In this document: positions 1 to 64,000 of the stretch, one piece after another
Position numbering within the stretch: position 1 is the first letter of the stretch
Layout: every line of letters begins with the position of its first letter
Virus record (IMG/VR): IMGVR_UViG_3300044846_005229
Span: 215,340 to 279,339 of that record
Direction: 5' to 3' (one strand)
Length of the DNA stretch: 64,000 nucleotides
Notes under the pieces: generated by a model
Seen by the model: only the letters and a program-made list of their open reading frames with translations
Database searches by the model: none
What the model was told of the DNA's origin: nothing
Made by a program: the position numbers and the translations under genes

Positions 1-513
1 GTTCCCTGCCAAGGTGGTCCCACGGCTATTTACCCTCGACTCCATCATTCCCACCTGAAAACTATCCCAAGTGAATGGCAATGGCGCAACATTCGTAGTT
101 TCCTTAGCAAATACCTTCTTCAAGGCCATAGCCCATTCTTCTGGGGTACGATTATCCTTGCAATTGTTGCATTCCAGGCAGCTAGTAACTAGGTTTTGCC
201 AAGTGTCTTGGCCACCTCTGGACTTTGGAATTACGTGGTCGATTGTAAGATTAGGACCTGAATACCCGCAATATTGGCAAACATGCCTATCTCGCTTCAG
301 GATCAAGGAACGGGAGGGTTTCCCGGCAAAGAGTTTAGATTGGGGGACTTTGACATAGTGCTTTAGGCGGATAGTACGCTTGGACACAACGTGTGCTTTA
401 TTTTTCAACACCAAAATAGTCGCCCTCTTCCAACTCAACATCGTCAAAGGTTGATATGTAGCATTGAGTAATAAAATAGTCGAACCAACTTTGACAGGGA
501 TTTCTTTAGGCAT
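1..513 (-). CDS. HNH endonuclease (McrA-like), 3' end runs off window
   Basis: Own translation (absent from ORF track): MPKEIPVKVGSTILLLNATYQPL...RDRHVCQYCG...TIDHVIPKSRGGQDTWQNLVTSCLECNNCKDNRTPEE; CxxC...DH...GG...N...CxxCN HNH signature. Confidence 0.9.
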   Translation of the reverse strand, partial: MPKEIPVKVGSTILLLNATYQPLTMLSWKRATILVLKNKAHVVSKRTIRLKHYVKVPQSKLFAGKPSRSLILKRDRHVCQYCGYSGPNLTIDHVIPKSRGGQDTWQNLVTSCLECNNCKDNRTPEEWAMALKKVFAKETTNVAPLPFTWDSFQVGMMESRVNSRGTTLAGN

Positions 514-580
514 TCTTCGAGGTCTTTTTCAAATAGTGAGCATGTGGTTCTATTGCGCCATTAGTCCCATGTTCTTAAGG

Positions 581-835
581 CTATACAACAGGGTCCTTAA
601 CTTCCCCAATGTCAAGGTCTACCAATCGTGTAAAATCATTGGCTTCCATTTGGGTAAATGGATTGAACCGAATTTCCCTACGGTTACCAACCTCATCAAT
701 GCTAAAATGCCTGTAGTATTCAACAGAGTCCTCATACTCAACATCAAACTGATACCCAAACATTGAGCCATTGCGCCCAGTAATTACGAATTTGCAATTT
801 GCGTAACGAAAGTTGGATACGTCTGGGATTTCCAT
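581..835 (-). CDS. hypothetical protein
   Basis: 84 aa ORF with the A/C-rich leader typical of genes in this window. Confidence 0.6.
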   Translation of the reverse strand: MEIPDVSNFRYANCKFVITGRNGSMFGYQFDVEYEDSVEYYRHFSIDEVGNRREIRFNPFTQMEANDFTRLVDLDIGEVKDPVV

Positions 836-1250
836 TTGGTTGGTTGTTGGTTGTTGGTTATTGGTAGTCGGTTGTTGGCAGGTGTCTAAATAGCAATGAG
901 TCAGAAACCGGTAGCAATCTATTGGCGGCCACTCCCGAGGTTTCTAAGGTTCTTCAAAGCCATGGCGGCCAATGGCAAGACTATAATTCCCACAAGCAGG
1001 AAATTGACTACGGGGTCTGGCAAGTTGACGGGGTCGTTGATTGTTGTGGGTTGGATTGTTGTGGGTTGGATTGATGCAGTTCGTTGGGTGGCCATGATGG
1101 GTTGCTTGGGGGTTGTTTGGTGATTGCTGGAGGGGGAAAGTTGTCCAGTTATGGACCCACTCTAGCCTGATGCCTTGTCAATGTCAACCCCCCCCCCCCC
1201 CGAATCGCGCCAGAATTTGCGCCAAAATGGCGGGGTAGGTCCCCATCTAA

Positions 1251-2744
1251 TCAAGAGAGCAACCGACTCCTGATATTAGCCAGACTGTTTACATCTTCGC
1301 CATATACGCGACCGTCCAGGAAAACCGTTTTTAATTCCCCTAGTCCTTCCTGCTCATGGGTTTGCTGCTCATGGAGGACAAAGTCATCTCCTTCTTTTTC
1401 AACGCGGAGTAAACCCTTGGCCGATTTTTTCGTTCCAGAGTCAGTGATTGGATCCTTAAAAATTTCTACACCTTGACCATCAACTTGACCCCAAGTGGAT
1501 TTGAAAGCCATGCCAAAAGTATCGCGAGTGTGATATTGATAGGAATAAGATCCTACACCAAGAACAACGTTGCTGCTGGCCCACTTGTTACGGTTCATAT
1601 TTTCCAAGATAGAAAAAGCCCGTTGCAAGGTAATGGAATCACCGTAAATCAGACCAACCCTCGGATTAATTTCCCTGAAGCCACTTTCATTCACGGTGCC
1701 GCCAAACTCATCCCAAAGCAATTGCAGAGATCCCTTATGGGCAGGGCTGCCAGGTTCGGCATCAGGATTACCGCAAAGGATATGTTCGGGGTTACCGCTA
1801 TCACCCCTGAGTACAACCTTAGCAAGTCCCATAGCGTCCGGTTGACGGCTTAAGATAACATCCTTAAGTTGAACAGCAATTTTAGTCAAGACATTCCAGT
1901 AATCCCAAGTGTCACTAACAATACTGACGATACCACTGGGGTACCTGTCTTGAATAAGGCGCCGGTAAGTTTCCAACTCATTATCTTTACCGCCAATGCA
2001 CATTACACTGTGCTCAGTAGCAGGGACACCGCCCGCGATAAACTCAGAGCCAACATCATAGTAGTCTTCTAGGAAGTCGATCGAGGGGATATTGTCCGAA
2101 CCTGTAAACGAGAAAAGATGACCAATACCATGGGCAGCCCCATCATGAATTCCACCAACACCCCTCAACGAAAAGTCGTGCGCCTGGAAATTAACAAAGC
2201 TGGGGTCAGCTCCCGTCAATGCAGCATAACGATCTAGCAAACGACGAAACTCGTAAGCAACGGTAGCGATATTGACTGTTTTCCAAATTTCCGACGAAAG
2301 GGCAGTTTCCACGTAGTTAGTCAACCAGTAGAATTCGTGAATAGTATTCTGGATCGTCAAAAATGGTACTCTCAAATTGACTCGGCTTCCCTCAGGCAAA
2401 GCTTTAACCCTAAGGGGCATATAGCCGAGGTCATGTAAATCAGCCAGGTGATCTACTCCAACCGCCCCTGGGCCGAGGGCCGAATCCATACGCCTACGGT
2501 ACTTTTCAAGTACTTGATCCTTTGGTTTATTGAAAAAGGAGTCATTCCACAAGTCTTGAAGATACCATTTAAGAGTGCCTTGAATCCCTGCCACTACGAT
2601 TTTATGATCGAAATCCGGTAGCATCTTAGCCAGACGGTCAGATCTAGCGGTTTGATTGGTGTATACGATTTCGGTTTTGTCAGGGTATTGGTAGATATGC
2701 CCAGTCTTGTAAAAGTCGGTTGCGTGGGGGGCAAAAAGTTTCAT
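1251..2744 (-). CDS. nadV: nicotinamide phosphoribosyltransferase-family protein (NAMPT-like; probable Namat of NARP1)
   Basis: TDFYKTGH, HDFSLRG, PATEHSVM, SIVSDTWD, RGDSG, GLIYGDSIT, KDPITDSGTKKSAKG motifs; adjacent to Prs-like gene. Confidence 0.93.
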   Translation of the reverse strand: MKLFAPHATDFYKTGHIYQYPDKTEIVYTNQTARSDRLAKMLPDFDHKIVVAGIQGTLKWYLQDLWNDSFFNKPKDQVLEKYRRRMDSALGPGAVGVDHLADLHDLGYMPLRVKALPEGSRVNLRVPFLTIQNTIHEFYWLTNYVETALSSEIWKTVNIATVAYEFRRLLDRYAALTGADPSFVNFQAHDFSLRGVGGIHDGAAHGIGHLFSFTGSDNIPSIDFLEDYYDVGSEFIAGGVPATEHSVMCIGGKDNELETYRRLIQDRYPSGIVSIVSDTWDYWNVLTKIAVQLKDVILSRQPDAMGLAKVVLRGDSGNPEHILCGNPDAEPGSPAHKGSLQLLWDEFGGTVNESGFREINPRVGLIYGDSITLQRAFSILENMNRNKWASSNVVLGVGSYSYQYHTRDTFGMAFKSTWGQVDGQGVEIFKDPITDSGTKKSAKGLLRVEKEGDDFVLHEQQTHEQEGLGELKTVFLDGRVYGEDVNSLANIRSRLLS

Positions 2745-2809
2745 TGTTTGTTAGGGGTTTGGTTGCGTTTGGTTGCGTTTGGCGGTAGTTGCGTCCGGGT
2801 TAATAAGGC

Positions 2810-3730
2810 CTAGTTCACCCTGAGACAAGTCAAGTTGGCGGGTAGTTCCCGATAAAAGTCTCGATTCGGCAACATGTTCGCCACATAGAAGTGATCGATA
2901 AGGCCATCAAAAACCTCAAAACCCTTCGAGAAGATTCCATGGGTGATATACAAGTCGATGCGGGATGGCTCGTATTTTTTCAGAACCTTGGCAAGTTCAA
3001 TAAAGGTCCGACCACCATCGCAAATATCGTCAACAATAAGAAGGTTCTTCCCTTTGTAATCGCCGTCTTGGATCTCCGTTCGCAGGATTTCCCCATTTTC
3101 AGGGTTACGGACCTTAGTGGCATACTTGACTTCAGTAGACCCTCTAAATCTAGCAGCTACTTCCGCCCGTGGCACTGCGCCTTTATCAGGGGCAATGATT
3201 ACGGTGGTGGGGTCCCACTCCATGCCTGAAGGTATCAATTCAAACTTACTCAAAAGGGAATCAACCTGATCGTTAACAAAGTTGGTGAATTCCCCAAAGA
3301 TGCCCTCAGCTATAGGGCTATGAACATCCCACGTTGCCAAGAGGTCGCACTCGCCCAAATACGGCCTGAGGGAATTAGCAAACACCGACAGGGAGAAAGC
3401 TTCGCCTTCAGCACAAACTCTATCCTGGCGGCTATAGGGGAGATAGGGGATAAAAAGTTCCAACTTCCAAGGCTTGGGGAGCCCATCCCTCACTCTTTTA
3501 ATCGCATCCAAAATAAGCAAAAGTTTCACCCATTCTTCGCCTTTGCCGTCGATGTCAGCAGTGACGAAGATTTCGGAGTATTCAGACAGACTATCAAGGT
3601 TAACTCCGTCTAAGATTCTAACTTGATGCTCTCCAGCCGAGAAAGTGAAGGTTGAGTAATTGATCTCTGTAGGAGGTTTCCCCTCGATTAGATCCCTCGT
3701 TAGATTGGTTGCAGTTATGTTGATTGTCAT
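2810..3730 (-). CDS. prs: ribose-phosphate pyrophosphokinase-family protein (probable Adps of NARP1)
   Basis: FSAGE, PYLPYSRQDR, DVHS, APDKGA, IVDDICDGGRTF (PRPP loop), THGIFS. Confidence 0.92.
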   Translation of the reverse strand: MTINITATNLTRDLIEGKPPTEINYSTFTFSAGEHQVRILDGVNLDSLSEYSEIFVTADIDGKGEEWVKLLLILDAIKRVRDGLPKPWKLELFIPYLPYSRQDRVCAEGEAFSLSVFANSLRPYLGECDLLATWDVHSPIAEGIFGEFTNFVNDQVDSLLSKFELIPSGMEWDPTTVIIAPDKGAVPRAEVAARFRGSTEVKYATKVRNPENGEILRTEIQDGDYKGKNLLIVDDICDGGRTFIELAKVLKKYEPSRIDLYITHGIFSKGFEVFDGLIDHFYVANMLPNRDFYRELPANLTCLRVN

Positions 3731-3881
3731 TTTGTTAGTGGTTTTAGTTGGTTTAGTTGCAATGATGTCTCAACTGGAGCAACTATAGCGTTTTTGCCCT
3801 ACAGAAACAAGGGGGAAAGCCGAAGGCTTAGGTTCGGTTCCCCCCCATACCTCTAGTTCCTATTGGTTTGAATGATATATG

Positions 3882-3909
3882 AAAAGAAAGAGGGGGTGAG
3901 GCACCCCCC
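3882..3909 (-). terminator. intrinsic terminator after SLH-porin gene
   Basis: minus strand GGGGG-loop-CCCCC hairpin followed by TTTCTTTT. Confidence 0.6.
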
Positions 3910-3917
3910 GGCCGCAA

Positions 3918-4766
3918 TCAGAACTTAAAGCCGAGACCGATAGTGCCGACGGGGGCGTAAGCCGTTCCAGCAACACCGTTTTCCTGAGTCGGGAACTTCA
4001 GATCAGCGAAACCAACCAGGGACGATGTAAAAGCACGCTCCACACCGGCAACGAATACAAACTGAGAACCTTGACCAATGCTGGTCTGGTAGTTGGCTTC
4101 CCCATCGTTCGTCAATGCCCATTGGCCACCGGCACCGAGGTAGAGGTTAGTGCCACTAACGAAAGTACCACCGATGGTACGCCCAGCCAGGGAAACGTCT
4201 ACGGTCCCCAGAACACCGATAGCAGAACCAATTTGGCTATCAGGGCCCGCAGCGAAGTTCACATAGGGACGAGCTGAGATGGCAGTACCGTAGACTTCAG
4301 CCACTGGGAAACGTCCCTGAAGGGTACCACCAGCGATAGTACGATTGTTGCTATAGGTGTCGCTGCTAACGCCTTGGCGATTCAGGTTAACGCCTACGCC
4401 AACATAATTACCAACTCCAACTGCTTTCCGAGTTGCCGTATCTTCAAGGGCAGAAATACGAGCGTTGGTAACTGCGATAGCCGCACGAGCCTCGTCTGCA
4501 ATGCGACGATCTGCTTGGCTCAGTGTGTCATAAACCCGGTCAACGCAAGCACTCATGAGAGCTACGCTTTCGTAGCGGGTGGTGGGATTGCTACCACGGA
4601 AAGTGCCATCGGGATAACCAGCAACGCAACCATACTTTTCAGCTAGGTTTTGAAGGGCACCGTAGGCCCAATTTGTAGGAGAAGAGTCCGTAAACCGTGG
4701 TGCGGCGAACGCAGGGGTGGTAAAGGAAGCGATAGCTGCTAATGTAGCAATAATTCGATTTTTCAT
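3918..4766 (-). CDS. SLH-domain outer-membrane porin-like protein
   Basis: signal peptide (PAFA), SLH motif FTD..PTNWAYGAL..L.EKYGCVAGYPDGTFRG...TRYE, amphipathic beta-strands, C-terminal GLGFKF. Confidence 0.85.
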   Translation of the reverse strand: MKNRIIATLAAIASFTTPAFAAPRFTDSSPTNWAYGALQNLAEKYGCVAGYPDGTFRGSNPTTRYESVALMSACVDRVYDTLSQADRRIADEARAAIAVTNARISALEDTATRKAVGVGNYVGVGVNLNRQGVSSDTYSNNRTIAGGTLQGRFPVAEVYGTAISARPYVNFAAGPDSQIGSAIGVLGTVDVSLAGRTIGGTFVSGTNLYLGAGGQWALTNDGEANYQTSIGQGSQFVFVAGVERAFTSSLVGFADLKFPTQENGVAGTAYAPVGTIGLGFKF

Positions 4767-4789
4767 TTTCATTTTGTTTGTGTTTTGTC

Positions 4790-4905
4790 TGTACAGATCC
4801 GGGTTACAAATCCCGGAATGTGATTGTGGGGTTATGAACCCCGGTGCAAATAGCACTTTGCCCTCTCAGGGTTACAATCACCTTGCTATTGGGTCGTTTA
4901 TTGGG
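4790..4905 (-). promoter_or_regulatory. structured 5' leader of SLH-porin gene (possible pseudoknot)
   Basis: crossing pairings AATAGCA/TGCTATT and GTGATTGT/ACAATCAC plus three local hairpins. Confidence 0.4.
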
Positions 4906-4937
4906 AGATTTACCATGGGAGATTATACCATAGTTTC

Positions 4938-5927
4938 TCATATAGGGCCAAACTCATAGGTCGTTGTCCGTGAGCAATGAAAAACTTCCCCCTTCGGATA
5001 GACTTTTTGGACTTCCTGGACGACCCATTTCCTTGTCTCTTCGTTGGCTTTGAAATCCGTTAAACTGTTTTTCAGGTGGAAAAGTCTTCTAGTTACATCT
5101 TCTAGGATTTTTTTAGCTTTCCCGACGAGGATCACGTCCGTGGTACCCCGTGAGTCAAATTTTGGATATACATTGGGGGATACAAGGTCTAGAAAATCCA
5201 ATGCGTCTTGAAAAGTGTTCATTGCCACACCAAGTGGCTGATAGGGATATAGCGTGCTATATGCCATGCAATAATTTCGCAATATCGGGAAAAACAAAGT
5301 CTTCCCGTCTTTTTTAGTAATCTCTAGGATTTTACGATTCACTGGCATGAAGAAGGGGTTTTGTTTCCTAGCTTTAGACTCCGCCCGCTGAATCATGAAG
5401 GGGCTTGTAGGAGAAAGTGTTGTAACACAACGGAAGCTATCCCCCATGTCATGAACTTTGTATGAAGCTTCGAACTTACACACTTTGCTAAAGTAACGGT
5501 CATTTTCGGTATTTTGCCTTTCCCGTAAGAATTCCCTTTGTAATTCCAAAGCTTCTGAGGAACAACATTCTGGAAGCCGTCTAATTAAAAACAGAATTGC
5601 GTCTACCAACTCGAAGTCATCCCTGCAAGGGTGGAAATTTGTCTTAACCTCGGAAATGAACTTTTCTAATAAAACCTTCTCACGGAAAGCTACATACATA
5701 ATTGGTTCATAATAGCCCAATTCCGGCTTCCCTACTATAAACATTTGAGTGTGGGGGAAGTGATTTCCAGTGCCAAATCCTAGATCAACCGGGTCAAAAT
5801 TTTGCCATCTAGTCCCAGGCGGAGGGCACGGCCTCTGATGGTAAAGGGGGAAATAAACCTCTTCTCCCCCCCCCCAATCTGTAACTTTCAAGTACTTGAA
5901 AAGAGTTTCTATTTTGAGTTGGGACAT
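4938..5927 (-). CDS. hypothetical protein
   Basis: 329 aa ORF, no recognised motif. Confidence 0.75.
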   Translation of the reverse strand: MSQLKIETLFKYLKVTDWGGGEEVYFPLYHQRPCPPPGTRWQNFDPVDLGFGTGNHFPHTQMFIVGKPELGYYEPIMYVAFREKVLLEKFISEVKTNFHPCRDDFELVDAILFLIRRLPECCSSEALELQREFLRERQNTENDRYFSKVCKFEASYKVHDMGDSFRCVTTLSPTSPFMIQRAESKARKQNPFFMPVNRKILEITKKDGKTLFFPILRNYCMAYSTLYPYQPLGVAMNTFQDALDFLDLVSPNVYPKFDSRGTTDVILVGKAKKILEDVTRRLFHLKNSLTDFKANEETRKWVVQEVQKVYPKGEVFHCSRTTTYEFGPI

Positions 5928-5947
5928 TGTAGTTTGGATTATTGAAC

Positions 5948-6166
5948 TTATTTACCGGAGTCATAGGTGCAAAGTGCGGTGTAATGCCCTAGTTCATAAC
6001 CTTCAGTCCAACTTCCCCCGGACCGAACACAATCACTCATTCTGTACGGACTTTTACCAGAGAGCACCCCGGCAGTAATTGAAGCAAGGATCCCCAAAAT
6101 CGCCCCACAAATTAAAAGTTCAATCAGGATGAAGCCGTTAGGGGTTTGAAATTTTAATCGTGTCAT
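5948..6166 (-). CDS. small prepilin-type N-terminal cleavage/methylation domain protein
   Basis: NG|FILIELLICGAILGILASI type IV pilin motif (Glu at +5), two C-terminal Cys; start reassigned to MTRLK. Confidence 0.75.
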   Translation of the reverse strand: MTRLKFQTPNGFILIELLICGAILGILASITAGVLSGKSPYRMSDCVRSGGSWTEGYELGHYTALCTYDSGK

Positions 6167-6220
6167 TTTAAGAAGTAAAGGAAAGAAGGGTGAGTACCAG
6201 CAAGGCATCACCCATGGCAA

Positions 6221-6568
6221 TCAGAGACGAGAAATGCAAACGTTGGCTAAACCACTGACCCCCAGGCGTTGAGCAGCTCCGTGAGCAAGGTCAATGATAC
6301 GACCTCCGATGTAGGGTCCCCTATCTGAAATCCTAACATCAGCAACAAGGCCATTGTCACGATTTACTACTCTGACCCAACTTCCAAAGGGGAGTGAAGG
6401 ATGTGCTGCTGTCATTGTGTTAGGGCGCAATCTTTCACCACTAGCAGTTAAGTTTCCATATAATCCTGGCCCATACCAACTGGCTTGGCCACACTGCTTG
6501 GCTTGAGCTGGTTCCCCAGAAAGAAGTCCGGCAGCGAGAAGGAAAGAGGATAATTTGGAAAAACGCAT
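6221..6568 (-). CDS. rlpA: RlpA-like lytic transglycosylase (DPBB)
   Basis: GQASWYG...TASGE...TAAHPSLPFGS.VRV.N...DRGPY..GRIIDL; start reassigned to MRFSK. Confidence 0.92.
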   Translation of the reverse strand: MRFSKLSSFLLAAGLLSGEPAQAKQCGQASWYGPGLYGNLTASGERLRPNTMTAAHPSLPFGSWVRVVNRDNGLVADVRISDRGPYIGGRIIDLAHGAAQRLGVSGLANVCISRL

Positions 6569-6696
6569 GAAAACATTAGGATCCAACATTATTCTAGGTT
6601 TTTGCGGTTGGCAACCACGGCCTGGTGCCTGATTACTCGGGCTAGATACCATTGTAGCTTGTTGCGGTGAGCAAGTAAAGTTCGGGAAACCGCCCA

Positions 6697-7374
6697 TCAG
6701 CTTGCCTCTTGGCGAAGATTTGCTAGGTTTTCTTCATAGAAGCGCCGCAGGTCCTCATACCTTTTAACCGGCTGACCGTAATAGCTGTTGCCGCCATAAG
6801 TCGGAAGAGATGCCCATTCCGGAGCAAGCTTTGCAATTAGCGTAGGAGTAATCTTCCCGGAATCAGCTAGGCTCAAGGCATTGCGCTTTTCGACAAGGTA
6901 CAAGGCTGCTTGGTCTTGGCTTCCGGGGCCAAAGTCCGAAAGGTTAAGTTTCTTGGATGCTTCATCCCAGGTCCCTGGCAAGAACTGATAGGCCCCAGCA
7001 GCTGCACTCGCGTAGCTCACCGAGTATTGAATTTGGTTTGGATGTTTTTCTAATGAGGATACCATGCGCCCCCCAAACAAAATCCGGTAGCCATCTCGGC
7101 TATTTTCAGTCCAGGTTCCTTCGGCAAAGCGAATGGTATTTAAAAGGGCTCTGCGTTCTGGCGTAAGCTCATAGGCAGGGGCCGGTAAAAACTTTGTAGG
7201 ATCGCAGCCTGTGCAGATGGGGTCGAGTCCTAGTGGTAGACCTGGGGAGAGACCCATGATTGCGACTTTCTGAGGTATAGGGTATTCCAGTCTGTTAAAC
7301 TCAGTAAGTCCGTTTAGCGGGGTTGCAACAGTTCCAACCAGGGAAACAGCCACAAGTGTAGTGAGGTTAAGCAT
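6697..7374 (-). CDS. lambda-type lysozyme/muramidase (GH104-like) with N-terminal signal region
   Basis: RALLNTIRFAEGT, Y.ILFGG, SAAAGAYQFL..TW, DFGPGSQD, EWASLP. Confidence 0.88.
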   Translation of the reverse strand: MLNLTTLVAVSLVGTVATPLNGLTEFNRLEYPIPQKVAIMGLSPGLPLGLDPICTGCDPTKFLPAPAYELTPERRALLNTIRFAEGTWTENSRDGYRILFGGRMVSSLEKHPNQIQYSVSYASAAAGAYQFLPGTWDEASKKLNLSDFGPGSQDQAALYLVEKRNALSLADSGKITPTLIAKLAPEWASLPTYGGNSYYGQPVKRYEDLRRFYEENLANLRQEAS

Positions 7375-7545
7375 TTAATTAGTTAGATACAACATCCGAT
7401 TAGGATAAGGAGAAGTTCCCCGTCTCAGGGGCGAATCCCTCGGCACATTTTGTTTAAGGGCACATTATCATGCCCCGATCCCCACTTTGCGGTTTGCAAA
7501 GAACCCCCTCATAAAGGGCGACGTTTTAGGTTCCGTCATGGGTCG
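7372..7545 (-). ncRNA. structured cis-regulatory leader, resembling the cyanophage manA RNA motif
   Basis: 170-nt multi-hairpin leader between promoter and lysozyme start containing GCCGAGGGATTCGCCCCTGAGACGGGGAACTTCTCCTT...CGGATG; family assignment from memory only. Confidence 0.45.
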
Positions 7546-7550
7546 TTTCT

Positions 7551-7578
7551 ATTATAGCACCCTAGATCAGAAAGTCAA
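7551..7578 (-). promoter_or_regulatory. sigma70-type promoter
   Basis: TTGACT-16 nt-TATAAT with extended -10 TG. Confidence 0.75.
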
Positions 7579-7624
7579 TGGGTAAGGGCGGATGGATAGG
7601 TGGATGGGCGAATGGTGACGATCC

Positions 7625-7810
7625 TTATAGGAAGTCGGAGCCAGGTGTATTACCAAAGTCTAAACAATATTCTCTAAACATCTCCTTGACTAATTGCCAA
7701 TTTTCCCCGCTGGCATCTAACCCAAGTTTCTCAGTGGCTTGGGGGACGTTCCATTTTGCCCCATATAATTTTCCCATCGCAATTTCATAGTCCCCCTTTG
7801 AAAAAGTCAT
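7625..7810 (-). CDS. hypothetical protein
   Basis: 61 aa ORF, TAATG-coupled to upstream gene. Confidence 0.6.
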   Translation of the reverse strand: MTFSKGDYEIAMGKLYGAKWNVPQATEKLGLDASGENWQLVKEMFREYCLDFGNTPGSDFL

Positions 7811-8247
7811 TACTTGTTGCCAGGATTTTTATTGTTATTTTTCCGTTTATTGTCATTTAACAAATTATTTATCATCTTAGTGAGAATCTTATTGACAGGC
7901 TCTGGGACCTGGTAAACGGGGATTTTTGGTTTTTTGCCGGGAGCTTTCGCTGCAGGGGCTTTCGTTTCGGGTTTTGTCACCGGGGACTTTGCTGCTGGTG
8001 ACTTTGCTGCGGGTAACTTACGTTGGGCCAATATCTGATTAGCAACTTTGGTGATCGCTGGATTTAAAGCCCAAGGAATATCAACCATGCAAACATGGTA
8101 ACCCGGGATGCAAGAAGCCCCGCAAGATTTCCCCTTTTTGCATTTCTTTCTTTTTAGTTTGGGTAAATTGAGACCACCTAGCCTAGCTATTTGACCACGT
8201 TTAGCGGCATTAATTTGGCCCTCAGTTCTTCTTTCAATTAAAGGCAT
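7810..8247 (-). CDS. basic protein with CKKGKSCGASCI...C motif
   Basis: Lys/Pro/Ala-rich, four-Cys cluster; GGGTAAAA motif upstream. Confidence 0.7.
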   Translation of the reverse strand: MPLIERRTEGQINAAKRGQIARLGGLNLPKLKRKKCKKGKSCGASCIPGYHVCMVDIPWALNPAITKVANQILAQRKLPAAKSPAAKSPVTKPETKAPAAKAPGKKPKIPVYQVPEPVNKILTKMINNLLNDNKRKNNNKNPGNK

Positions 8248-8272
8248 CTAGGGTGGATCGCTTGGTCTTATT

Positions 8273-8677
8273 TTACCCCGTTACCTTTCTTTCCTTACCC
8301 CGATAATTACCCCTAAGGGCCCTATGAATCCCCTCAAACCATCCTACCTTATGAGGATCCCCACACTTCCACAACGGTAAATGAGATAGCAAATATCGTT
8401 TTTCCTCATTAACCAAACAAGCGATTGCGCTAGGGTCATAACCTTCATAGTCGGGGTCATAGAACTTAACTACCGGTATAGAGTGGTACTCTAATGATAA
8501 GAGTAAATCTATCAGGTGCCATCTCCCCTCAACTGTTAGCCAAACGAAAGAGGGATGCTCGCCCTCAGGAACTCCCCGTAAACGGCAATACTCCAGCTGA
8601 GCATGAGCAGATTGAATAGCTTGCTGATGGGTAGGGAGATCACGCCTAGAAATGGCGTAGAAGTGTTTTGGGCTCAT
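8273..8677 (-). CDS. peptidyl-tRNA hydrolase 2-like protein
   Basis: YAISRRDL...QQAIQSAHA N-terminal motif, F.DPD....SAIA, C-terminal LSHLPLW, typical of phage PTH2-fold proteins. Confidence 0.7.
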   Translation of the reverse strand: MSPKHFYAISRRDLPTHQQAIQSAHAQLEYCRLRGVPEGEHPSFVWLTVEGRWHLIDLLLSLEYHSIPVVKFYDPDYEGYDPSAIACLVNEEKRYLLSHLPLWKCGDPHKVGWFEGIHRALRGNYRGKERKVTG

Positions 8678-8682
8678 ATTTC

Positions 8683-9114
8683 CTAGGTGGGTATACTAAC
8701 GGAATTATCACTCTGGGTTAAGTCCACATCTGATAAATTAAAAAGTTCTTTAAAGAACTCGACTTCACCTGAGAATTCAACTGGTACAGTAGCCAAATTA
8801 GCAAAAATTGCTGCAGCTAAGCGGTGATTACCGTCAGTGAGTATCCAATCCATAGAGTAACCCATAGAGGGGATTCCTACGTCTAAGGAAATTGGATCCT
8901 TAAACCCATTCACAATGAAATAAGCTATTCTTGCTGCGTGGTCATTGGCCGTTGGTTTTCTACCGTTAGCCCTAAGATTACTGATAGGAATCTCTAGCAA
9001 ATTCCCGCAATTGACGGCCTTTTGTACCTTGGACTTTGGGACCTTGACACCCCAAGGATGATATAGGTATGGGTCGCAAAGTTCTTTAAGCTTACTCACC
9101 GGGACATGGATCAT
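8683..9114 (-). CDS. ParB/Sulfiredoxin-like domain protein
   Basis: GFKDPI...LTDGNHRLAAA...TVPV. Confidence 0.7.
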   Translation of the reverse strand: MIHVPVSKLKELCDPYLYHPWGVKVPKSKVQKAVNCGNLLEIPISNLRANGRKPTANDHAARIAYFIVNGFKDPISLDVGIPSMGYSMDWILTDGNHRLAAAIFANLATVPVEFSGEVEFFKELFNLSDVDLTQSDNSVSIPT

Positions 9115-9137
9115 GTGTTTCTGAATACAAATGGCAT

Positions 9138-9845
9138 TTACTTATGGGGCTTCCCACGGAATGACACCTTAGCATCAAACCCCTTCTGTGTCAACCGGTC
9201 CTTGTCTGAAATGTCAACTGGTGGCAAACTGTCGGGGTTATCTCTGAGGGAGGTCAAAAACATAGCAATCTCCTGGTACATTTGTTCAGCAGTGAACAAG
9301 GATGCAAACCCCAGTTCCCCCAAGTTTGGTACCGTTCGATTTAGGGTTATGTGGAATGGTTCCCTAAGGTGCTTGTAGTGGGGGTCTTCCAGAATGAAAA
9401 CAGGAATTTGTAACTTTTTGGATACTTCAACGCAGGCTGAGTTTGGAACTCCAATTAGGTCTTTGATGTCTGGTTCTTTGTACCAATTTCCAGGAGATCT
9501 GCTGTAGACTAGGTCCAGGGAGGGGTGAGCCTCGGTAATTAGTTTATATTTGGGGAGATACACTCCGGGTTCATCAGACACCAGTAGGTACAACTTTCCA
9601 CATACCGAGCACCATTTGTATGCCCAGGGGAATACATCTGGGTTTCTTTTCCAGAATATGCCATCTTTTGGCGACGGTTTAGCTGGTATCCCTCCTTTCA
9701 CCCCAATAGAAAAGCATTTATCACTATACTCGTCCCTACCTTCCACGTCTCTACGAACATAAGTGTTAGCCGGATCCCCACCTTCTTGGCTATACAGGTA
9801 TTCTACATAGTCGTAGTAATCTTTGAACTTTGATAGGATTTTCAT
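9138..9845 (-). CDS. conserved phage hypothetical protein
   Basis: MKILSKFKDYYD...SDKDRLTQKGFDAKVSFR terminal motifs. Confidence 0.8.
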   Translation of the reverse strand: MKILSKFKDYYDYVEYLYSQEGGDPANTYVRRDVEGRDEYSDKCFSIGVKGGIPAKPSPKDGIFWKRNPDVFPWAYKWCSVCGKLYLLVSDEPGVYLPKYKLITEAHPSLDLVYSRSPGNWYKEPDIKDLIGVPNSACVEVSKKLQIPVFILEDPHYKHLREPFHITLNRTVPNLGELGFASLFTAEQMYQEIAMFLTSLRDNPDSLPPVDISDKDRLTQKGFDAKVSFRGKPHK

Positions 9846-10174
9846 TGTTTTTGGGGTGAAAGGTGAATGAGTTTTACTTATCCCGTAAATCAGAACAATT
9901 TTCTATGGGACCTTAAGGGTTTGCAAAATCCTCCGTATGAATAGCCAGTATAGCAAACTTGCCCAAGCTGTCGTAGGTCTGGCTAACCCATTGCATCCCA
10001 GATTGTTCAAACCACCAATCGGAGGGTAATTCACAAAGATCAGCACTAACGCCAAACTCTGTGACCAACCAGCTTTCCCTATCGTATGCCCATGGAACAT
10101 TTGAAAGCTCTGCTTTCCTGGCAATGTAAGTTCGACCGTCAGGCCCCTCAAGAAGTAGGTGCGTCATTTTTCAC

Positions 10175-10555
10175 TCAGTCCCAGTCCCCATCCAAACGTC
10201 TGCTAACCCTCCCCGCAGTTTCAGCAGCGTCTTCAATTTGGTTTCTTAAACTGATTATAATTTTGGCAATGTTCGTGTAAATCGTTACTTCATTATAACT
10301 AAGGTTGTCAAAACCGCATTCGTATTCATCATTCTCTTCAATTCCAGACCCATCAAAAAATTCTCTGAGAACCTTGTGGGTATTCCACTTATCCAGGAAC
10401 TTGTAGTAATCTTTATCCAGGAACTTGTAGTAATCTTCTCCCTTTTGGAAATCACTCCAAGCTAGACCACTGTAGTCTGGGGGACCGCACTCTGATAGGA
10501 TTTTCTTAACTTTCTTCTTTCCGGAAGAGGTCAATAATTTAGGGTCGATTTCCAT
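10175..10555 (-). CDS. hypothetical protein with internal 24-nt tandem duplication
   Basis: DYYKFLDK repeated twice. Confidence 0.7.
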   Translation of the reverse strand: MEIDPKLLTSSGKKKVKKILSECGPPDYSGLAWSDFQKGEDYYKFLDKDYYKFLDKWNTHKVLREFFDGSGIEENDEYECGFDNLSYNEVTIYTNIAKIIISLRNQIEDAAETAGRVSRRLDGDWD

Positions 10556-10579
10556 TTTTCTATTAGTGTTTGGGGTAGC

Positions 10580-10805
10580 AAGGGGACCGAAGCCCCCCGC
10601 AATGAGTCAGAATGCTATCGCTCAAACGGCGACGGCAGTCCTCTCGAATTTGACGATTTTGTTAGCGTCTATGTTGTGCTTATGCAAGCGGCTTTCGGTA
10701 ATTGGCTTGCTGTCGGTCGATTCCAGAGCGGACCCTCGAAAGGGAAATGGATCCGGGGCGATTCGAACGCCCGTGTCGCGCAGTAGTGACAACTACCTAC
10801 ACCCA
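10580..10805 (-). ncRNA. ssrA: circularly permuted (two-piece) tmRNA
   Basis: 3' acceptor/T-arm GGGCGTTCGAATCGCCCCGGATCCA (to 10748) precedes 5' acceptor GGGTCCG (10735); G3:U70 pair; tag frame 10666-10622 reads ANKIVKFERTAVAV*. Confidence 0.92.
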
Positions 10806-11323
10806 GTTTTTAGCCGTATGGTAGGGCTTTAACAATTATTACCCGTTACAGTTAAAAGTCGATGTAATCTCATACTGCCTAAGTAAGTTAAACAACTCAG
10901 TTTGAAGGTCTTCGAAGCCGCCCACAAGTTGATCCTGAGTGACCGCATAGCAAGGACCCACTTTAGAGCCAGCCCAAGGTATGATTTGTTTGTGCTCTAG
11001 AATCTTGTTCCTGTACTTAAGAAGTAGGGAGTTAATCCCGGAGGCTAGCTGAACTTTATCGGATAGAACTATTTGTTTTAACATGGTGGGGGGGGTGTTG
11101 GTTACGGTGAGGGGTGGCAATAAAAGGTGATGTTGCAGGAGGGGTTGGGTCCGGGCATCGCCTGCGGCGCCCGTCCCTGGTCGGGGGCTAACGCCCCCTC
11201 CCGAAATTTTCGGGCCATACCCCTATTGTAGCGCGTTTACTAGGGGAGGCAAGGCGGCTAACCCCCCCACAACCCAGCAAGCTGCCTGGAGTCCACCCAT
11301 TTAACATATATGGCTAGGCAGGT

Positions 11324-12892
11324 TCACCCTAGGGGGACCATCCGCCGTCTAATCCGAGTCGATGGAACTTCGATATAAGTCAAATGTTCTTTGGCTCTTG
11401 TCACTTGGACATAACATAAGTTGTTTTCTTGAATAATTTCCCAATCTTTTCTCGCCCACTTACTTGGGCTATAAGCATTCATACCTAGTGCATAAACATG
11501 ACCCCATTCTTTGCCTTTAGAGCGATGCACTGTGGACAGGGTCAAAATGGACTGGCCCTTTGACGAATCGCTATCTCCAAACAACTCTTTAATTTTATCG
11601 ATCAATACACTGATTGGATCATCCAGTTTGCATTGTTCCATCAAAACCCTTAAGGTTTCTGCTTGGTCTTCAATGTCATCGCATTTTGTATAATCCTCGT
11701 CGTCCCTGGCTTTGGCCATGGCTTTTATGTACCAGTTGGCTACTTTGGACTCTAGTTCGGACACCTCATCACAATCCCATCGGTTTATTAACTTAATTAG
11801 ACCATCTCCAATAGCCCGTCCCTCTACCCTGCATGAAATACCCTTCTTGATAAGCTTAAAAGCCAACTCAACCAGGGGCTTCGTTACTCTGCACAAGATA
11901 GCATCGCTCGGGCTAAGGTTGGGGCTCTTCAATAAATCTTCCAACTTTAGGGAATCTACAATGCCGTCAGGCGCACCATCAAATGCCTTAATGTGGGGCA
12001 CCCACCTTTGGGCCTCCTTGACAATGAGCTTTGGACAACGGAAAGTTGTTGTCAGCGGGAGATTGATGGTGTTGAATTCTTTAGCAATTAAATCCATTGC
12101 ATTGTGGTCAGCACCAGTGTACGCATTGATCGACTGATGGCTATCCCCAACAGCAATTAGACGCCCATTAGGGGCAAGCATCATCTTAATGAGCTTACGT
12201 CTTACGGGGTTAGTATCCTGTGCTTCATCTAGGAGGACCCAGTCGTATTGCTTAGATTTTAACCCCAAAAGGACTGGCCCATATACCATGTCATCGAAGT
12301 CAATTATTTTCGGGATAGCCCTATTACTTTCTTTTAGGACAGCACGAGCTTCTTTGATTCCGTCACTTAGTGATGCAAACTTAGGGAGAGCCAAATCCAG
12401 GGAAAAGTGATCAACCATGTGGTTCCAAGCCTGGGTATCATCAATGTTTGAAAAAATACCTATCCCAATTTGTTTGGCTTTTGATGCAGTATTTATGGCA
12501 AATGTGCGCAAATAAGGGTTTTTAACGACAGAGTCTGCAATTTTTTTGAGTTTTTTGTACCCGTCTAGCTCTACCCTTGGGTAAGAAGAGCGTAAAATTT
12601 TATACCCGAAACTATGAACGGTGCCAATATTAAGTCGATCCCCGATTTGCATTGGGCTAGATCTTACTTCAAGTTCTTTGACAATGGCTTTGTTATAGGC
12701 GCAAAAACCCACATCGCCCTTAGTTCGAGGGAGAACTCCAAGTAAAACCTTAGTTTTTCCTGACCCTGCCACAGCTTCAACAAGTGCAGATCCTTCACCT
12801 TTGACGGCCCATTCTGCTACTGCATACTGCTCAGGGGATGGGGTTGGCCCTTTGGTTGTGGTTGAATCGTCAGTAGGTTGGGGTATTAGCAT
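11324..12892 (-). CDS. UvrD/Rep-family SF1 helicase
   Basis: EAVAGSGKT, DFDDM, LDEAQD, VGDSHQSI, TFRCP, STVHRSKGKEW, YVQVTRAK. Confidence 0.93.
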   Translation of the reverse strand: MLIPQPTDDSTTTKGPTPSPEQYAVAEWAVKGEGSALVEAVAGSGKTKVLLGVLPRTKGDVGFCAYNKAIVKELEVRSSPMQIGDRLNIGTVHSFGYKILRSSYPRVELDGYKKLKKIADSVVKNPYLRTFAINTASKAKQIGIGIFSNIDDTQAWNHMVDHFSLDLALPKFASLSDGIKEARAVLKESNRAIPKIIDFDDMVYGPVLLGLKSKQYDWVLLDEAQDTNPVRRKLIKMMLAPNGRLIAVGDSHQSINAYTGADHNAMDLIAKEFNTINLPLTTTFRCPKLIVKEAQRWVPHIKAFDGAPDGIVDSLKLEDLLKSPNLSPSDAILCRVTKPLVELAFKLIKKGISCRVEGRAIGDGLIKLINRWDCDEVSELESKVANWYIKAMAKARDDEDYTKCDDIEDQAETLRVLMEQCKLDDPISVLIDKIKELFGDSDSSKGQSILTLSTVHRSKGKEWGHVYALGMNAYSPSKWARKDWEIIQENNLCYVQVTRAKEHLTYIEVPSTRIRRRMVPLG

Positions 12893-12953
12893 CTTGGTTG
12901 CGGTTTGGTTGCGGTTTAGTAGTTGGTTGGTAGTTGGTTTATTGCTGGGTGTG

Positions 12954-13160
12954 TCAAATTAACTTATGGCAATATGGCAATGTGGCAATGTCCCAGTGGG
13001 GATCTCCTGAAAGATCCACCCATGCGCAGTATTTGCCGTTAACTGAAACGAAGAATACTTTAGTGCCTTTCCGCTGTTCGATGTTGATGTTGGGGTTTCC
13101 ACCCATTGAATTTATCAGGCGGTTCCTGGCTTTGTTTGAGATTGGAATTGCTCGGGCCAT
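12954..13160 (-). CDS. hypothetical protein
   Basis: 68 aa ORF directly behind consensus promoter. Confidence 0.7.
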   Translation of the reverse strand: MARAIPISNKARNRLINSMGGNPNINIEQRKGTKVFFVSVNGKYCAWVDLSGDPHWDIATLPYCHKLI

Positions 13161-13183
13161 TTTCGACTTTGGAACTTACTTCT

Positions 13184-13212
13184 ATTATAGTACATGCCTG
13201 CCGTAAAGTCAA
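13184..13212 (-). promoter_or_regulatory. sigma70-type promoter
   Basis: TTGACT-17 nt-TATAAT. Confidence 0.8.
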
Positions 13213-13233
13213 TGGCCCCAAGGTTAACTACCT

Positions 13234-13719
13234 TTAGTTAAAACTAGGCTCTAGCAATAGTGCCAGCATTTCCTGAATAGTTTTGTAGACGGGGTCTTCA
13301 GGTGAGAAGGAAAACTTTTGAGTTGCTTTATTGTCGATCCATTCGCGGATGCCGGTTCCAAACTCAGTTGACCTTGCATACCAATCACATACCATCTCAG
13401 CAACATAGACTTTCGGCATGTCGTGGATGCTACCCCAGTATTCGGGGTGATGTGGGTTCACGGACTGATGATGTTTGATGACTTCAGAAAGTAAAGGGTC
13501 TGAATGAAAAAGGTGGGCAAACTCTATACCTTTGAATTTAGAATTATCATGGATTTGCCCGTTGGCAATTAGGTTGCGACCAAGCTCAATTTCACCACGC
13601 TTTATTAGTTTGAGCCCCAGCTTATAGCAGCCCCTTTGAACATTCTGAATGTGGTTAAAAACAAGTTCTATTTTGTCGATGGATTCAGTTTCGATTGTCA
13701 TTTGGGGAGTGCCTGGCAT
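13234..13719 (-). CDS. HD-like phosphohydrolase (DUF5662-like)
   Basis: H...V, HDNSKF, HH...NPHHPEYW, EMVCDW. Confidence 0.75.
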   Translation of the reverse strand: MPGTPQMTIETESIDKIELVFNHIQNVQRGCYKLGLKLIKRGEIELGRNLIANGQIHDNSKFKGIEFAHLFHSDPLLSEVIKHHQSVNPHHPEYWGSIHDMPKVYVAEMVCDWYARSTEFGTGIREWIDNKATQKFSFSPEDPVYKTIQEMLALLLEPSFN

Positions 13720-13760
13720 TCATCATTGATACCTAAGCTATTACCCTGCTTTACCGGGCT

Positions 13761-14885
13761 CTAGCAATGATAGTGATAGAATTTTTCTATGGTATCACCA
13801 CACAAATAGTTGATTAATTCGTCATCAATCGTGTTTGGTAAAACGCACTCATTTTTCATTACGTGGTCGGCTTCGTCAAATAGTCGGTTTACAATAGAAA
13901 TAAGTTCGCTATAGGTGACCCTACCATACTTAATATCAAGAAGGAACTCTGCGTCACCGACCAATTTTCTATCTACGAATAACTTACCGGCCCGCATCCC
14001 TTCAATAGCCATTTTCATAAGCCTCACGCAATGACTAGCATTCTTACCATCATACCCACAAGCCCGTTCAATTTCAGATCGCTTGACATTTCTATTCGTC
14101 AACCAATCTTGATAGTTGCCCCATCTTTTTAGGTCTGCCCGGTATTGCTGACTGGAATGAAGCAAGGCCATGTATTCATCACTTGCCCTTGTGATTTTTT
14201 GTGTTTCGTCAAAGCATTGCGTTGGCAGAACACTCTGTTTCAGAATACCTTTCCAATCAATCTGGTTGTTAAGTAGCTCATACAGCTCTGTTGAGGGTTG
14301 ATAGTATTCAATTCTATCTTTAATCAACAGATACAAATACTCAATAAACGACTCGATCTGCGACGGTGTTAAGCTCGGTGAAGGAACTCCGTAGTCTTCC
14401 CACTCTGGTTTCCTTGTTGGTGGATCCCGCAGCCATTTACGGTGAGTTTCCATCTTTTTGATTTGAGACTTTGCATACTGGACAAATGTGCCAGAGATTC
14501 TTTTGGAGATTAGTTTTGTTCGATTGTTGATCAGGGACTGCCCAAGGTAATCAAGGTAGATATAGCTATCGGGGGTCTGCCAAAGCATCTCCAGGATGTT
14601 GGGGTTTTGCGACCGTAACAGGCTGAGGTATCGCCTGATGCCATAAACTACTGAGTCGGAATTGTCTAATTCAGGAAATCTTGTCCTAAAAGTTGGTTCC
14701 CCGTCATGCACCCACCCTTTATCCTTTTGCTCAAATGTTTCTAATGTAGTATAAAATCTCCTTGGTGCAACACAGATACCTTTAAAGTCAAGGTCTGACA
14801 TTTCAGTATTTAGGCCATAGGCGTGACTACCTGACTTACAGAATAGAATCATTCCATCTTCAATTTCCTTTCGTGTAATTGTCAT
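13761..14885 (-). CDS. predicted nucleotidyltransferase (Pol-beta superfamily, RlaP/YcgL-like)
   Basis: GSHAYGLNT..SDLDFKG, NPNILEML, GYDGKNASH.VRL. Confidence 0.88.
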   Translation of the reverse strand: MTITRKEIEDGMILFCKSGSHAYGLNTEMSDLDFKGICVAPRRFYTTLETFEQKDKGWVHDGEPTFRTRFPELDNSDSVVYGIRRYLSLLRSQNPNILEMLWQTPDSYIYLDYLGQSLINNRTKLISKRISGTFVQYAKSQIKKMETHRKWLRDPPTRKPEWEDYGVPSPSLTPSQIESFIEYLYLLIKDRIEYYQPSTELYELLNNQIDWKGILKQSVLPTQCFDETQKITRASDEYMALLHSSQQYRADLKRWGNYQDWLTNRNVKRSEIERACGYDGKNASHCVRLMKMAIEGMRAGKLFVDRKLVGDAEFLLDIKYGRVTYSELISIVNRLFDEADHVMKNECVLPNTIDDELINYLCGDTIEKFYHYHC

Positions 14886-15924
14886 TTTGAGGGGGAGTCT
14901 CGTTAAGCAGGATCGTTAGCTTCTAGGAGGTACTCTGATCGGATCAAGTGCTCGTCAACTTCGTAACAAGAAAGGATAGTAATTTTGTCGTGAGGTCCAT
15001 CAGAGCCAAACTCTTCTTGTACTGCAGCCCTCAGAGCATTTACAAAGGAGTCTAAACAGTCTAAATTTCCGCAAACTCCGGTATTTGTCCTGAGGCACTG
15101 GATTTCGATGGTGGCCCTATAACGTTTGATTCTCGATGCTTCGACTGAAGCAATGTCAGCTTTTAGTTTCCGAATTTGGAGGTCGGTTAGTTGAGCTAGA
15201 TCAATCAATTCCATTGGGTTTTCACTTTTTTGTGTAATTGTCATTTTTCGTGTAATTGGTTTTAAGGTTTACCCCTTGAATGAAGAACATGACAGTAAAA
15301 CAACTAGTCATAAACCACCTGAAAAGTTCTGTGGAGTGCCCCATTTTCAACGCTTGTGAGTATGTCCCTAGAAGGAAGCAACCCGCGCCGTAAAACAACA
15401 AGCTCAAGGTACTAGGCATAGCGCCAATTTGATTTATTTAAAGGCAAAATGTAAATCATTGGGTCCATTCTCTCAAGTCCACAATTTCATACCAATCATA
15501 TTCCCGATTGGGGTCTTTGCTATCGCTAATGGTATAACATATTTTATTGCTTTTTAGGTGACCCTTCATTTTACCTGAGTTGAAGAATGTCGGATAGTCA
15601 ATATAATTAATTTTTTCTCGGGCTTCTGCCACTGATTCGTAGCACTTTATCCAATCCTGATCTCCGGCTGACGGGTAAAGGTTGTCTCCAGCAATCAGCA
15701 AATAGGGTCTATTCATAGTAACACCAAATCTTCAGGGCAGCAAGATTGGGATGTGGTCCCAGCCCAGCCCAGCCTCGATACTGCTTTGTCAAACTTTACA
15801 AATACGTTTTTGCCATTATTGGATGATACGGTGCCATGTTCAACGTCAGGGTGGTTGATTTCCCCGTGGGCGTGCCCCGGAATATAAGCCACTTTGACTC
15901 CGGGTGTTGCAAGTTTGATGTCAA

Positions 15925-16173
15925 TCATTGGTTTTTAGTGTTATTTAATTTGATTTCTAATGATAGGACTCTTAGGGTCATCTCCTCTGCCCTGGTAGCC
16001 ATCTCCTCGGCTCTGAGAGCCATGCGTTCAGCTTTGTAAGCCATTTCCTCAGCCTTGAGCGCCATTTCCTCAGCTTTGAGCAACACTTCTTCGGCATTAA
16101 GAGCCGGGGTACGTTTGTTTATGGGCGGCAATGGTTGCTTCATCCACAATGGCAGATATGCTGGGCTCCACAT
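15925..16173 (-). CDS. heptad-repeat coiled-coil protein
   Basis: six (K/R/N)AEEMAL-like repeats. Confidence 0.6.
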   Translation of the reverse strand: MWSPAYLPLWMKQPLPPINKRTPALNAEEVLLKAEEMALKAEEMAYKAERMALRAEEMATRAEEMTLRVLSLEIKLNNTKNQ

Positions 16174-16194
16174 GGGTTTAAAGGTAAGTTATAA

Positions 16195-16803
16195 TTAGTT
16201 TGAACCCAGAACGAACCGAGCGAATCGCTTCACAACGATGTTTTCTCCCACAGTAGCAGCGAAGTTCTTGGTATAAGTTTCGATAGTCATCGTGCCATCT
16301 TTGATATAAGGTTGGTCCATCAGGGACATTTCCTTAAAGCGTTTGGCTACACGACCTACAACAATTCTGCTACGCATTGCTTCTGGCTTTTTGGCAAGGT
16401 CTTCTTTGCCCATTTCGATTCGAGTCTCGTCCAATAGGATAGACTCAGGAATGTCGGATATTGAGACATAGCTTACAGAAGGGCACGCCGCAACTTGCAT
16501 TGCCAAAGTGCGAACGAACTCTTGGAATGGCCCAGATTTTGCCACAAAATCAGTTTCGCAATTCACTTCGATGAGTACACCGATCTTGCCACCTGTATGG
16601 ATATAACTGGATACAGTCCCTTCCAGGGTTGTACGGCCAATCTTTCCATCAGCTAAGACAATACCTTTTTGACGTAGCCAAGTGATTGCCCCGGCTTCGT
16701 CGCCTTGGGAGGCTTCCAGTGCTTCTTTGCAAAGCATCATGCCTGCCCCGGTTTTTTCACGGAGCGCTTTAATTTGTGGAATCGTGGGTTGGGTGTAAGT
16801 CAT
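16195..16803 (-). CDS. tsf: translation elongation factor Ts (short cyanobacterial type)
   Basis: IKALREKTGAGMMLCKEAL, EG.VSSYIHTGGKIGVLIEVNCETDFVA, LMDQPYIKD, GENIVVKRFARF. Confidence 0.96.
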   Translation of the reverse strand: MTYTQPTIPQIKALREKTGAGMMLCKEALEASQGDEAGAITWLRQKGIVLADGKIGRTTLEGTVSSYIHTGGKIGVLIEVNCETDFVAKSGPFQEFVRTLAMQVAACPSVSYVSISDIPESILLDETRIEMGKEDLAKKPEAMRSRIVVGRVAKRFKEMSLMDQPYIKDGTMTIETYTKNFAATVGENIVVKRFARFVLGSN

Positions 16804-16863
16804 TTTGTTTTAGGTACTTATTTGAAGAGTGGGGCATTGGGATCCACTTCGGTGCCTGTTAAT

Positions 16864-17202
16864 TCAAGCTGGGCAGGGACCTTCGGGTCCCTCATAGTCA
16901 TCATCACCGTAGTCATCATCTTCCCAGTCATCGTCCTCAATATAATCAAAGGGACAATACCCAGAAGATAAATCGTGGTCTTCAAAAAGCTTTACAAACG
17001 CAAGATCATCGGATACCATTGTGATTTCGCCTTCGGTTATGACACCGGAAATTTCACTGTGCTTCCCAAGGACTTCGCCAAAGTAGATTTCTTTTTGGCT
17101 GTTAATAAGTCGCTTTACTTCTTCAGGGTCAGCTACGAAGATTCCTTCGAGGCTACCCATCCGGCCGTGGTCTTGGTGAAACTTGTAGATGGCTTTATTC
17201 AT
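16864..17202 (-). CDS. conserved phage hypothetical protein
   Basis: GRMGSLEGIFVA...YFGEVLGKHSEI, acidic tail. Confidence 0.75.
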   Translation of the reverse strand: MNKAIYKFHQDHGRMGSLEGIFVADPEEVKRLINSQKEIYFGEVLGKHSEISGVITEGEITMVSDDLAFVKLFEDHDLSSGYCPFDYIEDDDWEDDDYGDDDYEGPEGPCPA

Positions 17203-17630
17203 TTGTTTGTGTATGGTGGTACTTCAACCGCTGACTGTTAGTAAGCTAATTGAATTAGATGGGGATGACTCTGACAGCAGACTGTAGAGTAAGAGGCATG
17301 TATTCATACAGGTGACGGGAATTAAGGCTTGAGTTCTCTACTCCAGCTTCTTTCCAAACATTTCCGTCCCAATAGGCCCATACACAAAAAGTGCCCAAGG
17401 AACCAGAAGTATCACCCCAAATATACCCCTTAGCCCAAATAGGGCGGCCATCTTTCGGGGCCAGTTCAATTTTAAGGAAGCAAATAGGACGCTCCTCCGA
17501 TGTTGTTTCGTGGCTTAAAGTGTCGTGTTGTTCGTCTTTCATGGAATAAGTTTAGCGTTTCTAAGTTGCAGTAACAAGCCGGAGAACCGAACCGGGCGGG
17601 AGGGTTAACCGTCGTTTTATAAAAGTCGGA

Positions 17631-18533
17631 CTAGGTAAACTTCGGTAAGTTCCGGAAGTAGGTGATTAAGTCCATTTCCTTGAACGAGGTTCGTTTAATA
17701 CTCCGGCTGGTCTTTGCGTAGGTGCCTTCGACAGCGTCGATATACATGGTGAATGTGCCGTCATTGCCCATATAGAACTTGGACCACCCTGCGTTTGTCA
17801 ACAATCTCCTAATGTTAAGTTGTTCAACGGCTAGATTGTCGAACGACAAGTGGGTCTTTCCAAGGAAAGATGGTATAGTTCGATACCATTCGGTTAGCAA
17901 CTGTTTGGTTTTGTCGCTATAGTACTGAATCCCTCGTCCGAACGTTTTGTACCCTAGGACCAAAGTTTTGCTGTTTTCCAGAGCGCTAAGATCCGACAAG
18001 ACTTCCGGGGAATGAACCCCTGCGATCACGTGGAACACAGTGTGCGGATTGTTTTCTAGAAATTGCTTGAGAAGAGGTAAGTTTGTACCTGTGACAGAAA
18101 CTCCGATTCCTTTGACCAAGCCTTTCCTACTTAGGGTACTCAAAAGAAACTCGTAGGGTTTCAAGTGTCTTTCGTTCACAGTTAGATTTGATACTAACCC
18201 CCTGTCGCGTACTTCGGTTAAAAACGGAATGAGTTCAGGATGGGAAAGCGGGTTACCACCACCTATGGCCAGCTCCACTCCTGCTGGCAAGGGCTTCAGT
18301 ATGGAAAGCAAACGGTTCAGATCCCCAGGCTTCCCCCCAAGGGTGGAATTTTCGTGACAGTAGGGGCACGCTAGATCACAAAAGTTTGTAATTTTCACGT
18401 CAATACTCTCCGGGTGTCTCGCCCACGGGGGGTTGTTGTCAAGGGTTTCTCGGATCTTAGTCCCATTCGAGCATAAGGTAACTTTGCAGTTGCCGTTTTT
18501 GTAACTGTGAAGAATTGACTCAGTAGTTGTCAT
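17631..18533 (-). CDS. radical SAM protein
   Basis: KITNFCDLACPYCHE (CxxxCxxC), AIGGGNPL, NLTVN; start reassigned to MTTTES. Confidence 0.92.
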   Translation of the reverse strand: MTTTESILHSYKNGNCKVTLCSNGTKIRETLDNNPPWARHPESIDVKITNFCDLACPYCHENSTLGGKPGDLNRLLSILKPLPAGVELAIGGGNPLSHPELIPFLTEVRDRGLVSNLTVNERHLKPYEFLLSTLSRKGLVKGIGVSVTGTNLPLLKQFLENNPHTVFHVIAGVHSPEVLSDLSALENSKTLVLGYKTFGRGIQYYSDKTKQLLTEWYRTIPSFLGKTHLSFDNLAVEQLNIRRLLTNAGWSKFYMGNDGTFTMYIDAVEGTYAKTSRSIKRTSFKEMDLITYFRNLPKFT

Positions 18534-18981
18534 TGTCGGTGTGAAGGACGCTGCGGGGGTTGAAGATAAACTGTCGCAAGAGTTCGGGGTCTTCAAACAA
18601 GTAGTCTAACTGACCTCCTTCTACAGACTGGTGGTCAATGTAGGAAGGATCTTTACCTTCCTCCCACGACGTGTTAAGGTCATATACAACACTGAAGCAA
18701 CCGGTTTGCTGTTTGATCACCGAATTTAGAACTTCCCTGTATTCCTCACTTTTCTCTCCTGCCCAAGATTCAACATAGATAGCCGCGTAATTAGCCTTAA
18801 TGTCGGCGTCAGTGTAGTCTTCAATTCCCCAACCGAATTGACCTCCGATGAGTACAACGTTTCCCTCTTCGTCCAATGGCAGGGTGCTTAGTAGATCAGT
18901 AGAGTCACCTGAGGATATACTGAGTGAGTGAGTGCTTGAGCTATTGGTCTCAAATACTGCTTGTCGAATTTGTGTAGTCAT
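18520..18981 (-). CDS. FETNSSSTHS-motif protein, overlapping the radical SAM gene
   Basis: IRQAVFETNSSSTHSLSI, YIDHQS, C-terminal TDNDN. Confidence 0.8.
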   Translation of the reverse strand: MTTQIRQAVFETNSSSTHSLSISSGDSTDLLSTLPLDEEGNVVLIGGQFGWGIEDYTDADIKANYAAIYVESWAGEKSEEYREVLNSVIKQQTGCFSVVYDLNTSWEEGKDPSYIDHQSVEGGQLDYLFEDPELLRQFIFNPRSVLHTDNDNY

Positions 18982-19315
18982 TTTGCTTTGGTGTTTGATA
19001 AGAAATTGGAATGTCTATATCCTTGGTAAAGGAAATTTCGGATTGAACTCAGGAAGACCCAACCCATCCTGGAAGTTGCAAGACAATTAGCTGATCTGAC
19101 TTCTCAAGAATTGTCAGGCAGTAGTTTCTCCAAAACCCATAATCAGAAGGCAGTTCAACACCACAGTCAAAGCAAAAGTGCATGAGCAACGGTGAGAAGG
19201 CCACCAGTCCTTTCGAGGCAAGGTCGGCAAGTTCATAGGTGACGGCATCCATGCGGGTTTGTGTGACTGCAGGATTGCTATCGCCGTATGGTGCGGCTAG
19301 GTGGATTAAAGGCAT
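18951..19315 (-). pseudogene. DUF1937/nucleoside deoxyribosyltransferase-like gene interrupted by in-frame TGA at 19049-19051
   Basis: HLAAPY...FSPL...W...LPGWVGSS*VQSEISFTKDIDIPI continues family pattern GW..S.GV..EI past the stop. Confidence 0.65.
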
Positions 19316-19903
19316 TTTGCTTCTCAGCTTCTAATCTTCATGTCGGTCATAATTAACTCCCAGGAGACTACAAAGCTCACGGGCAAAGTCAATCTCACCT
19401 ACCCGGGCACCATCGTTAAAGGCATCATCATAGCTACCTGCATCTATCGGGCAGTATTCGTCTTCGTCGGACGATCGGTCTAAAGCGTGCCGCTGAGATG
19501 CTCTGAATTTAATTTTCGTGATTAAGCGGCTGATGACTAAGCCGTCAATTTTATCGCTGAAGGACAGAAGTTCAGGTTGGTTTTCCATTTGCGTTTATTG
19601 TGATTTGAGAATGATGCCAATGCCATGTTCGGTAACTACAGGTTCGTAACTCCGGAGATCCACAGGTTCTACGGTGTCCTCCTTGAGTGTTACCTTCCCG
19701 TCATTAAGAAACCTGAGGAAAGTTCTAGCCCTACTAATAGTCGCATTGGCTTGTCTAACTGCTTTTCTAGCCCCATAATGGTAAAGAACCCGTTCACACT
19801 CCTCCAGGCTAAATAGCATGTCAATAAACAAAGAATGGATTTCCTCTGGGGTGGCAGGTTGTTTGGTGCGTTCAGGCACGGAATTGGTTTCTGGCACACC
19901 TGT

Positions 19904-19932
19904 AGTATAGCATGTTAGACCCGGAAAGTCAA
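19904..19932 (-). promoter_or_regulatory. sigma70-type promoter
   Basis: TTGACT-17 nt-TATACT. Confidence 0.7.
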
Positions 19933-20031
19933 CGGGGATCACACCCTGGTGGCACTATGGTGGGAGTCCGTGTAAATGGTTTCCATTGCAGGTTTTTTCG
20001 TACGCGGGGGCAATGCGTGTGGTGTCATGAC

Positions 20032-20115
20032 TATCGTAGGTTGTTTGCTTCCGGGTGTGGGTGCGGATTCCCGTACAAAAAGGTTCGGTAATTACACCAT
20101 CGGGAGCCGAAGTCA
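20032..20115. repeat. intergenic promoter-cassette repeat, copy 1
   Basis: near-identical to 32765-32859 and 33231-33325. Confidence 0.9.
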
Positions 20116-20922
20116 ATCAGAAGCGAAGGGTCTCTTCACCGGGTTGCATCGTTTGCGGTGGGGCGGTCATCGTCTGGGCCGAATCGGTCATCGCAGGTAA
20201 TAGCAAGGCGCCCAGTAACCGGGGCTTGACCCAGATCGAGCCGGAATCCATACCCAGCGAGGCAATTGGATTGGCGTTGACGCTGGTGTGGGTTGATAGG
20301 TGTATTGGCTGCTCATGGCTATGCCCCCTCGGCATGGGGCAGCGGGATAGCGTGGGCGGTAATGAACCGCGCCTGAGCATTGTTCCATCGGCATATTGCG
20401 CGATGAACCGTTCCGCATTCCTTAGTTGAAGTGTGGCCGTTGTCACAATAAACCCGCCACATATCACGAAAATCCCAATCAAGAACCTTACCTTTTGCAT
20501 TACACCTTGCACAATTAGCTATTGCCGGGGTGTGTACTTTCTGCTTCACGCTTCCACCTCCCCGGCCTGGGGCGTCAGGATAGAGAGAGTACTTACATGC
20601 TCGTTCCATGCAGCTCGCAGATAATCTTTGTATACCTGGTAAGGGACACCCTTTTTAGAGCACGCTTCGATTACACTCTCTGCTTTTACGCCAGGGCCCC
20701 ATCTGTGTTGACAGCGACATTTAGCATAGTTACCATTATTAAAGACCCAAGTACGTGGAAACTCTCCGCAATTAGGGCATAGATCCCACCCGGCTGTGGA
20801 TTTAAGAGGTTCGTACCATTCGCCACAGCTGTCTTCCCACCTGTAGGTTTCAGTCATTGCCTGTGCGGTAGAGGTTGAATGTCGGTCAGTCATTTGGTTG
20901 GTTTTATCGCTAATAGGATTTA

Positions 20923-21480
20923 TCACGACCGCACCTCCCTGGCTTGGGGAATGGTAACAAGACCAGTAGGCGCAAGTCCACGGGCTATGCTGCCTATGAC
21001 TCGCAGCACAGAAAGATCCAATTCTTCCTGGGGCCCATTATTGTCGAAATAAATATCAGCATCACCTACTACAAGCTCCATTGAATATGCGCTTTCCGGT
21101 GGCCTGCGCTTTGAGGCGTCAACCCAGATAACGTGATCAAACAACCCAGCCTCGCGGCAGGCGTTAAATTCATCCCGTTTTCGCATTCCAACATACACAT
21201 CATACCCACGGCTCAACATTGTCTTGGCCGTTCTCGTCTTGTCGGGGGTATTGTATTCGGAAATTAAGTCTGCCCATGTTTTTCGGTGGTTTACTCGATC
21301 GGCAAACATCTCATCAAAGGTTTTGTAGCGCTGGCGGCCCCATGTGGGCCAAATAAATTCCTCTCCGACAAAAAGTGAAGAAGAGGAAAACGAGAGGTCC
21401 ATTTTGCCGCAGATTTTTTCGGCGACGGTATCCTTGCCGTGGCGGGCGTGGCCGATGATTAGGAGTTTGGGTTTAGTCAT
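20923..21480 (-). CDS. dNMP kinase-like P-loop protein
   Basis: LLIIGHARHGKDTVAE; start reassigned to MTKPK. Confidence 0.75.
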   Translation of the reverse strand: MTKPKLLIIGHARHGKDTVAEKICGKMDLSFSSSSLFVGEEFIWPTWGRQRYKTFDEMFADRVNHRKTWADLISEYNTPDKTRTAKTMLSRGYDVYVGMRKRDEFNACREAGLFDHVIWVDASKRRPPESAYSMELVVGDADIYFDNNGPQEELDLSVLRVIGSIARGLAPTGLVTIPQAREVRS

Positions 21481-21502
21481 TTTGGATAAGTGGTGTGGTC
21501 GC

Positions 21503-22392
21503 TCATGGCTGGGACTCCACGGCATGGGGTAAAGGAATGGCATTGTGAGGGAGCGTGTGGGTTTCTTGACCGTTTGACCGGCTATAGCTCCAGTTGCTAT
21601 ACCTTGAGTCACTCTCCGGGTGAAACCTCCAGCACTGCCCTTCCGCATCGTAATACTCCTCCTCTAATGGCTGTTCACTCGTTGCCACCGGCACCCCGCC
21701 GGGGCGGGCTTGGCTATTGCCAGGCGAACCTCGGTAGCCACGTCCAGTAAGAACGAGTCCGAGCAGCTCTGATTCACTAGCCCGCCAACGGCCTGGCCGC
21801 AGTCAATCAAAACATATCGAAGAAAGGCAGCACGCGATTCCTGCTGCTGAAGCAACGTGGCGGCGCGGGCGAGCTTGGCGCTTGCGTCGGGGTACTCATC
21901 AGCGGTCTTGGCAACCCCTTCCCCTAGCCACGTCACCAACTCCCTTACCTCCGCAGCGAGCACCTCTGGCGCTGGCAAGGTGGCGGGACGGCCCCAATGC
22001 TCCAGCGCCTCGCCGATCAGCGCAGTTAGCTGGCTCTGGGCCACGGCGGGCCAACCATCGGGCCAGTCAGGGCGGCTTTCAATCCCCCGATCAATAGCAA
22101 CATCGCCGTCGTCTGTTTCCGGCGCTGGTGGGGTGGCGGGGGTACGGTTCAGCGCTCGGACAACCTCCTCGATCGGAACCATCGCCCCATCAAAAAGAAT
22201 TGCGGCGCCGTCTCCGCAGACACCTTCAGACCAGCGACCCTCCCCCCCCGGCTGAGCCAGGGCGGCTCGGGCGCGGGTGATCAGATCGCGGTATTCGTGA
22301 TAGGGGTTGGCGCCGTCGTATTCAGCCAACGGTTGCAATAGCTCGGCACACAGTGCGCGAAAGTCAGTGTTAATGTCTGGGTTAGTCATCAT
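21503..22392 (-). CDS. mosaic phage protein, probable frameshift near 21695
   Basis: DFRALCAELL...RARAALAQP modules; C-terminal PVA.SE...DAEGQCW module lies in another frame after a G-run. Confidence 0.55.
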
Positions 22393-23513
22393 AGTAAGTT
22401 TTCGGGTTCCAGGGGTGGAACGGTAAGGTTTCCCCAACGGGCGAGAATGGCGCGGGCAAAGGCGATCACGTGGTAACTGTGCGTTGCATGGCTCCACGTA
22501 GCAAGCCACAAAGCGTCTAGCTCGGCTGTAGTCGGCATCTCCCCCTCCGGCTCGGCCAAAGCAGCGGGCGGCACCAGCCACTCCAGGTTGCACTGCTCGC
22601 ACTGGGAGATAAATGCTTCCAGCGATTCGGCCCAAACGTGGCCGATCCCGCGTGATCCAACCTGCACAAGCTCGGGAGACCATTCGGGTGAATGAACGGT
22701 TCTGGCTATGTCTCGGCAAGTGTCAGCCTTGCCATGATCCAAGTCAACAATACAGACGATTGCTGCGGTATGGGCCAGTTCCCAAAGCTGGCGATAATCG
22801 CGTGAGGTTGGGTAGTTGGCAGTTGGGACGATCATGGTGCCTCCGTTGCGGTGATTTGCTGTTGCTCTAATCCTGAGGCAATAAATACCCCCCTCAACTT
22901 ATCAACTACATCTGTTTTGAACGTCTCAACCTGCGAACGCAACTCTTCCAAAGAGTCGCATTCAAACGGTTTCTCTTGCATTTCTTCGCCCAGGATCAAT
23001 ACAGTCACGGTGCCATCCCATTTTGGTCCGTAGTGGGTCTTTGGGGGATAGAAGCGACTGCTAAAACTAACCACTGGCCCGTCATAGTCCAATTTAAATC
23101 CGCAATCCCATCTCCAGGTCGGCTCATGCAGCTTGTAACTATTGGTGTTGGCCTGTGATTCCCATTGGTAGGCCTGGTCCCAACTGGTTGGGCAATCTCC
23201 CAAAGGTTCACCGCCATCGAAAATAATTTGGTTGTTTGTGGTGGGCATGTCAATGTGGTTGGTGCTCATGTTGCCTCCTTAATTGGAATACACAGCCAGT
23301 AGCGATGCTGTTCGTTGACGCGGTGGCTAGGCCTTTCTGGGTCGATATCCCAGGTTGTACGCGCCTCCATCAATGGATAGTCAGCGCCGGGAAAGCCATA
23401 GCTAGTAAACATATCGCATTCAAATGATGCTGTGCCAAATGGCACAAGCTCAGGGTGCCGAGCGCGAATCGCTGCGAAGACTCTGAGGCTGGTTTCGATT
23501 GTTCTGTAGTCCT

Positions 23514-24569
23514 TCATCGGTCAACCTCCCGGCGAAGATCATTGGCGCTGCCTTTGTTCCCGACAAGATCAAGCCAGGCCGCTACCTCGCGGATTGCGGC
23601 GCGGGTTGCCTCTTCATCGCTGGTCGCCATGCCTTTCCAGAAAGAGTGTAAGGCACTCTTCACCAATCCCCCGGCAGGCAAGACCGGTGAAGCAGGTTGG
23701 GCGACAACATCAGATTGCCCCCACCGATTGATTTCGGCCCACTCTTGGTCAGTGTATTCGCTCTCGCCATTCACATGGGGGGCGGCAAGTTGGGTAACTG
23801 GCGGGGCAAGCTCCCGTAGGTCAACCAGGGACTGCGCCGCAGGATCTCCCCACTTTGCTTGCTTGTTTATGAAGGCCCACGCCTTTGCGTCCAGATCTTG
23901 TTCTGAATAGGGGCCAGGCGGGATTTGCTCCGATTCGGGCTGGGTCAGGGCACCCCGCTCTTCCCCCGGATACGGATCGCAAACCTCCAACCGTGCGCAT
24001 GTCATTGCAGTCTGCTCCAAAACATCACCCCAGGGGATACCGGCGTTTTCCGTAATCGACATTAATACCAGCAAAACATCAGCAGCTTCACTGAGCGGAT
24101 CGCCATGCTTGCCCCGGAGGGCTTCGGTCAACTCGGAAGCTTCCAGGTGAAGGTACACGCCTCGGCTAGACCAACTAAGGTCCCACCCGCGCTTTTTGCA
24201 CATGGCCAACACACGGGCTGGCAGTGCGTTTGGGGGCTGAGCGGCTCCGAAGTCGTTTGCCTCTATTAAATCAATGGCGTCCAGAATCCGAGAACAATGC
24301 CATACTCGTTCGTTATAGTCCTCTGATTCGTCTGCCAACACGGCACGCAAACCGATAACAATTCCTTCCCATGTCATTCCAGTTCCCCCAGGGGGCTGAG
24401 TGGCGGCCTCTGACGAGGCCAAAGCGTCTTCAATCTCAGACAAAGTCTTCTGTACGTCAAGCAACTGAGCGTCCTTGGATTCTGCTGAGACGCAGCAAAG
24501 GCCCTCAGACACCTCATTCAATGCCTCTTTAACCTTCTCGGAGCATAGTGCCATAAGATTGCTATTCAT
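23514..24569 (-). CDS. mosaic protein with MazG-like NTP pyrophosphohydrolase domain
   Basis: LHLEASELTEALRGK.GDPLSEAADVLLVL. Confidence 0.7.
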   Translation of the reverse strand: MNSNLMALCSEKVKEALNEVSEGLCCVSAESKDAQLLDVQKTLSEIEDALASSEAATQPPGGTGMTWEGIVIGLRAVLADESEDYNERVWHCSRILDAIDLIEANDFGAAQPPNALPARVLAMCKKRGWDLSWSSRGVYLHLEASELTEALRGKHGDPLSEAADVLLVLMSITENAGIPWGDVLEQTAMTCARLEVCDPYPGEERGALTQPESEQIPPGPYSEQDLDAKAWAFINKQAKWGDPAAQSLVDLRELAPPVTQLAAPHVNGESEYTDQEWAEINRWGQSDVVAQPASPVLPAGGLVKSALHSFWKGMATSDEEATRAAIREVAAWLDLVGNKGSANDLRREVDR

Positions 24570-25402
24570 GGTTTTTCTGATTGGTAATTGGTGGTTGATT
24601 GTTGATGGTTTAATAAAGCTTTCAACTCAGCTATTTCAGCGGCCTGTCGTTGTTCAAGAGTGGGGGGCTTGGGTATCGCACGGTACGCGGCTAGGGCGTC
24701 TTCTTTCGTGGGCCAACTGAATTTATTTAGGAATTCTAGGTATGTAAGGGAGTTGGGCAACCACCATTCACTTTCTTTATTTAAATAGTGGTTCCGGTCT
24801 CTTACTACCCACTTTGTGTTCCCACGGTCACACGCTTCAATATAAATTTCGCTGTGATGGTGTGTATAATGGAACCTAAAAGGTACTGGCTCCGGTATGG
24901 CCCCCGAAAAAGAAGGCTCTTTGATCCAACGGACTAAGCCCAAAAGGGTATCCGTAGCATCCATTGATTCCCAATCGTCATCTCCGTCGTACCTATTGAG
25001 TCGTTCAGTGTAAACCCAGCGTAGTGTACCGTCCACATTTTGTTCTAAATCACCATCAATAAACCCCTGACCAGCCAAAAAGCGTAGAATCTCGTCGTCA
25101 GTCCTAGTATATTTGGTACCACCAGAAAGCTCAGAAATTCTATCATCTTGCTTCGAGATGAATTCAGAGGCTCGGCGAAGTAGGCCAGGAGAAACCTCGT
25201 GGCACTGACCAAAGTAATCTAAACTGTGGGCCGTCACCCATAGAGAAGACACGAGATCTATTAGCTCCTTTTCATCTATTGGGTTCGTTTGGTTTGTGGT
25301 GTTGTCAATCTCGCTTAGCAAGGCAGTTCTATACTGCCCCATTGATTGAAAACTCATAGCGAAATCATCGTCAGCGATTAGGCTTCGAATATCGTTTGTC
25401 AT
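24566..25402 (-). CDS. hypothetical mosaic protein
   Basis: long ORF, ATGA-coupled to downstream gene; start taken at MTNDIR. Confidence 0.7.
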   Translation of the reverse strand: MTNDIRSLIADDDFAMSFQSMGQYRTALLSEIDNTTNQTNPIDEKELIDLVSSLWVTAHSLDYFGQCHEVSPGLLRRASEFISKQDDRISELSGGTKYTRTDDEILRFLAGQGFIDGDLEQNVDGTLRWVYTERLNRYDGDDDWESMDATDTLLGLVRWIKEPSFSGAIPEPVPFRFHYTHHHSEIYIEACDRGNTKWVVRDRNHYLNKESEWWLPNSLTYLEFLNKFSWPTKEDALAAYRAIPKPPTLEQRQAAEIAELKALLNHQQSTTNYQSEKP

Positions 25403-26625
25403 GTTTGTTTTAGGGGTTACAAGGTTTGTCAGAAAAGGTTTAATGCCATCGCCTGGGCCCAATACAGGATCAGGGTCTAAAGGGCAATTATGACGTTGAG
25501 TTTATTACCAGTGGGGACATCAAAATAAATTTCAAAGTCCGGGGAGTGTTTAGTTGCCATTTCCCCAAAGCTCTTCATAAGTTTGCTTGATGGTGTCTTC
25601 CTTATTAAGTGGGTGATTGTCACTCCATTCGCCAATTTCTTTTGATTGAATAGACATTATCTTTGGGTAGAGGTGCCTTATGTTTTCAATGAAATACACA
25701 ATATCATCTTCAGGCATGTCCTCAAAACCCAATACTAAAACTTCAACTTTGTATGCTTTCATTGTCCCCCGGTTGCTTCGAAACACCCCTGATCGTAACC
25801 TTCGTCGTACATTTCTTGGGCAAATTTTAGAAGTCCATGGAGGAGCTTAGATTTTACGACGAATGACGATGGTTCAATTCTTACTAGGTCACCCATGCCA
25901 TCTATAGCTGACCCCTTTCTGATAAAGTTGAAGTGTTGACTAGCAATCTCAAAAATTTGTTCGTCAGTCATTATCGAAATAGTGTAGGTTGGTTTGGGGG
26001 GGGGGGGGGGGGGTTCCCCATGTAGCTATGGTACTCTAATCGATGGGCCAGGTAAAGGCCGGTTAACCGCCCTACCCGTCAAACTCTGAAAGTTCTTTCT
26101 TAGCGGCTTCCTTCCCAAGCAATCTCCTTTCTTTTTTATGCAAGACCTTTCCATGAGAACAAAGTTTGCATCGTGGGTTTCCGCAATCGAGTGGGTCTTT
26201 GCTATAGACCTTGCCAAAAGTGATGCAATCAGGGTTAATGCCGTTATTCAAACTACCTAGCAATCTTAACCATTTATTCCTCAAACGTTCCGCATGGTGG
26301 CGTCTTCGGGCTGACTTTGCCATTTTGGTTCTAGGGCCCTGGACAATTGATTAAACTACTGGGGCTATGGACGAAGAGGACCAGCTCGTCCTGATCCAAG
26401 TAACCAGCCACCAATAAGACTAAAAAAATGTGCCAAAAAAATGTGTCAGGGAAAGGTCCTGGAATTGCGAAGCCAATGGAGACTAAAAGGGTTGCGACAG
26501 TGAGTAGAATGTAAGGGTTAGGCATTGGGTTTTGTAGAGGGGTGATCCGATGCCATTATAGGGCAAGTTTTCCCTGGGGAAACGGTCGGTTTTCCGAACC
26601 CATGGTTAAAACTCCGAAGCCAAAA

Positions 26626-26707
26626 TACCGAATGTCGGACTCGAACCGACACGCCTTGCGGCAATCGCTTTTGAGGCGGCCATGACTACCAATTCCATCA
26701 ATTCGGC
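26626..26707 (-). tRNA. trnL: tRNA-Leu(CAA)
   Basis: cloverleaf with long variable arm, loop CT-CAA-AA, GTTCGAGTC T-loop. Confidence 0.88.
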
Positions 26708-26835
26708 ATTTGCCCTGAGTAGCCAGCTCAAGGACTTTTTGGATGTTTGAACCGTCGCTCATTTCACCCTCCATTTTGATATGGGAGATGGGCTCCTTTA
26801 AGGAGTTAACTCCCGAGCAAGTTACTGATTGCTCA

Positions 26836-26949
26836 CCGATAGAATTTTGCTAACCTAAGTTAACAATGCACAGGTATTAATACCTGAGGGGCTATCTCCC
26901 AAAGTCTCAAGAATTCTTGAGACGCTTTTTACCCAGATATTCCGGGCAC
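26836..26949. repeat. 114-bp exact repeat, copy 1
   Basis: identical to 42372-42485. Confidence 0.95.
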
Positions 26950-26986
26950 ACCGTCTCTTTTTGGCTGGCCCAGAGAAGACGGGCTA

Positions 26987-27067
26987 TGGGGGCAGGGGGA
27001 CTCGAACCCCCACGGCCGAAGCCAGAAGTTTTTAAGACTTCCGTGTCTACCATTCCACCATGCTCCC
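26987..27067 (-). tRNA. trnL: tRNA-Leu(TAA)
   Basis: GAAGT-CT-TAA-AA-ACTTC, long variable arm. Confidence 0.92.
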
Positions 27068-27424
27068 TTGTGTGCCCCATCATAGCACCCCTTGGGTAAA
27101 AGTCGGGGCCTTTGGGGTTAGTTCGTGGCTAAATCCGAAGATGAACTAAACCCAAAGCAAACCCCTAGCCAATCAACCAATACTCAAGTAAGCCCTAGCC
27201 TCTACAATTTCCAAGCCATCCCCACCAAAGGTAAACGAAGTTTGGACTCCCCTGTGATTTGAAAATGGGCTAGAGATTGTCACCGTTAGGGAATTAGGGT
27301 TATCTAACTCCCCATAGGAAACTCTGCCCAGGGTCAACCAGTTAGATTGGAATCTATTGATGATAGACTCTTTTGAAAGTCGTGGGTATTGGAATTGCAT
27401 TTGTTTGCTAAGGCTGCCCCTAAA

Positions 27425-27868
27425 TCAGGCAGTGAGTACACATGGGGTAGATTTACCCAACTTGCTGAAATTGGCTGTTGTCACTAGTTTTACTGATTGA
27501 CTGCCGGACATCTTGGCATCCGATTGAGCACCAGCCAGCAATTTCATTTGCTTGAGGGTAGCCAGCATTTCGGTAGCTTCCTTGGCGCCATCACGGTTGG
27601 CGATAGCAAGTTTGGAATGGTTTTTGCGGGCAGAGCCATAATCACTCCCATATTGCGCCCACCAAGCATCTTGCTGCTCGATGTCCCAATCATAGGAAAA
27701 CACAGGCACATCAGAGACGGCGTGTTGGTTGGTGCGGATTTGATTTTTGCGGTTGCGTTGGCCCTGGCTGAGTTGGCTGTAGGCTTGTTTCCAGTCGGCA
27801 ATGGCTTGAAGGTAGGTTTCCTTAGTAGTGAAGGCGGTGAAGGTGGTGAATGCGGCTAGAGTTGTCAT
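27425..27868 (-). CDS. hypothetical protein
   Basis: 147 aa ORF behind promoter-like sequence. Confidence 0.7.
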   Translation of the reverse strand: MTTLAAFTTFTAFTTKETYLQAIADWKQAYSQLSQGQRNRKNQIRTNQHAVSDVPVFSYDWDIEQQDAWWAQYGSDYGSARKNHSKLAIANRDGAKEATEMLATLKQMKLLAGAQSDAKMSGSQSVKLVTTANFSKLGKSTPCVLTA

Positions 27869-27963
27869 TGTTTTTGTTGTGTGTGTGTGTTTCGGTGTGG
27901 GCTATCGACCGAGTTAGTGTAAGATGGGCCCGTGGTCGGGGCAATACGGTAAACCGACCAGGT

Positions 27964-28518
27964 TCATTTAGGGTGGGTGTCTGCTGATCTAAAACCCACT
28001 TGAGTGGGCCTGCTGTTCGGACCCTTGAACGGCACATTAACTCTGTGATCCACTATCGTTACCGGTGAATCTAAACTCAAAGTGTTACCCCCCAGATTAA
28101 TTCTTTTCACTTGGACATACTCTGCAACTTTTTGCAGATCTTCAAGTACCGCGCCACCGTTGGCCACGACCATGTCAGCAACTGCCATCAGGCTCCGGTA
28201 CTGCTTATCGTCAAACTTTAAGCCGTTGGCTTCTTTGAGAATACACAGAATAACTTTTTCTGGCCTTTTATTACTATCATCTACTACCTCAGCAATAGAG
28301 TAAAACCCTTTTATTTCAGGCGTAATGACATAGAGGCAAAAATCGCAATTTTTTCTTTGCTCAATTTCCTCAAGCCGTGCCCTGTCTGTCCATTCTTCGA
28401 CTACGGGGTTAAAATATCCCAGCAGCCGCTGCTCCAGTAGGATTATAAGTTCTTCGCGCCAAGTGGATCCATTACAAGTGCCCCCAAGGAACACTTTTGT
28501 TTGATTGTCTGAAGTCAT
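27964..28518 (-). CDS. nucleoside 2-deoxyribosyltransferase-like protein
   Basis: KVFLGGTCNGSTWRE, YFNPVVEEW, LYVITP..KGFYSIAEVVDDSNKRP. Confidence 0.8.
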   Translation of the reverse strand: MTSDNQTKVFLGGTCNGSTWREELIILLEQRLLGYFNPVVEEWTDRARLEEIEQRKNCDFCLYVITPEIKGFYSIAEVVDDSNKRPEKVILCILKEANGLKFDDKQYRSLMAVADMVVANGGAVLEDLQKVAEYVQVKRINLGGNTLSLDSPVTIVDHRVNVPFKGPNSRPTQVGFRSADTHPK

Positions 28519-28627
28519 TTTGCTGGTGTTTGTATGTTGGTGAACTTGCTGTTAAAGCTGTGTTTGTTACGAGCCTATTGTAGCTTAAAGGGGGAGCTGA
28601 GTCAAGGGGGAGGCCAAACCCCGACCA

Positions 28628-29860
28628 TCACTCAATCCAATGGGGGACCACTCGGCTTGTGTCAAGGACAATCGGCCGGTCATGATCCCTAATGATGATG
28701 CCTGCGGGTTCATTACCGACAACCCAAGACCCGATGACTGCCCGATTGTCGCCGTCCTGGAAAAGATCGGCTTTTTTCTGGTAGATGCGGGGTCCATCAT
28801 ACATGCCAGTAGTTCTAGAGGTTACCACACCTGACTCAACAATGTCAATGTTGGCCCCTTCCCGGCTCAGCATAGGCTTTACCACGTAGGATGTGGGATT
28901 TAGTTTTCCGGATGAAAACGCCTCTAATTGTTCTGGTGTTCCATGCTCCCGGAGATTCAGCCAATCCCAATCATCCACCGGGATGCCACCCTCAGTGAAA
29001 CTGGCTGGAAGGATGTTAGGGTGGTCTGGAAACATCTCATGGAGAATAGGCAAGATGCCCTTATTGCTCAGGATTGATTTCCAGATTGGCTCTACAATTC
29101 CAGAGGAACCTTTAATAGTGTGTAATCCAAACTCATCTCCCATCATCCATTCCCATGGGTATAGCTTGAACCAATACTTAATCGGATTCTCTTGGATGTC
29201 AGTGAAGTTTTCTCCATTCCAGCCAATGTCCCCCAAATCAATAAAATCTGTAGTTAACCCAGCCTGAGTAGCTAAATCTTGGAAGTAAACCAGGGTCTGA
29301 TACTCCTCTAGGCTTTCAGAATAACCTGCAAATACAAACTTGTGGCCGAACGGTACCCTTTGCCTGATTTCCTTGAATTGGTCAATAAGTTTTTCATGCA
29401 AAGAGTTGAATTGGTCTTTTCCGGGCTTAACATCCTGCAACCAGAACCATTGCATTAGCGCCGATTCAATAACCATTGTAGGAGTGTCTGCATTGTATTC
29501 CAACATCTTAGGTTGGCTGTCCCCCGTATATGCAAAGTCAAACCTGCCATATAAAGATGGGTCGCATTGCTTCCAGGATTTGGAAATCGCGGAGTGGTAT
29601 GCTGAGGGAATTCCGATTTTTGCCATTAACTCTGAATCACCCACAACCTTGTCCACAGCATCGAGGCACCGGAGTTGGCATTCCCGTGTGGCATCTTCAA
29701 GTTCGTCAATTTCAGCCATAGAAAACTCATAGGCCACAGATTCATCCCAATAGGTTCCCTCCCCATCTTTTGATGAGGTACCCGATGTGTGGTAGGTGAA
29801 CCCAATCTCTTCAGCTTTTTCTTGCCAATTAACGCGAGGTTGTAGGGTGTGACGTTTCAT
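28628..29860 (-). CDS. glutathionylspermidine synthase-family ATP-grasp ligase (YgiC-like)
   Basis: YWDES, LYGRFDFAY, KMLEYNADTPT, DQFNSLHE, FKLYPWEW, EPIWKSILSNK, KPMLSREGAN, IGSWVV. Confidence 0.93.
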   Translation of the reverse strand: MKRHTLQPRVNWQEKAEEIGFTYHTSGTSSKDGEGTYWDESVAYEFSMAEIDELEDATRECQLRCLDAVDKVVGDSELMAKIGIPSAYHSAISKSWKQCDPSLYGRFDFAYTGDSQPKMLEYNADTPTMVIESALMQWFWLQDVKPGKDQFNSLHEKLIDQFKEIRQRVPFGHKFVFAGYSESLEEYQTLVYFQDLATQAGLTTDFIDLGDIGWNGENFTDIQENPIKYWFKLYPWEWMMGDEFGLHTIKGSSGIVEPIWKSILSNKGILPILHEMFPDHPNILPASFTEGGIPVDDWDWLNLREHGTPEQLEAFSSGKLNPTSYVVKPMLSREGANIDIVESGVVTSRTTGMYDGPRIYQKKADLFQDGDNRAVIGSWVVGNEPAGIIIRDHDRPIVLDTSRVVPHWIE

Positions 29861-29944
29861 TTTGCTGTTTGGGTTGGCGGGTTGGTGCCCGGTATGATAA
29901 TTTGGGAGTCTACCCAGCCACTATAGCACAGCTTAACCCTGCAA

Positions 29945-30709
29945 TCAACTCCCACTGCCAAACCCTCGACCGCCCCCACCGAATCCGCTCCGGGCAGATG
30001 CTGACCGAGACGACGTAAACGATGAGCGTCCATAACCTCCCACAGAGCCCCTAATCGATGCACTACGGGCAGATGGCACATAGTTGCTGCTTAAGGCCAA
30101 AGATCGCCCACTAGATGGGTTGGCGCGAATGTAGGAGGTTCGCATTCCTTCCGTCAGGGAATTGGATCTGATTCCGGAGAACCCATACGAGTAATAATAA
30201 GGAGTCGGATACCAACCGCCAAGAACAACAACTGAGGTTCGATCATAATCGTCGTCCTGATTATCAAAGACCGATGGCCCCGCAACTACGGCTCGCTCCT
30301 TAAGCTCATCAGCAGTAAGGGGCCGCTCGTTGATATAGCCTTCTTCATCTTCGTATTCTGCTGTTTTTTGATCGTAGCCTTGGAGATATACAGGGCGACT
30401 ATTCGCCATGAAACCAACCATTTTAGGCAACCAAACTGTGGCACCGTCTAAAGTTACTTCGGAACATTCCTGATGACCTGCCGTCTTGCAATTAGCAGTG
30501 CTGGGGTAGCGAGGTGCCTTGAGCAGGTGGCTAAATGCTGCCCGATCATAATGCTGCTTGCAATCTTTGGTTCCAAACTTTTCACATTCTTCTATAGTTG
30601 AAAAAATCTTCTGACCTTCCAAGCTGGGTTGGGGTTTGGAGCAAGCTGTCAATGTGATGGCCGTCATGGATGCAATGAGGACCAAAGAGATGGATTGTGT
30701 GTGTTTCAT
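29945..30709 (-). CDS. DUF1190/YgiB-like lipoprotein
   Basis: lipobox LTAC, Cys pattern, APRY, W.PKMVGF, C-terminal RSGFGGGG; upstream of GSP synthase. Confidence 0.8.
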   Translation of the reverse strand: MKHTQSISLVLIASMTAITLTACSKPQPSLEGQKIFSTIEECEKFGTKDCKQHYDRAAFSHLLKAPRYPSTANCKTAGHQECSEVTLDGATVWLPKMVGFMANSRPVYLQGYDQKTAEYEDEEGYINERPLTADELKERAVVAGPSVFDNQDDDYDRTSVVVLGGWYPTPYYYSYGFSGIRSNSLTEGMRTSYIRANPSSGRSLALSSNYVPSARSASIRGSVGGYGRSSFTSSRSASARSGFGGGGRGFGSGS

Positions 30710-32279
30710 TGGTGGTGTTTGGACTTTGTATGTATGGTAAGGCCTATAGGGGGTTTAGAAACCCATTGAAGTTAGGCGCTAAACCAGCAAGTACCACCAT
30801 GGCGAAACTCAGCTTGAATCTGCTTGTAGGTGCAGCGTTTATTGTCCGCAGGACTAACCCTTGACAACCCTTCAGGAAGCTCCGTATACTCGGAGAGAAG
30901 TTTGACTTCAATGTCTTTGGTACTAATGTCAGGAATCATCTTGGTTTTAATGTCAGGAATTGCTTTTTGGACAAGCTTTTTTTAAAGCCATGATGGCGGA
31001 AAGGGTGTTTCGAACTTCAGTCGGGGTTCTGCACCACCCTAAAGCATTGGAAACTTGTTTGCGGCTGGAGCATAACTCTTCGGCCCAAAATCTAAACAGT
31101 TCGGCATCTTTGTCATCGTTGGGGGCATCCATATTTAGTCTTTGTGTCCTGAATCTGCATTCCGCTCAAAACCCGAAGCAATAGATCTGATATAACTTTG
31201 AGTCTTCTCAGTCACACCAAAATTACAGATGTTTGGAGGGGCACCTGCCGCCCAGCGTGCAATCAGTTCGTCTTCCAATTCCGGGGTGTGGCGTGAGCGG
31301 GTACGCAAGTACCAAACATCATGAGCACAATTCACGGAAACACCAAGTTCGGTTGCTAGGTCTCTCATGTATTGCTCCAACTCCTCGTAGTATTCGTTGA
31401 GAATGTCCTCGTCAAATACGGTGGAAGCTTCGTTGGAGATTTGCTCAGGTGTCATTTTGCGGTTGGGTGATGATTGGTTAGCTGAAGGTATCGTATTGGT
31501 TTTGGCCTAAAGGGTCAAGGTTCGGGAACCCCGCCTTCAACATTGTTTGGCGTACTTTCCTTCGGTATGAACTTTGGTTTTGATTCCAGAATAGACGGGC
31601 ATATAGATTTGTCCACCGATGAAACCCAATCTAAAATAGTTCCTAACTAGAAAATTTTCAAAGTTTGTTTCTGTTAGGGACGTAACTTGGTGCATTGTTT
31701 CCAAGGTGCTGCATTGGGTTTGAAGCCGTGTGTTTTGGCACCGGAGTTCCTGGTTAAGGTCGTCCCAATTCAAAAGATAAGGTTTCGTGTGCTTCATGAC
31801 TGATTGCCACGGGAGATTCTCGCAAGGATTGCCTTACCGATTTATTGCCAAATAGTTAAGGGTTTCGGTGGCTAGGGTACCCATTGGTTTTGGGCTTTGC
31901 AGTTCCAGTCAAAATTTTGATAAGGGGGGAGGTTAACTTCTATGCAATAGGCCCCGCAAAGGTTGCAAAACCTCCATTTATCTTGTAATTCTCGGGAGCT
32001 AAAGTCACCAGGGGTGCTGTGGCCGCATGTAGAGCAGTTTTTGATTGGGAGTTCGCTCATTGTTCTTAGTGTGGGGAATCGAATGCGGGACTTTGATTGG
32101 CCCTGATGGTCTGTGGCGGGGTAAATTCTTAGCGCCTTAACTTAGCTACTATAGGTTGTTTTCTCCGGGGTTACCAGGGCGGTTATCCCTACTAAAAGGG
32201 ACGGTAATTACACCATCGGAAGGGGGGAGCACCCTGCCGCATGGGGGACGAACCCTGTGCATCATCACCGATAAGGCAA

Positions 32280-32738
32280 TCAAAGCCCTAGAAGTTTACG
32301 ATCTTCGGGGTCGAGTTTTGAAAGGGCAGCTTGTCGTTTACGGTGGTTTTCTTCTACTTCAAGACGAGAGCGTCTAATGTACTCAATCACTGAGAAGGCA
32401 TTATCGATTTCGTATACTAAATTACAGTAGTCAGAGTAAGAGTAGCTATCTTGATACAACGCAAGATTAAGGCTGTTACCTGAGAGGCTGAAGTTTGAAT
32501 TATGGATGGTAAGTTTGAATATATTGGGTTCCGGTTGTTTTAGGGTATAATCAATGACCTCTTTATCTAGTTCTGAGAGCAAATTAAGGATAATACCAGG
32601 AAAAGCATGGAAGTAGGAATCCATTTCCTTCTTTTGAATCTGAGCAGCGGCGGCCTTTAATTCAGCTTCTTTTTCCAGACGTTGCTGCTTGCGGAGAGCT
32701 TTTTCTTCGTCGGATAGTGGTTGCTTGGGGCTTGGCAT
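32280..32738 (-). CDS. hypothetical protein (ALSKLDPEDRKLLGL-tail family)
   Basis: shares C-terminal motif with 33322 and 33742 ORFs. Confidence 0.75.
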   Translation of the reverse strand: MPSPKQPLSDEEKALRKQQRLEKEAELKAAAAQIQKKEMDSYFHAFPGIILNLLSELDKEVIDYTLKQPEPNIFKLTIHNSNFSLSGNSLNLALYQDSYSYSDYCNLVYEIDNAFSVIEYIRRSRLEVEENHRKRQAALSKLDPEDRKLLGL

Positions 32739-32764
32739 AGTCTGCTTAGGGTTTGGGGTCGGGG

Positions 32765-32859
32765 GTGTTGGTGCTATTATAGGTCGTTTACTTTCGGGTG
32801 TGGGTGCGGATTCCCGTACAAAAAGGTTCGGTAATTACACCATCGGGAGCCGAAGTCAA
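32765..32859. repeat. intergenic promoter-cassette repeat, copy 2
   Basis: runs from stop codon of upstream gene to TATAAT box. Confidence 0.92.
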
Positions 32860-33209
32860 AACCCTGGTAGGCCACATTCCTTAAGCCAACCATCATACCA
32901 AATCTGAGCCGAACCACGGATCACTTCGTCAACCATGTCCGTCAGGATCCACTCTTGGCTTGAATGAAATGGTGCGCTTCTTAGATGCACATACCGGTGA
33001 CCTGCCCAGTAGTCTAGAAACGTCCGGTCTTCGTTCGGGAAGATATCAAAAAGTAGCTGACTCATGAGCGGACGCTTATCGATGCCTCGACTCATTTTGT
33101 CAAGCGTAACTTTGACGGCCGCTAGTTGGTCTTTGGTAAGGGTGTTTTTCGGGATTGCATCAAGGTTGACTTTTCCGGTAGGGGTCGTTGCTAGTGGATG
33201 ATAAGGCAT
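32856..33209 (-). CDS. hypothetical protein flanked by direct repeats
   Basis: 117 aa ORF between repeat copies 2 and 3. Confidence 0.75.
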   Translation of the reverse strand: MPYHPLATTPTGKVNLDAIPKNTLTKDQLAAVKVTLDKMSRGIDKRPLMSQLLFDIFPNEDRTFLDYWAGHRYVHLRSAPFHSSQEWILTDMVDEVIRGSAQIWYDGWLKECGLPGF

Positions 33210-33230
33210 TGGCTCGGGGGTATGACGGGA

Positions 33231-33325
33231 GTGTTGGTACTATTATAGGTCGTTTACTTTCGGGTGTGGGTGTGGATTCCCGTACTTTTAGGTTCGGTAA
33301 TTACGCCATCGGGAGCCGAAGTCAA
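33231..33325. repeat. intergenic promoter-cassette repeat, copy 3
   Basis: near-identical to 32765-32859. Confidence 0.92.
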
Positions 33326-33690
33326 CGAATCCCAAGTGCGTCCCTTTGCTCAGGAGTCAACGCTTCCTTTGCTACCCTCCTTGCTTCCGCCTTAACTTTT
33401 TCCGCTTCCTTTTGTTTTCGGTGGCTTTCACGCCGCTTCTCATATTCCTCGTCGGTCTCCTCTCTAATTTTGTAATACTTAGTTTCACACATTGCGTACT
33501 CATGGCCGTAGTCGTTATCGATCCACTTTTCGCTATCTATGTGGGTGAAACCCTCGTTTAAGATATCTTGAAGATACGCAATAACTGCTGAAATTTCCCT
33601 ACTGAAAACATCAGTGGCATTATCCGTGTATTGCTCTTTTTTAGACTGCATTTTGTAGTCAGTTACAGTTAGCCTTTTGAGTTTTGCCAT
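33322..33690 (-). CDS. hypothetical protein, paralog of 33742-34101
   Basis: EGFTHID...REETDEEY...LTPEQRDALGI. Confidence 0.8.
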   Translation of the reverse strand: MAKLKRLTVTDYKMQSKKEQYTDNATDVFSREISAVIAYLQDILNEGFTHIDSEKWIDNDYGHEYAMCETKYYKIREETDEEYEKRRESHRKQKEAEKVKAEARRVAKEALTPEQRDALGIR

Positions 33691-33741
33691 TTTGCCTTTG
33701 TTTTTGTTTTCAAAAGAACTTTAAAGGAATGCCATAACAGA

Positions 33742-34101
33742 TTATTGACTAATACCCAAAGCCTCTCTTTGCTCCTGAGATAGTCCCGCAATAGTCACCC
33801 TCCGTCTTTCCGCTTTTTCTTCCCTTTCTAATTCAACTTTCAGTCGTGCCTGATACTCTGCGTCAGTTTCCTCTCTTTCTTTGAAATAGGAAAGATAAGC
33901 TGTACCGAGTCCATCCCATCCAGAGATGTCTACGTCTAAGGTCGTAAAACCTTCATCTATGAGAGACTCGATATAGTCCGCAAGTTCCCTTAGGTTTCTA
34001 GGGAGGTACCTCAAGTCATCTTCAAGTTTTTCTTGTCTGTGGATGTTGTGGGTGAATAACCCTAACTTGTATTCTTTAATTAGTTTCTTTGTTTTTTCCA
34101 T
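33742..34101 (-). CDS. hypothetical protein, paralog of 33322-33690
   Basis: EGFTTLD...REETDAEY...LSQEQREALGI. Confidence 0.8.
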   Translation of the reverse strand: MEKTKKLIKEYKLGLFTHNIHRQEKLEDDLRYLPRNLRELADYIESLIDEGFTTLDVDISGWDGLGTAYLSYFKEREETDAEYQARLKVELEREEKAERRRVTIAGLSQEQREALGISQ

Positions 34102-34319
34102 TTTGGTTTAGTGATTTGTTGTGTAGGGAGCCTATCCCTTTGTGTCCCAACCAGTGTAAAGCACCCTGTACATGACTTAATGGGAACCTAGTGGCATGCA
34201 ACTTTAAGCAACCAAATGGAATGGACGATGCCAAACACAAATGCCACGCCAATTAGTCCACTGACCCAACCAACTCTGCGCCCATGTTCGTGAATTTTGG
34301 TGTCCGCTGGGGTTGGCAA

Positions 34320-34574
34320 TTAGCATCTCATGATGGGACCATTTTGTGGGGGCCTTTGAGCAGGGTTTGTTGGCGGGACAGGCACTGAAGACCCTGAGTG
34401 AATCTCATTCAAGGCACCCTGAGCCTCAGGACCCCCAAAGCTCGGGTCAATCTCATGGTAGAAAACCATGTTGAGGTGGTTGCGGATAACTTGGATTTGG
34501 TCCGGAGTAAGAGATTCAGGGTTCCCAAGTTCAAAGAGCCCTTGTAGCCAATAGCAAAAGTTGCGGGATGTCAT
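34320..34574 (-). CDS. FCxWLQG-family small protein
   Basis: MTSRNFCYWLQGLFE...GPIMRC*. Confidence 0.8.
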   Translation of the reverse strand: MTSRNFCYWLQGLFELGNPESLTPDQIQVIRNHLNMVFYHEIDPSFGGPEAQGALNEIHSGSSVPVPPTNPAQRPPQNGPIMRC

Positions 34575-34590
34575 TTTGGTTGCGGGAAGG

Positions 34591-34683
34591 TTAATGGTTG
34601 GTGTAGCAGTTGAGACCAAGGGATTTAGGGTCATCAAGTTCAAAGAGTCTTTGAAGCCAGTAGCAAAAGTTATGGGATGTCAT
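34591..34683 (-). CDS. truncated FCxWLQG-family mini-ORF
   Basis: own translation MTSHNFCYWLQRLFELDDPKSLGLNCYTNH*; nucleotide duplicate of the start of 34320-34574. Confidence 0.6.
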   Translation of the reverse strand: MTSHNFCYWLQRLFELDDPKSLGLNCYTNH

Positions 34684-35069
34684 TTTGGTTTTGGTGGTTG
34701 ACGGCCACCAAGGGATTCAACTTGCCCTGACATACCTGTGGGCCCCAGTGAGCTGCTCCCTCTAACGACCCTCCATGTGGTTGTACCATCGGGTTGTCGC
34801 TGCTCGATCTGAATGGCTTGATCTGGGTCAAACCCGTGCTTGGCTATGAATGCTTGAAGAACCTCTTCGCGCTGAGATAGGATTGGGTTTACTATGTTTT
34901 GTAAACTGTTGTGAAACTCTTGTAGTTCCTTATTGTCTGGGCTCTTCCTCGGTACCCCATACGACCCGGCCACGGCGGCGATGACTTCAGCTTGGTCTGA
35001 GTTGAGTTCAATTCCTGTTATACTGAGGATGTAGCCTTGCAGCCAGTGGCAAAAGTCGCGTGATTGCAT
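34680..35069 (-). CDS. FCxWLQG-family protein
   Basis: MQSRDFCHWLQGYIL. Confidence 0.75.
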   Translation of the reverse strand: MQSRDFCHWLQGYILSITGIELNSDQAEVIAAVAGSYGVPRKSPDNKELQEFHNSLQNIVNPILSQREEVLQAFIAKHGFDPDQAIQIEQRQPDGTTTWRVVRGSSSLGPTGMSGQVESLGGRQPPKPK

Positions 35070-35120
35070 TGTCGTGTTTAGATTGAGTGTGAATTTCAAT
35101 AGGATTATATTCGGGTCCAG

Positions 35121-35312
35121 TCAGCAGCGGGCGATCTCGCCGTTCGGGAATGTCGGTTGGTGCCACCCTGGTTTAGTTGGCTCTGGGCCTTGAACCAAGT
35201 GGACTTTTTCAAGATTGTTGCGGACCCTGTCAATTTGGTCTTGGTTAAGTTCGGTTCCAGTAACGCCTAGGATGTAGCCTTGAAGCCATGTTACAAAGTC
35301 AGTTTTGTTCAT
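35121..35312 (-). CDS. FCxWLQG-family small protein
   Basis: MNKTDFVTWLQGYIL...GEIARC*. Confidence 0.75.
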   Translation of the reverse strand: MNKTDFVTWLQGYILGVTGTELNQDQIDRVRNNLEKVHLVQGPEPTKPGWHQPTFPNGEIARC

Positions 35313-35332
35313 TTTGTGAGTGGGGAGTGAAA

Positions 35333-36271
35333 TTAAGAGCAGTAGAGGGGCCAATTATCGTTGCTGCGGGAATTTTCTTCGTAGTCAATAGCACCCTGAA
35401 CAACAGAGAGGAGAATCTTGTGCCCATCAACATCAATATTCTGACTACCCTCGTGACCTCCGGGGGTCCACAGTTTTCGGGTCCTATCCATGAAGGTGCC
35501 AATAAAGATTCCCTTTAGGCAATCAGAAAGAAATTCCCTTAAGTTGTGCAGTCTTTCATCAACTTCGAGAATTTTTCCTGTCGCGATACTAAACGCAATA
35601 TCATTGATATTAACTGAAGAGGCACTCTCATAACTATCAAATGCCCCGATCAAGATTTGTTCTGTGAAAGACCCTGCTGAATCTAAAGCGTATTTGATTT
35701 TGTTAAGCCCTAGGGCAGGATAGCTCACGGGGGTTGATTCACCTTCACTATCAGACATCGATAATCTACATTTTAGTTTATCAATGATGTCTCCGAGGTG
35801 TTCTAGGCAATCACCGTATGAGTATGACTTTGAGTCCATATAGTTGTACATTGTGAATTTAATAAGAATCTCATCTACGACATCCTTACGCATCATTGTA
35901 AATTTAACCGGGATCTTGCGTGGAGAACCTACAAAGAGTCTATCCTCATGACAAGCCTCAAAGAATTTGTCAATGTTAAAGTCGTCTCGCTTAACGGCAA
36001 TGTCGTGGTATCTATTGTCACGGACTTCTAACTCTACTAAGTTTTCACGGAGAGCGTCCAAAATGTATGGTAAACCCACCCCAGAGGAGTTCTCTCCGCC
36101 GCCATAATCATCGTATTCGCTGTAAAAGGGAAGAAGGCAAGGTTTGAAAAGACATGTTGAATAGCAGTAGTCGCTTTTATCGACTTTTTCCTCCAACACA
36201 AACACATAGACCGGTTGCCCAACGTAGATGTGAAGGTTGGAGATTCCGCAAGTTTTGTTCCAGCAGCCCAT
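35333..36271 (-). CDS. conserved phage hypothetical protein
   Basis: MGCWNKTCGISNLHI...YDDYG motif. Confidence 0.8.
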   Translation of the reverse strand: MGCWNKTCGISNLHIYVGQPVYVFVLEEKVDKSDYCYSTCLFKPCLLPFYSEYDDYGGGENSSGVGLPYILDALRENLVELEVRDNRYHDIAVKRDDFNIDKFFEACHEDRLFVGSPRKIPVKFTMMRKDVVDEILIKFTMYNYMDSKSYSYGDCLEHLGDIIDKLKCRLSMSDSEGESTPVSYPALGLNKIKYALDSAGSFTEQILIGAFDSYESASSVNINDIAFSIATGKILEVDERLHNLREFLSDCLKGIFIGTFMDRTRKLWTPGGHEGSQNIDVDGHKILLSVVQGAIDYEENSRSNDNWPLYCS

Positions 36272-36336
36272 TTTGAAGTTGTTTTGGTTTTAGTATTGGT
36301 TTTAGTTGAAGGTAATAGATGATGGTCGCAGGGCAA

Positions 36337-36672
36337 TTAGCAATTTATTGCCGGGGGCCACAACCTACCGGGTCCCTCTGGCTGATAGTGAGGGTAGCGA
36401 CCAGGAATGGGGGGACCTTCGTAGGTCCATTTTTGGTGTTCCCACAACTTTTTCAAAATCTCATCAGGGAGTTGCCGACCGATATCGGTGGTTGGGTCAA
36501 CCTCAGGCCGCTCTGTCAGTATAGCACGGTCAGAGTCAGGCTCAGGGTGGGTGAAAACCGTATCGAGCTTTGTCTTTAGAGTAGTTAGTTGCTCCGGGCT
36601 TAGGCTGGTACCGCAACCTTCGAGAAAGCCCTGTAGCCAAATGCAGAATGTTGCTGGTGTTTGTGTGGTCAT
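36337..36672 (-). CDS. FCxWLQG-family protein
   Basis: TPATFCIWLQGFLE...PAINC*. Confidence 0.8.
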   Translation of the reverse strand: MTTQTPATFCIWLQGFLEGCGTSLSPEQLTTLKTKLDTVFTHPEPDSDRAILTERPEVDPTTDIGRQLPDEILKKLWEHQKWTYEGPPIPGRYPHYQPEGPGRLWPPAINC

Positions 36673-38692
36673 TGTGTTGTGATGTCCGGGAATTTAAAGA
36701 CGTTTTTGGAATCCATACGGATAGATTTCAGAAATTTACAATGCTTTACATATTCAATATCGAAGCTAGTTGCGTAAGCATCAATATCATTTTGATCGGC
36801 CACAAGGAGCCAACCTTCCGGGTCTATAATCCCCTTTCGTAGAGCAGCTAACCTCCACCATAGGGATGGGTGTTTTGCCATGGACATCGCCCAATGGTAT
36901 TTAATGAAGTATTCACCTTCTTCGAGACTAATTTTTTCAACTCTACCGAAACCGCCAACTGTTTTGCTACGGTCACCGACCGTAATAGAAAATGTATTTT
37001 GTGGTTCTCCGTGGGAGATGTTGTCATAGGTCAAAAAGCCAACCCCGAAGCAAGGGTTCTTAAAGTCCATAGGGCAACCTTCTGTAGTTGAAGCTAAAAC
37101 ATAGTCATCAATTTCTGGTATGGTTGTGCCTACGAGGTGTTCGTGATTCCAACTTACAGTTATCTTTTTGGCTTGATTGAGGGTTAATTTTCCTTTTTCA
37201 ATCGCACCCACTAGCTCTATTGGGAGTGAGTCAATCATTGTGGGTTCGGTCCGGGCCCCGGCCATGTAATTACTTTGCAGTTTTTGAAGCAATCTGGGTA
37301 GTTGGCCTGCATGAATTCATATGTTTTGAGACCTATGAGTAATGGTGTTCGTTCCCTAGGCATTAATGCGTGTCTTAGGATGTCCTCTTTAAGTTTTTCG
37401 AGGTCTTTGATGGGGTCTCTTTTCGGTTGTTCCCAGCTTTGATGGTTCTTACTCATTGTCAATCATTGTCAGATTGAGTGTGATTTGTTATTTGCCACAG
37501 TCAACGGTAACCTACAGCAATGTAGTCTTTCATATGCGACTCAGGGATTTCTTTTGTGGCACCATCGGCGTAAAACATGCGCTCTGCAACGAACCAACTA
37601 CCAGTGTACATTCGCGGACTTGAACGGTAAATGTGGTACAAGTTCCCGTCTCGCAGATTGCGAAAGATTGTCTCGGTACGATCACCAGACTTTCGATCTA
37701 ATTCGAAACCGAAACCTTGTTCAACCAATTGCTTGAGGGTGACTTTTAACATTTTTGATTTATTGAGGAGTTGGAAAGGTTACAATGACCCTGTCACGAC
37801 TGCTAGAATGTCTTCTTCACTTCCAAATGGGCACTTACCGTTAGCGTAAACGGAAATACGATTGTAACCTTTGTAATCATTTCTATAAGAAATTTGCCAC
37901 AAGTCACCATCCCAGCTTACCTCGTGAACGGTAATAATCCTATTGTCTCGAAGAATTAGGCGGTCCCCTGGCTTGACGATGTGGCCGTCAATGGTTACGG
38001 GGGGTGTCTGAGGTAGTCTTTTTATGTGTGTTTGCTGACATTTCGGTTGGAATCAATGCTACAACACGACGAAGCAAAGCAACCTGTTCAGAGCTGAGTC
38101 CTGTATCTCCGTCATCTAAGACGGTTGGCAGGATTTGGTTAAGTAATGCCGCTCTTTCTCGCTTCAGGGCCAGCTTAGGGTCGGGCACCCAGTCGGGGGT
38201 GTGGAGCCAAGGCAACAGGTCTGGCCTGTTTCCGTAATTCTTGAGTGCTCCGGCGTGGTTTGAAGCAACGGACGTCCAGTGCGTGTTTCTCCAGTATCCG
38301 TATTCAAGAATCTGCACCTGCCCTCGCTGGTCCCCATCCGCCTCAGTCGGTGGCGCGTTCCGGATACCATCGGTCGGCATTTGGTATTTCAATGCTTCGG
38401 CTGCCTGGGCAGCACCCCACCGGGCCCAGAAGGTTGCAGATTGAAGCTCATTGCCGTATGTTCTTGCGACATAGTTGACAAAATTCTCGGAAGCAGTGAT
38501 GCTGTTTGGATTGAATGCCATGATTGTTTTTAGATGGGCGAGGAATGGTGACAAAGCAACTATACTGCCTTCGCCCCGCAGAAACAAGCCGGGGAACCGA
38601 ACCGGGTGGGGCGGTTATCCGACTTTGCCGTGTTGGTAAAAAAGTTTTTTACCATTGCGTTCATACTTTTTGAAATTTTTCGAGTGTTAAAA

Positions 38693-38763
38693 ATCCCCTA
38701 GACAGAATTGAACTGTCGTCTCTCGCTTACAAGGCGAGTGCATCACCACAATGCTTTAGGGGC
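38693..38763 (-). tRNA. trnT: tRNA-Thr(TGT)
   Basis: CTCGC-CT-TGT-AA-GCGAG; G1.A72 mismatch. Confidence 0.85.
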
Positions 38764-38773
38764 AAGCGTTTCC

Positions 38774-38801
38774 ATTATAGCATGGCTTGGCAAAAAGTCA
38801 A
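38774..38801 (-). promoter_or_regulatory. sigma70-type promoter for tRNA-Thr
   Basis: TTGACT-16 nt-TATAAT. Confidence 0.75.
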
Positions 38802-38891
38802 TGCCCCCAAAGTCAGGGTGCCGGTTTTGACACCCCGCGCCTCTAGATTACGGACTGTAAGGGCCAATAAACGGGATGCCCCCCCTCTCTC

Positions 38892-39323
38892 CTACACCAC
38901 AACCAAGTTATCACGAACCCAATCAGATGAGTAAGAATACACCTCATCATCAATACCAATAGCAACATAGTCAGGGTGTGAGACCGTGGTATCGCCTTCC
39001 CTTGTTTTAAGGATTACGGTGACCTCAAGGGGGACGGGGACAAATTTGCACAGGGCACTGCGGCGATACATGCCAGAATTAGGCTCAGTTTCTTCCCAGG
39101 AGCCAGGAAAAATATCAACCTTACACGGGTACGGCTGTGACCCATCGACCGGCATCAGTACATAGTCAATGCCTTCGACGGCAGTTAAATCACCCCTTTC
39201 TCGGGGGAAGACTTCGGTACCGACCGTCGGGCGAATGCGGACCAGGGTTTTTCGTCTTGCAGTCAAGGGTTGCCCGAAAGCTGCGATGACTTCGGTTCCG
39301 GTTGTGAATGTAAGGGTTGTCAT
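38892..39323 (-). CDS. hypothetical protein (two-repeat PGDYG-like)
   Basis: T/E.RGD...DYV...G..Y repeated twice. Confidence 0.6.
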   Translation of the reverse strand: MTTLTFTTGTEVIAAFGQPLTARRKTLVRIRPTVGTEVFPRERGDLTAVEGIDYVLMPVDGSQPYPCKVDIFPGSWEETEPNSGMYRRSALCKFVPVPLEVTVILKTREGDTTVSHPDYVAIGIDDEVYSYSSDWVRDNLVVV

Positions 39324-39545
39324 TTTTGATGTTGGTTTGGGTGGTGGGTTTAGGTTTGGAGCTAGACGGTTAGACCCCCGTAGTTTAGCAGGCCACTAGG
39401 GCAAAGTCAAGGGTGGTTCCAGGTCCGTGAGGGAATTTGGAATGGTAACTCTTCGTCAGATTTCCTGGTATGTCGTCCCTCCTGGCAATGAGATACCGCA
39501 TCAACGCATCACAAATTGTGCTAGGGGGAACCAAACTGGGTACAA

Positions 39546-39962
39546 TCAGTTCCGATTGGTCGGAGCAGTCAGGATTGGTAACCCGCCTTGGTTGGGCGCT
39601 ACGAAATAGGTCTTGTTTCCCTTTTCCGCCCCTTCCTCAATGTGTTGAATCTGCAGGAACGTCAAATACTCAGGGTTATCCTTAAGGCTGGCACCAATAA
39701 TTTTATTGGATTCTGCGATACCTTCAGCTTCTTTGATGCGAACTTCTTTCAGCTTTTCGGCACTATCGAGTTTAGCTTGGGCTTCCAAAACTGCTACTTG
39801 GCGCGTATATTCGGCCTTTTGCAACTCGGCTTTTCCTTCCAGGGACTGCTGCCAGACTCCGTATTGGGGAAGTACAAACATTGCGGTCGCAATGATGGCC
39901 GCCAAAAGGAATGCCAGGATGCCAAAAATGACGCCGCCTGAGTAACTGTCTGAGTGCTTCAT
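39546..39962 (-). CDS. membrane-anchored SPFH/prohibitin C-terminal-like protein
   Basis: TM helix, PQYGVWQQ..EGKAEL, AEGIAESNKIIGASL..NPEYL; start reassigned to MKHSD. Confidence 0.7.
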   Translation of the reverse strand: MKHSDSYSGGVIFGILAFLLAAIIATAMFVLPQYGVWQQSLEGKAELQKAEYTRQVAVLEAQAKLDSAEKLKEVRIKEAEGIAESNKIIGASLKDNPEYLTFLQIQHIEEGAEKGNKTYFVAPNQGGLPILTAPTNRN

Positions 39963-40037
39963 GGTGCGATTGGTTGTTGGTGGTTGGTTGTTTGAGGTAG
40001 TGATTTGGCCTAATCGGGGGGGGAACCCGGTAGGCAA

Positions 40038-40113
40038 AGTTCCAGGCCGGATTCGAACCGGCGAAAATGCGAGTTTTGCAGACTCGTGCCTTAGACCACT
40101 TGGCGACTGGAAC
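40038..40113 (-). tRNA. trnC: tRNA-Cys(GCA)
   Basis: CGAGT-CT-GCA-AA-ACTCG, U73. Confidence 0.93.
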
Positions 40114-40836
40114 ATTCGATTGTATTATAGGGTGCCCAATGGGCGAGTAAACCGATTAGACTCGGATCGTGTTGAAGCCATTCTCAAAACCGTCACCGTA
40201 CCCTTGGCTATAGGCTTTTGTGTCGATTATTCTGCACCACTCCAGGAAGTGTTCGAGAGATAAGTCCCCAGCGGCTACTGTTTCAAAGATCTCAGTGGCT
40301 GTGGGATAGACCACAAACAGTTCGTCAAAGGTTTTCATAGTTGTTGATCTGTAGAATGGTTCTTTTGTTGGAGTCTACGTGCTTTCCTAGCAAACCTTTT
40401 CCAAATTTGTTTGGCGACTTTCGTAGGAAAGTCTCTCATCTCCCTAAGGTATCGGCTCTGATTTCGACTTACTGGTTTTGCCATTTCTCTTCAAGAAAAT
40501 CGGTGTCTTGCTGAGTTATCTTGTGAAGCCTTTCGTAAAATTGTTCTAACTTTTGATCGACCTCTTCTCTGTCTACTGTCATTGGCATGTTCAAGCGGGC
40601 GTCTTCTAATGATGACAAGGCATCACGAACTAAAGTTTTGAGGGACCCTACTTGTTTTCCAAGATGGTGCATCTCGTCTCGCTGCTGTTCTAGGGGGGGG
40701 GGGTCAATGTTTGCCATTGTGTTGGGAATTTGAAGCCGTGGATACTATAGCACCTTACACAGGGTAAGGCAAGCCCCGGAACTGGCCTAGACAGGGAGGC
40801 AAACCACCCTTAACCAATTTGTAGACTCCCATGGTT

Positions 40837-41202
40837 TCAGAGTTGGGAAAGAGTAAGCCCCAAGTAGCAAAATTGATGAAGGAGCTGATCAAAACCGATC
40901 AAAACCCAAAAAGCTTTGTCAGTAGTGGACATTCCAAGCTTTAGGGTGATATTCTGCTTTGACCAATCGATGTGGTAGTGGAGCATACCGTCAATGGCCC
41001 CTAAAACTAGGGCCACACTTGGCAGAAAAGGAAAGGTAACCAGCACTGTTGCCAATGCGTGTTTTATCGAGTGTTGGATTCCAATTGGATGCAAGTAAGT
41101 GCCTTTATGCTTCACTTCGTCTTCCGTTTGTAGACACCAATCTACCGCGAAGTGTTTAATAAGGAGTAATGAAAGCAAGGCTAAGGCTTTTTGAGGGTCC
41201 AT
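40837..41202 (-). CDS. DUF3307 membrane protein
   Basis: KHFAVDWCLQ, HSIKH, HYHIDWSK, IGFDQLLH. Confidence 0.85.
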   Translation of the reverse strand: MDPQKALALLSLLLIKHFAVDWCLQTEDEVKHKGTYLHPIGIQHSIKHALATVLVTFPFLPSVALVLGAIDGMLHYHIDWSKQNITLKLGMSTTDKAFWVLIGFDQLLHQFCYLGLTLSQL

Positions 41203-41250
41203 GGGAACTTGTAAGGCAAGTTTACAACTTGGGTGCGTATCTTAGTGTAA

Positions 41251-41322
41251 TGGGGGATATCGGGCTTGAACCGATGGCGGCCTGTTTGTAGGACAGGTGC
41301 TCTACCACTGAGCTAATCCCCC
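41251..41322 (-). tRNA. trnV: tRNA-Val(TAC)
   Basis: CCTGT-CC-TAC-AA-ACAGG. Confidence 0.88.
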
Positions 41323-41703
41323 AATAAAGACCAACGATGACCACCCCTACTTCAGTCCAAGACAATAAAAACGGAATTTTGTATCACATTGGGGCCGAAA
41401 TACACGGAACCTTCCTCAGTTACACAAAAGTAGTACTTAAGATCCTCCAAGTTAGTAGTCAGCATTTCTTCGAGCGCTTTCCTTTGGGACTCTGAGAAGG
41501 GTTGCTCCACAGAGACAAAAGTTCCAAGAGGGGTGATTGCTTTGATTTTCATGATTGGGTGGGTAGGGTTCAGGGAGCAAGTTGAGGGGGAATTCAACTT
41601 TGTTTTCCATGGGCCAATCATAGCGTTTCTGCGCGGCAGAAACAAGGGAGAGAACCGAACCGGATAGCACGGTAGACCGACCCTCCCTAGAGCAGTGACC
41701 GCC

Positions 41704-42303
41704 TTAGATAGCAACCGGTGTAAATACTCCATAGTATGCCCTGCCATAACAGCCGGATTCAGCCAACGTAGTAACACGACCTGTCTGCCCTATCCACCCA
41801 TTAAGAGCATCTTCGGTAAGTTCATGGGGGTGGCCATCATGAGCAGGAATGTCGATCCACTCGAAAATTCTAAAAATCGGTGCAGCTTTTAGGGCGTTAT
41901 GAACGATTTTGGCAGGGTCTACCGTATGTTGTAAACAGTTATACATCCATACCTCATCCCACCCCGTGTCTTCAATATCCTCACCCATCGAAACTGAAAC
42001 TGAGACGTTATTACTCGCGTATCGATCAACGGTCCATTTAGGGTAGGATACCGGGTCTACGACTTTGCCTTCAGTTAAGTTGATGGTTTTAAGCAAAAGG
42101 CTGCTGGGACCACCACCGATATCAAGGATTCTTTTGCCCCCCACATCAAAACTATAATGGGTCCGATGCAATCCCATTAATCTCCCGTAGACGAATTGCT
42201 TCTGTTCCTCGTCAAAGGTATTGCAGCAGTTACCCCAGTATGACCTTTCAAAGTCGTAGTCGTTGCTGCGATCGTTATGGTTGCCGTAGTCGTTATGGCT
42301 CAT
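41704..42303 (-). CDS. class I SAM-dependent methyltransferase-like protein
   Basis: KRILDIGGGP, VVDP, DEVWMYNCLQHTVDP. Confidence 0.8.
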   Translation of the reverse strand: MSHNDYGNHNDRSNDYDFERSYWGNCCNTFDEEQKQFVYGRLMGLHRTHYSFDVGGKRILDIGGGPSSLLLKTINLTEGKVVDPVSYPKWTVDRYASNNVSVSVSMGEDIEDTGWDEVWMYNCLQHTVDPAKIVHNALKAAPIFRIFEWIDIPAHDGHPHELTEDALNGWIGQTGRVTTLAESGCYGRAYYGVFTPVAI

Positions 42304-42343
42304 TTCAGTGGGTTAAATTTGTGATATTTGCGCCAGCAAATTA

Positions 42344-42575
42344 TGGCGGACCGGAGAATTGAACTCCTATTCCGATAGAATTTTGCTAACCTAAGTTAAC
42401 AATGCACAGGTATTAATACCTGAGGGGCTATCTCCCAAAGTCTCAAGAATTCTTGAGACGCTTTTTACCCAGATATTCCGGGCACCATGTTGGCAGTAGA
42501 TGCTAAGCTACTGGCCTTAGTATTAAAACTGAGGACTTAGACCTGTGCGTCTTACCTGGATTTCTCCAACCCGCA
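42344..42575 (-). ncRNA. expanded tRNA-like RNA A
   Basis: GCGGGTT/GGTCCGC acceptor, GGAG-TTCAATT-CTCC T-arm, about 190-nt structured interior with GCACAGGT/ACCTGTGC helix. Confidence 0.6.
42372..42485. repeat. 114-bp exact repeat, copy 2
   Basis: identical to 26836-26949. Confidence 0.95.
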
Positions 42576-42606
42576 GTGAGGTAATGAACTGAAGAAGCAA
42601 CCTTCA

Positions 42607-42723
42607 GACTTAAGGGAACCTTAAGATTTGAGTTATGGCCAGAAGGTCATACAAGATGGTTGGGTTTCTATAGCAAAGAAATTTGTAAATTGCTGAACCA
42701 TCTTAGTTTTGTGCTAGCAAAAC
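42607..42723 (-). ncRNA. CAGCAA hairpin RNA motif, copy 1
   Basis: AAGATGGTT-CAGCAAT...TTTCT-TTGCTAT-AGAAA...AACCATCTT; similar to 43144-43262. Confidence 0.65.
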
Positions 42724-42724
42724 A

Positions 42725-42796
42725 TGGCGGAAGCTGGATTTGCACCAGCGATCTTCAGGGTATGAGCCTGACGAGATTCTACTTCTCTACTCCGCG
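42725..42796 (-). tRNA. trnM: tRNA-Met(CAT), initiator-like
   Basis: TCAGG-CT-CAT-AC-CCTGA, C1 unpaired. Confidence 0.85.
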
Positions 42797-42824
42797 TTAT
42801 TGTACCGTGTGTTAATTACGGTAA

Positions 42825-42895
42825 TCGGGATGGAAGGTACTGCCCCTTCTATTCTGCTTCCCAAAAGCAGTGTGATACTTTTCTACTACACCCCG
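42825..42895 (-). tRNA. trnP: tRNA-Pro(TGG), atypical T-loop
   Basis: CTGCT-TT-TGG-GA-AGCAG; C1-G72, A73; T-loop GGCAGTA. Confidence 0.8.
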
Positions 42896-42919
42896 ATGTC
42901 TACCTAATGTTACCCTTCC

Positions 42920-42973
42920 GGTTCCATGCCCATGCTTGCAAAACAGGTGCCCCCCCAATTGAGCTATGACCCC
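42920..42973 (-). pseudogene. degenerate tRNA-Ala(TGC), 3' half lost
   Basis: GGGGTCATAGCTCAATTGG...CCTGT-TT-TGC-AA with no T-arm or 3' acceptor strand. Confidence 0.65.
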
Positions 42974-42977
42974 GTGT

Positions 42978-43118
42978 TCATCTAATGCTTTCTAACATAT
43001 AGGTTTTACCCTTGAGTGTGACAGTGAGCGAAGGGTTAGCTATGGCAGCAGCCAGTTGCTTCCTTGCCTTAGGGTCGTTTAATATCCCCTTAATTAACCT
43101 GGTTGGTTCTACTTTCAT
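42978..43118 (-). CDS. 46 aa ORF inside tRNA array
   Basis: own translation MKVEPTRLIKGILNDPKARKQLAAAIANPSLTVTLKGKTYMLESIR*. Confidence 0.45.
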   Translation of the reverse strand: MKVEPTRLIKGILNDPKARKQLAAAIANPSLTVTLKGKTYMLESIR

Positions 43119-43143
43119 TTTATCAGGGTTTGTGTGGCCATCC

Positions 43144-43262
43144 GACTTGAGGGAACTTTAAGATTTGAGTTATGGCCAAAAAGTCATACAAGATGGTTGT
43201 TTTTTCTACCAAAAAGAAAGTTTTTAGATTGCTGAACCATCTTAGTTTTGCTATCGCAAAAC
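43144..43262 (-). ncRNA. CAGCAA hairpin RNA motif, copy 2
   Basis: AAGATGGTT-CAGCAAT...TTTCT-TTTTGGT-AGAAA...AACCATCTT. Confidence 0.65.
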
Positions 43263-43264
43263 AA

Positions 43265-43341
43265 CCGGAAATCGCAGAATCGAACTGCGGACCTCTCGTT
43301 TTTCAGACGAGCGCTCTTCACCAAGACTGAGCTAATTCCCG
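43265..43341 (-). tRNA. trnF: tRNA-Phe(GAA)
   Basis: CTCGT-CT-GAA-AA-ACGAG. Confidence 0.9.
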
Positions 43342-43402
43342 TTTTTTACCCGGGTTTGATCTCCCGGTAGTTATTACCCCCAGACTTTCACCTGAGGGCA
43401 AA

Positions 43403-43474
43403 TTGAACGCACGGGACTCGAACCCGCATCCTCCACCAACCCGGTGGCGCTCTACCACTTGGAGCTAACGTCCA
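43403..43474 (-). tRNA. tRNA-like gene with shrunken anticodon loop (isotype undetermined)
   Basis: intact acceptor, D and T arms; CCACC-GGGTT-GGTGG has only a 5-nt loop. Confidence 0.65.
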
Positions 43475-43609
43475 AATCCCTTTGAATAAACCTGCAAGTT
43501 ACTTTTAAGGGCCGGGTATTACAATTGCAGTTGCTTTCCCCTCGGGACTTTCACCCGTATATGCAACTCTGTTAATTCGTGGTTGCTAACGATTTCCCGT
43601 TTCCGGAAA

Positions 43610-43680
43610 CGGGGTATAGGGGACTCGAACCCCCCTTTGCGAGTAGACAGCCCGCAGCCTTCCCTGACGGCAAATACCCT
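43610..43680 (-). tRNA. trnD: tRNA-Asp(GTC)
   Basis: GCGGG-CT-GTC-TA-CTCGC, G73; A1.C72 mismatch. Confidence 0.8.
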
Positions 43681-43746
43681 ATTTGCCCCTGCCCTGGCTC
43701 ACTTGCTTGTTCCGAAGAACCGCACTAGCAAACCTGCTGGAGGCAA

Positions 43747-43819
43747 CACCCAATGAGGGAGTCGAACCCCCGTATTCTAATTCGTAGCCAGACGCTTTAA
43801 TCCACTAAGCTAATTGGGC
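43747..43819 (-). tRNA. trnR: tRNA-Arg(ACG)
   Basis: TCTGG-CT-ACG-AA-TTAGA. Confidence 0.9.
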
Positions 43820-43874
43820 AGTTTTCTGCCGAAAACTTTCAGAGTGTTCTCGTAAGTTTCTCGTTAGAGAAACA

Positions 43875-43955
43875 TGGCCCCCAAGGGACTTGAACCCTTA
43901 CAGCTTTCGCTGGGAGTTTTTAAGACTCCTGTGTCTACCCTTCCACCAGAAGGCC
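43875..43955 (-). tRNA. trnL: tRNA-Leu(TAA), second divergent copy
   Basis: GGAGT-CT-TAA-AA-ACTCC, long variable arm. Confidence 0.9.
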
Positions 43956-44014
43956 ATTTGGTGTTAAATTTTCAAGTTGCTGGTTGAGAGTTTTGACTCT
44001 GCCAACCTGTCACT

Positions 44015-44058
44015 ATTATAGCGTCTCTGCGGGCAGAGACAAGGGCGGTTAACCGAAC
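44015..44058 (-). promoter_or_regulatory. promoter with upstream CGGTTAACCG palindrome
   Basis: GTTCGGTTAACCGCCC-TTGTCT-16-TATAAT. Confidence 0.7.
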
Positions 44059-44128
44059 GTTTGCTGAGCAAACGACACCGGAGAGATGGCCCCCCGAGAT
44101 TTATCTTAAGTTTCCTCGTCAGAGAAAA

Positions 44129-44200
44129 AGCGGGTAGGGGTAGTCGAAACCCCGTCTACTGCTTGGAAGGCAGTCATATTGGCCGTTATACGATACCCGC
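44129..44200 (-). tRNA. trnG: tRNA-Gly(TCC)
   Basis: ACTGC-CT-TCC-AA-GCAGT, U73. Confidence 0.9.
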
Positions 44201-44240
44201 ATTTTGTATGTTGCTTCGGTAATGTTTACGTCAGCAAAAG

Positions 44241-44313
44241 GGTGATGAACGGGAATCGGACCCGCGCTAGTCTGGCTCACAACCAGATGCCTTACCACTT
44301 GGCTACCACCACC
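44241..44313 (-). tRNA. trnH: tRNA-His(GTG) with encoded G-1
   Basis: TCTGG-TT-GTG-AG-CCAGA; G-1/C73. Confidence 0.9.
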
Positions 44314-44411
44314 ATGGTGCCCTAGGTTTGTATCCAACGGTAATGAAACTTTAAGGTGATGGTCTCCCATTTCCACCCTAAGTCATATTACCCAGACTCA
44401 ACCGTAAGCAA

Positions 44412-44567
44412 TGCCCCAACCAGGGGTTCGAACCTGGAGGCAAAAGAATCTATTTTCAATAAGAAGGTTTGATTTCAAGGCCACACCTTATCAACGTAGG
44501 TTCAATACGCCTATCAGCATTTACTCGTAGATTTGAACCCTGATGCCTGTTCCAACTACTTTGGGAC
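44412..44567 (-). ncRNA. expanded tRNA-like RNA B
   Basis: GTCCCAA/TTGGGGC-A acceptor, CCAGG-TTCGAAC T-arm, interior closed by AGGCA/TGCCT with GGTTCAA/TTGAACC and further hairpins. Confidence 0.6.
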
Positions 44568-44604
44568 TTTTTTCGTGTTTTGAACATTCCTAACAAAGTT
44601 AGGC

Positions 44605-44671
44605 TAGATGATTGTTTTTCCAATTTCGAAGGAGTTGATCGCTGAATCATCTAAGTTTGCAACTGCAAAAC
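44605..44671 (-). ncRNA. CAGCAA hairpin RNA motif, copy 3 (divergent)
   Basis: AGATGATT-CAGCGAT...AATCATCT, compensatory change versus copies 1-2. Confidence 0.55.
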
Positions 44672-44680
44672 AATGGCAAA

Positions 44681-44761
44681 TGCCCACCGGGGGACTCGAA
44701 CCCCCACGCCTTTCGGCACATGGGCCTAAACCATGCGTGACTTCCATTCCACCAGGCAGGC
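44681..44761 (-). tRNA. trnL: tRNA-Leu(TAG)
   Basis: CATGG-TT-TAG-GC-CCATG, long variable arm. Confidence 0.9.
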
Positions 44762-44792
44762 TTTTTTCTAGGGGTTTTTCAAAGAAAAACAT

Positions 44793-44948
44793 TGAAGTGG
44801 AGAGGCTTGAACTCTCAATGTTAAGATTGCGTCTGGCTGCTACTTAACAGGTGGTTTCAACCATGAGCCAGGAAGTTGCTATTAGCATTTACAACCCCAT
44901 CCGTATCGGCTGATTCCACACCCCCGTATACCAGTTCCGGCACACTTC
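44793..44948 (-). ncRNA. expanded tRNA-like RNA C
   Basis: GAAGTG/CACTTC acceptor, type-II D-arm CCG-GAACTGGTATA-CGG, T-arm GAGAG-TTCAAGC-CTCTC, extended anticodon and variable arms. Confidence 0.7.
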
Positions 44949-44967
44949 TTCTTTCCTTAGAAAGAAA

Positions 44968-45048
44968 CTGGAGCGGAAGGACTCGAACCTTCATTGTCTT
45001 TCGACACTCGTTAACAGCGAGTTGCATTTCCAATTATGCTACACCCCA
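44968..45048 (-). tRNA. trnN: tRNA-Asn(GTT) with long variable arm
   Basis: ACTCG-CT-GTT-AA-CGAGT then GTC-GAAA-GAC; G73. Confidence 0.85.
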
Positions 45049-45209
45049 TTACACCCTGCGTTACGGCAGGGGACAGTAGGAAACACTCTGGGGTCGCATT
45101 GCGTCCCGGTGTGAGTACGAATCGTTACTTAAACCGGTTATTACTGACCCTTAGCTGCAAACCGGAAACCTGTGCTAAAGGACTTTTTCCTTTCCCGTTA
45201 GGGAAAGAA

Positions 45210-45283
45210 TGGGAGCGGTCGGGATCGAACCGACGACCTATCGGTTATCAACCGAGTGCTCTAGACCGCTGAGCTACGCTCCC
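45210..45283 (-). tRNA. trnI: tRNA-Ile(GAT)
   Basis: TCGG-TT-GAT-AA-CCGA. Confidence 0.9.
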
Positions 45284-45489
45284 TTGGTGTTAAATTGTCT
45301 AGTTTCTGTCAATGGCGTAACCAGTGGCGTTACTACCAGCGACACCCTTAGTATAGGGTCTTGCCCCGGTAAAGTAAAGGACGGTTTGCCGCCCCCACCT
45401 TACGGACTTTTTCGCGTTTTTCGCTTAGCGAAAGTTGCCTTGCGATTAAACCTTACCAGGGTTAGCTGGTGGGTTAATCTTAGAGCAAA

Positions 45490-45616
45490 TTGACTACCGA
45501 GGACTTGCACCTCGACCCCCTCTGTCCAAAACTACTCGCAGGTACGGAACTTGGCCTTCGTTCTATCTTACTGCTTTCGCCCAAAGGGACATGCTGACTT
45601 CTAACACTCGTAGTCA
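45490..45616 (-). ncRNA. expanded tRNA-like RNA D
   Basis: TGACTAC/GTAGTCA acceptor, D-like arm, TGTCC/GGACA anticodon stem enclosing about 60 nt, T-arm CGAGG-TGCAAGT-CCTCG. Confidence 0.7.
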
Positions 45617-45778
45617 AAGTCCATTTTACGTCAGGGCGGACACACCCCGTTTGCCTTTGGAAAACCAAAGATTTAACCTACCTAGATTTACCCTCTTACA
45701 CGATAACTCGTTTTGATGCAATCTCCCGATCTGCAGAGGCAAAGTAGGCTAGCCCCGTGGATTAATCCCATAGGGCCA

Positions 45779-45852
45779 TACTCTAGAAGGGATTCGAACC
45801 CTCGATTTCCTGCTTGAAAGGCAGGCGACTTAGACCGCTTGTCCACTAGAGC
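45779..45852 (-). tRNA. trnE: tRNA-Glu(TTC)
   Basis: CCTGC-CT-TTC-AA-GCAGG. Confidence 0.92.
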
Positions 45853-45943
45853 CTATGCCGCATTGCTCCGGATACCGGAGTTACGGCTTTTGGCAATTAG
45901 GTTGTCAAGTTGCGTTGCTCGGGGTTGTGTCCCTTACCTCTGT

Positions 45944-45989
45944 ATTATAGGTTGCTGGCCCTGGCAAGTAAAGGGCGGTTAACCGAACC
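45944..45989 (-). promoter_or_regulatory. promoter with upstream CGGTTAACCG palindrome heading tRNA array
   Basis: GGTTCGGTTAACCGCCC-TTTACT-17-TATAAT. Confidence 0.7.
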
Positions 45990-46159
45990 TTGCGCATGGG
46001 GAAAATTTCGGGAGGGGGCGTAAGCCCCCGACCTGGGACGGGCGCCGTAGGCGATTGCCCGGACCCAACACCACCCAGCATCATGGCGCCAAGGGTAATA
46101 CCCACTGATGCCACAACCTTCCAGGTATTATACCCCCCCCTATAATCAGCATTATACTA

Positions 46160-46933
46160 CTAAGCAACAAAATCCCCTAGCTGAATCCTGCCCTCCGGCA
46201 CCCATTCTTTGACAATGGCCCTAATTATGGGCTTATTCGGTCTATACTGGGGGGGAATATCCGACATGTCCAAACTCTCGGGTCCAACCAAAACCCGTTG
46301 ACGCTTAATGTAGGTCCCATGGGTGAATGCCCTAGGGAGTTCTTCCCATGGTTTCCCTATTTGTTTCAGCAAGGTTTTCATTTCTTCGCAAGTTACCCCT
46401 TGAAGGTCCTTATGTGAAAATAAACTCTGGGCATACATTGACACTGAGTTTTTCGTAGCGTCATTGAGCCTCCATAGGAAGTTCTTATAGACGTATTCCA
46501 AATTAGGGACATTCCATACCCTGCAGTCAAATACGGGGTACTGGCCTACCTTTTCAGGGAGATATTCAGGTAAGTTTCCTGTGAAAAATGCCCCCGCTGT
46601 CGAGGCCAGTATTGATGTCAGCTTCTGGTATTTGCCCCTAAATAGAAATTCCCTATTGGAGTAATTCCGCTTGTCAAGATGCCAATACAAAGTTATCTCA
46701 TCGGATTGGCAATACCCTAGTAAAGCCTCACTTTCGGTAACAAGGTGCCTTGTGGTAGCAACCATTAGGTTAACGAATCGCTCATCAAACGGCTTTTGGA
46801 GGTTATGGGTAAACGAACTAAAGGTCCTCCCATCGATGCGGCACATTAAAGGGCGGAAGGGATTTGCAGTCCTGCCTGCCTCTTTTTGCTCTTGTTCTTT
46901 TAGGGTGTCGCCCAGGGTGTCAGTGTGTGGCAT
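46160..46933 (-). CDS. Thg1-like protein (tRNA-His guanylyltransferase / 3'-5' polymerase family)
   Basis: RIDGRTFSSFT..LQKPFD, YCQSDEITL, FRGKYQKLTS, FDCRV, WRLNDA.KNSV. Confidence 0.92.
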   Translation of the reverse strand: MPHTDTLGDTLKEQEQKEAGRTANPFRPLMCRIDGRTFSSFTHNLQKPFDERFVNLMVATTRHLVTESEALLGYCQSDEITLYWHLDKRNYSNREFLFRGKYQKLTSILASTAGAFFTGNLPEYLPEKVGQYPVFDCRVWNVPNLEYVYKNFLWRLNDATKNSVSMYAQSLFSHKDLQGVTCEEMKTLLKQIGKPWEELPRAFTHGTYIKRQRVLVGPESLDMSDIPPQYRPNKPIIRAIVKEWVPEGRIQLGDFVA

Positions 46934-47793
46934 TTTGTTTTGCTGTGAGTTTTTCTATGGTTGGCTGGTATTAGTAATTTGTATCTTAGGTTAATTTCAA
47001 CGTTAAAGGATATGTACATTGTGCGGTTTAAGGTTGGTTGCTAGAGAGACTTGCTGTTGAAAAAATAACGTTGTCTTGAGAAGGTTTGAGTTTCATGTAT
47101 ACCCTAGTGAGAAACTCCTGGGGTTCAGTGGGGTTGTTCCAGTATATGGGTTTGTACTCGTTATAGATCAAGTCGCCCCGTGAGTGGAATCTAACGTACC
47201 TCTCAAGAATCTCAAAATTAAAATTAAAATAACTGGATAGGATTTCCTCCCCGTCTTGTTCTCTGACTTTCAGTTTGCGGTCTCTTCGAATGTAGTACAC
47301 CAAATAATCACTCTTTCGGGTGAAAAGCCTGCGAAGAAACCCGGAATCTCTAAACTCAAATGCCACTTCATAATTGTAACGGTCGAAGTTGAAATTGCTG
47401 AGGCTTACGTTTATCATTTTTATCCCCTACGAATAATATTTAAGATAGCCCACATCATCGTAGGCCTTAAACCAATCCCTCACCCAGAGTTCAGGGTTTT
47501 CCTGGTTTTCTGGCACCATTACGTTGAGTAAGCCACCCCTCAGTAATGCCCTACCATACACCCCCCCAACATAAGCCCAAGCGTGTCTTGGATCCCCCTT
47601 AAGCATAGCATGGAGCTTATCCACGGCTTTCTCTAGGTTGACGCAACCACGTCTGTAGCAAGGTTTCATTTCTTCTTGAGTCACGTATTTTAGAAATAAA
47701 TCTGAAGCATTGGCAAAGGTTTCAGGGTCCATGTTGCTATTTTAGCATGGGTATCGGCAAGCTGTCAAAAAAAGGGGGGGCAAGGGCCCCAAC

Positions 47794-48921
47794 TTAAAAT
47801 CCCCCCTTCTCAGTCTCCCTGAGGGCCACTCCGACCGGGAAAATCGGGACACCACTTGCACTCAGTTCTTGATACCGGACTGTAAGGTACTTTGTTGTTG
47901 ACAATATGTCCTCACGATTTTCGTAAAGAGACCTGCGGTATTCCATATCGCCTTCTGGCACGACAGTAAAGGTTTCAGTCTCAGTGGCTTTACATACAAA
48001 GATCGAAGCACTTTTGAACCGGCCACCCCCTTCGATAATGTCAAGGACTTCAAACTCACCGTCCACGAAATCCTTCACCTTTTGCAACTGGTTGTTCCGG
48101 TGTCCGATATCATACCCGCCAAGGTCGAACCTGACCATCGAACCCTCGTACCCGGAGTCAACGAATTGACTGTGGTGAAAAATAACGTCAGATGGGGACT
48201 CCACCTCGGCAGTAGGGGTTAGTATAATGTGTGATTCTCCCAAGGGAACCAGACTCTTCAAAATTTCAAACCGTTCGGAGAAAGGTCTCGAAGGATCAAC
48301 AATGTCGTAGACCCAGTATACAAGCGTGGGGGACAACTCGGGACGAAACTTCTTGATCGCAGTCATTGTCTTTTGTAACAGAGGGTTTCCCGGCAGAATG
48401 AGTTCCCCGTCCAGGATCACCCCTGGTGGCAATTTTCTGATTTCCTCTTTAATATGTGCGATACACTCCGGAATAATCAACTTGCCACCGCGAGACCACC
48501 CCCCACTATTGTCGAGTAGCATCCGTTGTCCGTTCAGTTTAGGTTGCACGAATGCGGGCCAGGTTACCTTGTGGCCACGGTCCGAAAACTTATGGGCTAG
48601 CATTGGTAAGGGCAAAACCTCGGGCTCCTGCCCGATTTCAGCATATCCTTTATCAATTTGCTTTTTAAAGTCGCGCTCAATTTCTAGGTGGGCTTGTTGC
48701 TCCGCTGTGGTTGCGTTGGCCCGTCCGACATTTTTGGGATACACACAGTAAGGATCACTAAATTGCAAGGCTGAGCTTGAGCCATCATTATTTGTTTGCC
48801 AATAGGACGATTGTGTAAACCACCTATCCACGCTACTAAAAAGGACGTGCCCTTGCCAGAACTTGGCTTTACCGGTGCGGGTTGTTGACTGGAGGACTGG
48901 GGTGCTGTGTACGATTTTCAT
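47794..48921 (-). CDS. ATP-dependent DNA ligase with WGR-like N-terminal domain
   Basis: PMLA, QPKLNGQR (motif I), LDGEL, YDIV, EGSMVR, LQKVK, TVRYQELS..GVPIFP. Confidence 0.92.
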   Translation of the reverse strand: MKIVHSTPVLQSTTRTGKAKFWQGHVLFSSVDRWFTQSSYWQTNNDGSSSALQFSDPYCVYPKNVGRANATTAEQQAHLEIERDFKKQIDKGYAEIGQEPEVLPLPMLAHKFSDRGHKVTWPAFVQPKLNGQRMLLDNSGGWSRGGKLIIPECIAHIKEEIRKLPPGVILDGELILPGNPLLQKTMTAIKKFRPELSPTLVYWVYDIVDPSRPFSERFEILKSLVPLGESHIILTPTAEVESPSDVIFHHSQFVDSGYEGSMVRFDLGGYDIGHRNNQLQKVKDFVDGEFEVLDIIEGGGRFKSASIFVCKATETETFTVVPEGDMEYRRSLYENREDILSTTKYLTVRYQELSASGVPIFPVGVALRETEKGGF

Positions 48922-49215
48922 TTCTTTTGGGGGGGTTTAACTCGCGTTGTGGATCAGTTCCGGGTAAATCATTCGCTGTCATCAACCTCGAAGTAGTCGT
49001 TAAGTCTCATGGACAGTTCACGGGGAATTTTCACTTCCTGCCCATACCGCATATCCGCTAACCATACCTCTTCAAGAAGATCCTTGGCCTTTTGAAGATC
49101 TTGAATCTCTTCAACCAGCTTAAGTAACGAGTCAATGTTCGGGTGATTTCTCATGGCTCTAGGGTCGTTTCTTTGGGGGGTGCAGTAGCCGCCTTTCAGC
49201 GACGATTGTCTCATA

Positions 49216-49600
49216 CTAATACTCTTGTTTGTCGCCAAGGGTCACATTTGTGCCGTTCAGAGCAATGAAGGGTCTACCGCACACTCCCCAGTCTGCTATC
49301 CAGAGTGGCGTGGTGGGGGTCATCTTATACTCTCCGCCTTTGTACCCAACGAAAGTCCTTCCTACCAGTTTTTTACACATTGCAAGAAGGGTCTTGGATG
49401 GGACTTCCCCAGGCTCTTGCTCAAAGGCTAAATCGGAATAATACCCACGGTAAGAGTGGGGGGGAAGTCAGGTTGGCAACTGGGTGGTCATCTGTGTACT
49501 CCAAGTAGGAAATTAAGTTGCCAAGTGTAAGGTGAGTTTCTGAGCGAAGCGCTGCTGCATCACGTAGAATTCCTTCTGCAGGGCTATCGAATCGGTTCAT
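49216..49600 (-). pseudogene. conserved phage hypothetical gene frameshifted in a G7 run (49458-49464)
   Basis: removing one base gives a continuous ORF: ...LTLGNLI...SPHSYRGYYSDLAFE...FVGYKGGEYKM...TPLWIA. Confidence 0.7.
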
Positions 49601-50054
49601 TTTGTACGGTAGAATTTTGCTAGATTAGGGGGGGCTTAAAACTATACAAACTCGTGAAGGAAATAATCAATGGAAATCCCACAGCAGGTAGAATTGCTCC
49701 TCAGTCATTGCTTTCAAGCATTTTAATGGCGTTCACGAAGGTTTCTTCACCGATGTCACCGCTGTACAGGCGATCAATATGCCTCATTACTCGTGCAGTC
49801 TCTCGAATGATGAGCAGTTTGCTACAGAGGATCGAAAGAACTTCACGCGATAGGTGCGCTCCGCCGTTTTCATCGTACTCGTTGAAGTCGATTGCGTTTT
49901 CTAGCTCGTCGGCAAATTGCTCGACTTTGAAGTAAATGTAACCGTTTTCGTTAAAGTGTCCACCTGACATGTTGTTGTTTTGATAGTTTTAACTGACTTT
50001 AGAGTTTTCCGACAGATTCGGATTTTTCTGTGGGGGGGTTCTACCCCCTTATCA

Positions 50055-50348
50055 TCAAACTTCCGTAAATCCTTTTTTCTTTTGCTTTTTAACGTCCCGC
50101 TCAATTTCCAAATATGCTTGCTGCTCAGCAGAGATTTCAGTGGATTTACCTACGTTTTTGGCCTCTACGGGGAAAGCTTCGCTCCATTGTGTAACCGACA
50201 TAGTGCCGTCAACTTTCTGTCTCCAGAAAGACACTTGGGTAAACCACCCTCCGGCGTCATTGGAAATGATGTGACCTTGCCAAAACTTGGGATCACCTGA
50301 ACGGGCGATTATTGCTTGGAGGACTGGTGTGCTGTGTACGATTTTCAT
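50055..50348 (-). CDS. stand-alone paralog of the ligase N-terminal domain
   Basis: MKIVHSTPVLQ...KFWQGH...WFTQ...KNVG...AEQQA.LEIERD.KKQ..KG shared with 47794-48921. Confidence 0.8.
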   Translation of the reverse strand: MKIVHSTPVLQAIIARSGDPKFWQGHIISNDAGGWFTQVSFWRQKVDGTMSVTQWSEAFPVEAKNVGKSTEISAEQQAYLEIERDVKKQKKKGFTEV

Positions 50349-50473
50349 GGTTGGGGTGGTAATGGGGATAATGGGAAGGATAAGGGGAGATAACGGGAAG
50401 GACAGGATGCAGTGCAAGGACTAGATGGCACAATACCATCTCCATACCCAGTGTAGCACACTTTGCGGCCCTG

Positions 50474-51391
50474 TCAAGACAAGGCAAGCATCTTCTCAAG
50501 GGGCTTCAAAGCCTTCAATCTTAACCCCCCTTCAAGTTTAATCTCGGGTGTCAAATCCCGCAGACAATTGCGAACTTTTTCCAGAGTGCTTAACTTCATC
50601 CATGGGCAGTCATTACAACTACAGCCATCTCGGCCAGGGACATCTAGGAATACCTTGTTGGGTGCAACCTGACTCATCTTGTGGATAATTCCTGGTTCTG
50701 TCAGGACGATGAATGTTTCTGCCGGGCTATCTTTCACCCTTTGCAGTAAAGCACTGGTAGAGCCCACAAAATCAGCAAGGCGCAATAACGCTTCTTCGCA
50801 TTCCGGGTGGGCAATAACTTCGCAGCCAGGGTTGGCTGTCCAGAGATCCATCAACGCTTCTTCGCTGAAAGCTTCGTGTACCTGGCAGCTGCCATCCCAT
50901 AAAGTCAAATTTCGACCTGTTTGCTCAGCTACCCATCGCCCCAAATTTCTATCCGGTGCGAACAAAATGGGCCTGTCAGCGGGAATCTGGTTTACCAGGC
51001 GCACCGCATTACTGCTAGTGCAGATAAGATCGCTCTGGGCCTTAATCGCTGCTGAACAGTTTATGTAACTGACTACATAGTGGTCGGGGTGCTCTGCACG
51101 AAACTTGGAAAAGTCACCCGGTAAACAAGCATCAGCCAAGCTACAACCTGCATTGATATCAGGAAGTAAGACGGTCTTCGATGGGTTAACAATCTTGGCA
51201 GTTTCAGCCATGAAGTGAACACCGCAAAACACAATCGTGTCTGTATTTGTCCCAGCAGCTTGGCGGGCAAGCTCAAGGGAATCCCCTACAAAATCCGCAA
51301 TTTCCTGAATGGCTGGTTCCTGGTAGTAGTGGGCCAGGATTACTGCGTTACGTTGCTTTCTCAGCTTAAGAATCTCTTCGACCGGGTTCAT
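50474..51391 (-). CDS. nadA: quinolinate synthase
   Basis: [63 protein letters not shown]. Confidence 0.96.
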
Positions 51392-53238
51392 TGCTTTTTG
51401 GGGTTATGTGTCAGGTTGTTCAACTGAACGGTCACTAAACGGGGTAGAACTTGTCATGGTAATTAGAACCGATTTCAGTTCGTTCCCCTGGTTTATTAAT
51501 TCTAGACCCCCATCAGATTCCCACCGAGGTGCAATCCGATAGTATACATAAGGTTCCGTTAGAGCTTCCAAGCTATATTCTTTCCTCCCTTTAAGGTAGT
51601 CTAAGATAATCTCCTCTATTTGATTAGAGGTTAGGCAGATTGTTTTCATGTAACGCGGGTTTGGCGTTAGCGGAAATTGGGGTGGGTACATTTATTGGGG
51701 CTCTGTGGCTATGTGCTAGATTGTCAAACTGAACGAGAATTAAATGGGGGTGGAGCCTAACAACACGTTCCGCTCCGCCGTACGCACTAAATCAATCCGT
51801 ACATTCCTCCATGGTAATCTCAAATCCGGAAAATTCCCGCTGCGAAGGGAAGCGATCCTCGTAGTATCCGATTGGGCTCTCATACAGAGCTTGAACACTG
51901 GTAACCCTGTGGTCCGGGTATTGTGTTTCTAGAGAAGAAACCATGGCTTCTTTCACAGCTTCGAGATCAAGTTTGACTTTGGCGAAGTGCCTGAGTTTAG
52001 TCATCGGTCCCAGTAAGAAGAATTACGAGTTTCTGAAGGTTTCAGAACGATCTCAACCCCTTCGAAAGTAGTGCCGCTAACTTCGTGCCTCATGTCGGTT
52101 TGTGTGGAAGCGTTGAATGAGATTTGATCCGCAACAAAGTTAGGGAAAGATTTCCCAACTTCTTGCCTAATAAGTGCCTCAATTTGAGTTTTTGTAAGAG
52201 ATACCCGTACCGGGGTGTTATTAAAAAGGTTGCTCATTGATGTGTGTGTTCAGGGGGGGGGGGGGGATTAAGTGCAGGGTCGATCGTAACGTACAAGCTG
52301 CTCATCGTTGGTAACGTAACTCTCACCTAAATAATGAAAGCATCTGTTACGGATGAGAAACCACTCAGTTGTGTTGTCGTCGTCACTCTTAGCTAGTAAC
52401 AGGTCATGATCAAAACCTACATAGTAGTTGTGGTTGTAGTGGCTAATTTCCTCAATTCTTTTGAATTGCTCCATTTGCAATCCGTTTGGGTACTTTTCTA
52501 CGGGGTTCATAAATGAAATGTCGGTGATCAAACTAAGCCTAACGTCTTTACAGGGGGGAAGGCAAGCCGGAGAACTGGGCCAAAAGATTCGGGTAACCGT
52601 CCTACTTGTCAGGGCAATCACTCAGTCTCCCCATAGCCAATCAGCGGCGGTAAGGGGAAGCCCAATAAACCCGCCAAACGCTGATGCAAATAGCAAGCGT
52701 CGAAATAATGCCGATAAGACCTAGGAAAGTGGTAGCGTTGCCGGTGAAATCTAGAGAGTCGGGAGCCATGGTTGATTGGTTGGTTGGTTGATTGTCAACT
52801 AAAGCAGGGTCAAAATCACATACGACTCAGGACAAACTCAACTTCTTCTAAAGTTGCTTTTTCAGGATCTACGAATTCCGCATAGATGTAATCTACAGGG
52901 AGACCATAAAAATCAGCCATTTTCTCACAAAGTACATACTTTAGGAGTTCTGGTTCAATAGAAGAGTCAATTAGCATGGGTCTCAAGGCGATTTTGAACA
53001 TGGGCTTGATCGCAGGAACGGCGAAGAACCCGGTACCAACCCCGTGAACCATAGTACCATACAGAAAAAGGGGAGTGTCAACCCCCCGTGATTTACCGGT
53101 TCCTGCGACCCGCGCTCAAATCAGTTATCATCACAACGGTTTCTCGAAGCTTCCCTGAGGTTGATTTCTGTCTCTAGGTCAATTAGTTGTTTCAGATACA
53201 GTCCATACTCCGACGAAATGAGATCCGCCAGGGAAGAA

Positions 53239-53421
53239 TCATCCAACTTTTCTAAATATGATCCTCCCAGCAAAGAGTTCGATTCCAAGTGTATCTCCTT
53301 CTTTCCAATTAACCGCTTGTAAAAGCTCATCAGGGAAGTCAAGAATGAGGTTGCCATTTTCATCGGATGATAGTTTAGTAGTTAGCTGAGTGTTTTCAGT
53401 GGTTTCTGGGTTTAGGTTCAT
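53239..53421 (-). CDS. AbrB/MazE-like small DNA-binding protein
   Basis: DENGNLILDFPDELLQAVNWKEGDTL. Confidence 0.65.
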   Translation of the reverse strand: MNLNPETTENTQLTTKLSSDENGNLILDFPDELLQAVNWKEGDTLGIELFAGRIIFRKVG

Positions 53422-53906
53422 TTTGCTGCGGGGTTTACGATTTAATGTTAAACAGCAAGGTCACAATCTCATGACAAGCACCCATTTTCTATAATTTGTA
53501 GGTTTAACTTAGGGTCAGCCATTAGTAGATCATTCCTCATGTTTTGGATTCGTAACCTGTTTTTAGAAGTTGCCTGAAGTTTGGCGTGGCTTTGAACGAC
53601 TGTTTTACCATCCATCTCCACTAATTCCAATGTACTTTCTGGGAAATTTCTGGGTGGGATCATTGGGTTCTCGTATTCTTTTCGGTTGGCACTATGGTAA
53701 CGCCACTATCGTCTTCACCTTCTTCATGAAGGGATCTTGTAGCAGAGGCTACGGAAAGGAACTCCCTCGCCATGGTACTCCAACTTAAACCATCCCAATA
53801 GCAACCATCGGCTCTAACAACTAGAAACATCGGGTGACCTCCACTCTGTCACCAGTATAGCAGGACCGCCAGAAAAGTCAATGGGTTAGCCGAATGCTGT
53901 CAGCAA

Positions 53907-54341
53907 TCAGTGTCCTAAGGCTTGTTGAAGCAAGCTTTGGTTGTGCAAAATTTCGCTAGACATTGATTGCAAGTAGTCTGCTAAGCCTACCATTCTCGGG
54001 TCCCCTTTGAAAGAACTTGTGTATTCAAAGAATAATGAGACCATACCATTGACTGCCATTGTGTAGTCTAAAGTTAGGGCCAGCAACGACAAGCAGTCAT
54101 AGGTTTGCATGGAAATAGCGGGACCAGAAAATTCGGGGAAATCTGGATTGTAACCACAACCACGCAACCTTTCGATGAGGCCGTCCATTAGGCCGTTAAG
54201 GGAATCATATACCCGGTCAAACAGCAAATGACATTCATAGAAATTACTACCACGTACATTCCAATGAGCCATGTGCAACACAATGGTTGCATCATTCAAG
54301 AGTTTGACAGTTTTTTTAGCATAGACAGTGAGTTCTTCCAT
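53907..54341 (-). CDS. dps: Dps/ferritin-like protein
   Basis: HMAHWNVRGSNFYECHLLFD.VY......D.LIERLR. Confidence 0.85.
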   Translation of the reverse strand: MEELTVYAKKTVKLLNDATIVLHMAHWNVRGSNFYECHLLFDRVYDSLNGLMDGLIERLRGCGYNPDFPEFSGPAISMQTYDCLSLLALTLDYTMAVNGMVSLFFEYTSSFKGDPRMVGLADYLQSMSSEILHNQSLLQQALGH

Positions 54342-54633
54342 TGGGTGCTTCAGGGTGCTTAGGGTGCTTTTAGATACATTTCAATAGCAACTTGATCATC
54401 TGATGATTCACATAATGCCAGGAATTCTTTGTCTGGATTATAATTAGCTAGACTTGTAATCAAGCTGTTTTCAAACTCAAAATAATCCCCACCTTTATCG
54501 AAATTTTTTAAAAATTGTAGCACATCAGCCCAGGACAAAAATTTACAGTCAGACGACGTATAGAAGTGAGCGCCCCTTTGGCCCAAGTGTGCCTCAAAAC
54601 TTTCCATTAGGTAGGGATTATCCATAGCAACCA

Positions 54634-55260
54634 TCAGTAACGAATCTGCCATTTACCGTCAGACTTTTCGCTGATTTTGAATGGGAATTTTTTAGAAGTT
54701 GCATCCGGGGGTGAATCATAGAAGATTCCAGCAAAAGACTTCCCATCTTCGGCCATCAGATAATTATTGGCTGCATTAGGGGGATTGCCGTTACGGTCGG
54801 TAACATTAGTTACCCCATCAAGATAGACAGAGGAAATTACTTTCTTAAAGAAAAGCTCCATTTTGCTAGATAGACCTTCGTCATCTTCGGCAAAGTCAAA
54901 ATCAAATTCATCTTCGGCAAAGTCGGCGTCTGGCTCTATTTGATGCAGGAGTTTAGAGGATTGAATTTCTTCGGTGAACTCTGGATTTGGCCACTCATCG
55001 GGGTTAGTCCTAATTAGGGATTCAACTACTTTGATGTAGTCTTCATAGGTAGTTCCCTCGGCAAAGTCAACTTTGCTAAGTTGGGACAAAAGGGACACAG
55101 TACCATCTGAATATGAGTGATCCAGGGATGACAAATAGGATTCTGGAACCGTGGAAAAATCTCCACCGGTCGCTTCCCATAACACATCGACTGCTTTTTT
55201 AGCTGCAGCAGTGAATGTATCGTCCTTGTCAAAATAAGGGTTTTTATCTATATGTAGCAT
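54634..55260 (-). CDS. acidic hypothetical protein with repeated DFAE/DFS motifs
   Basis: 208 aa ORF downstream of GGGTAAAA motif. Confidence 0.7.
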   Translation of the reverse strand: MLHIDKNPYFDKDDTFTAAAKKAVDVLWEATGGDFSTVPESYLSSLDHSYSDGTVSLLSQLSKVDFAEGTTYEDYIKVVESLIRTNPDEWPNPEFTEEIQSSKLLHQIEPDADFAEDEFDFDFAEDDEGLSSKMELFFKKVISSVYLDGVTNVTDRNGNPPNAANNYLMAEDGKSFAGIFYDSPPDATSKKFPFKISEKSDGKWQIRY

Positions 55261-55317
55261 GATAGTTAGATGACCGGTTGATTTTACCCGAAGGTTATCC
55301 TAGTTTTACCCTCTCGA

Positions 55318-56391
55318 TCACTTCAGCGTATACCACCCTTCCCCCCAGAGATTATCCAAATCTGTGAATACCTTGTCGTACCTCCTGCCGCAAGCTTCAA
55401 GGCTGTAGCGACCCCGAGCAATTTCTGCTATTTTCTGGCGATCCAGGTCTCCAGCATTGTGGCAAGCATCGACCCAATCTTGTAACGTATGGCAACGGAA
55501 CCCGGTAGTCCCCTCAATGACGGTTTCTGTAAAGGCCCCGTAATCTACTCCGATAAGGGGTGTCCCACACAACATACCCTCAACACCAGACCCACCAAAA
55601 GGCTCAGTAAATATCGTGGGCATAAGGCAAGCACGGGCATTTCGTAGGAAGTCATTTCGTTCTTTACCTTTTAGGGGACCAACATAGCGAATGTTAGGGT
55701 GTTGCCACGGGGCAGGGTCCCCCTGACCAGCCAGGAAAATAGGGTATGGCACATGGTCTGCAAGTGCTTTGATTGTGTCTAGGCCCTTGAGGGGTGTTAT
55801 CCTGCCGAGGAACGCCAAGTATTCTCCGGTCTCAAATGATGGTTGCCAATCCTCAAGGTCGAAGTAATTAGGGATGACCCACTCATAGTTATGGCCATTC
55901 CGATTCCCTTTCCCTTGGTGATAGTGCATCCATGCATATGACTCATATATTTTTTTTGTTCCGGGCATTGTGGTCGGATACCCAATTCCCGTCTCAACGT
56001 GTGTGTTTTTAGGAAATTCACCCAACAGCATAGAATGGGCATGGCCGAATGGGTGGCAAATTATGTCACGGGTTTGAACACGTTCGTGTAATGCTGGAAT
56101 CAGTCGAGATTCAAAAAGCTGGTGTCCCTCGGTGCCAACTGTAGCATCGTCCCCATGGAAACTGGTACCGGGGCGGTTGCCGTATAACCGGCCAAATTCT
56201 GGTTCCGTAAGCATAGTAACATGCTCAGAAGCGTTGGCTTCGGAACCCTCGTTGGCGTATTCGATTACGGTGTAACCCTGCGCCATCATCATCTTTGCAA
56301 AGCGTAATGCCTTGCCAGTGAATGCACAATGGCTATATTGTTGGGTAGGTTGAGTGTGGAAAATTCCGATGAGGTGTAGGGTTGGTTTCAT
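55318..56391 (-). CDS. glycosyltransferase (GT4/GT-B)
   Basis: FLGRITPLKG, EPFGGSGVEGMLCGTPLIG.DYGAFTETV.EG.TGF. Confidence 0.9.
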   Translation of the reverse strand: MKPTLHLIGIFHTQPTQQYSHCAFTGKALRFAKMMMAQGYTVIEYANEGSEANASEHVTMLTEPEFGRLYGNRPGTSFHGDDATVGTEGHQLFESRLIPALHERVQTRDIICHPFGHAHSMLLGEFPKNTHVETGIGYPTTMPGTKKIYESYAWMHYHQGKGNRNGHNYEWVIPNYFDLEDWQPSFETGEYLAFLGRITPLKGLDTIKALADHVPYPIFLAGQGDPAPWQHPNIRYVGPLKGKERNDFLRNARACLMPTIFTEPFGGSGVEGMLCGTPLIGVDYGAFTETVIEGTTGFRCHTLQDWVDACHNAGDLDRQKIAEIARGRYSLEACGRRYDKVFTDLDNLWGEGWYTLK

Positions 56392-56498
56392 TTTGTGGTT
56401 ATTGGAAGTTTTACAGTAAGGTGCTTAAAGTTAGTTGGTGCCCATGGTTAGGTGGGGTTCTGGGTGTGGCATGGCAGAGGCAGAAGGGGCCCAGGGTG

Positions 56499-57365
56499 CT
56501 ACACCGTTGGAGCGTTAACCTTGTACGGGTGGTCTGCGGCTAGGATGCTTTGTAAATTCCACCCCGCCACCGGACCGGCCAAATAACCCTCCACTAGCTG
56601 AACGGTGACAAGGCTAGTGCCAGGGGGAAGAATAACAATCTCATATATCTCCCCAGTAAGTGGAATCGTGTTGTTGCCAAGCGCCCCGAGTTGCATCTGG
56701 AATGAAGCATTCCCAGTAGCAGCAGCAAATGTTTCTATGTTATTCTGGATTGAGACACCATTGATTCTGATTATTGACCGGTTTGCAGCTATTGCGCTGC
56801 CGGGGTTACCGATATGCGAAATTATGACAGGCGTACCGCCTGGGTGTGCGTTGTCTGCTGTCTGATTTAATGCCGTGCTCTGACCCGAGGTTCCTCTTGA
56901 TATTAGGACAAGCGCTCTGTCGTTCCGGGAAGAACTAACTCTGTCATCGTAAATTAAGTAGAAACCCGTGTTGGCGGACACGCCAGCATTTGTTCCCAGT
57001 AAACCGTAAACTGCATTAGGGTTACTGCTGTTTCCGGCTTTCCACACAGCCACAATAGTTGCGCCTGCGCCAGCTGCAGTATGCAGGAAATTCCACGTTG
57101 CTGCCGAACTGGCAGAGGTAAGCCATTGGCTCCCGTTAAAAGTCAGACCGGCTTTACCGTTCAACGCATTTGGCGTAATGGTAGGCTGAGTTCCGCTAGT
57201 TGCTTGGTCAAAATTGCGCCCATTCCCTTTTCTGTCCCGCAGCTGAGAAACCCCTGTTGCGATCGTAGTTGTGGCCGTGTCATACGGCGCCCCCCACCAC
57301 TCGGTGGCAGTTTGGGTTGGGGTCCATGGAGTTGTCCCCACCCTCCGCCTAGGAACAATAATCAC
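56499..57365 (-). CDS. virion/tail-associated beta-sandwich protein
   Basis: WTP...DRKGNGRN..Q....QP...LNGK.GL.FNG...GEIYEIV...VEGYLA...HPYK; GTG start assumed. Confidence 0.65.
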   Translation of the reverse strand: MIIVPRRRVGTTPWTPTQTATEWWGAPYDTATTTIATGVSQLRDRKGNGRNFDQATSGTQPTITPNALNGKAGLTFNGSQWLTSASSAATWNFLHTAAGAGATIVAVWKAGNSSNPNAVYGLLGTNAGVSANTGFYLIYDDRVSSSRNDRALVLISRGTSGQSTALNQTADNAHPGGTPVIISHIGNPGSAIAANRSIIRINGVSIQNNIETFAAATGNASFQMQLGALGNNTIPLTGEIYEIVILPPGTSLVTVQLVEGYLAGPVAGWNLQSILAADHPYKVNAPTV

Positions 57366-57432
57366 CGGTTGCACCTCACGATTTGATAGCCCAGCGGCAG
57401 GGGTGATCCATGGGGGAGGGAAACGCAATCCA

Positions 57433-58098
57433 TCATTCCTCGATTCCATTAACCCAACCCGCGAGTTGCTGCCCGTTGGCGTCGCTTGTGGCCACTTGGC
57501 TAACCACAAAGTCAATAGGACCGGCATCCCCGGCGGCTTCGATCTCGCTGTACAACTGGGCTAACCTGGCGTCGTTGTGGAACGATGCTTGTAGCAGCGC
57601 TTCGTGTCTTGCGATTAGATTTGTGAACTGCGGCAAACGGTTATTTGCTGCCACCTGCTTCTCCGCGTATTGTAACTTCTCGGTGTAACCGTTCTCCTGG
57701 GGCCATAACATCGCGTTGTAGCGGTCAGCATAGCCTTTGGCCAGTGTTTTCAGCTCAGCTATTGTGCGACGCTTAATGTTTTCGGAACGTACATAGGTTC
57801 CTTTGGGATGACCATCGGGAGCCCCGCCAGGTTTCAAAACCAGGTTCCACCCTGAAGTCGTATCGTCAACATGGAATAGTTCTGGGTCAAATGGGACGGG
57901 TGTGAATGGCACTAGCTCGTAATAGTCAGCAGGTTGGTCATGGGGGCGGCCATATAGAAATGGCCATCTACTACCAGCGGGGTTACGAACTTGACCGTCA
58001 GTAACAGCCACAAAAAGCTTAACACTTTGGCCCTCTTGAGGGCCATCTTCGTAATACTCAATGCCGGTGATGGGATTAGTGGTGATAGCTGAGGTCAT
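57433..58098 (-). CDS. hypothetical (likely tail fibre-associated) protein
   Basis: 221 aa ORF in structural operon. Confidence 0.7.
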   Translation of the reverse strand: MTSAITTNPITGIEYYEDGPQEGQSVKLFVAVTDGQVRNPAGSRWPFLYGRPHDQPADYYELVPFTPVPFDPELFHVDDTTSGWNLVLKPGGAPDGHPKGTYVRSENIKRRTIAELKTLAKGYADRYNAMLWPQENGYTEKLQYAEKQVAANNRLPQFTNLIARHEALLQASFHNDARLAQLYSEIEAAGDAGPIDFVVSQVATSDANGQQLAGWVNGIEE

Positions 58099-58100
58099 GA

Positions 58101-60449
58101 TTAGGAATAACGAACAATAACTGTAAAAATGTGACCAGAAGAGCCAGTGCCGACTGCGTTAAGGTTGAGCCCAAGAGTGTCCCCGGTTGTAAGGGTCAAG
58201 GGAGCGATTAAAGTAGATGTGACATCAGTGAAGTAACCAGCTACGGTACTTACTGCCGCCAGAGAAGCGTCAGCACTTAAGAGGTTTGACCTTGTGCCGC
58301 TGCGACGGGCGTAGAGCATTGCCTGACTTGTACTGCTGCCAGTGGAAACTGGAGAGCATTCCCAGTAAGCTGCTATAACCGTACACGCACGGAGAACTGT
58401 TGTTTCAACGTAGTTTGCCCCTGGGGTTGCAGTTTCACCCCTATTGGAAACAACAAGCTTAATAATGTCTGAGGGGACGAAAGTTCCACTCTGGATGGAT
58501 AGTCCCCCGGATAAAGTTGCTCCAGCAGCAACGCCGCCATTGTTGTAAATAACTTGGCCCGTGGTACCAGCGACTGGGCCTGTTGCCCCGGAAACCCCGA
58601 TGACGCCTGTTGCCCCAGTAGCACCGATTGGGCCTGACACCCCAGTTATACCCTGGGGCCCAGTTGCTCCGGTGGTTCCGATCCCAGTGGCACCGATGAT
58701 ACCAGTTGCCCCTGTCACCCCGATAGGGCCAGTTGCTCCCGTAGATCCCTGGGCACCGTTCACTAGTGCTAGGAATAATGAATGGTTATTACTGAAGTTG
58801 GTTGTCCCTGACCCGGAAGAATTCAGCAGGGATACAGGATATTGCCAGTAACTATTTGGGGTGCTAGGGTTTATGTTGGACGGTGTGCCATTAATCACCC
58901 AAGTTTGGTAATTTGAACTATCGTTTCTATCTTGTATAGTAATTTTTTCAGTCTGAGTTAAACTCGATAAGAAAATATCGATGTCTGTGTTGTCATCCGT
59001 TAAATGACTAATGTTTAATGCGGTTGAGTTGATTTGTGTGGCATTGTTCCAGATTAAGTTGCCCTGGCCGGGATCTCCCGTAGTGGCCGTAGTTTTGGCG
59101 CTGTACAGGAATAGACTAGAAGAATACCCTTGGGGACCAGTGGCCCCTGTGCTACCCGATAAACCAGTTGCTCCCGTGGTTCCAACAGGCCCAGTGGCCC
59201 CCGTGGTTCCAACCCCGGTAGCTCCAGTTGCCCCTGAAACTCCAACAACGCCAGTTGCCCCTGTACTTCCTATTGCCCCTGCTACACCTGTAGCACCAGT
59301 TGCCCCGAAACCTGTTGCCCCGGTTGCTCCTGTTGCCCCGGTCGCACCCGTTGTGCCAACAACGCCAGTTGCCCCGGTTGCCCCGGAAACCCCAATTCCT
59401 GCAGGTCCAGTCGCCCCCGTTGTACCAACAACGCCAGTTGCCCCGGTTGCCCCGAAACCTGATGCTCCCGTTGCCCCGGTCGCCCCATCTGCACCGGTAG
59501 CCCCGGTTGCTCCTGACGCTCCAAAACCTGACGCCCCAGTTGCTCCTATCGCACCGGTAGCTCCGGAAACTCCAATTCCGGTAGGTCCAGTTGCCCCCGT
59601 TGTGCCAACAACGCCAGTTGCTCCTGACGCTCCAGTTGCTCCTGACGCCCCGAAACCTGATGCTCCGGTAGCACCGGTTGCTCCAGAAACCCCGGTAGCT
59701 CCGGTAGCACCTGATGCCCCAAAACCAGTCGCACCATCCGCGCCGGTAGCTCCGGTAGCACCTGATGCCCCGGTTGCCCCAGACGCCCCGAAACCGGAAG
59801 CCCCGGTTGCTCCAGTCGCACCATCCGCACCGGTCGCACCGGTCGCTCCCGACGCTCCAAAACCAGTCGCACCAGTTATACCAATCGGCCCAGTTGCCCC
59901 AGTTGCTCCTGATGCCCCCGACGCTCCGAAACCGGAAGCTCCAGTTGCCCCGGTCTCCCCGGCAGCCCCGGTCTCCCCAATTGGGCCCGAAGCCCCAGTC
60001 GGACCGGCTACTCCAGTAGGTCCAGTATCCCCACGGAAGCTAGACACCCATTGGCCACCTGCCAGACCAACATACCAAACCGAAAGATACGACGACAAGG
60101 TATCAAACCATAGGGCGCCGTTTACAGGGTTCGGTGGGGCGGATGCCGATACGGAAGCACACGGGGTGCATCCACTAGAGGACGAAGTAACTTCCTTCCA
60201 CTGCCCAAGGGTTCCAGGTTCTAGGACCCAAATATATAAAATTTCGCTTACAGTATTAAACCAAAAAGACCCTTGGAGAATTGGTGGCGCAGGTTGAGAA
60301 GCAGAGACGTAGATCGGGACTGTAGTCGGTTCAGGCTCAGATAGGTTAATCCATTGCCTCCCGTTCCAACGATAGTCAGATCCCTGCCATGTGAAAGTTT
60401 CACCTGGTGTGGGATTTGGTGGAAAATTTGTTGGAAAATTATTGGTCAT
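58101..60449 (-). CDS. collagen-like (Gly-X-Y) tail fibre/virion protein
   Basis: long G-A-T/G-A-S triplet arrays with periodic 2-residue breaks (GF, GI, GV); N-terminal [11 protein letters not shown]...YRWNG.QW domain. Confidence 0.88.
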
Positions 60450-60450
60450 T

Positions 60451-60681
60451 TTAGACTTCAGGGGGTAGTGACCGTGGGTTCAAAGTACCGCCACTCGGTT
60501 GTATTTTCTGTATTAAAACACCAAGGTCATGATACACGTCAAAGATATCGACCATTTTGTAAGCTCGGACAACATCAACAATACCATCTTTTCGAATAAC
60601 CGTGTGACAATCCGAAGTTAATTGCCCAGGGATAATGTCATAGAGCTTAACATCTTCAGCAACGACTTTCACCTTTGACAT
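60451..60681 (-). CDS. hypothetical protein
   Basis: start MSKVK lies 27 nt below GGGTAAAA motif. Confidence 0.65.
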
Positions 60682-60707
60682 TTGATTTGGGGTTAAACCT
60701 TTGGATA

Positions 60708-60838
60708 CTTTTACCCTACTCTTTCCACAACTCACAAAAGAAGCAGCGTCAGCAATGGTACAACCATCGTCAAAAACGCAATTAGAAAGCCCCCCACCTC
60801 ATTGGCAAGGGGCCACAGACTATCAGGTTCCATGTTTG
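60708..60838. repeat. 131-bp exact repeat, copy 1, containing 33 aa hydrophobic ORF (60732-60833, minus)
   Basis: identical to 61766-61896. Confidence 0.95.
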
Positions 60839-60884
60839 ATTGCTCGTTTATCTTTTCGTCTTGGTTTCACAATTTCTTGAAAAT

Positions 60885-61634
60885 TTAATTTTTTGTACCT
60901 AGCATCCAAACTTTTAAACCGGTTCCAGCATTTGTACTTCCGATCTGATTTATAAATATAGTGATTTCAGCGTCTACTGAGAGGCTAGTGGTGGACAATA
61001 CTGCACTGTTTCCGCCTACTTCACTACCGGCCGCAATTACCGGAAGAACGGAGAAAATCGACACTCCTTGGGATTTAATGTCTACAATTAAGCTTGATCC
61101 AGTCGGTGCTGTATTGGTGCTTATTTTAACCCCGCTAAGGGTCATCGAGTAAGGGATACGAAAGGTGAATCTTAAGCCCGTTGTTAAGTTAGATGTTTCG
61201 TCTGAGCAACAAAAGCCAATGTCCGCACCAGTATTTCCAGCAGGACCGATAACGCCAGTGGGTCCCGTCGCACCCGCCGCCCCTGTCGCACCAGTTAGTC
61301 CTATGGGGCCTGTTGCCCCGGAAATCCCAACTCCCGTCGCACCGGTATTACCCCCAGGGCCCGTTGGACCCGTGCTACCACTGGGGCCTGTTGGACCTGT
61401 TGGACCCGAAACAGTACCTACAGACTTTTCAACGAAGTCAGTGTTTAAAATTCCGCCTTGAAACCAGTATTCTGTGAGTGAACCCCCAACAAAGACCCCA
61501 ACGGTTAGACCCAGATAGCGCACAATAGGTTCAATAGTTGCTAGCGCTTCAGCCTCGCTATTATACGGACCGTAACGTTCGTCAGTGGCTTTCGGAGCTT
61601 GAACTATTAGGTTGTCATTAAGATCGATTGCCAT
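60885..61634 (-). CDS. short collagen-like virion protein
   Basis: about 20 G-X-T triplets, C-terminal [10 protein letters not shown]...TAPTGS.LIVDI...AGTGLKVW domain. Confidence 0.85.
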
Positions 61635-61765
61635 TGTGACTAGTTAGTTATAAAAAATTGAACTTTTGCTACGTTATTGAATTAAAGAGCCCCAGTACAA
61701 GTAAAGTCTTTGATCTTATCCCCATACACATTGGGGCTGCAATCTTTCCCAAAGAGATTCGCCAT

Positions 61766-61896
61766 CTTTTACCCTACTCTTTCCACAACTCACAAAAGAA
61801 GCAGCGTCAGCAATGGTACAACCATCGTCAAAAACGCAATTAGAAAGCCCCCCACCTCATTGGCAAGGGGCCACAGACTATCAGGTTCCATGTTTG
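61766..61896. repeat. 131-bp exact repeat, copy 2, containing 33 aa hydrophobic ORF (61790-61891, minus)
   Basis: identical to 60708-60838. Confidence 0.95.
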
Positions 61897-62043
61897 TTTG
61901 TTTGTGGTGTCACTTTCATTTGGGTCTTCACTGAGAGAGTTTTTACCCCTCCCCATTTTTTTTTTTGGTACGTCAATCTGTGGCCGATTCTCCTCACTCA
62001 ATGTATACATTGCAATATAGAGTTGAGATGTTGGCGCGTTGAT

Positions 62044-64000
62044 TTATAGCTCCTCATTGTACGGCGTAAACCCGAATTTTCCGTCGTTTTCATAAAAGAA
62101 CATTGCTCCGAATTCCACGTCGTAAGTCTGTGATTTGTCATCAAAGTAGAACTTTAATAGAGCATTGGAAGTGTATGGATCGACAAGGGTTAGATCCAGG
62201 TCTGGTGCTTCAATGGCGAATGTATATTTTCTCCAGAATGGAGGCACGTTGAACTTAGTGTGAAAGCCCCCGTCAACCTTGAAATTGTTGCCGCTTGTTC
62301 CGGCGTAGAACTGGGTGAACAAAGTGACCGAGTTTTTTCTGTTTGATCTGGCCCAAAGGCATAAAAACATCTTTTTGCCTCTGAGCTTGTCTAGTTCTTC
62401 AGGGTAACCCACTCTTGCTGCCCATGCTCTAAACTCGCAAGTTTGGAAAGTATATGACGTTACCCCCGTCTCAGCCGCCTTTTGGAACCTATAGATGTAG
62501 TAGGATGGGTTTATCTGCCCTGCAGTGTAAGACCCCTGGCCAGCTCGTAAATCAATAACAACATCATTTTTTGTTCGTCTGATTATATATATTGGCTTCT
62601 GAATGGAGGCACTGGGGCCCAACTTTATAGAATTGGAGCGGTCGGCAAAGAAAAACTCCGTTTCTGCAGCAGCAGGGGAATATACAAGGGTGTCCGGCGG
62701 CAGGGGCCCTAGATTTACAATACTAAATGCGCGAGTTTGGGGCTTCAATATTGTTAGCAACCCGTACCTGGAAACAGGTTTAGTTATTCTAATCTGCTGC
62801 ATGTACCCTTGGAAGAAGTCGGTTGCCCCCGAAAACCCCCCGCGACCCATGATTGGTCTGTTAAACCCGGAAATTATAAACCTTCCGCTAAACGAAATAG
62901 TTAGGCTTGGTTCGATGATATCGTCAATATATACCCTTGCCATACCCCTGGTTATGGTCATAACGAGTTTGGTGAAGATGTTGATTGGAATTGTGCGCAA
63001 ACTGGTGGCGTCTATGGTTTGACCGCCTGTGCTACGATTCCTGGCCAGCGCTAACTTCCCATTCGCGTCAAGGATGAGTGCAAACGGCGCAGATTCAGAC
63101 GTGGCTCCAAAGTCGATCAAGGTTTGACTTACATTGTTCCTAAGTGGATAAACTAAAAACTCTAAAGTGAGATCATCCGAACCAAAGTAAAACGGAGCAG
63201 TGGGATTGTTATTATCAGCTACTCCCGGGGTTAGCAGCGCGTTCGTTCCATTAAAGAAAAAACTACCCGTACTAAACCTGAAGATGGAGTTGTTGATTGT
63301 GACGTTTGTGTTATTTAAGGTTAAGGCCCTTGTGCTTCTATCGACAAACTCATTTCCTTGAAGTAAAAGTACATTGCTAGGGAAATAAGTATCTATGTTG
63401 TCCTCGGTTCCTTCGGGTGTGAAATTAGCCTTAGAAGGGTTTTTTAGTAAATTTATAACGGGTTGTTCATTCTGTGAGAAGGTCTCAAATTGATTTTTTC
63501 TTTGGACAGTATTCCCACTTAAGAGGGCATCATTGTATTCAAATTCAAACTCACTATTAATTGAATATACAGACTCTCTTGTGCAGCCGTCTAGACCGTT
63601 ACCGGTTATCTTGAATCCCGTGCAACGCTCCAGGACAATAGAAGCGTAAGGCCTGATGTAAAGCCTTCTGCCGTTTGATTCGTACCTCCTAAGGTAAGTT
63701 GAACTTGACCCCCCGTTGTCGCATCCTCGCACCATGTTATTGGTGCCGATAACCCAATCTTTGCAGCTAATAGCTTTAATGTGAGTAGAAATATCCACGG
63801 GACTATCGGGCATATAGTATTTGCCCCTTGGCGGGACGCGCCGCCCACCTCGAAAAAAGAAGCAGCCGCTCACTGTCCAGTAATCGGAGCGATCAGCGCT
63901 TATTGCAGCGTACCCGCAGGTATCCCAGTAGACAGTGCTCCATACATTGTCTGGAGAGAACAAGGCGGTAACACCATGCTCATGAATGTATTCAATTCTT
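62044..64000 (-). CDS. large tail/receptor-binding protein with LamG/concanavalin-like domain (5' end outside window)
   Basis: SNVLLL.G..FVDRS...GSFFFNG...FG.DDLTLEF.VY...FQGYMQQIRITK.VSRY. Confidence 0.8.
   Translation of the reverse strand, partial: RIEYIHEHGVTALFSPDNVWSTVYWDTCGYAAISADRSDYWTVSGCFFFRGGRRVPPRGKYYMPDSPVDISTHIKAISCKDWVIGTNNMVRGCDNGGSSSTYLRRYESNGRRLYIRPYASIVLERCTGFKITGNGLDGCTRESVYSINSEFEFEYNDALLSGNTVQRKNQFETFSQNEQPVINLLKNPSKANFTPEGTEDNIDTYFPSNVLLLQGNEFVDRSTRALTLNNTNVTINNSIFRFSTGSFFFNGTNALLTPGVADNNNPTAPFYFGSDDLTLEFLVYPLRNNVSQTLIDFGATSESAPFALILDANGKLALARNRSTGGQTIDATSLRTIPINIFTKLVMTITRGMARVYIDDIIEPSLTISFSGRFIISGFNRPIMGRGGFSGATDFFQGYMQQIRITKPVSRYGLLTILKPQTRAFSIVNLGPLPPDTLVYSPAAAETEFFFADRSNSIKLGPSASIQKPIYIIRRTKNDVVIDLRAGQGSYTAGQINPSYYIYRFQKAAETGVTSYTFQTCEFRAWAARVGYPEELDKLRGKKMFLCLWARSNRKNSVTLFTQFYAGTSGNNFKVDGGFHTKFNVPPFWRKYTFAIEAPDLDLTLVDPYTSNALLKFYFDDKSQTYDVEFGAMFFYENDGKFGFTPYNEEL

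What the first reader, a model, noticed from the sequence alone, without database searches (positions are those of the whole stretch)
1251..3730. NARP1-type NAD+ reconstitution pair in a cyanophage
Seen: co-oriented adjacent Prs-like and NAMPT-like genes. Established: this two-gene layout defines phage NARP1 (Adps makes ADPR-PP from ADPR; Namat joins it to nicotinamide), which counters NAD+-depleting defences such as Thoeris, DSR and SIR2-HerA. Inference: this is NARP1 rather than ordinary PRPP/NMN salvage, since no NMN adenylyltransferase is visible in the window.
Basis: partly seen in the sequence, partly recalled or inferred. Interest (0 to 1): 0.6.

Follow-up and report, generated by a model that had tools for sequence, protein, structure and literature searches.

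The report
NARP1 NAD+-rebuilding gene pair, cyanophage
An uncultured 279-kb lake phage related to cyanophages carries the known two-gene NARP1 module (Adps plus Namat), which rebuilds NAD+ from the fragments left by NAD+-destroying bacterial defences; it is an ordinary new member of a known system in a host group where it had not been recorded.

Summary

The NARP1 reading is supported by sequence, not by assay.
- **Namat gene.** Its best solved-structure match is SpβL1 Namat (9W5X/9W5W, 456 bits, against about 205 bits for mammalian Nampt). It carries the published Namat adenine-clamp motif (GSYSYQYHTRD) and the clamp-loop Arg. It sits in a well-supported clade with Adps-linked phage Namats, apart from the NMNAT-linked Nampts of KVP40, RB43, RSP15 and Synechococcus phage B3.
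- **Adps gene.** It falls in the Adps-like clade, apart from canonical Prs. It has the family's PP loop (DDICDGGRTF) and catalytic Lys206, and it lacks the Prs C-terminal helices.
- **No second route.** The complete 279-kb genome has no NMNAT and no Nudix gene.

The closest cultured relative by terminase (54%) and portal (59%) is Synechococcus phage S-CBWM1, so "cyanophage" is a reasonable inference. The host is not proven.

No enzyme activity was tested. The gene family is deep, with only 30-45% identity between this Adps and any characterised or bacterial homologue.

Verdict: a new member of a known kind, of modest interest.

The parts
2810..3730 (-). adps-like gene (P0002, 306 aa): predicted ADP-ribose diphosphokinase, ADPR + ATP -> ADPR-PP + AMP
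   Evidence: It scores 114 bits on TIGR01251, in the range of Prs-like paralogues (98-159 bits) and far below canonical Prs (400-428 bits). It scores 196.5 bits on a profile of phage Adps against 59.8 bits on a canonical Prs profile. The tree places it inside the 63-row Adps-like clade (SH-aLRT 99, branch length 2.76), away from Prs. Aligned to ICP1 Adps it keeps F30, R101, H137, D182, K206 (=K185) and the PP loop D234-D235-I-C-D-G-G-R-T-F243, and it lacks the Prs C-terminal alpha11-alpha12 helices.
1251..2744 (-). namat-like gene (P0001, 497 aa): predicted nicotinamide ADP-ribose transferase, ADPR-PP + nicotinamide -> NAD+ + PPi
   Evidence: Its best PDB match is SpβL1 Namat 9W5X/9W5W (E 1e-135, 456 bits), against about 205 bits for mammalian Nampt. 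The clamp-helix motif G398-S-Y-S-Y-Q-Y-H-T-R-D408 fits the published GSXΦXΦXΦTRD pattern, and R37 aligns with the clamp-loop R40. The catalytic core is kept: D10, Y12, F191, R194, D217, H245, R313 and D315. It lies in the 19-row Namat clade (SH-aLRT 99), apart from NMNAT-linked Nampt (100). It scores 615 bits on a phage Namat profile against 251 bits on a NARP2 Nampt profile.
2745..2809 (-). 65-nt spacer between adps and namat, holding a short direct repeat (AAACGCAACC twice); no terminator-like hairpin was predicted in it
   Evidence: Co-transcription of the two genes is inferred, not shown.
3891..3909 (-). Terminator-like GC-rich hairpin with a T tract, just after the upstream SLH gene; it probably marks the 5' boundary of the adps-namat unit
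   Evidence: This is a consensus scan only.

Best explanation
The two genes form a NARP1 module. When a host defence (a TIR, SIR2 or SEFIR NADase) cleaves NAD+ into ADP-ribose and nicotinamide, the Prs-like enzyme (Adps) moves the beta,gamma-diphosphate of ATP onto the terminal ribose of ADPR to give ADPR-PP. The Nampt-like enzyme (Namat) then joins ADPR-PP to nicotinamide, which regenerates NAD+ in two steps without passing through NMN. What is shown here: gene presence, order and family membership, the specificity-linked motifs, and the absence of any NMNAT or Nudix gene in the complete genome. What is inferred: the substrates, co-transcription of the pair, the counter-defence role, and a cyanobacterial host.
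For: 1) Namat. The top solved-structure match is the characterised SpβL1 Namat (PDB codes confirmed). Lan et al. 2026 tie ADPR-PP selectivity to a clamp-helix motif and a clamp-loop Arg, and both are present. All 9 Adps-linked phage homologues and the large majority of the roughly 100 Adps-linked homologues examined carry GS[YF]x[YF]; the 4 NMNAT-linked Nampts carry GG[GA]LLQ.
2) Adps. The protein sits in the Adps-like clade with the biochemically verified ICP1 Adps. It shares the PP loop, the catalytic Lys and the C-terminal truncation that Liu et al. 2026 describe as family signatures.
3) Osterman et al. report that 97% of Adps-clade genes have Namat next to them and that no phage carries both NARP1 and NARP2. 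Here the pair is adjacent, and no NMNAT or Nudix gene was found in the 100%-complete genome.
4) Bacterial homologues of the pair lie beside NrtR, a repressor released by ADPR. This fits ADPR being the pathway's input.
5) In two metatranscriptome runs, contigs of a 90-96% identical relative cover both genes but not the adjacent SLH gene, although a DNA run from the same sample as one of them covers that gene.
6) Defence-type SIR2_2 proteins occur in 14 of 81 sampled cyanobacterial-phylum genomes.
Against: - Nothing was assayed.
- The Adps is only 30.5% identical to ICP1 Adps and 36-45% identical to any phage or bacterial homologue. It forms its own deep lineage whose position inside the clade is unresolved.
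- ICP1 Phe92, an adenine contact, is Cys106 here. That position varies across the family.
- Namat enzymes also turn PRPP into NMN in vitro, so an NMN side-route completed by a host NMNAT is not excluded.
- Namat reads R-G-D where all 13 reference sequences read R-P-D at the catalytic Arg/Asp motif.
- The RNA evidence comes from assembled contigs, which show neither strand nor expression level.
Confidence: 0.82

Rival explanations
1. Classical salvage boosted by the phage. The Prs-like enzyme makes PRPP from ribose-5-phosphate, the Nampt-like enzyme makes NMN from PRPP and nicotinamide, and a host NMNAT (NadD or NadM) completes NAD+. This would be an auxiliary metabolic pair, not an ADPR-recycling one.
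For: Both proteins belong to the Prs and Nampt superfamilies and keep the shared catalytic residues. Namat enzymes retain about half of human Nampt's PRPP-to-NMN activity in vitro. Bacterial prs-nadV operons were long read this way (Rodionov 2008). A host NMNAT cannot be ruled out.
Against: P0002 scores far below every Prs equivalog cut-off (for example 48 against 518, and 105 against 296) and groups apart from canonical Prs. P0001 carries the adenine clamp that is needed only for ADPR-PP use. It groups apart from the NMNAT-linked Nampts, including KVP40 Nampt, the protein Osterman et al. tested with PRPP and ADPR-PP. Osterman et al. link phage Nampt functionally to a phage NMNAT (NARP2), and this genome has none.
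Confidence: 0.1
2. A NARP1-like pair with a shifted substrate. This deep-branching Adps lineage might pyrophosphorylate a different ADPR derivative, such as 2'-phospho-ADPR (to rebuild NADP+) or a Thoeris-type signal breakdown product.
For: The Adps lineage is separate from all reference sequences, has a roughly 20-aa N-terminal extension, and has Cys in place of the ICP1 adenine-contact Phe92. The genome also holds a weak macro-domain ORF.
Against: No positive evidence exists. The PP loop, the catalytic Lys and the Namat adenine clamp are all typical of the family, and position 92 varies among accepted Adps homologues.
Confidence: 0.05
3. The genes are decayed or inactive remnants with no role in the phage.
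For: The P-to-G change in the catalytic RPD motif of Namat.
Against: Both ORFs are intact and full length. All catalytic residues are kept. Close and distant relatives conserve the pair (Adps 62-93% identity, Namat 69%). Contigs covering both genes occur in RNA libraries.
Confidence: 0.03

Closest known systems
NARP1 of Bacillus phage SpβL1, Escherichia phage Bas63 and Vibrio phage ICP1 (Adps + Namat; Osterman et al. 2024; Lan et al. 2026; Liu et al. 2026)
   Same: The gene content and order are the same, with adps upstream of namat. Namat matches SpβL1 Namat at E 1e-135 and carries the same clamp-helix motif and clamp-loop Arg. Adps shares the PP loop, the catalytic Lys and the missing C-terminal helices with ICP1 Adps. 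No NMNAT is present in the genome.
   Different: The Adps is highly diverged (30.5% identity to ICP1) and forms its own lineage with IMG/VR lake viruses. Namat reads RGD instead of RPD at the catalytic Arg/Asp motif, and the third polar position (Φ3) of the clamp-helix motif is His rather than the usual Asn or Val. The carrier is an uncultured 279-kb freshwater phage related to Synechococcus phage S-CBWM1, a host group with no NARP1 entry in the held part of Osterman's tables.
NARP2 (Nampt + NMNAT-Nudix) of Vibrio phage KVP40 and Synechococcus phages B3/B23
   Same: It has the same overall aim of rebuilding NAD+ during infection, and its Nampt is a homologue of Namat. B3 shares a 48%-identical helicase with this phage.
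   Different: P0001 is only 26-29% identical to these Nampts and lies in the other clade. The clamp motif differs (GG[GA]LLQ). NARP2 needs a phage NMNAT, which is absent here, and has no Adps.
Bacterial nrtR-prs-nadV operons (Shewanella, Acinetobacter and others; Rodionov et al. 2008), now read as chromosomal NARP1 (Lan et al. 2026)
   Same: These operons hold the closest Namat sequences (up to 59-60% identity), and the window's Namat nests among them in the tree. They share the gene order, the Namat-type clamp motif and the Adps-like Prs paralogue.
   Different: The bacterial loci add the ADPR-sensing repressor NrtR and sit in genomes that also have a canonical Prs. The phage has no NrtR or Nudix gene.
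Canonical class I ribose-phosphate diphosphokinase (E. coli, B. subtilis and human PRPS)
   Same: The fold family and the shared catalytic residues are the same: the RQDR motif, His, the flexible-loop Lys, and the DD motif.
   Different: Identity to E. coli Prs is 26%. The PP loop reads DDICDGGRTF rather than DDMIDTGGTL. The C-terminal alpha11-alpha12 regulatory and filament module is missing. The TIGR01251 score is 114 bits against more than 400 bits for true Prs.

Membership tests
NARP1 (system) | An adps gene and a namat gene in immediate vicinity (97% of Adps-clade genes have Namat adjacent; Osterman et al.) | tested here: met
   The genes are 65 nt apart, on the same strand, with adps upstream. 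Four IMG/VR relatives share this arrangement.
NARP1 (system) | The phage does not also encode the NARP2 partner NMNAT (no phage was found with both) | tested here: met
   PF01467 and PF00293 are absent from the complete 279-kb genome, and positive controls matched in 14 of 14 genomes. tblastn with three NMNAT or Nudix proteins found nothing below E 0.1.
Namat | [quoted passage not shown] 2026) | tested here: met
   Residues 398-408 read GSYSYQYHTRD, with Y400 and Y404 aromatic. Φ3 is His rather than the usual Asn or Val.
Namat | Clamp loop (SCL) with Arg, Lys or Tyr as the stacking residue (SpβL1 R40) | tested here: met
   R37 aligns with R40 in the HMMER alignment to 9W5X. The loop is 4 residues longer than in SpβL1.
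Namat | Nampt-like catalytic core (SpβL1 D13, Y15, F189, R192, D215, catalytic His, R306, D308) | tested here: met
   D10, Y12, F191, R194, D217, H245, R313 and D315 are present. The residue between R313 and D315 is Gly, not Pro.
Namat | Falls in the Adps-associated clade, distinct from the NMNAT-associated Nampt clade (Osterman Fig. 4A) | tested here: met
   In a 26-row maximum-likelihood tree the protein lies in a 19-row clade with all Adps-linked phage Namats (SH-aLRT 99), separated from KVP40, RB43, RSP15 and B3 (100). Profile scores are 615 bits against 251 bits.
Namat | Makes NAD+ from ADPR-PP + nicotinamide, with a preference over PRPP | not testable with these tools
   This needs purified enzyme and LC-MS.
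Adps | Falls in the clade separate from prokaryotic Prs (Osterman Fig. 3C) | tested here: met
   In a 69-row tree, 63 Adps-like rows including P0002 and ICP1 Adps are split from 5 canonical Prs by a branch of length 2.76 (SH-aLRT 99). The quick search gave long-branch warnings, and the position inside the clade is unresolved. Profile scores are 196.5 bits against 59.8 bits.
Adps | Remodelled PP loop conserved across Adps homologues (ICP1 C215-S220) and the catalytic beta-hairpin Lys (ICP1 K185 = SpβL1 K162) | tested here: met
   The loop reads D234 D235 I C D G G R T F243, against DDMIDTGGTL in E. coli Prs, and K206 aligns with K185. The two Ala residues of ICP1 are Gly and Arg here, as in several other homologues.
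Adps | Loss of the C-terminal alpha11-alpha12 module of PRPS (called a defining signature by Liu et al.) | tested here: met
   The alignment ends about 22 residues before the E. coli Prs C-terminus, and nothing corresponds to the SGMLAEAIRRISNEE... segment.
Adps | ADPR adenine contacts F18, R87 and F92 of ICP1 Adps | tested here: inconclusive
   F30 and R101 are kept. F92 is C106 here, but this column also varies (C, E, M, V) among accepted Adps homologues, and F18 and R87 are conserved in Prs too, so these positions do not discriminate.
Adps | Converts ADPR + ATP to ADPR-PP + AMP | not testable with these tools
   This needs purified enzyme and LC-MS.
Canonical Prs (considered and rejected) | Reaches the NCBIfam equivalog cut-offs for ribose-phosphate diphosphokinase | tested here: not met
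   The best equivalog score is 104.7 bits against a cut-off of 296, and others are 48-61 bits against 438-536. Only the broad subfamily model TIGR01251 is just reached (114.2 against 113).
Cyanophage (host claim) | Structural and replication genes closest to phages of cyanobacteria; host-like genes present | tested here: met
   TerL is 54% and portal 59% identical to Synechococcus phage S-CBWM1, with S-TIM5-type cyanophages next. The helicase is 48% identical to Synechococcus phages B3/B23. The SLH protein matches only 6 Synechococcus phage records and the cyanobacterial SomB porin N-terminus. The DNA comes from lake water. No psbA was found, and no host was shown directly.

The most novel reading that the evidence does not exclude
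This deep-branching Adps/Namat lineage could be a cyanophage-specific variant whose Adps accepts an ADPR derivative other than plain ADPR, for example 2'-phospho-ADPR, so that the pair would rebuild NADP+, the main photosynthetic redox carrier, as well as NAD+. A more modest version is that this is the first NARP1 lineage recorded in cyanophages. That would imply that NAD+-depleting defences shape freshwater picocyanobacteria-phage dynamics.
Probability: 0.06. Interest if true: 0.65.

Novelty: new member of a known kind. Interest (0 to 1): 0.3.

Why it matters
NARP1 is a characterised broad-spectrum counter-defence found in about 4% of sequenced phages. Cyanophages recorded so far in the published tables carry the alternative NARP2 route: Synechococcus phages B3 and B23 are listed as Nmnat-associated.

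A NARP1 pair in a widespread lake phage related to Synechococcus phages suggests that NAD+-depleting immunity also matters in freshwater cyanobacteria. Defence-type SIR2 proteins were seen in 14 of 81 sampled cyanobacterial genomes. The find also gives a diverged Adps/Namat pair for comparative enzymology.

It does not change how the pathway is understood.

Tried and rejected
- **Bacterial third gene misread as NMNAT.** From a GenBank annotation and tblastn hits, I first took the third gene in the bacterial Adps-Namat loci for an NMNAT-Nudix enzyme. That would have undercut the split between NARP1 and NMN salvage. Pfam showed it is NrtR (NUDIX plus an NrtR winged helix, with no cytidylyltransferase domain), matching Rodionov 2008, so I dropped the idea.
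- **Host-derived Prs or NadV gene.** Rejected. Only 4 of 81 sampled cyanobacterial-phylum genomes have any Nampt/Namat homologue, and two of those carry a Nampt-type motif. P0002 is far from the cyanobacterial canonical Prs (L101) in the tree.
- **T4-like cyanomyovirus.** A Gp23 Pfam search found nothing, but the control matched nowhere either, so this says nothing.
- **psbA.** Not found.
- **PDB entry 9KE8.** This was the second-best structural match (380 bits, motif GAQTYQRNTRD). No held paper describes it, so I could not use it.
- **Terminal repeat.** The terminal-repeat label is IMG/VR's.
- **Steps not run.** I did not run structure prediction, complex prediction or the large HMMER search. 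The sequence evidence was already decisive, a fold would not separate ADPR-PP use from PRPP use, and no Adps structure matched in the PDB copy searched.
Full report
**Observation**

The interval 1251-3730 holds exactly two minus-strand ORFs.
- P0002 (2810-3730, 306 aa) matches ribose-phosphate diphosphokinase models: TIGR01251 at 114 bits and PHROG 619 at 218 bits.
- P0001 (1251-2744, 497 aa) matches nicotinamide phosphoribosyltransferase models: NF006629 at 516 bits and PHROG 448 at 597 bits.

On the coding strand the Prs-like gene comes first, followed by a 65-nt spacer. A terminator-like hairpin at 3909-3891 follows the upstream SLH-domain gene, and no hairpin was predicted inside the spacer.

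The window is the last 64 kb of a 279,339-bp IMG/VR virus record, classed as complete with terminal repeats. All large ORFs in the window lie on one strand, and it holds 17 tRNA genes. Each of the two genes is single-copy in the genome.

**What defines NARP1**

Osterman et al. (bioRxiv 10.1101/2024.02.11.579819) report four points.
- Adps forms a clade apart from Prs.
- 97% of Adps genes have Namat next to them.
- Adps-linked Namats form a clade apart from NMNAT-linked Nampts (NARP2, for example KVP40).
- No phage carries both pathways.

Lan et al. (PMC12774641) solved SpβL1 Namat (9W5X/9W5W). They tie ADPR-PP selectivity to a clamp with two parts. [quoted passage not shown] The other is a loop residue, usually Arg, Lys or Tyr. 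Clamp mutants lose NAD+ synthesis from ADPR-PP but keep PRPP-to-NMN activity.

Liu et al. (PMC13586617) solved ICP1 Adps. They name three family features: a remodelled PP loop, the catalytic Lys185, and loss of the C-terminal alpha11-alpha12 module.

**Namat test**

- The best solved-structure matches of P0001 are 9W5X/9W5W (E 1e-135, 456 bits). Mammalian Nampt scores about 205 bits.
- Residues 398-408 read GSYSYQYHTRD, and R37 aligns with the clamp-loop R40.
- The catalytic core is present: D10, Y12, F191, R194, D217, H245, R313 and D315.
- In an alignment with nine Adps-linked phage homologues and four NMNAT-linked Nampts, the two groups differ at several motifs, and P0001 follows the first group at each one.

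| Motif region | Adps-linked group | NMNAT-linked group |
|---|---|---|
| Clamp helix | GS[YF]x[YF] | GG[GA]LLQ |
| Motif 2 | HDFS | HDFG |
| Motif 3 | EHSV | EHST |
| Motif 4 | IYGDS | IQGDG |

- A maximum-likelihood tree puts P0001 inside a 19-row clade with all the Adps-linked phage Namats (SH-aLRT 99). The KVP40, RB43, RSP15 and B3 clade is separate (100).
- Home-made profiles give 615 bits for Namat against 251 bits for Nampt.
- One deviation stands out. The catalytic motif reads R-G-D, where all 13 reference sequences read R-P-D.

**Adps test**

- P0002 is 26% identical to E. coli Prs and 30.5% identical to ICP1 Adps.
- It keeps F30, R101, H137, D182 and K206 (=K185).
- It shares the PP loop DDICDGGRTF with Adps homologues; Prs has DDMIDTGGTL.
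- It ends before the Prs C-terminal helices.
- In four of five bacteria that carry such a pair, the canonical Prs scores 400-428 bits on TIGR01251. Their second, operon-linked paralogue scores 98-159 bits. P0002 scores 114 bits.
- In a 69-row tree, a branch of length 2.76 (SH-aLRT 99) separates 63 Adps-like rows from five canonical Prs rows. The 63 rows include ICP1, phage K and P0002 with its four IMG/VR relatives.
- P0002's lineage is deep, and its position inside that clade is unresolved. The tree was a quick search and gave long-branch warnings.
- Profiles give 196.5 bits for phage Adps against 59.8 bits for Prs.

**No second route in the genome**

The whole genome has no cytidylyltransferase-type NMNAT and no Nudix gene by Pfam search, and the positive controls matched. 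tblastn with three NMNAT or Nudix proteins found nothing. Synechococcus phage B3, by contrast, has a true NMNAT-Nudix gene next to its Nampt.

**Bacterial relatives, and a trap avoided**

A scan of 185,579 species genomes gave at least 579 Adps-like hits. In 79 of the best 80 loci a Namat-type gene follows. Most of these loci also hold a third gene, which GenBank calls "bifunctional NMNAT/ADPR pyrophosphatase".

Pfam shows that this third gene is NrtR, a NUDIX domain plus an NrtR winged helix. Rodionov et al. 2008 showed that NrtR represses prs-nadV and is released by ADP-ribose. They also found the committed Prs paralogue puzzling (PMC2330246). This fits ADPR being the pathway's input. Lan et al. 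discuss bacterial NARP1 but do not mention NrtR.

The window's Namat nests among these bacterial sequences.

**Host and habitat**

- Terminase (54%) and portal (59%) are closest to Synechococcus phage S-CBWM1, with S-TIM5-type cyanophages next.
- The UvrD helicase is closest to Synechococcus phages B3/B23.
- The SLH protein beside the pair matches only Synechococcus phage records and the N-terminus of the cyanobacterial SomB porin.
- The DNA recurs in lake-water metagenomes from many studies.
- S-CBWM1 and B3 have no Adps homologue detectable with this query.
- The held parts of Osterman's tables list Synechococcus phages only as Nmnat-associated.
- No held paper mentions both "cyanophage" and "NARP1".
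- In a sample of 81 cyanobacterial-phylum genomes, Namat/Nampt homologues occur in 4 and defence-type SIR2_2 proteins in 14.

**Expression hint**

In two freshwater-sediment metatranscriptome runs, assembled contigs of a 90-96% identical relative cover both genes. They leave the adjacent SLH gene uncovered, although the DNA run from the same sample as one of them (X23) covers it. Contigs show neither strand nor expression level, so this is only a hint.

**Verdict**

Everything rests on sequence and context; no activity was measured. The main rival, PRPP/NMN salvage completed by a host NMNAT, remains possible at about 0.1, because Namat enzymes keep that side activity. This is a new member of a known system in a little-sampled host group, and its interest is modest.

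Noticed in passing
L002:5945-6886 (also L003), inside the Namat ORF L002:4988-7435; equivalent site in the window is about 1800-1808 (R313-G-D315): Two close IMG/VR relatives (Adps 93% identical) carry a 314-aa in-frame insert exactly between the D and S of the catalytic RPD|SG motif of Namat. The insert starts with Cys, ends with Gly-Asn, and is followed by Ser. It weakly matches an NrdHF intein (6zgq, E 0.0012) and has no Pfam hit. It is probably an intein with a homing endonuclease. The window's allele has no insert and reads RGD at that site.
   Followed up: partly
L021-L100 (bacterial genome loci); L006:4049-4816: Bacterial Adps-like and Namat-like pairs are nearly always next to NrtR, the ADP-ribose-released repressor of prs-nadV (Rodionov 2008). 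The GenBank label 'bifunctional NMNAT/ADPR pyrophosphatase' is wrong by domain content. The link between NrtR and bacterial NARP1 is not mentioned in Lan et al. 2026.
   Followed up: partly
G000:C1:196355-196954 (minus strand; L020:1390-1989), about 19 kb before the window: A 199-aa ORF gives a weak Macro-domain match (20.7 bits, just under the 22-bit cut-off). Pseudomonas phage Adele also has a macro-domain gene beside its NARP1 pair. It may process ADPR derivatives.
   Followed up: no
window 3918-4856 (-): An SLH-domain protein lies directly upstream of the pair. It is 46-49% identical to the 'S-layer/iron uptake porin' proteins of Synechococcus phages S-PM2 and S-CREM1, and its N-terminus matches the cyanobacterial SomB porin model.
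   Followed up: partly
window 1-513 (-): An HNH endonuclease ORF (171 aa, running off the window's start) lies downstream of Namat. HNH genes also sit beside or inside Namat in several reference phages.
   Followed up: no
window 26625-45852 (-): A cluster of 17 tRNA genes, all on the minus strand, including two tRNA-Leu(TAA) and two tRNA-Thr.
   Followed up: no
window 28628-29860 (-); 58101-60449 (-); 6221-6697 (-): A glutathionylspermidine-synthase-family protein (430 bits), a 782-aa collagen-repeat protein, and a DPBB/RlpA-like lytic transglycosylase.
   Followed up: no
G000:C1:55274-56692 and 56748-58478 (L123, L124): Two adjacent ORFs both match large-terminase families (96 and 275 bits on PHROG 38). 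This could be a duplicated or split terminase.
   Followed up: no
L117, L118 (cyanobacterial genomes G081, G021): Two cyanobacterial Nampt homologues form an intermediate clade with a shorter, non-aromatic motif (GVGGILRN[YH]SRD). L118 nevertheless has a Prs-like gene upstream that groups in the Adps-like clade.
   Followed up: no

What the first reader, a model, noticed from the sequence alone, without database searches (positions are those of the whole stretch)
8273..46933. Distributed translation-rescue toolkit
Seen: Pth2-like hydrolase, tmRNA, EF-Ts, a Pol-beta nucleotidyltransferase, 17 tRNAs, a Thg1-like 3'-5' polymerase and several tRNA mimics in one window. Established: tmRNA rescues stalled ribosomes, Pth recycles peptidyl-tRNA, TLPs repair tRNA 5' ends, and EF-Ts recharges EF-Tu. 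Inference: a coordinated counter-defence against host translation shut-off (anticodon nucleases, mRNases, EF-Tu toxins), paralleling the NAD+ rescue genes.
Basis: partly seen in the sequence, partly recalled or inferred. Interest (0 to 1): 0.7.

Follow-up and report, generated by a model that had tools for sequence, protein, structure and literature searches.

The report
Jumbo cyanophage translation-support gene set
A 279-kb lake-water phage of small cyanobacteria carries its own tRNAs, tRNA-end repair enzymes, a ribosome-rescue RNA with a nearby hydrolase-like gene, and a copy of elongation factor Ts; this gene set is a known kind in giant phages, and only the rescue RNA and hydrolase-like gene are consistently linked.

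Summary
Every named item is present. They are 17 tRNAs plus one tRNA-like gene, a two-piece cyanobacterial-type tmRNA, EF-Ts, an RlaP Pol-beta nucleotidyltransferase, a bacterial-type Thg1-like protein, and a protein with the Pth2 fold. The "tRNA mimics" are a truncated tRNA-Ala pseudogene, an atypical tRNA and a conserved cloverleaf with an insertion.

The window is the last 64 kb of a complete 279-kb freshwater jumbo phage. Its tmRNA and EF-Ts derive from picocyanobacteria. Outside the window the genome adds a CCA-adding enzyme, two RNA ligases and a P-loop kinase.

The genes are not one coordinated unit:
- tmRNA and the Pth2-like gene are linked in all 11 relatives.
- EF-Ts is specific to this clade.
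- RlaP is often lost.
- The Thg1-like gene is widespread in tRNA-rich jumbo phages.

The counter-defence reading restates published hypotheses (Iyer et al. 2021; Al-Shayeb et al. 2020) and is untested here. Codon supply explains about half of the tRNAs.

The new lead concerns the Pth2-like family, in which the catalytic Lys is replaced by Gln. In most other jumbo phages it sits beside the genome's only amber-suppressor tRNAs and often beside a tmRNA.

The parts
8273..8677 (-). Pth2-fold protein (134 aa). It is a divergent 'QQ' variant: the GK motif of canonical Pth2 reads QQ (Q18, Q19), while the acidic residue D74 and the Q22/H25/A26 motif are kept.
9138..9845 (-). Conserved neighbour of the Pth2-like gene (235 aa, phrog_4243). 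Function unknown; only weak ATP-grasp-like structural hits.
10582..10844 (-). Two-piece (permuted) tmRNA of picocyanobacterial type. The acceptor piece ends CGGAUCC-A at 10748 and the coding piece starts GGGUCCG at 10735, giving G3.U70 and A73. The tag ORF at 10666-10622 encodes ANKIVKFERTAVAV.
13234..13719 (-). DUF5662 protein, next to RlaP in relatives that keep RlaP; present in 10 of 11 relatives.
13761..14885 (-). RlaP-family Pol-beta nucleotidyltransferase (374 aa).
16195..16803 (-). EF-Ts (202 aa) of cyanobacterial descent. It keeps the TGAGMM and CETDFVA motifs and lacks the C-terminal ~18-residue module.
26625..27067 (-). tRNA-Leu(CAA) and tRNA-Leu(UAA).
38693..41323 (-). Scattered tRNA-Thr(UGU), tRNA-Cys(GCA) and tRNA-Val(UAC).
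42725..45852 (-). Array of 12 tRNAs: Met, Phe, Thr, Asp, Arg, Leu, Gly, His, Leu, Asn, Ile, Glu. None encodes CCA. tRNA-His has an encoded G-1 (44313) and C73.
42825..42895 (-). Atypical tRNA-like gene (UGG-type anticodon loop, non-canonical T loop). Found by Rfam only; identical in a relative.
42929..42973 (-). 5' part of a tRNA-Ala(UGC) gene that has lost its T arm through a 26-nt deletion. The gene is intact in relative G004.
45488..45616 (-). Conserved 129-nt cloverleaf-like RNA with a ~54-nt insertion in the anticodon arm. It is 88% identical to a relative whose proteins are about 65% identical, and three pairs show compensatory changes.
46160..46933 (-). Thg1-like protein of the bacterial TLP type (257 aa).

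Best explanation
The window is part of the accessory arm of a complete 279-kb freshwater jumbo phage that most likely infects picocyanobacteria. It carries several separately acquired modules that keep the phage's translation running. They do not form one coordinated system.

1. tRNA supply. There are 21 tRNAs in the genome and none encodes CCA. About half read A-ending codons that the AT-richer phage uses far more than GC-rich hosts do.
2. tRNA end maturation and repair. This covers a bacterial-type Thg1-like 3'-5' polymerase for 5' ends, a CCA-adding enzyme for 3' ends, and RlaP with two RNA ligases and a P-loop kinase for broken tRNAs.
3. Ribosome rescue. A tmRNA derived from the host lineage is charged by host AlaRS and used with host SmpB. 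It is tightly linked to a Pth2-fold protein that I infer hydrolyses the ester bond of peptidyl- or acyl-tRNA to recycle tRNA.
4. EF-Ts. It was captured once from a picocyanobacterial ancestor and has since diverged. I infer that it speeds the recharging of host EF-Tu.

Shown: presence, family or fold membership, origin, linkage and distribution. Inferred: all activities, and whether the selective benefit is counter-defence or plain maintenance of translation.
For: - Family and fold assignments.
- The genome is complete, with direct terminal repeats, and lacks EF-Tu, SmpB and RtcB, so the phage parts must work with host partners.
- Further repair genes lie outside the window.
- tmRNA keeps G3.U70, A73, a resume Ala codon and a stop. 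Its tag shares the AN[NK]IV.F.R prefix with Synechococcus, Cyanobium and Prochlorococcus tags.
- EF-Ts tree: nine phage copies form one clade (support 100). It is sister (SH-aLRT 86) to picocyanobacteria inside Cyanobacteria (support 99) and sits on a long stem.
- Codon usage: TTA has RSCU 1.03 in the phage against 0.05 in Cyanobium loci, CTA 1.09 against 0.10, and AGA 1.27 against 0.16.
- Linkage and patchiness: tmRNA lies within 0.45-4.5 kb of the Pth2-like gene in 11 of 11 relatives. EF-Ts is present in 9 of 11 and RlaP in 7 of 11. A Thg1 homologue occurs in 3 of 5 relatives and 4 of 5 distant jumbo records, always far from the Pth2-like gene. EF-Ts is absent from the 5 distant records.
- The phage occurs in many lake metagenomes, and RNA-library contigs of relatives cover the tmRNA region.
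Against: - No activity has been measured.
- The Pth2-like protein lacks the canonical catalytic Lys (Gln instead), so it may not be a peptidyl-tRNA hydrolase.
- EF-Ts lacks its C-terminal module, and the predicted complex with a cyanobacterial EF-Tu gave no verdict.
- The host is inferred, not shown, so the codon comparison rests on an assumed GC-rich picocyanobacterium.
- The RNA-library contigs do not prove transcription.
Confidence: 0.6

Rival explanations
1. One reading: the genes form a coordinated counter-defence against host systems that shut translation down, such as anticodon nucleases, mRNases and EF-Tu-targeting toxins. They would be selected together for that purpose.
For: The repair-type members have no obvious role other than mending damaged tRNA: RlaP, RNA ligases, a P-loop kinase, the CCA enzyme and the Thg1-like protein. 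In another phage the Pth2-like gene lies inside an RlaP-PNKP-CCA cluster (L136). The same reading is published for jumbo phages (PMC7824862). NAD+ salvage genes lie next to the module. By established knowledge, T4 Pnkp/Rnl1 counter the PrrC anticodon nuclease.
Against: The members are dispersed and have different distributions, and RlaP and EF-Ts are lost or absent independently. No defence system or target was identified. tRNAs fit codon supply in about half of the cases. There is no experimental evidence.
Confidence: 0.22
2. The tmRNA and the Pth2-like protein do not rescue phage translation. They manipulate the host instead. A phage tmRNA with an altered tag end (VAV instead of VAA) would compete with host tmRNA for SmpB, so that tagged proteins escape or change their proteolytic fate. 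Alternatively it would report the state of the host.
For: All phage tags end in VAV, while host tags end in VAA. The phage has no SmpB. A tRNA-like-domain-only tmRNA in a mycobacteriophage has been proposed to titrate SmpB (PMC4131195). Al-Shayeb et al. mention tmRNA as a sensor of host state.
Against: The full coding piece, resume codon and stop are conserved across relatives, which argues for real tagging. Nothing is known about how cyanobacterial proteases treat a VAV end.
Confidence: 0.12
3. The genes are mostly neutral passengers, meaning host-derived or horizontally moving accessory genes in a flexible genome arm with little effect on fitness.
For: The tRNA array is decaying in part: a truncated tRNA-Ala, and an array content that differs from a 90-95% identical relative. 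RlaP and UvrD are variably present.
Against: EF-Ts, tmRNA and the Pth2-like gene are conserved with intact motifs across relatives whose proteins are only 50-65% identical. The Pth2-like family has near-invariant residues across 150 cluster representatives.
Confidence: 0.06

Closest known systems
RNA-repair and ribosome-rescue complement of jumbo phages (Iyer, Anantharaman, Krishnan, Burroughs, Aravind 2021, Viruses 13:63; PMC7824862)
   Same: The same cast is present: tRNA arrays, RlaP with RNA ligases, CCA-adding enzyme, Thg1, PTH2 and neighbouring NAD+ salvage genes. The counter-defence interpretation is also the same.
   Different: Here the PTH2 relative is a divergent Gln-for-Lys variant that Pfam does not recognise. 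A tmRNA and an EF-Ts are added. The host lineage is picocyanobacterial.
Translation genes of huge phages (Al-Shayeb et al. 2020, Nature 578:425; PMC7162821)
   Same: They report EF-Ts, EF-Tu, tmRNA, SmpB, tRNAs and the CCA enzyme in phages over 200 kb, and propose that these maintain translation efficiency.
   Different: This phage has EF-Ts without EF-Tu and tmRNA without SmpB. The origin of both from the host lineage is shown here.
Mycobacteriophage cluster C (Bxz1-like) and Bacillus phage G tmRNAs (Hudson, Lau, Williams 2014; PMC4131195)
   Same: A phage-borne ssrA gene lies beside many tRNAs.
   Different: Those listed are not stated to be two-piece. The gene here is a permuted two-piece type like that of its presumed host clade, with a tag ending in VAV.
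Archaeal/eukaryotic peptidyl-tRNA hydrolase 2 (PF01981; structures 3erj, 1wn2, 2zv3, 1q7s, 1xty, 1rlk)
   Same: The fold is the same (TM 0.55-0.70). The AQxxHA motif and the acidic residue of the DxG motif are conserved.
   Different: The GK motif with the Lys reported as catalytic (my recollection of Fromant et al. 2005) reads QQ. The DAGxT motif reads [ED]PDx. The protein itself gets no Pfam hit.
T4 Pnkp/Rnl1 tRNA healing and sealing against the PrrC anticodon nuclease (established knowledge)
   Same: The phage carries an RNA ligase and a kinase that could mend cleaved tRNAs.
   Different: The enzymes are of different families (Rnl2-type PF09414 ligases, RlaP, a Thg1-like protein), and no cognate nuclease is known.

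Membership tests
PTH2 (PF01981) peptidyl-tRNA hydrolase | Pth2 alpha/beta fold | tested here: met
   AlphaFold model with pLDDT 87. The top 15 Foldseek PDB hits all have the Pth2 fold (14 Pth2 chains, one DUF2000-type protein, 2gax), E down to 1.5e-5, TM 0.55-0.70.
PTH2 (PF01981) peptidyl-tRNA hydrolase | Significant match to the family profile | tested here: inconclusive
   The window protein has no Pfam hit. Its family profile hits Pth2 chains only at E 0.11-0.35. However, 74 of 121 relatives and the L028 homologue do hit PF01981.
PTH2 (PF01981) peptidyl-tRNA hydrolase | Catalytic Lys of the GK motif | tested here: not met
   The position aligned to GK reads QQ. Q18 and Q19 are invariant in the close family and present in about 70-77% of 150 representatives.
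PTH2 (PF01981) peptidyl-tRNA hydrolase | Catalytic Asp of the DxG motif, and the AQxxHA motif | tested here: met
   D74 is D or E in 98% of representatives. Q22, H25 and A26 are nearly invariant.
PTH2 (PF01981) peptidyl-tRNA hydrolase | Hydrolysis of peptidyl-tRNA | not testable with these tools
   Needs an enzyme assay.
Two-piece (permuted) tmRNA | Covariance-model match above the curated threshold | tested here: met
   cyano_tmRNA 72.8 bits against 70; tmRNA_permuted 56.1 against 47.
Two-piece (permuted) tmRNA | tRNA-Ala-like domain with G3.U70 and A73; a tag frame starting at an Ala codon and ending at a stop | tested here: met
   Read from the sequence. ARAGORN calls the same tag in relatives.
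Two-piece (permuted) tmRNA | SmpB partner, and processing into two RNAs | not tested
   There is no SmpB in the phage genome, so host SmpB is presumed. RNA-library contigs cover the gene but show no ends.
EF-Ts (PF00889) | Profile match with the N-terminal TGAGMM motif and the core TDFV motif | tested here: met
   PF00889 at 2e-28. Both motifs are present in all nine phage copies.
EF-Ts (PF00889) | C-terminal module present in cyanobacterial EF-Ts | tested here: not met
   All phage copies end about 18 residues before the host proteins do.
EF-Ts (PF00889) | Binding to EF-Tu | tested here: inconclusive
   The complex prediction gave no verdict.
Thg1-like protein (bacterial TLP) | Thg1 palm domain with the RIDG and SDE carboxylate motifs; closer to bacterial TLP than to eukaryotic Thg1 | tested here: met
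   PF04446 at 2e-27. The best solved relative is the Bacillus thuringiensis TLP 4kgk at 4e-24, against 1e-7 for eukaryotic Thg1. Both motifs align.
RlaP nucleotidyltransferase | RlaP profile match, and co-occurrence with an RNA ligase | tested here: met
   PF10127 at 2e-17 and phrog_388 at 1e-47. Two PF09414 ligases are in the genome but are not adjacent.
One coordinated counter-defence system | Members adjacent or co-inherited across relatives | tested here: not met
   Only tmRNA and the Pth2-like gene are always linked. EF-Ts, RlaP and Thg1 each have their own distribution.
One coordinated counter-defence system | Protection against a translation-targeting defence | not testable with these tools
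   Needs infection assays.

The most novel reading that the evidence does not exclude
The Gln-for-Lys Pth2-like proteins may be a distinct phage family acting as a dedicated partner of RNAs that enter the ribosomal A site without a sense codon, namely amber-suppressor tRNAs and tmRNA.

The supporting pattern is as follows.
- In 15 of 18 distinct non-cyanophage loci (GC 30-62%, proteins 29-46% identical), the gene lies within 2.7 kb of a stop-codon suppressor tRNA.
- In two fully scanned genomes of about 350 kb, the only two tRNA(CUA) genes sit beside it, while 42-49 other tRNAs lie in arrays at least 6.9 kb away.
- In all 11 cyanophage relatives it lies beside the tmRNA.

The enzyme could clear the acyl- or peptidyl-tRNA species that suppression and trans-translation create, or it could control the charging state of the suppressor.
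Probability: 0.35. Interest if true: 0.65.

Novelty: new member of a known kind. Interest (0 to 1): 0.45.

Why it matters
As a gene set it adds a freshwater cyanophage lineage to the known picture that giant phages bring parts of the translation apparatus and tRNA-repair enzymes with them. It gives clean examples of a host-derived EF-Ts and a two-piece tmRNA evolving inside a phage.

The part that could matter more is the conserved physical link between a divergent Pth2-fold protein, suppressor tRNAs and tmRNA across unrelated jumbo phages. It points to an unstudied enzyme that handles unusual tRNA species. It also offers a handle on why phages with the standard genetic code keep amber-suppressor tRNAs, a question that the XacN1 and Atu_ph07 genome papers left open.

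Tried and rejected
- Complex prediction: phage EF-Ts with Synechococcus elongatus EF-Tu scored 0.27, under the mark of 0.34. This is no verdict and no evidence either way.
- Near-identity search of the phage collection with 12 kb of the window found nothing.
- Alternative genetic code in the suppressor-tRNA phages: reading TAG through raised ORF coverage no more than reading TGA or TAA through, so there is no sign of recoding. All work used code 11.
- DUF5662 against the HD-like neighbour (c2) of distant Pth2-like genes: no similarity by BLASTP.
- Neighbours c2 and c4 of the distant loci: no Pfam family.
- orf9138: the structure gave only weak ATP-grasp-like hits (E about 0.1), so it is left unassigned.
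- Relaxed ARAGORN settings produced mostly noise. Only candidates that are conserved in relatives were kept.
- tRNA(CUA) identity: the acceptor stems are diverse and lack G3.U70, so they are not Ala-type like tmRNA.
- XacN1 and RsoM2USA homologues have no tRNA or tmRNA within 5 kb, so the linkage is not universal.
- A tRNA-His-specific role for the Thg1-like protein is unlikely. G-1 is encoded here, and no tRNA-His was found in the 20-kb tRNA arrays fetched from two relatives that keep the enzyme.

Full report
**What the window is.** The window is the last 64 kb of a single-contig virus record of 279,339 bp (GC 46.5%). The record has direct terminal repeats and is rated complete. All genes in the window lie on the minus strand. 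Near-identical DNA occurs in many lake-water metagenomes from 2016 to 2024. Nothing close is in the cultured-phage collection. Flanking genes are typical accessory genes of a large phage. They include NAMPT, PRPP synthetase and NadA (NAD+ synthesis), an SLH-domain protein, glutathionylspermidine synthase, collagen-repeat proteins and a DNA ligase.

**Check of the observation.**
- ARAGORN finds 17 tRNAs. Rfam confirms 16 of them and adds a tRNA-like hit at 42825-42895. Four more tRNAs lie elsewhere in the genome.
- A tmRNA at 10582-10844 passes the curated thresholds of both the cyanobacterial and the permuted tmRNA models.
- EF-Ts, RlaP and the Thg1-like protein have clear Pfam hits.
- The 'Pth2-like hydrolase' has no Pfam or PHROG hit, but the call is right at fold level. 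A profile of 28 homologues weakly hits two Pth2 structures. The AlphaFold model (pLDDT 87) matches only Pth2-fold chains among its 15 best PDB hits. A homologue 29% identical to it hits PF01981 at 2.6e-9. Of 121 representatives found with the family profile, 74 hit PF01981.

**The tRNA 'mimics'.**
- One is the 5' part of a tRNA-Ala(UGC) gene that lost its T arm through a 26-nt deletion. A close relative has the gene intact.
- One is an atypical tRNA with an odd T loop.
- One is a 129-nt cloverleaf with a ~54-nt insertion in the anticodon arm. It is 88% identical to a relative whose proteins are only about 65% identical, and three pairs show compensatory changes.

**Host lineage and origin of the parts.** The tmRNA is of the two-piece type that Rfam models for cyanobacteria. 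Its tag, ANKIVKFERTAVAV, shares its first part with the tags I recovered from Synechococcus, Cyanobium and Prochlorococcus genomes (ANNIVRFSRQAAPVAA and ANNIVSFSRQTAPVAA). It ends in VAV instead of VAA in every phage copy. G3.U70 and A73, the alanine identity elements, are intact.

The best genomic matches of EF-Ts are all cyanobacterial, at 52-59% identity. In a maximum-likelihood tree the nine phage copies form one clade on a long stem. That clade is sister to the picocyanobacteria inside Cyanobacteria. This indicates one old capture followed by fast divergence. The phage copies keep the TGAGMM and TDFV motifs but all lack the C-terminal ~18 residues of the host proteins. The genome has no EF-Tu and no SmpB, so both parts must work with host partners.

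**The rest of the tool set.**
- Outside the window the genome encodes a CCA-adding-type nucleotidyltransferase, two Rnl2-type RNA ligases and a P-loop kinase. The kinase lies next to the CCA enzyme and three tRNAs. There is no RtcB.
- None of the 21 tRNA genes encodes CCA, which gives the CCA enzyme an obvious task.
- The Thg1-like protein is far closer to the Bacillus thuringiensis TLP (4e-24) than to eukaryotic Thg1 (1e-7), and it keeps the carboxylate motifs.
- tRNA-His has its G-1 encoded. No tRNA-His was found in the fetched arrays of two relatives that keep the enzyme. General 5'-end repair is therefore more likely than G-1 addition.
- Three phage tRNAs have a mismatch or weak pair at positions 1:72 or 2:71. 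This is noted but not interpreted further.

**Is it one coordinated system?** I fetched 31 IMG/VR loci that encode relatives of the Pth2-like protein. Eleven distinct loci belong to the same cyanophage lineage and share gene order with the window.
- The tmRNA lies 0.45-4.5 kb from the Pth2-like gene in all eleven.
- EF-Ts is present in nine, RlaP in seven and DUF5662 in ten. UvrD is present in five of the listed loci (L001-L004, L009).
- The Thg1-like gene is found in three of five relatives' records; the two without it are fragments. It is also found in four of five distant jumbo-phage records, always far from the Pth2-like gene.
- The Thg1-like gene occurs in 161 phage records of many hosts.
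- EF-Ts is absent from the five distant records. It is nearly absent from the phage collection apart from entries that look like bacterial DNA.

The members therefore have separate histories. Only tmRNA and the Pth2-like gene behave as a unit.

**Counter-defence or maintenance?** The counter-defence idea is already in print. It covers exactly this cast: tRNAs, RlaP with ligases, the CCA enzyme, Thg1, PTH2 and NAD+ salvage (Iyer et al. 2021). EF-Ts, tmRNA and SmpB in huge phages were reported by Al-Shayeb et al. 2020, who proposed maintenance of translation. Nothing in the sequence discriminates between the two readings.

One simple alternative does fit part of the data. The U34 tRNAs of the phage read A-ending codons that the phage uses 2 to 20 times more than Cyanobium or Synechococcus loci do. 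This rests on the assumed host. The G34 tRNAs show no such bias. The repair enzymes are the best candidates for counter-defence, by analogy with T4 Pnkp/Rnl1 (established knowledge). The tRNAs and EF-Ts need no such explanation.

**The Pth2-like family: the new lead.** The family is large, with 1205 clusters at E up to 1e-3. It has a sharp signature. R11, D13, Q22, H25, A26, an acidic residue at 74, D76, T/S83, A84 and R94 are nearly invariant. The GK motif of canonical Pth2 reads QQ in about three quarters of the members. By my recollection of Fromant et al. 2005, that Lys is catalytic in Sulfolobus Pth2, so the chemistry or the substrate may differ.

Genomic context is striking.
- Outside the cyanophage lineage there are 18 distinct loci, with GC from 30 to 62% and proteins 29-46% identical to the window's. 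In 15 of them a stop-codon suppressor tRNA lies within 2.7 kb (14 CUA, one UCA), usually as the nearest tRNA. Five also have a permuted tmRNA within 3.8 kb.
- The cultured Acinetobacter phage ME3 shows the same pattern. An annotated tRNA with anticodon CTA lies 450 nt upstream of ME3_195, and a CCA enzyme lies 2.3 kb upstream.
- As a control I scanned two whole genomes. In G009 (368 kb, 44 tRNAs) the only two tRNA(CUA) genes bracket the Pth2-like gene, and the other 42 tRNAs sit in arrays at least 6.9 kb away. In G007 (350 kb, 51 tRNAs) the only two tRNA(CUA) genes and the tmRNA lie within 1.7 kb of it, and the other 49 tRNAs are at least 7 kb away.
- In one more phage the gene lies in an RlaP, PNKP, tRNA(CUA), CCA-enzyme cluster.
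- Three loci lack the linkage, among them XacN1 and RsoM2USA.
- There is no sign of stop-codon recoding in these loci.

From memory, there is also a physiological link between tmRNA and Pth in E. coli: tmRNA overproduction rescues a pth(ts) strain (Singh and Varshney 2004). This makes a functional tmRNA-Pth pairing plausible. I did not find the suppressor-tRNA linkage described in the papers I read. That is not proof that it is unpublished.

**Expression.** Contigs from three freshwater metatranscriptome libraries, 90-99% identical to the window, lie on several features: the tmRNA region (10498-11109), the two ORFs next to the Pth2-like gene, the 3' part of UvrD, and DUF5662. These show presence in RNA libraries only. 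DNA carry-over is not excluded and no ends are resolved.

**Verdict.** The theme is real and known, the coordination is not supported, and the counter-defence purpose is untested. The set is a new member of a known kind. The side result on the Gln-variant Pth2-like family and its link to suppressor tRNAs and tmRNA deserves follow-up.

Noticed in passing
L014-L026, L031, L040, L132, L136; G009 124199-126682; G007 257339-259676: In jumbo phages of other hosts the Pth2-like gene lies beside the genome's only amber-suppressor tRNA genes, apart from the main tRNA arrays, and often beside a permuted tmRNA.
   Followed up: yes
L015, L016, L017, L019, L021, L023, L025/L026 about 10.3-11.6 kb: Two conserved genes without a Pfam family follow the Pth2-like gene in distant phages. 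One is a ~190-aa Cys-rich protein. The other is a ~180-aa protein with HD-like His/Asp motifs. One family representative carries a fused HD domain.
   Followed up: partly
window 10622-10666 and relatives: All phage tmRNA tags end in VAV, whereas the picocyanobacterial tags recovered here end in VAA. The tag is also two residues shorter.
   Followed up: partly
window 45488-45616: A 129-nt cloverleaf-like RNA with a long insertion in the anticodon arm follows tRNA-Glu. It is much better conserved than its surroundings and matches no Rfam family.
   Followed up: partly
window 11150-11210 and 46001-46069; genome 102763-102821: A GC-rich ~60-nt element made of two hairpins is present in both orientations. 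Many metagenome contigs break or join there.
   Followed up: partly
window 1251-3730 and 50474-51391: NAD+ genes are present: NAMPT, PRPP synthetase and quinolinate synthase NadA. NAMPT also lies 5-7 kb from the Pth2-like gene in several distant phages.
   Followed up: partly
window 28628-30709: A glutathionylspermidine synthase (PF03738, 1e-128) sits next to a DUF1190 protein.
   Followed up: no
window 20000-24600 and 56000-60500: Two stretches have clearly higher GC (54-57%) than the rest (46%). The first holds ORFs without families and the second holds collagen-repeat proteins.
   Followed up: no
window 42300-46200 compared with L126: The tRNA array differs from that of a 90-95% identical relative. 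The relative has Tyr, Ala, Trp, Gln, Ser and other tRNAs that the window lacks, so tRNA content turns over quickly.
   Followed up: partly
window 17631-18596: A radical SAM protein is conserved next to EF-Ts in relatives. Its function was not examined.
   Followed up: no
genome 179217-187376: A second tRNA-related cluster lies outside the window: a CCA-adding-type enzyme, a P-loop kinase, and tRNA-Ser, tRNA-Ile(UAU, 90 nt) and tRNA-Arg(UCU).
   Followed up: partly

What the first reader, a model, noticed from the sequence alone, without database searches (positions are those of the whole stretch)
10580..10805. Circularly permuted, compact two-piece tmRNA carried by a phage
Seen: the T-arm and 3' acceptor strand come before the 5' acceptor strand, separated by a 12-nt spacer. 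It has the G3:U70 alanine identity pair, inter-piece pairing (GGTAGTT/AATTACC), tag ANKIVKFERTAVAV* and a downstream hairpin, in only about 220 nt. Established: permuted tmRNAs occur in picocyanobacteria and alpha-proteobacteria, and cyanobacterial tags begin AN(N/K)IV.F. The tag ends AV rather than the usual AA, which may alter proteolysis (inference).
Basis: partly seen in the sequence, partly recalled or inferred. Interest (0 to 1): 0.75.

Follow-up and report, generated by a model that had tools for sequence, protein, structure and literature searches.

The report
Cyanophage two-piece tmRNA, altered tag
A 279-kb freshwater cyanophage carries its own split ("two-piece") ribosome-rescue RNA (tmRNA); such RNAs are already known in phages, but this one writes a conserved tag that lacks the host's usual Ala-Ala ending, as do most cyanophage tmRNAs examined here.

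Summary
On the minus strand, window 10804-10582 encodes a circularly permuted tmRNA. It scores 72.8 bits against Rfam cyano_tmRNA (cut-off 70) and 56.1 bits against tmRNA_permuted (cut-off 47).

The genome is a complete 279-kb virus record with terminal repeats, 22 tRNAs and an hli gene, so it is a cyanophage. It encodes no SmpB.

At least 14 syntenic IMG/VR contigs, all relatives, carry the same gene:
- 19 base pairs show compensatory changes.
- G3:U70 and A73 never vary.
- The tag frame shows 9 synonymous and 4 amino-acid variants.
- The tag always ends VAV (AVAI in one metagenome contig).

All 26 sampled host picocyanobacteria encode 16-residue tags ending VAA. By contrast, 19 of 21 distinct cyanophage-type tags do not end in AA, while 58 of 64 other phage tmRNA tags do.

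The tRNA-like domain is only 47% identical between close relatives, whose flanks are 87-95% and mRNA-like domains 93% identical.

Phage-borne permuted tmRNAs are already catalogued, S-CBWM1 among them. This is therefore a new variant, and its subgroup is invisible to ARAGORN. Processing, charging and tagging remain untested, and the metatranscriptome support is weak.

The parts
10835..10862 (-). Sigma-70-like promoter candidate (TCGACT, 16-nt gap, AATAAT) upstream of the gene.
   Evidence: There was 1 site against 0.6 expected by chance, so it is not significant. The sequence is conserved in the nearest relatives.
10800..10824 (-). Conserved 25-nt element directly 5' of P2. It could be a leader, a promoter -10-like WAAACU, or the 5' end of the acceptor piece.
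   Evidence: It is 76-96% identical across the family, S-CBWM1 included. Its role is unknown.
10748..10799 (-). Acceptor piece: P2 3' strand (10797-10777), NNAC linker, T-arm (10772-10756), 3' acceptor strand CGGAUCC (10755-10749), discriminator A (10748). CCA is not encoded.
10736..10747 (-). 12-nt intervening spacer, removed if the precursor is processed at tRNA-like ends.
   Evidence: Spacer length ranges from 6 to 86 nt among relatives.
10582..10735 (-). Coding piece (154 nt): 5' acceptor strand GGGUCCG, D-loop analogue, P2 5' strand, PK1-position hairpin, tag frame, stop-codon hairpin, terminal hairpin.
   Evidence: A 155-nt contig from an RNA library covers 10583-10737.
10678..10689 (-). 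Hairpin GCUU/GCAU/AAGC at the position of host pseudoknot PK1.
   Evidence: It is invariant in the family. No clear second pseudoknot stem was found.
10622..10666 (-). Tag reading frame: resume codon GCU (10666-10664), then ANKIVKFERTAVAV, then stop UGA (10624-10622). The upstream context AUAGAC has U at -5 and A at -4.
   Evidence: ARAGORN reads the same tag in relatives.
10604..10645 (-). Hairpin that holds the last tag codons and the stop codon. Its core is 10637-10613 and its loop is CGUUUGA.
   Evidence: The pair at alignment columns 273:285 occurs as U:A, C:G, A:U and G:C.
10582..10598 (-). Terminal GC-rich hairpin with a UUCG loop. It marks the 3' end of the coding piece, and no U-tract follows it.

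Best explanation
This is a functional, phage-encoded, circularly permuted tmRNA gene of the picocyanobacterial type. It lies in an uncultivated ~279-kb freshwater cyanophage.

Inferred pathway, each step following what is established for bacterial two-piece tmRNAs:
1. One precursor is transcribed from the minus strand.
2. Host tRNA-processing enzymes cut it at the tRNA-like ends. RNase P cuts at G1 (10735). 3' trimming plus CCA addition follows A73 (10748).
3. This yields an acceptor piece of ~52-57 nt and a coding piece of 154 nt, held together by the acceptor stem and the P2 helices.
4. Host AlaRS charges it through G3:U70/A73.
5. Host SmpB and EF-Tu deliver it to ribosomes stalled on broken mRNAs in the infected cell.
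6. Translation resumes at GCU and adds ANKIVKFERTAVAV.

The phage-specific part concerns the tag. It is two residues shorter than the host tag and ends in Val instead of Ala-Ala. Rescued products are therefore probably marked with a weaker or differently addressed degron. Ribosome recycling would be kept while the fate of tagged proteins changes.

Shown here:
- gene anatomy;
- family conservation and covariation;
- coding constraint on the tag;
- phage and cyanophage context;
- the difference from host tags.

Inferred: processing, charging, tagging, and the effect on proteolysis.
For: Model and sequence evidence:
- Two Rfam models score above their gathering cut-offs.
- Every defining element can be read directly from the sequence.

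Family evidence:
- 14 IMG/VR contigs and 16 metagenome contigs (some of them the same contigs) hold the gene at the same syntenic locus of related phages.
- All relatives scanned exceed the RF04321 cut-off, scoring 55.8-84.1 bits.

Structure:
- RNAalifold on 12 members recovers the T-arm, acceptor stem, P2, stop hairpin and terminal hairpin.
- 19 of 53 pairs are kept through double changes, and the G3:U70 wobble is present in 12 of 12.
- Acceptor stems differ between subgroups (GGGUCCG, GGGGCUA, GGGGGUG, GGGGCUG), always with matching 3' strands and A73.
- Covariation also occurs inside the window's own subgroup, between the window and L150.

Tag frame:
- It shows 9 synonymous codon variants against 4 conservative amino-acid variants.
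- The final GUU-UGA is invariant, with one AVAI variant.

Comparison with hosts and other phages:
- 26 of 26 sampled hosts have tags ending VAA.
- 19 of 21 distinct cyanophage-type tags do not end AA, against 58 of 64 other phage tags that do.
- In Synechocystis, ssrA-type tags ending in Val (AAV, ASV) lower protein levels less than LVA does (PMC2860132).

Context:
- The genome is a complete virus record with hli, 22 tRNAs and no integrase.
- A 155-nt contig from an RNA library matches the predicted coding piece to within 2 nt at both ends.
Against: - ARAGORN does not call this subgroup.
- The cyano_tmRNA score is only 2.8 bits above its cut-off.
- The window's TLD is the most divergent of the family. 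It has U4:A69 instead of G4:C69, and P2a is reduced to 2+3 bp around an internal loop.
- No second stem for pseudoknot PK1 is evident.
- No U-tract terminator was found.
- Single-sequence folding is no better than shuffles, z = -0.87.
- The phage has no SmpB, so function depends on the host protein accepting a diverged TLD.
- RNA-library depth over the gene matches that of neighbouring genes and of the DNA libraries from the same samples. Transcription and processing are therefore not demonstrated.
- The last four codons sit in a conserved hairpin, so part of the tag's conservation may be RNA-level.
Confidence: 0.8

Rival explanations
1. The RNA acts mainly as a competitor or decoy. It binds host SmpB (and AlaRS/EF-Tu) and so damps or hijacks host trans-translation rather than supplying rescue capacity. 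The TLD-only tmRNA relic of mycobacteriophage DS6A was reported to inhibit tmRNA in this way.
For: - The phage has no SmpB and must share the host's.
- The TLD is diverged.
- There is precedent in DS6A (PMC4131195).
Against: - A pure decoy needs no tag frame. Here the frame, the resume context and the stop hairpin are the most conserved part, and the frame carries synonymous changes.
- G3:U70/A73 and the T-arm are kept through compensatory changes.
Confidence: 0.08
2. The gene is a decaying copy of a host tmRNA gene, picked up by the phage and no longer functional.
For: - Borderline cyano_tmRNA score.
- ARAGORN is negative.
- One 3' hairpin is missing and P2a is weakened.
Against: - The gene is kept at a syntenic locus in phages whose flanks have diverged to 65-95% identity.
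- 19 base pairs are compensated.
- The tag is under coding constraint.
- No sampled host has this TLD or this tag.
Confidence: 0.03
3. It is an attachment-site remnant: a temperate phage that integrates into the host ssrA gene carries a fragment of that gene.
For: tmRNA genes are common integration sites (PMC4383910, listed; also my own knowledge).
Against: - The gene is complete, with both pieces.
- It is strongly diverged from host genes.
- The 279-kb genome has no integrase.
- The record has direct terminal repeats.
Confidence: 0.01
4. It is a chance match or an assembly artefact, such as a host fragment chimerically joined to a phage contig.
For: None beyond the low score margin.
Against: - The same gene sits in the same gene neighbourhood in many independent assemblies and sequencing runs from lakes.
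- The E-value is 1.6e-17.
- Its sequence differs from all sampled host genes.
Confidence: 0.01

Closest known systems
Two-piece (circularly permuted) tmRNA of picocyanobacteria (Synechococcus / Prochlorococcus / Cyanobium; Rfam RF01851 cyano_tmRNA)
   Same: - Same permuted order: P2 3' strand, T-arm, 3' acceptor, short spacer, 5' acceptor, D-analogue, P2 5' strand, hairpin, tag, 3' hairpins.
- G3:U70 and A73 are present.
- CCA is not encoded.
- The tag begins AN(N/K)IV.F.
- U at -5 and A at -4 lie before the resume codon.
   Different: - The host TLD is almost invariant (GGGGCUG/CAGCUCC, T-arm AGCGG/CCGCU). The phage TLD differs at most stem positions.
- The tag is 14 aa rather than 16, and ends VAV rather than VAA.
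- The stop codon lies in a hairpin loop rather than in a stem.
- One 3' hairpin, about 30 nt, is missing.
- The PK1 loop pairing is not evident.
- The gene lies in a phage genome without smpB.
Permuted tmRNAs of cultured cyanophages (S-CBWM1, S-CAM1/3, S-SSM7/S-SSM6a, S-CRM01, Sf-FS3; listed by ARAGORN in Table S1 of PMC9004378)
   Same: - They are phage-borne, cyano-type and permuted.
- S-CBWM1 shares the upstream 25-nt element and the GCUU-GCAU-AAGC hairpin with the window.
- Most have tags without a terminal AA.
   Different: - The hosts are marine, estuarine or reservoir strains, and most of the phages are T4-like Kyanoviridae. The window phage has no Gp23-type capsid gene and is a 279-kb lake phage.
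- The tags are different.
- The S-CBWM1 gene keeps the host-length 3' region and scores 123 bits.
- ARAGORN finds those genes but not the window subgroup.
Alpha-type two-piece tmRNA of marine myophages (Methylophilales phage Melnitz, pelagimyophages; PMC9004378)
   Same: A phage-encoded permuted ssrA without phage smpB, proposed to act in the infected cell.
   Different: - It is the alphaproteobacterial type (ANDxx...ALAA tags), and the AA terminus is kept in 58 of 64 such viral tags.
- Melnitz couples the gene to a glutamine riboswitch. No riboswitch was found here by Rfam.
One-piece tmRNAs of mycobacteriophages (Bxz1 group), Bacillus phage G and huge phages; TLD-only relic of phage DS6A (PMC4131195, PMC7162821)
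   Same: A phage-carried trans-translation RNA.
   Different: Those are standard, non-permuted genes. Some huge phages also carry SmpB. DS6A lacks a tag frame.

Membership tests
tmRNA (ssrA), permuted form | Covariance-model match above the curated cut-off | tested here: met
   RF01851 scores 72.8 bits against a cut-off of 70. RF04321 scores 56.1 against 47.
tmRNA (ssrA), permuted form | tRNA-like domain: 7-bp acceptor stem, 5-bp T-stem with a 7-nt T-loop, D-loop analogue GG..UCGAC | tested here: met
   Read directly from the sequence and recovered by RNAalifold with compensatory changes.
tmRNA (ssrA), permuted form | Alanine identity: G3:U70 wobble and discriminator A73 | tested here: met
   G at 10733 pairs with U at 10751, and A is at 10748. 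The U-G pair is present in 12 of 12 family members.
tmRNA (ssrA), permuted form | Circular permutation: the 3' acceptor half precedes the 5' acceptor half, separated by a short spacer | tested here: met
   12-nt spacer at 10747-10736. Hosts have spacers of 6-30 nt.
tmRNA (ssrA), permuted form | Inter-piece helix P2 joining the acceptor and coding pieces | tested here: met
   GGUAGUUG pairs with CAAUUACC, and there are further CU/AG, CUG/CAG and CG/CG pairs. Distal P2 and P2a covary. P2a is weak in the window itself.
tmRNA (ssrA), permuted form | Tag reading frame with an Ala resume codon, an in-frame stop, and a conserved upstream context | tested here: met
   GCU...UGA at 10666-10622. Synonymous variation was seen in relatives. 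U at -5 and A at -4 are as in hosts and, from my own knowledge, as in E. coli.
tmRNA (ssrA), permuted form | Pseudoknot PK1 between P2 and the resume codon | tested here: inconclusive
   Only an invariant 4-bp hairpin is seen. The host-type pairing of upstream GCC with loop GGU has no clear counterpart.
tmRNA (ssrA), permuted form | Tag ends in the C-terminal Ala-Ala degron typical of bacterial tmRNAs | tested here: not met
   The tag ends Ala-Val. This is conserved in the family, whereas 26 of 26 hosts end Ala-Ala. This is a common feature of the family, not a defining one.
tmRNA (ssrA), permuted form | Partner protein SmpB available | not testable with these tools
   There is no PF01668 match in the phage genome. 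Host SmpB would be needed, and the host is not identified.
tmRNA (ssrA), permuted form | Precursor processed into two RNAs; alanylated; tags nascent peptides | not testable with these tools
   The only hint is an RNA-library contig at 10583-10737 that matches the predicted coding piece. Depth is low and DNA carry-over is not excluded.
Cyanophage (host assignment) | Signature cyanophage gene content | tested here: met
   - hli is present: a 67-aa ORF with the EALNGRLAMIG motif, phrog_178, E 3.8e-22.
- The tmRNA is of the cyano type.
- psbA, CP12 and Gp23 are absent.
- The phage has no close cultured relative.

The most novel reading that the evidence does not exclude
Cyanophage tmRNAs may be a specialised takeover tool rather than spare copies of a host gene. 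On this reading they keep ribosome rescue running in the infected cell but write a tag that has lost the host's Ala-Ala ClpXP signal (ending in V, I, TA or CA). Rescued products would then be spared, degraded more slowly, or sent to another protease or adaptor. In the lake jumbo-phage clade the tRNA-like domain is in addition exchanged as a cassette between related phages while the tag module is frozen. That could reflect selection by host factors that recognise or attack the tRNA-like domain.
Probability: 0.3. Interest if true: 0.75.

Novelty: new variant of a known kind. Interest (0 to 1): 0.55.

Why it matters
Trans-translation is nearly universal in bacteria, and why phages carry their own tmRNA is an open question. 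Three results here make it testable.

- A whole clade of ~200-280-kb lake cyanophages keeps a two-piece tmRNA that the standard finder (ARAGORN) misses. Surveys built on that tool therefore undercount phage tmRNAs.
- The phage tag is under coding constraint yet differs from every sampled host tag at the C-terminal residues that in E. coli direct ClpXP proteolysis. The same loss of Ala-Ala recurs across cyanophage tmRNAs but not across alpha-type phage tmRNAs.
- The tRNA-like domain is the most conserved part in hosts but the most variable part here.

Together these suggest that phages separate ribosome rescue from the host's proteolysis signal. Reporter half-life assays and mass spectrometry can test that directly.

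There is also a practical point. The tmRNA genes of several cultured cyanophages are unannotated or overlaid by 'hypothetical protein' calls in GenBank.

Tried and rejected
Host tmRNAs were obtained instead by a pattern search of 401 cyanobacterial genomes.
- Cognate versus non-cognate cofolding of the P2 strands did not discriminate cleanly, because alternative pairings compete. The cofolds were used only to display the helices.
- Single-sequence folding gave z = -0.87 and is uninformative.
- The neighbouring ORFs 10175-10555 and 10839-11120 were checked as possible SmpB or adaptor analogues. They had no Pfam or PHROG family and no usable Atlas lead.
- Host or lineage assignment through DNA ligase and nucleotidyltransferase tblastn and megablast of the locus gave nothing specific. 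The helicase's best hit, Synechococcus phage B3/B23 at 48%, is a T4-like phage without a permuted tmRNA.
- The spacer insert of relatives was tested as a tRNA. ARAGORN and Rfam did not call one.
- The promoter and terminator scan found one non-significant promoter-like site and no terminator.
- The integration-remnant, pseudogene and artefact readings were rejected, as set out under the rival explanations.
- A literature search found no paper in the held library that analyses cyanophage tmRNA tags.

Full report
**1. What is there**

Read on the minus strand, window 10804-10582 has the full anatomy of a circularly permuted tmRNA gene. In order:
- a strand of helix P2, from 10797;
- a T-arm with the canonical loop UUCGAAU (10772-10756);
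- the 3' acceptor strand CGGAUCC and discriminator A (10755-10748), with no encoded CCA;
- a 12-nt spacer;
- the 5' acceptor strand GGGUCCG (10735-10729), which gives a G3:U70 wobble;
- the D-loop analogue CUCUGGAAUCGAC;
- the other P2 strand;
- a small hairpin at the position of pseudoknot PK1;
- a reading frame from GCU to UGA (10666-10622) that encodes ANKIVKFERTAVAV;
- a hairpin that holds the stop codon in its loop;
- a terminal UUCG hairpin (10598-10582).

Rfam's cyano_tmRNA model matches 10844-10582 at 72.8 bits (cut-off 70, E 1.6e-17). The general tmRNA_permuted model matches 10797-10622 at 56.1 bits (cut-off 47).

ARAGORN does not call the gene, either through the tool or as v1.2.41 run locally. 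It does call the relatives and the host genes.

**2. Where it sits**

The window is the last 64 kb of a 279,339-bp IMG/VR virus record. That record has direct terminal repeats and a CheckV completeness of 100%. It holds exactly one tmRNA.

Nearby genes are phage-like:
- a UvrD-type helicase;
- an RlaP-like nucleotidyltransferase;
- NAMPT and a PRPP-synthetase-like gene;
- a DNA ligase;
- a collagen-like tail fibre;
- a virion structural protein.

The whole genome has 22 tRNA genes. It has no SmpB, ClpP, integrase, psbA, CP12 or T4-type capsid gene.

It does encode a 67-residue high-light-inducible protein with the EALNGRLAMIG motif (phrog_178, E 3.8e-22). This is a signature gene of cyanophages. 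The DNA recurs in many lake-water metagenomes. The element therefore belongs to a freshwater jumbo cyanophage with no close cultured relative. The exact host is not known.

**3. It is a conserved family, not a one-off**

Pattern scans of IMG/VR followed by BLAST found the same gene in 14 viral contigs. A metagenome scan found it in 16 contigs, some of which are the same contigs. All lie in the same gene neighbourhood of related phages, whose flanks are 65-95% identical to the window. Two of the contigs measure 277 kb and 201 kb. All relatives scanned exceed the tmRNA_permuted cut-off.

An alignment of 12 members (A1) folded with RNAalifold independently recovers the T-arm, the acceptor stem, distal P2 and P2a, the PK1-position hairpin, the stop-codon hairpin and the terminal hairpin.
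- 19 of 53 predicted pairs are kept through changes on both sides.
- The U-G pair that corresponds to G3:U70 is present in all 12 members.
- Acceptor stems read GGGUCCG, GGGGCUA, GGGGCUG or GGGGGUG, each with the matching 3' strand and A73.
- Covariation is also seen within the window's own subgroup, between the window and L150.

**4. The tag is under coding constraint and differs from the host's**

Across 11 family members the 14 codons show 9 synonymous codon variants. There are only 4 amino-acid variants, all conservative: K3N, T10I, T10A and A11V. The last codon GUU and the stop codon never change. One metagenome contig ends AVAI.

The wobble base of Val-12 takes all four values and is matched each time by the opposite base of the stop hairpin. 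RNA structure and peptide therefore both constrain this stretch.

For comparison I took a sample of 401 cyanobacterial genomes. It gave 26 picocyanobacterial permuted tmRNAs.
- Their tRNA-like domains are almost invariant.
- All 26 encode 16-residue tags ending (P/L)VAA.
- No sampled host has the phage's tag or its tRNA-like domain.

**5. The altered terminus is general for cyanophage tmRNAs**

ARAGORN on 154 IMG/VR loci gave 116 permuted tmRNAs. I added five cultured cyanophages, whose tmRNA genes are unannotated in GenBank.
- 19 of 21 distinct cyano-type viral tags do not end in Ala-Ala. They end AV, LV, TV, TA, PA, CA or AL.
- 58 of 64 other viral tags, mostly alpha-type, do end in Ala-Ala.

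The Fisher tests are strong (3e-5 and 7e-12) but are not corrected for shared ancestry. S-CAM1 and S-CAM3 are exceptions and end VAA.

From my own knowledge, the C-terminal Ala-Ala and free carboxylate are the main ClpX determinants of the E. coli tag, and variants ending in Val (AAV, ASV) are degraded more slowly. In the cyanobacterium Synechocystis the same order was measured for reporter levels: untagged > ASV > AAV > LVA (PMC2860132). A terminal Val is thus most simply read as a weaker or re-addressed degron. This is inference.

**6. A reversed conservation pattern**

In hosts the tRNA-like domain is the constant part. In this phage family it is the variable part. The table compares the window with contig L122.

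| Region | Identity, window vs L122 |
|---|---|
| Flanking genes | 87-95% |
| 25 nt upstream of P2 | 96% |
| mRNA-like domain | 93% |
| tRNA-like domain plus P2 | 47% |

L122's domain is 95% identical to that of L143, whose flanks are in part less similar to the window (72-87%). Such a mosaic suggests that the tRNA-like module is exchanged by recombination among related phages while the tag module is held fixed. Why is unexplained. Escape from a host factor that targets the domain is one speculation.

The window subgroup has the most divergent domain: U4:A69, and a P2a of 2+3 bp around an internal loop. That is probably why ARAGORN misses it.

**7. Compactness**

From the start of P2 to the terminal hairpin the gene is 216 nt, against about 254 model positions in the host family. 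The difference comes mainly from a missing hairpin of about 30 nt after the tag, plus a shorter stop hairpin. S-CBWM1 keeps the host length. 'Compact' is correct but modest.

**8. Expression**

Two metatranscriptome runs from freshwater sediment hold the sequence.
- In one run, a 155-nt contig covers 10583-10737. The predicted coding piece is 10582-10735.
- In the other run, a 633-nt contig spans 10498-11109. It covers the gene, the small ORF upstream of it and the start of the next ORF downstream.

Depths are low. They are similar to those of neighbouring genes and to the DNA libraries from the same samples. This is compatible with a processed coding piece and a longer precursor, but it proves neither.

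**9. Comparison with what is known**

Two-piece tmRNAs are established in picocyanobacteria, Alphaproteobacteria and some Betaproteobacteria. Phage-borne tmRNAs are also on record:
- They have been listed since the mycobacteriophage Bxz1 group (PMC4131195).
- They were noted in huge phages (PMC7162821).
- A 2022 survey found 53 phage genomes with ARAGORN-called permuted tmRNAs, mostly aquatic, including S-CBWM1, S-CAM3 and S-SSM6a (PMC9004378).
- The 2025 tmRNA database holds 79 phage sequences (PMC11915505).

The kind is therefore known. What I did not find described in the held literature:
- this lake jumbo-phage clade;
- its frozen VAV tag;
- the general loss of the Ala-Ala terminus in cyanophage tags;
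- the swapping of the tRNA-like domain.

**10. Verdict**

The element is a real, conserved, phage-encoded two-piece tmRNA of cyanobacterial type.

I rate it a new variant of a known kind, with interest 0.55. My confidence that it is a functional tmRNA gene is about 0.8. The claim that its tag changes the fate of rescued proteins is a testable inference, which I put at about 0.3-0.5.

Noticed in passing
L150:7332-7413 (-) and L144:1705-1790 (-); also L138, L123 and the metagenome contigs L314, L317, L322, L324, L326: In some relatives the spacer between the tmRNA 3' acceptor end and G1 is an 82-86-nt structured insert. It folds as an acceptor-like stem, a long stem and a T-arm-like hairpin (GUGGG/UUAGAAU/CCCAC). 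The two versions differ by compensatory changes. It looks like a tRNA-like processing module, but neither ARAGORN nor Rfam calls it a tRNA.
   Followed up: partly
L122, L133, L143, L313, L318 (tmRNA T-arm): One subgroup has the non-canonical T-loop GGCAGUA (GGCAGUU in L313). Its D-loop analogue also changes, with UAG in place of UGG. This may be a co-change of the T-loop/D-loop contact.
   Followed up: no
window 10800-10824 (-): A 25-nt element directly upstream of P2 is conserved across the family and in S-CBWM1. It may be a promoter, a leader or part of the mature RNA. RNAalifold pairs its GGU with the GCC just 5' of the PK1-position hairpin.
   Followed up: partly
window 11128-11211 and 46001-46083: A GC-rich element of about 85 nt occurs as an inverted pair (89% identity). 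At 11144-11214 the metagenome and metatranscriptome contigs branch into other sequence contexts and depth rises, as expected for a repeated or mobile element.
   Followed up: partly
window 20031-20116, 32145-32222, 32760-32860, 33226-33325: Four copies of an intergenic repeat of about 86-100 nt, 74-94% identical.
   Followed up: no
window 26625-45852 (-): A cluster of 17 ARAGORN tRNA genes, all on the minus strand. Rfam adds a further weak tRNA match at 42825-42895 (36.6 bits). The whole genome has 22 Rfam tRNA matches, two of them unusually long (112 and 127 nt, outside the window).
   Followed up: no
G000:C1 about 14770-14973 (L312:1453-1656, -), outside the window: An hli gene: a 67-aa high-light-inducible protein with the EALNGRLAMIG motif. 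It marks the phage as a cyanophage even though psbA is absent.
   Followed up: yes
window 1251-2744, 2810-3730, 13761-14885, 28628-29860: Auxiliary genes: NAMPT, a PRPP-synthetase-like gene, an RlaP-like nucleotidyltransferase of the RNA-repair pathway, and glutathionylspermidine synthase. S-CBWM1 also has an NAD-salvage gene (NMNAT) about 2.6 kb from its tmRNA.
   Followed up: no
GenBank records MG450654, HQ634177, GU071098, HQ615693, PV340856, KU686199 (loci L001, L304-L308): The permuted tmRNA genes of cultured cyanophages S-CBWM1, S-CAM1, S-SSM7, S-CRM01, Sf-FS3 and S-CAM3 are unannotated or overlaid by 'hypothetical protein' CDS calls.
   Followed up: yes
window 10566-10832 (+), 10622-10792 (-), 10702-10824 (+): Mechanical ORFs of 40-88 aa overlap the tmRNA gene. 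A gene caller could mistake them for proteins.
   Followed up: no

Follow-up and report, generated by a model that had tools for sequence, protein, structure and literature searches.

Elongation factors G, Tu and Ts are found among the genes of the huge phages described by Al-Shayeb et al. (Nature, 2020), where they were hypothesized to keep translation efficient during infection (PMC7162821). Phage-encoded elongation factor Ts (EF-Ts) is thus already known, and the gene presented here is a well-documented example. In the cultured Caulobacter phage Colossus, the EF-Ts-like protein gp247 was proposed to raise the pool of charged EF-Tu (Gill et al. 2012; PMC3556154). Gp247 is a fragment of 98 residues comprising subdomain N only, whereas the present protein is full-length for the short class of EF-Ts (about 196–200 residues), with an N-terminal domain, a core and dimerization strands. 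Phage Q-beta likewise exploits the EF-Tu–EF-Ts pair, but it takes both proteins from the host as polymerase subunits, whereas the present DNA phage encodes its own EF-Ts.

Two cellular systems are close to the phage protein. EF-Ts from Thermus thermophilus (1AIP, 1TFE), which works as a dimer in an (EF-Tu–EF-Ts)2 complex (PMC9529903), shares its minimal architecture and matches it end to end. The identity is however about 40%, and the Thermus protein has an aspartate in place of Leu24 and Cys190 in place of an alanine. The chromosomal EF-Ts of cyanobacteria is the nearest cellular relative, with 52–64% identity, and forms a clade with the phage proteins. It differs in that its gene follows rpsB and its product mostly carries a C-terminal module of about 20 residues.

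The present EF-Ts resembles those of the huge phages in being encoded by a phage genome larger than 200 kb with many tRNAs. Unlike in that study, where EF-Ts was listed without analysis (PMC7162821), it can be placed here in a monophyletic clade derived from cyanobacteria, with evidence of selection, a residue signature, loss of the C-terminal tail and no accompanying EF-Tu. No paper was found on this clade or its signature residues. Hardly any of the phage translation factors on record has been studied, and this tsf gene offers a clean case for testing, with a small, easily purified protein that has a clear partner in cyanobacterial EF-Tu and in which both the three-residue signature and the missing module can be reverted and assayed.

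The tsf gene and the genome that carries it

The window, which is the whole 64-kb stretch of DNA that was analyzed, is the final part (215340–279339) of a 279,339-bp IMG/VR virus record with direct terminal repeats, a CheckV completeness of 100% and a single tsf gene. This gene occupies positions 16195–16803 of the window on the minus strand, as an ATG-started open reading frame (ORF) of 202 codons. The protein reaches 144.5 bits against the NCBIfam equivalog TIGR00116 'tsf' (curated cut-off 104.05) and 99.7 bits against Pfam EF_TS (PF00889; E 2.1e-28, cut-off 27), both cut-offs being exceeded over its full length. The TDFV motif (T84-D85-F86-V87), the catalytic wedge of EF-Ts, is encoded at 16543–16554 on the minus strand. 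None of the PHROG families matches the protein, and a tblastn search of 50,697 phage records found matches in 13 only, all at 41% identity or less. These records were set aside as relatives on account of the low identity and because some do not look like clean phage genomes; at least one of the 13 (match H6) is a record titled as a Salmonella enterica genome and not a phage.

The original prediction, made from the DNA sequence, was of an intact 202-residue EF-Ts of the short type with a TDFV motif, uncommon in phages, surrounded by phage hypothetical genes and lacking its usual neighbor rpsB. The gene was found intact, as described, and the protein belongs to the short Thermus type, a type that acts as a dimer. 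The flanking ORFs are all phage-type or have no assigned role, rpsB is absent from the whole genome, and the rarity in phages holds broadly. The prediction did not extend to the age of the gene, its sharing by a clade of phages, its origin in cyanobacteria, the lost C-terminal module, the altered N-terminal domain or the earlier publications on phage EF-Ts.

The 279-kb genome has a GC content of 46.5%, an exact terminal repeat of 124 bp and about 460 ORFs, 405 of which are on the minus strand. Its largest ORFs encode virion and packaging proteins (tail fibers, tail sheath, baseplate wedge, head maturation protease, portal and large terminase subunit TerL) and enzymes of metabolism and replication (DNA polymerase, topoisomerase II, ribonucleotide reductase and nicotinamide phosphoribosyltransferase, NAMPT). 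It is a complete jumbo myovirus genome. Pfam scanning took in about 45 of the ORFs. Translation-supporting cargo other than tsf includes 21 tRNA genes, 17 of which form an array in the window (26625–45852, minus strand). A Thg1-like tRNA-His guanylyltransferase gene lies beside the array (46160–46933, minus strand; Pfam Thg1, 2e-27). In two contigs of the divergent EF-Ts sub-clades, L135 and L008 (viral record G005, 125 kb), a Thg1 gene is found 0.2–2 kb from tsf.

The flanks of tsf encode a phrog_5848 protein, a radical-SAM protein (phrog_16999), an RlaP-type nucleotidyltransferase, a DUF5662 protein and a UvrD-like helicase. The last three are encoded at 11324–14885, 1.3–5 kb downstream of tsf; the nucleotidyltransferase, of a type belonging to an RNA-repair pathway, is at 13761–14885 (Pfam), and the position of the DUF5662 gene near tsf is kept in relatives. 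Searches of the 279-kb genome for an EF-Tu-type GTPase (GTP_EFTU), for rpsB (Ribosomal_S2) and for peptide deformylase found none of them. An EF-Tu-type GTPase was likewise absent from 24 other EF-Ts-bearing viral records. Other members of the phage clade also lack rpsB in the contexts that were checked, which are phage-like. At the cyanobacterial loci L055 and L061, rpsB is immediately upstream of tsf; this rpsB–tsf operon arrangement of the cellular gene does not occur around the phage gene.

The 60-bp spacer 5' of tsf (16804–16863, minus strand) contains no obvious Shine-Dalgarno sequence and no strong sigma-70-like promoter on the minus strand, and scanning the surroundings of tsf on that strand for promoters and terminators gave nothing convincing. 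The gene is probably read within a long train of genes on the same strand.

The presence of host genes in viral bins is known to cause errors, and the exchange about PhiMa05 illustrates why viral identity needs checking before claims of this kind (PMC13623518). The gene could have been a piece of host DNA wrongly joined to a viral contig during assembly, or a passenger in decay. This is given next to no credence, as it is refuted by the data on identity, synteny, junctions, GC content and substitution rates. The tsf stretch is contained in 22 lake or freshwater metagenome DNA runs from about 18 studies. In three of these runs, X4 (records 12 and 13), X5 (records 18 and 19) and X7 (records 26 and 27), both junctions of tsf are bridged by contigs or unitigs with 0 differences and even depth. 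Synteny around tsf is preserved in contigs of 282 kb (ENA), 65 kb and 61 kb, and many independent assemblies place the gene in this same neighborhood. Continuity across the flanks had been named beforehand as a check on the prediction, and near-identity to a host gene combined with a coverage break as the sign of a chimera. The flanks were bridged on both sides in independent metagenomes without a break, and cellular tsf genes are at most about 59–64% identical to the phage gene. The GC content of tsf equals that of its flanks. A relic is further contradicted by a dN/dS of about 0.1 and the lack of broken copies, as detailed below. The 5-kb neighborhood of tsf gave no blastn match in the 50,697 phage records.

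Two variations were observed close to tsf. A contig of lake run X4 joins position 17200 to 19064 and leaves out 1,863 bases, the radical-SAM gene (17631–18596) among them; it may come from a strain variant without this gene or from a related phage. Just downstream of tsf, an 82-residue ORF (15925–16173) contains a repetitive AEEMALKAEEMAYKAERMALRAEEMATRAEEM stretch. Its variant in run X7 lacks 21 bases at position 16040, that is one repeat unit.

The window holds further cargo. Three genes are related to NAD, encoding nicotinamide phosphoribosyltransferase (1251–2744), a PRPP-synthetase-like protein (2810–3730) and quinolinate synthetase NadA (50474–51391). A glutathionylspermidine-synthase-like protein (28628–29860; Pfam GSP_synth, 1.4e-128) adjoins a DUF1190 protein (29945–30709), with which it possibly forms a polyamine-related pair. 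A 312-residue protein with an S-layer homology (SLH) domain, unusual as phage cargo, is encoded at 3918–4856. Two stretches are GC-rich, with 52–57% against a background of 46%. The first (20001–24000) contains four ORFs of 241–351 residues with no Pfam match, and the second (56001–60000) a gene for a 782-residue collagen-like tail fiber (58101–60449).

Architecture of the phage EF-Ts

The best match of known structure is T. thermophilus EF-Ts (1aip_C, E 1.7e-40), residues 6–195 of which align with residues 10–200 of the phage protein with one single-residue gap. EF-Ts from Escherichia coli (1efu_B) aligns in two pieces only. The AlphaFold2 (AF2) model of the phage protein has a pLDDT of 90.2. 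It superimposes in Foldseek onto 1aip_C (E 6e-18, TM-scores of 0.83 and 0.86) and onto the dimerization core of the Thermus protein (1tfe, TM-score of 0.91 by target). By alignment, the phage protein is of the short Thermus type, devoid of the coiled-coil insertion, the second core subdomain and the C-terminal module.

Residues 1–57 (16633–16803, minus strand) are predicted to form a UBA-like domain of three helices, comprising residues 8–18, 22–31 and 36–52 in the AF2 model, with a weak match to Pfam EF-Ts_N. In solved complexes, the N-terminal domain of EF-Ts touches domain I of EF-Tu. Named contacts with EF-Tu are K51, D80 and F81 of the E. coli protein and R13 and K24 of that from Mycobacterium tuberculosis (PMC9529903). 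Their equivalents are all retained in the phage protein: K54 for K51, D85 and F86 for D80 and F81, and R15 and K26 for R13 and K24. E. coli D80 and F81 are of vital importance to the EF-Tu interaction, and F81 plays a major part in the release of GDP (PMC9529903, PMC3556154). Within the TDFV motif, T, D and F do not vary in the 33 proteins of the phage clade, 92 cellular proteins and 5 distant phage proteins that were aligned. The V is almost invariant, being found in 32 of the 33 clade members and 89 of the 92 cellular proteins.

Three long strands (residues 61–68, 74–82 and 190–198) align with the dimerization domain of the Thermus protein (1TFE) and belong to the best-conserved parts in the comparison of phage with cyanobacterial EF-Ts. 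The Thermus homodimer is built on a β-sheet core and is stabilized by a disulfide bridge involving Cys190. This cysteine corresponds to an alanine in the phage protein, which by analogy probably also works as a dimer.

Within this conserved framework, column counts single out positions in the N-terminal domain where the phage clade departs from cellular EF-Ts. Position 24 (codon 16732–16734, minus strand; E. coli Asp21) is a leucine in 33/33 clade members, versus Asp or Glu in 92/92 cellular proteins. At position 27, Glu, Asp or Gln is found in all 33 versus Lys or Arg in 72 of the 92. The segment TGAGMM-D-CKKAL is thus altered in the phage protein by the replacement of its acidic residue by Leu and of the next Lys by Glu. 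Position 53 (codon 16645–16647, minus strand; E. coli Lys50), beside the retained Lys54, is a glycine in 30/33 of the clade and a lysine in 87/92 of the cellular proteins. No open-access paper was found that addresses the role of E. coli D21 or K50.

The other derived feature is the C-terminus. The phage protein ends in LGSN followed by the stop codon (16195–16206, minus strand). It lacks the module of about 20 residues (EGIEK..FA.EVAA) that is present in most cyanobacterial EF-Ts and in that of E. coli. After the LG pair, the tail consists of 0–5 residues in 33/33 members of the phage clade, while 22 cyanobacterial proteins were listed of which 17 have about 20 or more. The missing tail is the counterpart of the C-terminal domain of E. 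coli EF-Ts, which contacts domain I of EF-Tu (PMC9529903). As many other bacteria have an EF-Ts of about 198 residues that is likewise tail-less, loss of the tail is not exotic by itself. With three near-universal residues of the N-terminal domain replaced in addition to the lost module, affinity or kinetics may nevertheless differ from those of a plain extra copy.

Ancestry, selection and distribution among phages

A word search returned about 40 proteins of around 200 residues with 60–96% identity, followed by cyanobacterial EF-Ts. EF-Ts from Oxynema, Spirulina, Kamptonema and Cyanothece are 61–64% identical to the phage protein, and that of Nostocales has 314 residues. When one genome per species was considered, the best named cellular matches were all cyanobacteria (52–59%), other phyla reaching 51% at most; picocyanobacterial EF-Ts have an overall identity of 55–57%. 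IMG/VR contains 28 EF-Ts loci, 20 of which have 62–96% identity and lie on contigs as long as 277 kb. The EF-Ts that were found in other huge phages (L030–L035, 350–536 kb) are only 35–39% identical and fall outside the phage clade.

Comparison with cellular tsf genes and the calculation of dN/dS, two checks proposed together with the original prediction, were both in its favor. In a tree of 130 rows, the 33 phage proteins form one clade (SH-aLRT 99) on a stem branch of 0.42, grouping with cyanobacteria (99). In a tree of 62 rows, the phage clade has a support of 100/99 and joins the cyanobacteria with a support of 100/98. Monophyly of the cyanobacteria without the phage clade has a support of just 63/39 in this tree, and a clade of phage and picocyanobacterial proteins is not rejected by the AU test (p 0.42), so that the donor lineage is not narrowed within the cyanobacteria. 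The trees indicate that phage tsf is an old capture from cyanobacteria and not a recent one from the host. The 19 unique phage coding sequences are all intact. The Nei-Gojobori dN/dS has a median of 0.097 and a range of 0.055–0.30 over 50 pairs with 0.1 < dS < 1.5, which indicates that the phage EF-Ts is under purifying selection.

Relatives whose EF-Ts is 76–88% identical have TerL (65–67%), DNA polymerase (68%) and portal (77%) in common with the present phage as well, so that tsf was inherited within a diverged lineage. Judged by TerL, Synechococcus phage S-CBWM1 is the closest isolate, with 54% identity over 89% of the protein; S-TIM5-like cyanophages come next. S-CBWM1 is an estuarine cyanomyovirus of 139 kb that has 36 tRNAs and a small set of auxiliary genes (PMC7472177); no EF-Ts match was found in it by tblastn of the phage records. 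Photosynthesis cargo varies within the lineage: psbA is present at 272210–273082 (E 8.6e-86) in a 277-kb relative that is 98% complete (G001, IMGVR_UViG_3300044625_001067) and absent from the 279-kb genome. Together, the TerL kinship to S-CBWM1, psbA in this relative and the ancestry of tsf point to a likely cyanobacterial host, perhaps a picocyanobacterium. A second TerL-like ORF of about 470 residues, about 33% identical to TerL, adjoins TerL in relatives; the loci concerned are G000 55274–56692 (L040:274-1692) and the relatives L132 and L133. The equivalent neighbor of TerL in the 279-kb genome has no Pfam match.

The phage clade extends to a second kind of phage. A sub-clade with 62% identity includes the EF-Ts of G004, a 180-kb genome with a T4-type Gp23 capsid protein (E 2.5e-138). 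No detectable match to the TerL, DNA polymerase or portal of the present phage was found in G004, which has only a weak match to the TerL family profile. By these comparisons, one EF-Ts clade is common to an S-CBWM1-like jumbo lineage and a T4-like lineage, which points to phage-to-phage transfer and makes a tidy case of the spread of a host-derived gene between phages.

Proposed action on host EF-Tu

It is considered probable that the protein is a functional EF-Ts that stems from a single ancient capture from cyanobacteria, has been maintained by selection, and acts on host EF-Tu to sustain the translation of a jumbo phage. An ancestral tsf would have been captured once from a cyanobacterium, long ago, and trimmed to the minimal form of about 200 residues. 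Purifying selection would since have preserved this form, and it would have been handed around among at least two cyanophage-like lineages. As EF-Tu is not encoded by the phage, the phage EF-Ts would have to act on the host EF-Tu. [quoted passage not shown] The supply of EF-Tu-GTP-aminoacyl-tRNA would thereby be held high during the massive late synthesis of phage proteins, which would be the benefit to the phage. EF-Ts would support the translation load alongside the 21 tRNAs, Thg1 and the RlaP-type nucleotidyltransferase, and its support may coincide with falling expression of the host tsf. Set against this reading is that S-CBWM1, the closest isolate, manages without the gene. The proposal made with the original prediction, that the protein boosts or protects EF-Tu recycling, is plausible and agrees with the hypothesis published for huge phages (PMC7162821).

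The derived features raise the question of whether the phage protein does more than add to the host pool. It could be a specialized factor, whose remodeled EF-Tu-facing surface (L24, E27, G53 and no C-terminal module) would confer altered kinetics or partner specificity. Such a variant might maintain the cycling of EF-Tu in the face of a host stress response or an anti-phage system that targets either EF-Tu or EF-Ts, or might bias the formation of ternary complexes towards the needs of the phage. The fixed leucine at position 24 and the replaced lysine at position 53, the loss of the tail throughout the clade, the long stem branch and the retention of the clade in two different phage lineages are consistent with specialization. 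However, a tail-less EF-Ts is ordinary in free-living bacteria, residues 24, 27 and 53 may touch each other instead of EF-Tu, and no cyanobacterial defense system targeting EF-Tu or EF-Ts was identified; the reading is deemed unlikely, if a serious one. A small but real chance is also accorded to a re-engineered exchange factor in place of a spare part. After a single ancient capture, the module would have been lost and three near-universal charged residues of the N-terminal domain replaced throughout the clade (D to L, K to E and K to G), giving a variant that treats host EF-Tu differently and was useful enough for it to spread between unrelated cyanophage lineages, S-CBWM1-like jumbo and T4-like. 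Re-engineering could for example speed up release, make the factor tolerant of EF-Tu that is modified or inactivated by stress, or let it form mixed dimers with host EF-Ts.

Mixed dimers could also matter in their own right, as the original prediction had suggested: a phage subunit paired with host EF-Ts would alter the activity of the host pool instead of providing a separate enzyme. The architecture fits that of the dimeric Thermus protein including its core, and the three strands aligned with the dimerization domain are well conserved between the phage and cyanobacterial proteins. Homodimers would be equally serviceable however, and with just 55–57% identity to picocyanobacterial EF-Ts and an alanine at the site of the interchain Cys190, mixed dimers are judged improbable. 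A further reading is a role outside translation, in which EF-Ts together with host EF-Tu would scaffold or chaperone a phage enzyme in the manner of Q-beta replicase. This precedent is found among the PDB matches (3agp, 3mmp, 4q7j). The phage is however a DNA myovirus that encodes a DNA polymerase itself, a scaffold would not require an invariant catalytic TDF, and no partner gene is consistently linked to tsf, so that such moonlighting is very improbable.

Support of translation through host EF-Tu thus remains the preferred reading. If the phage form behaves like the host form, it would represent a simple dosage support of translation in jumbo cyanophages. If it behaves differently, it would show how viruses tune elongation in addition to initiation. 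The setting is one of freshwater lakes sampled in many studies. In a freshwater metatranscriptome, one contig of 437 nucleotides from a relative matches positions 16541–16816, covering the 5' part of tsf, with 6 differences; it hints weakly at transcription of the relative's copy of tsf, or may reflect carry-over of DNA.
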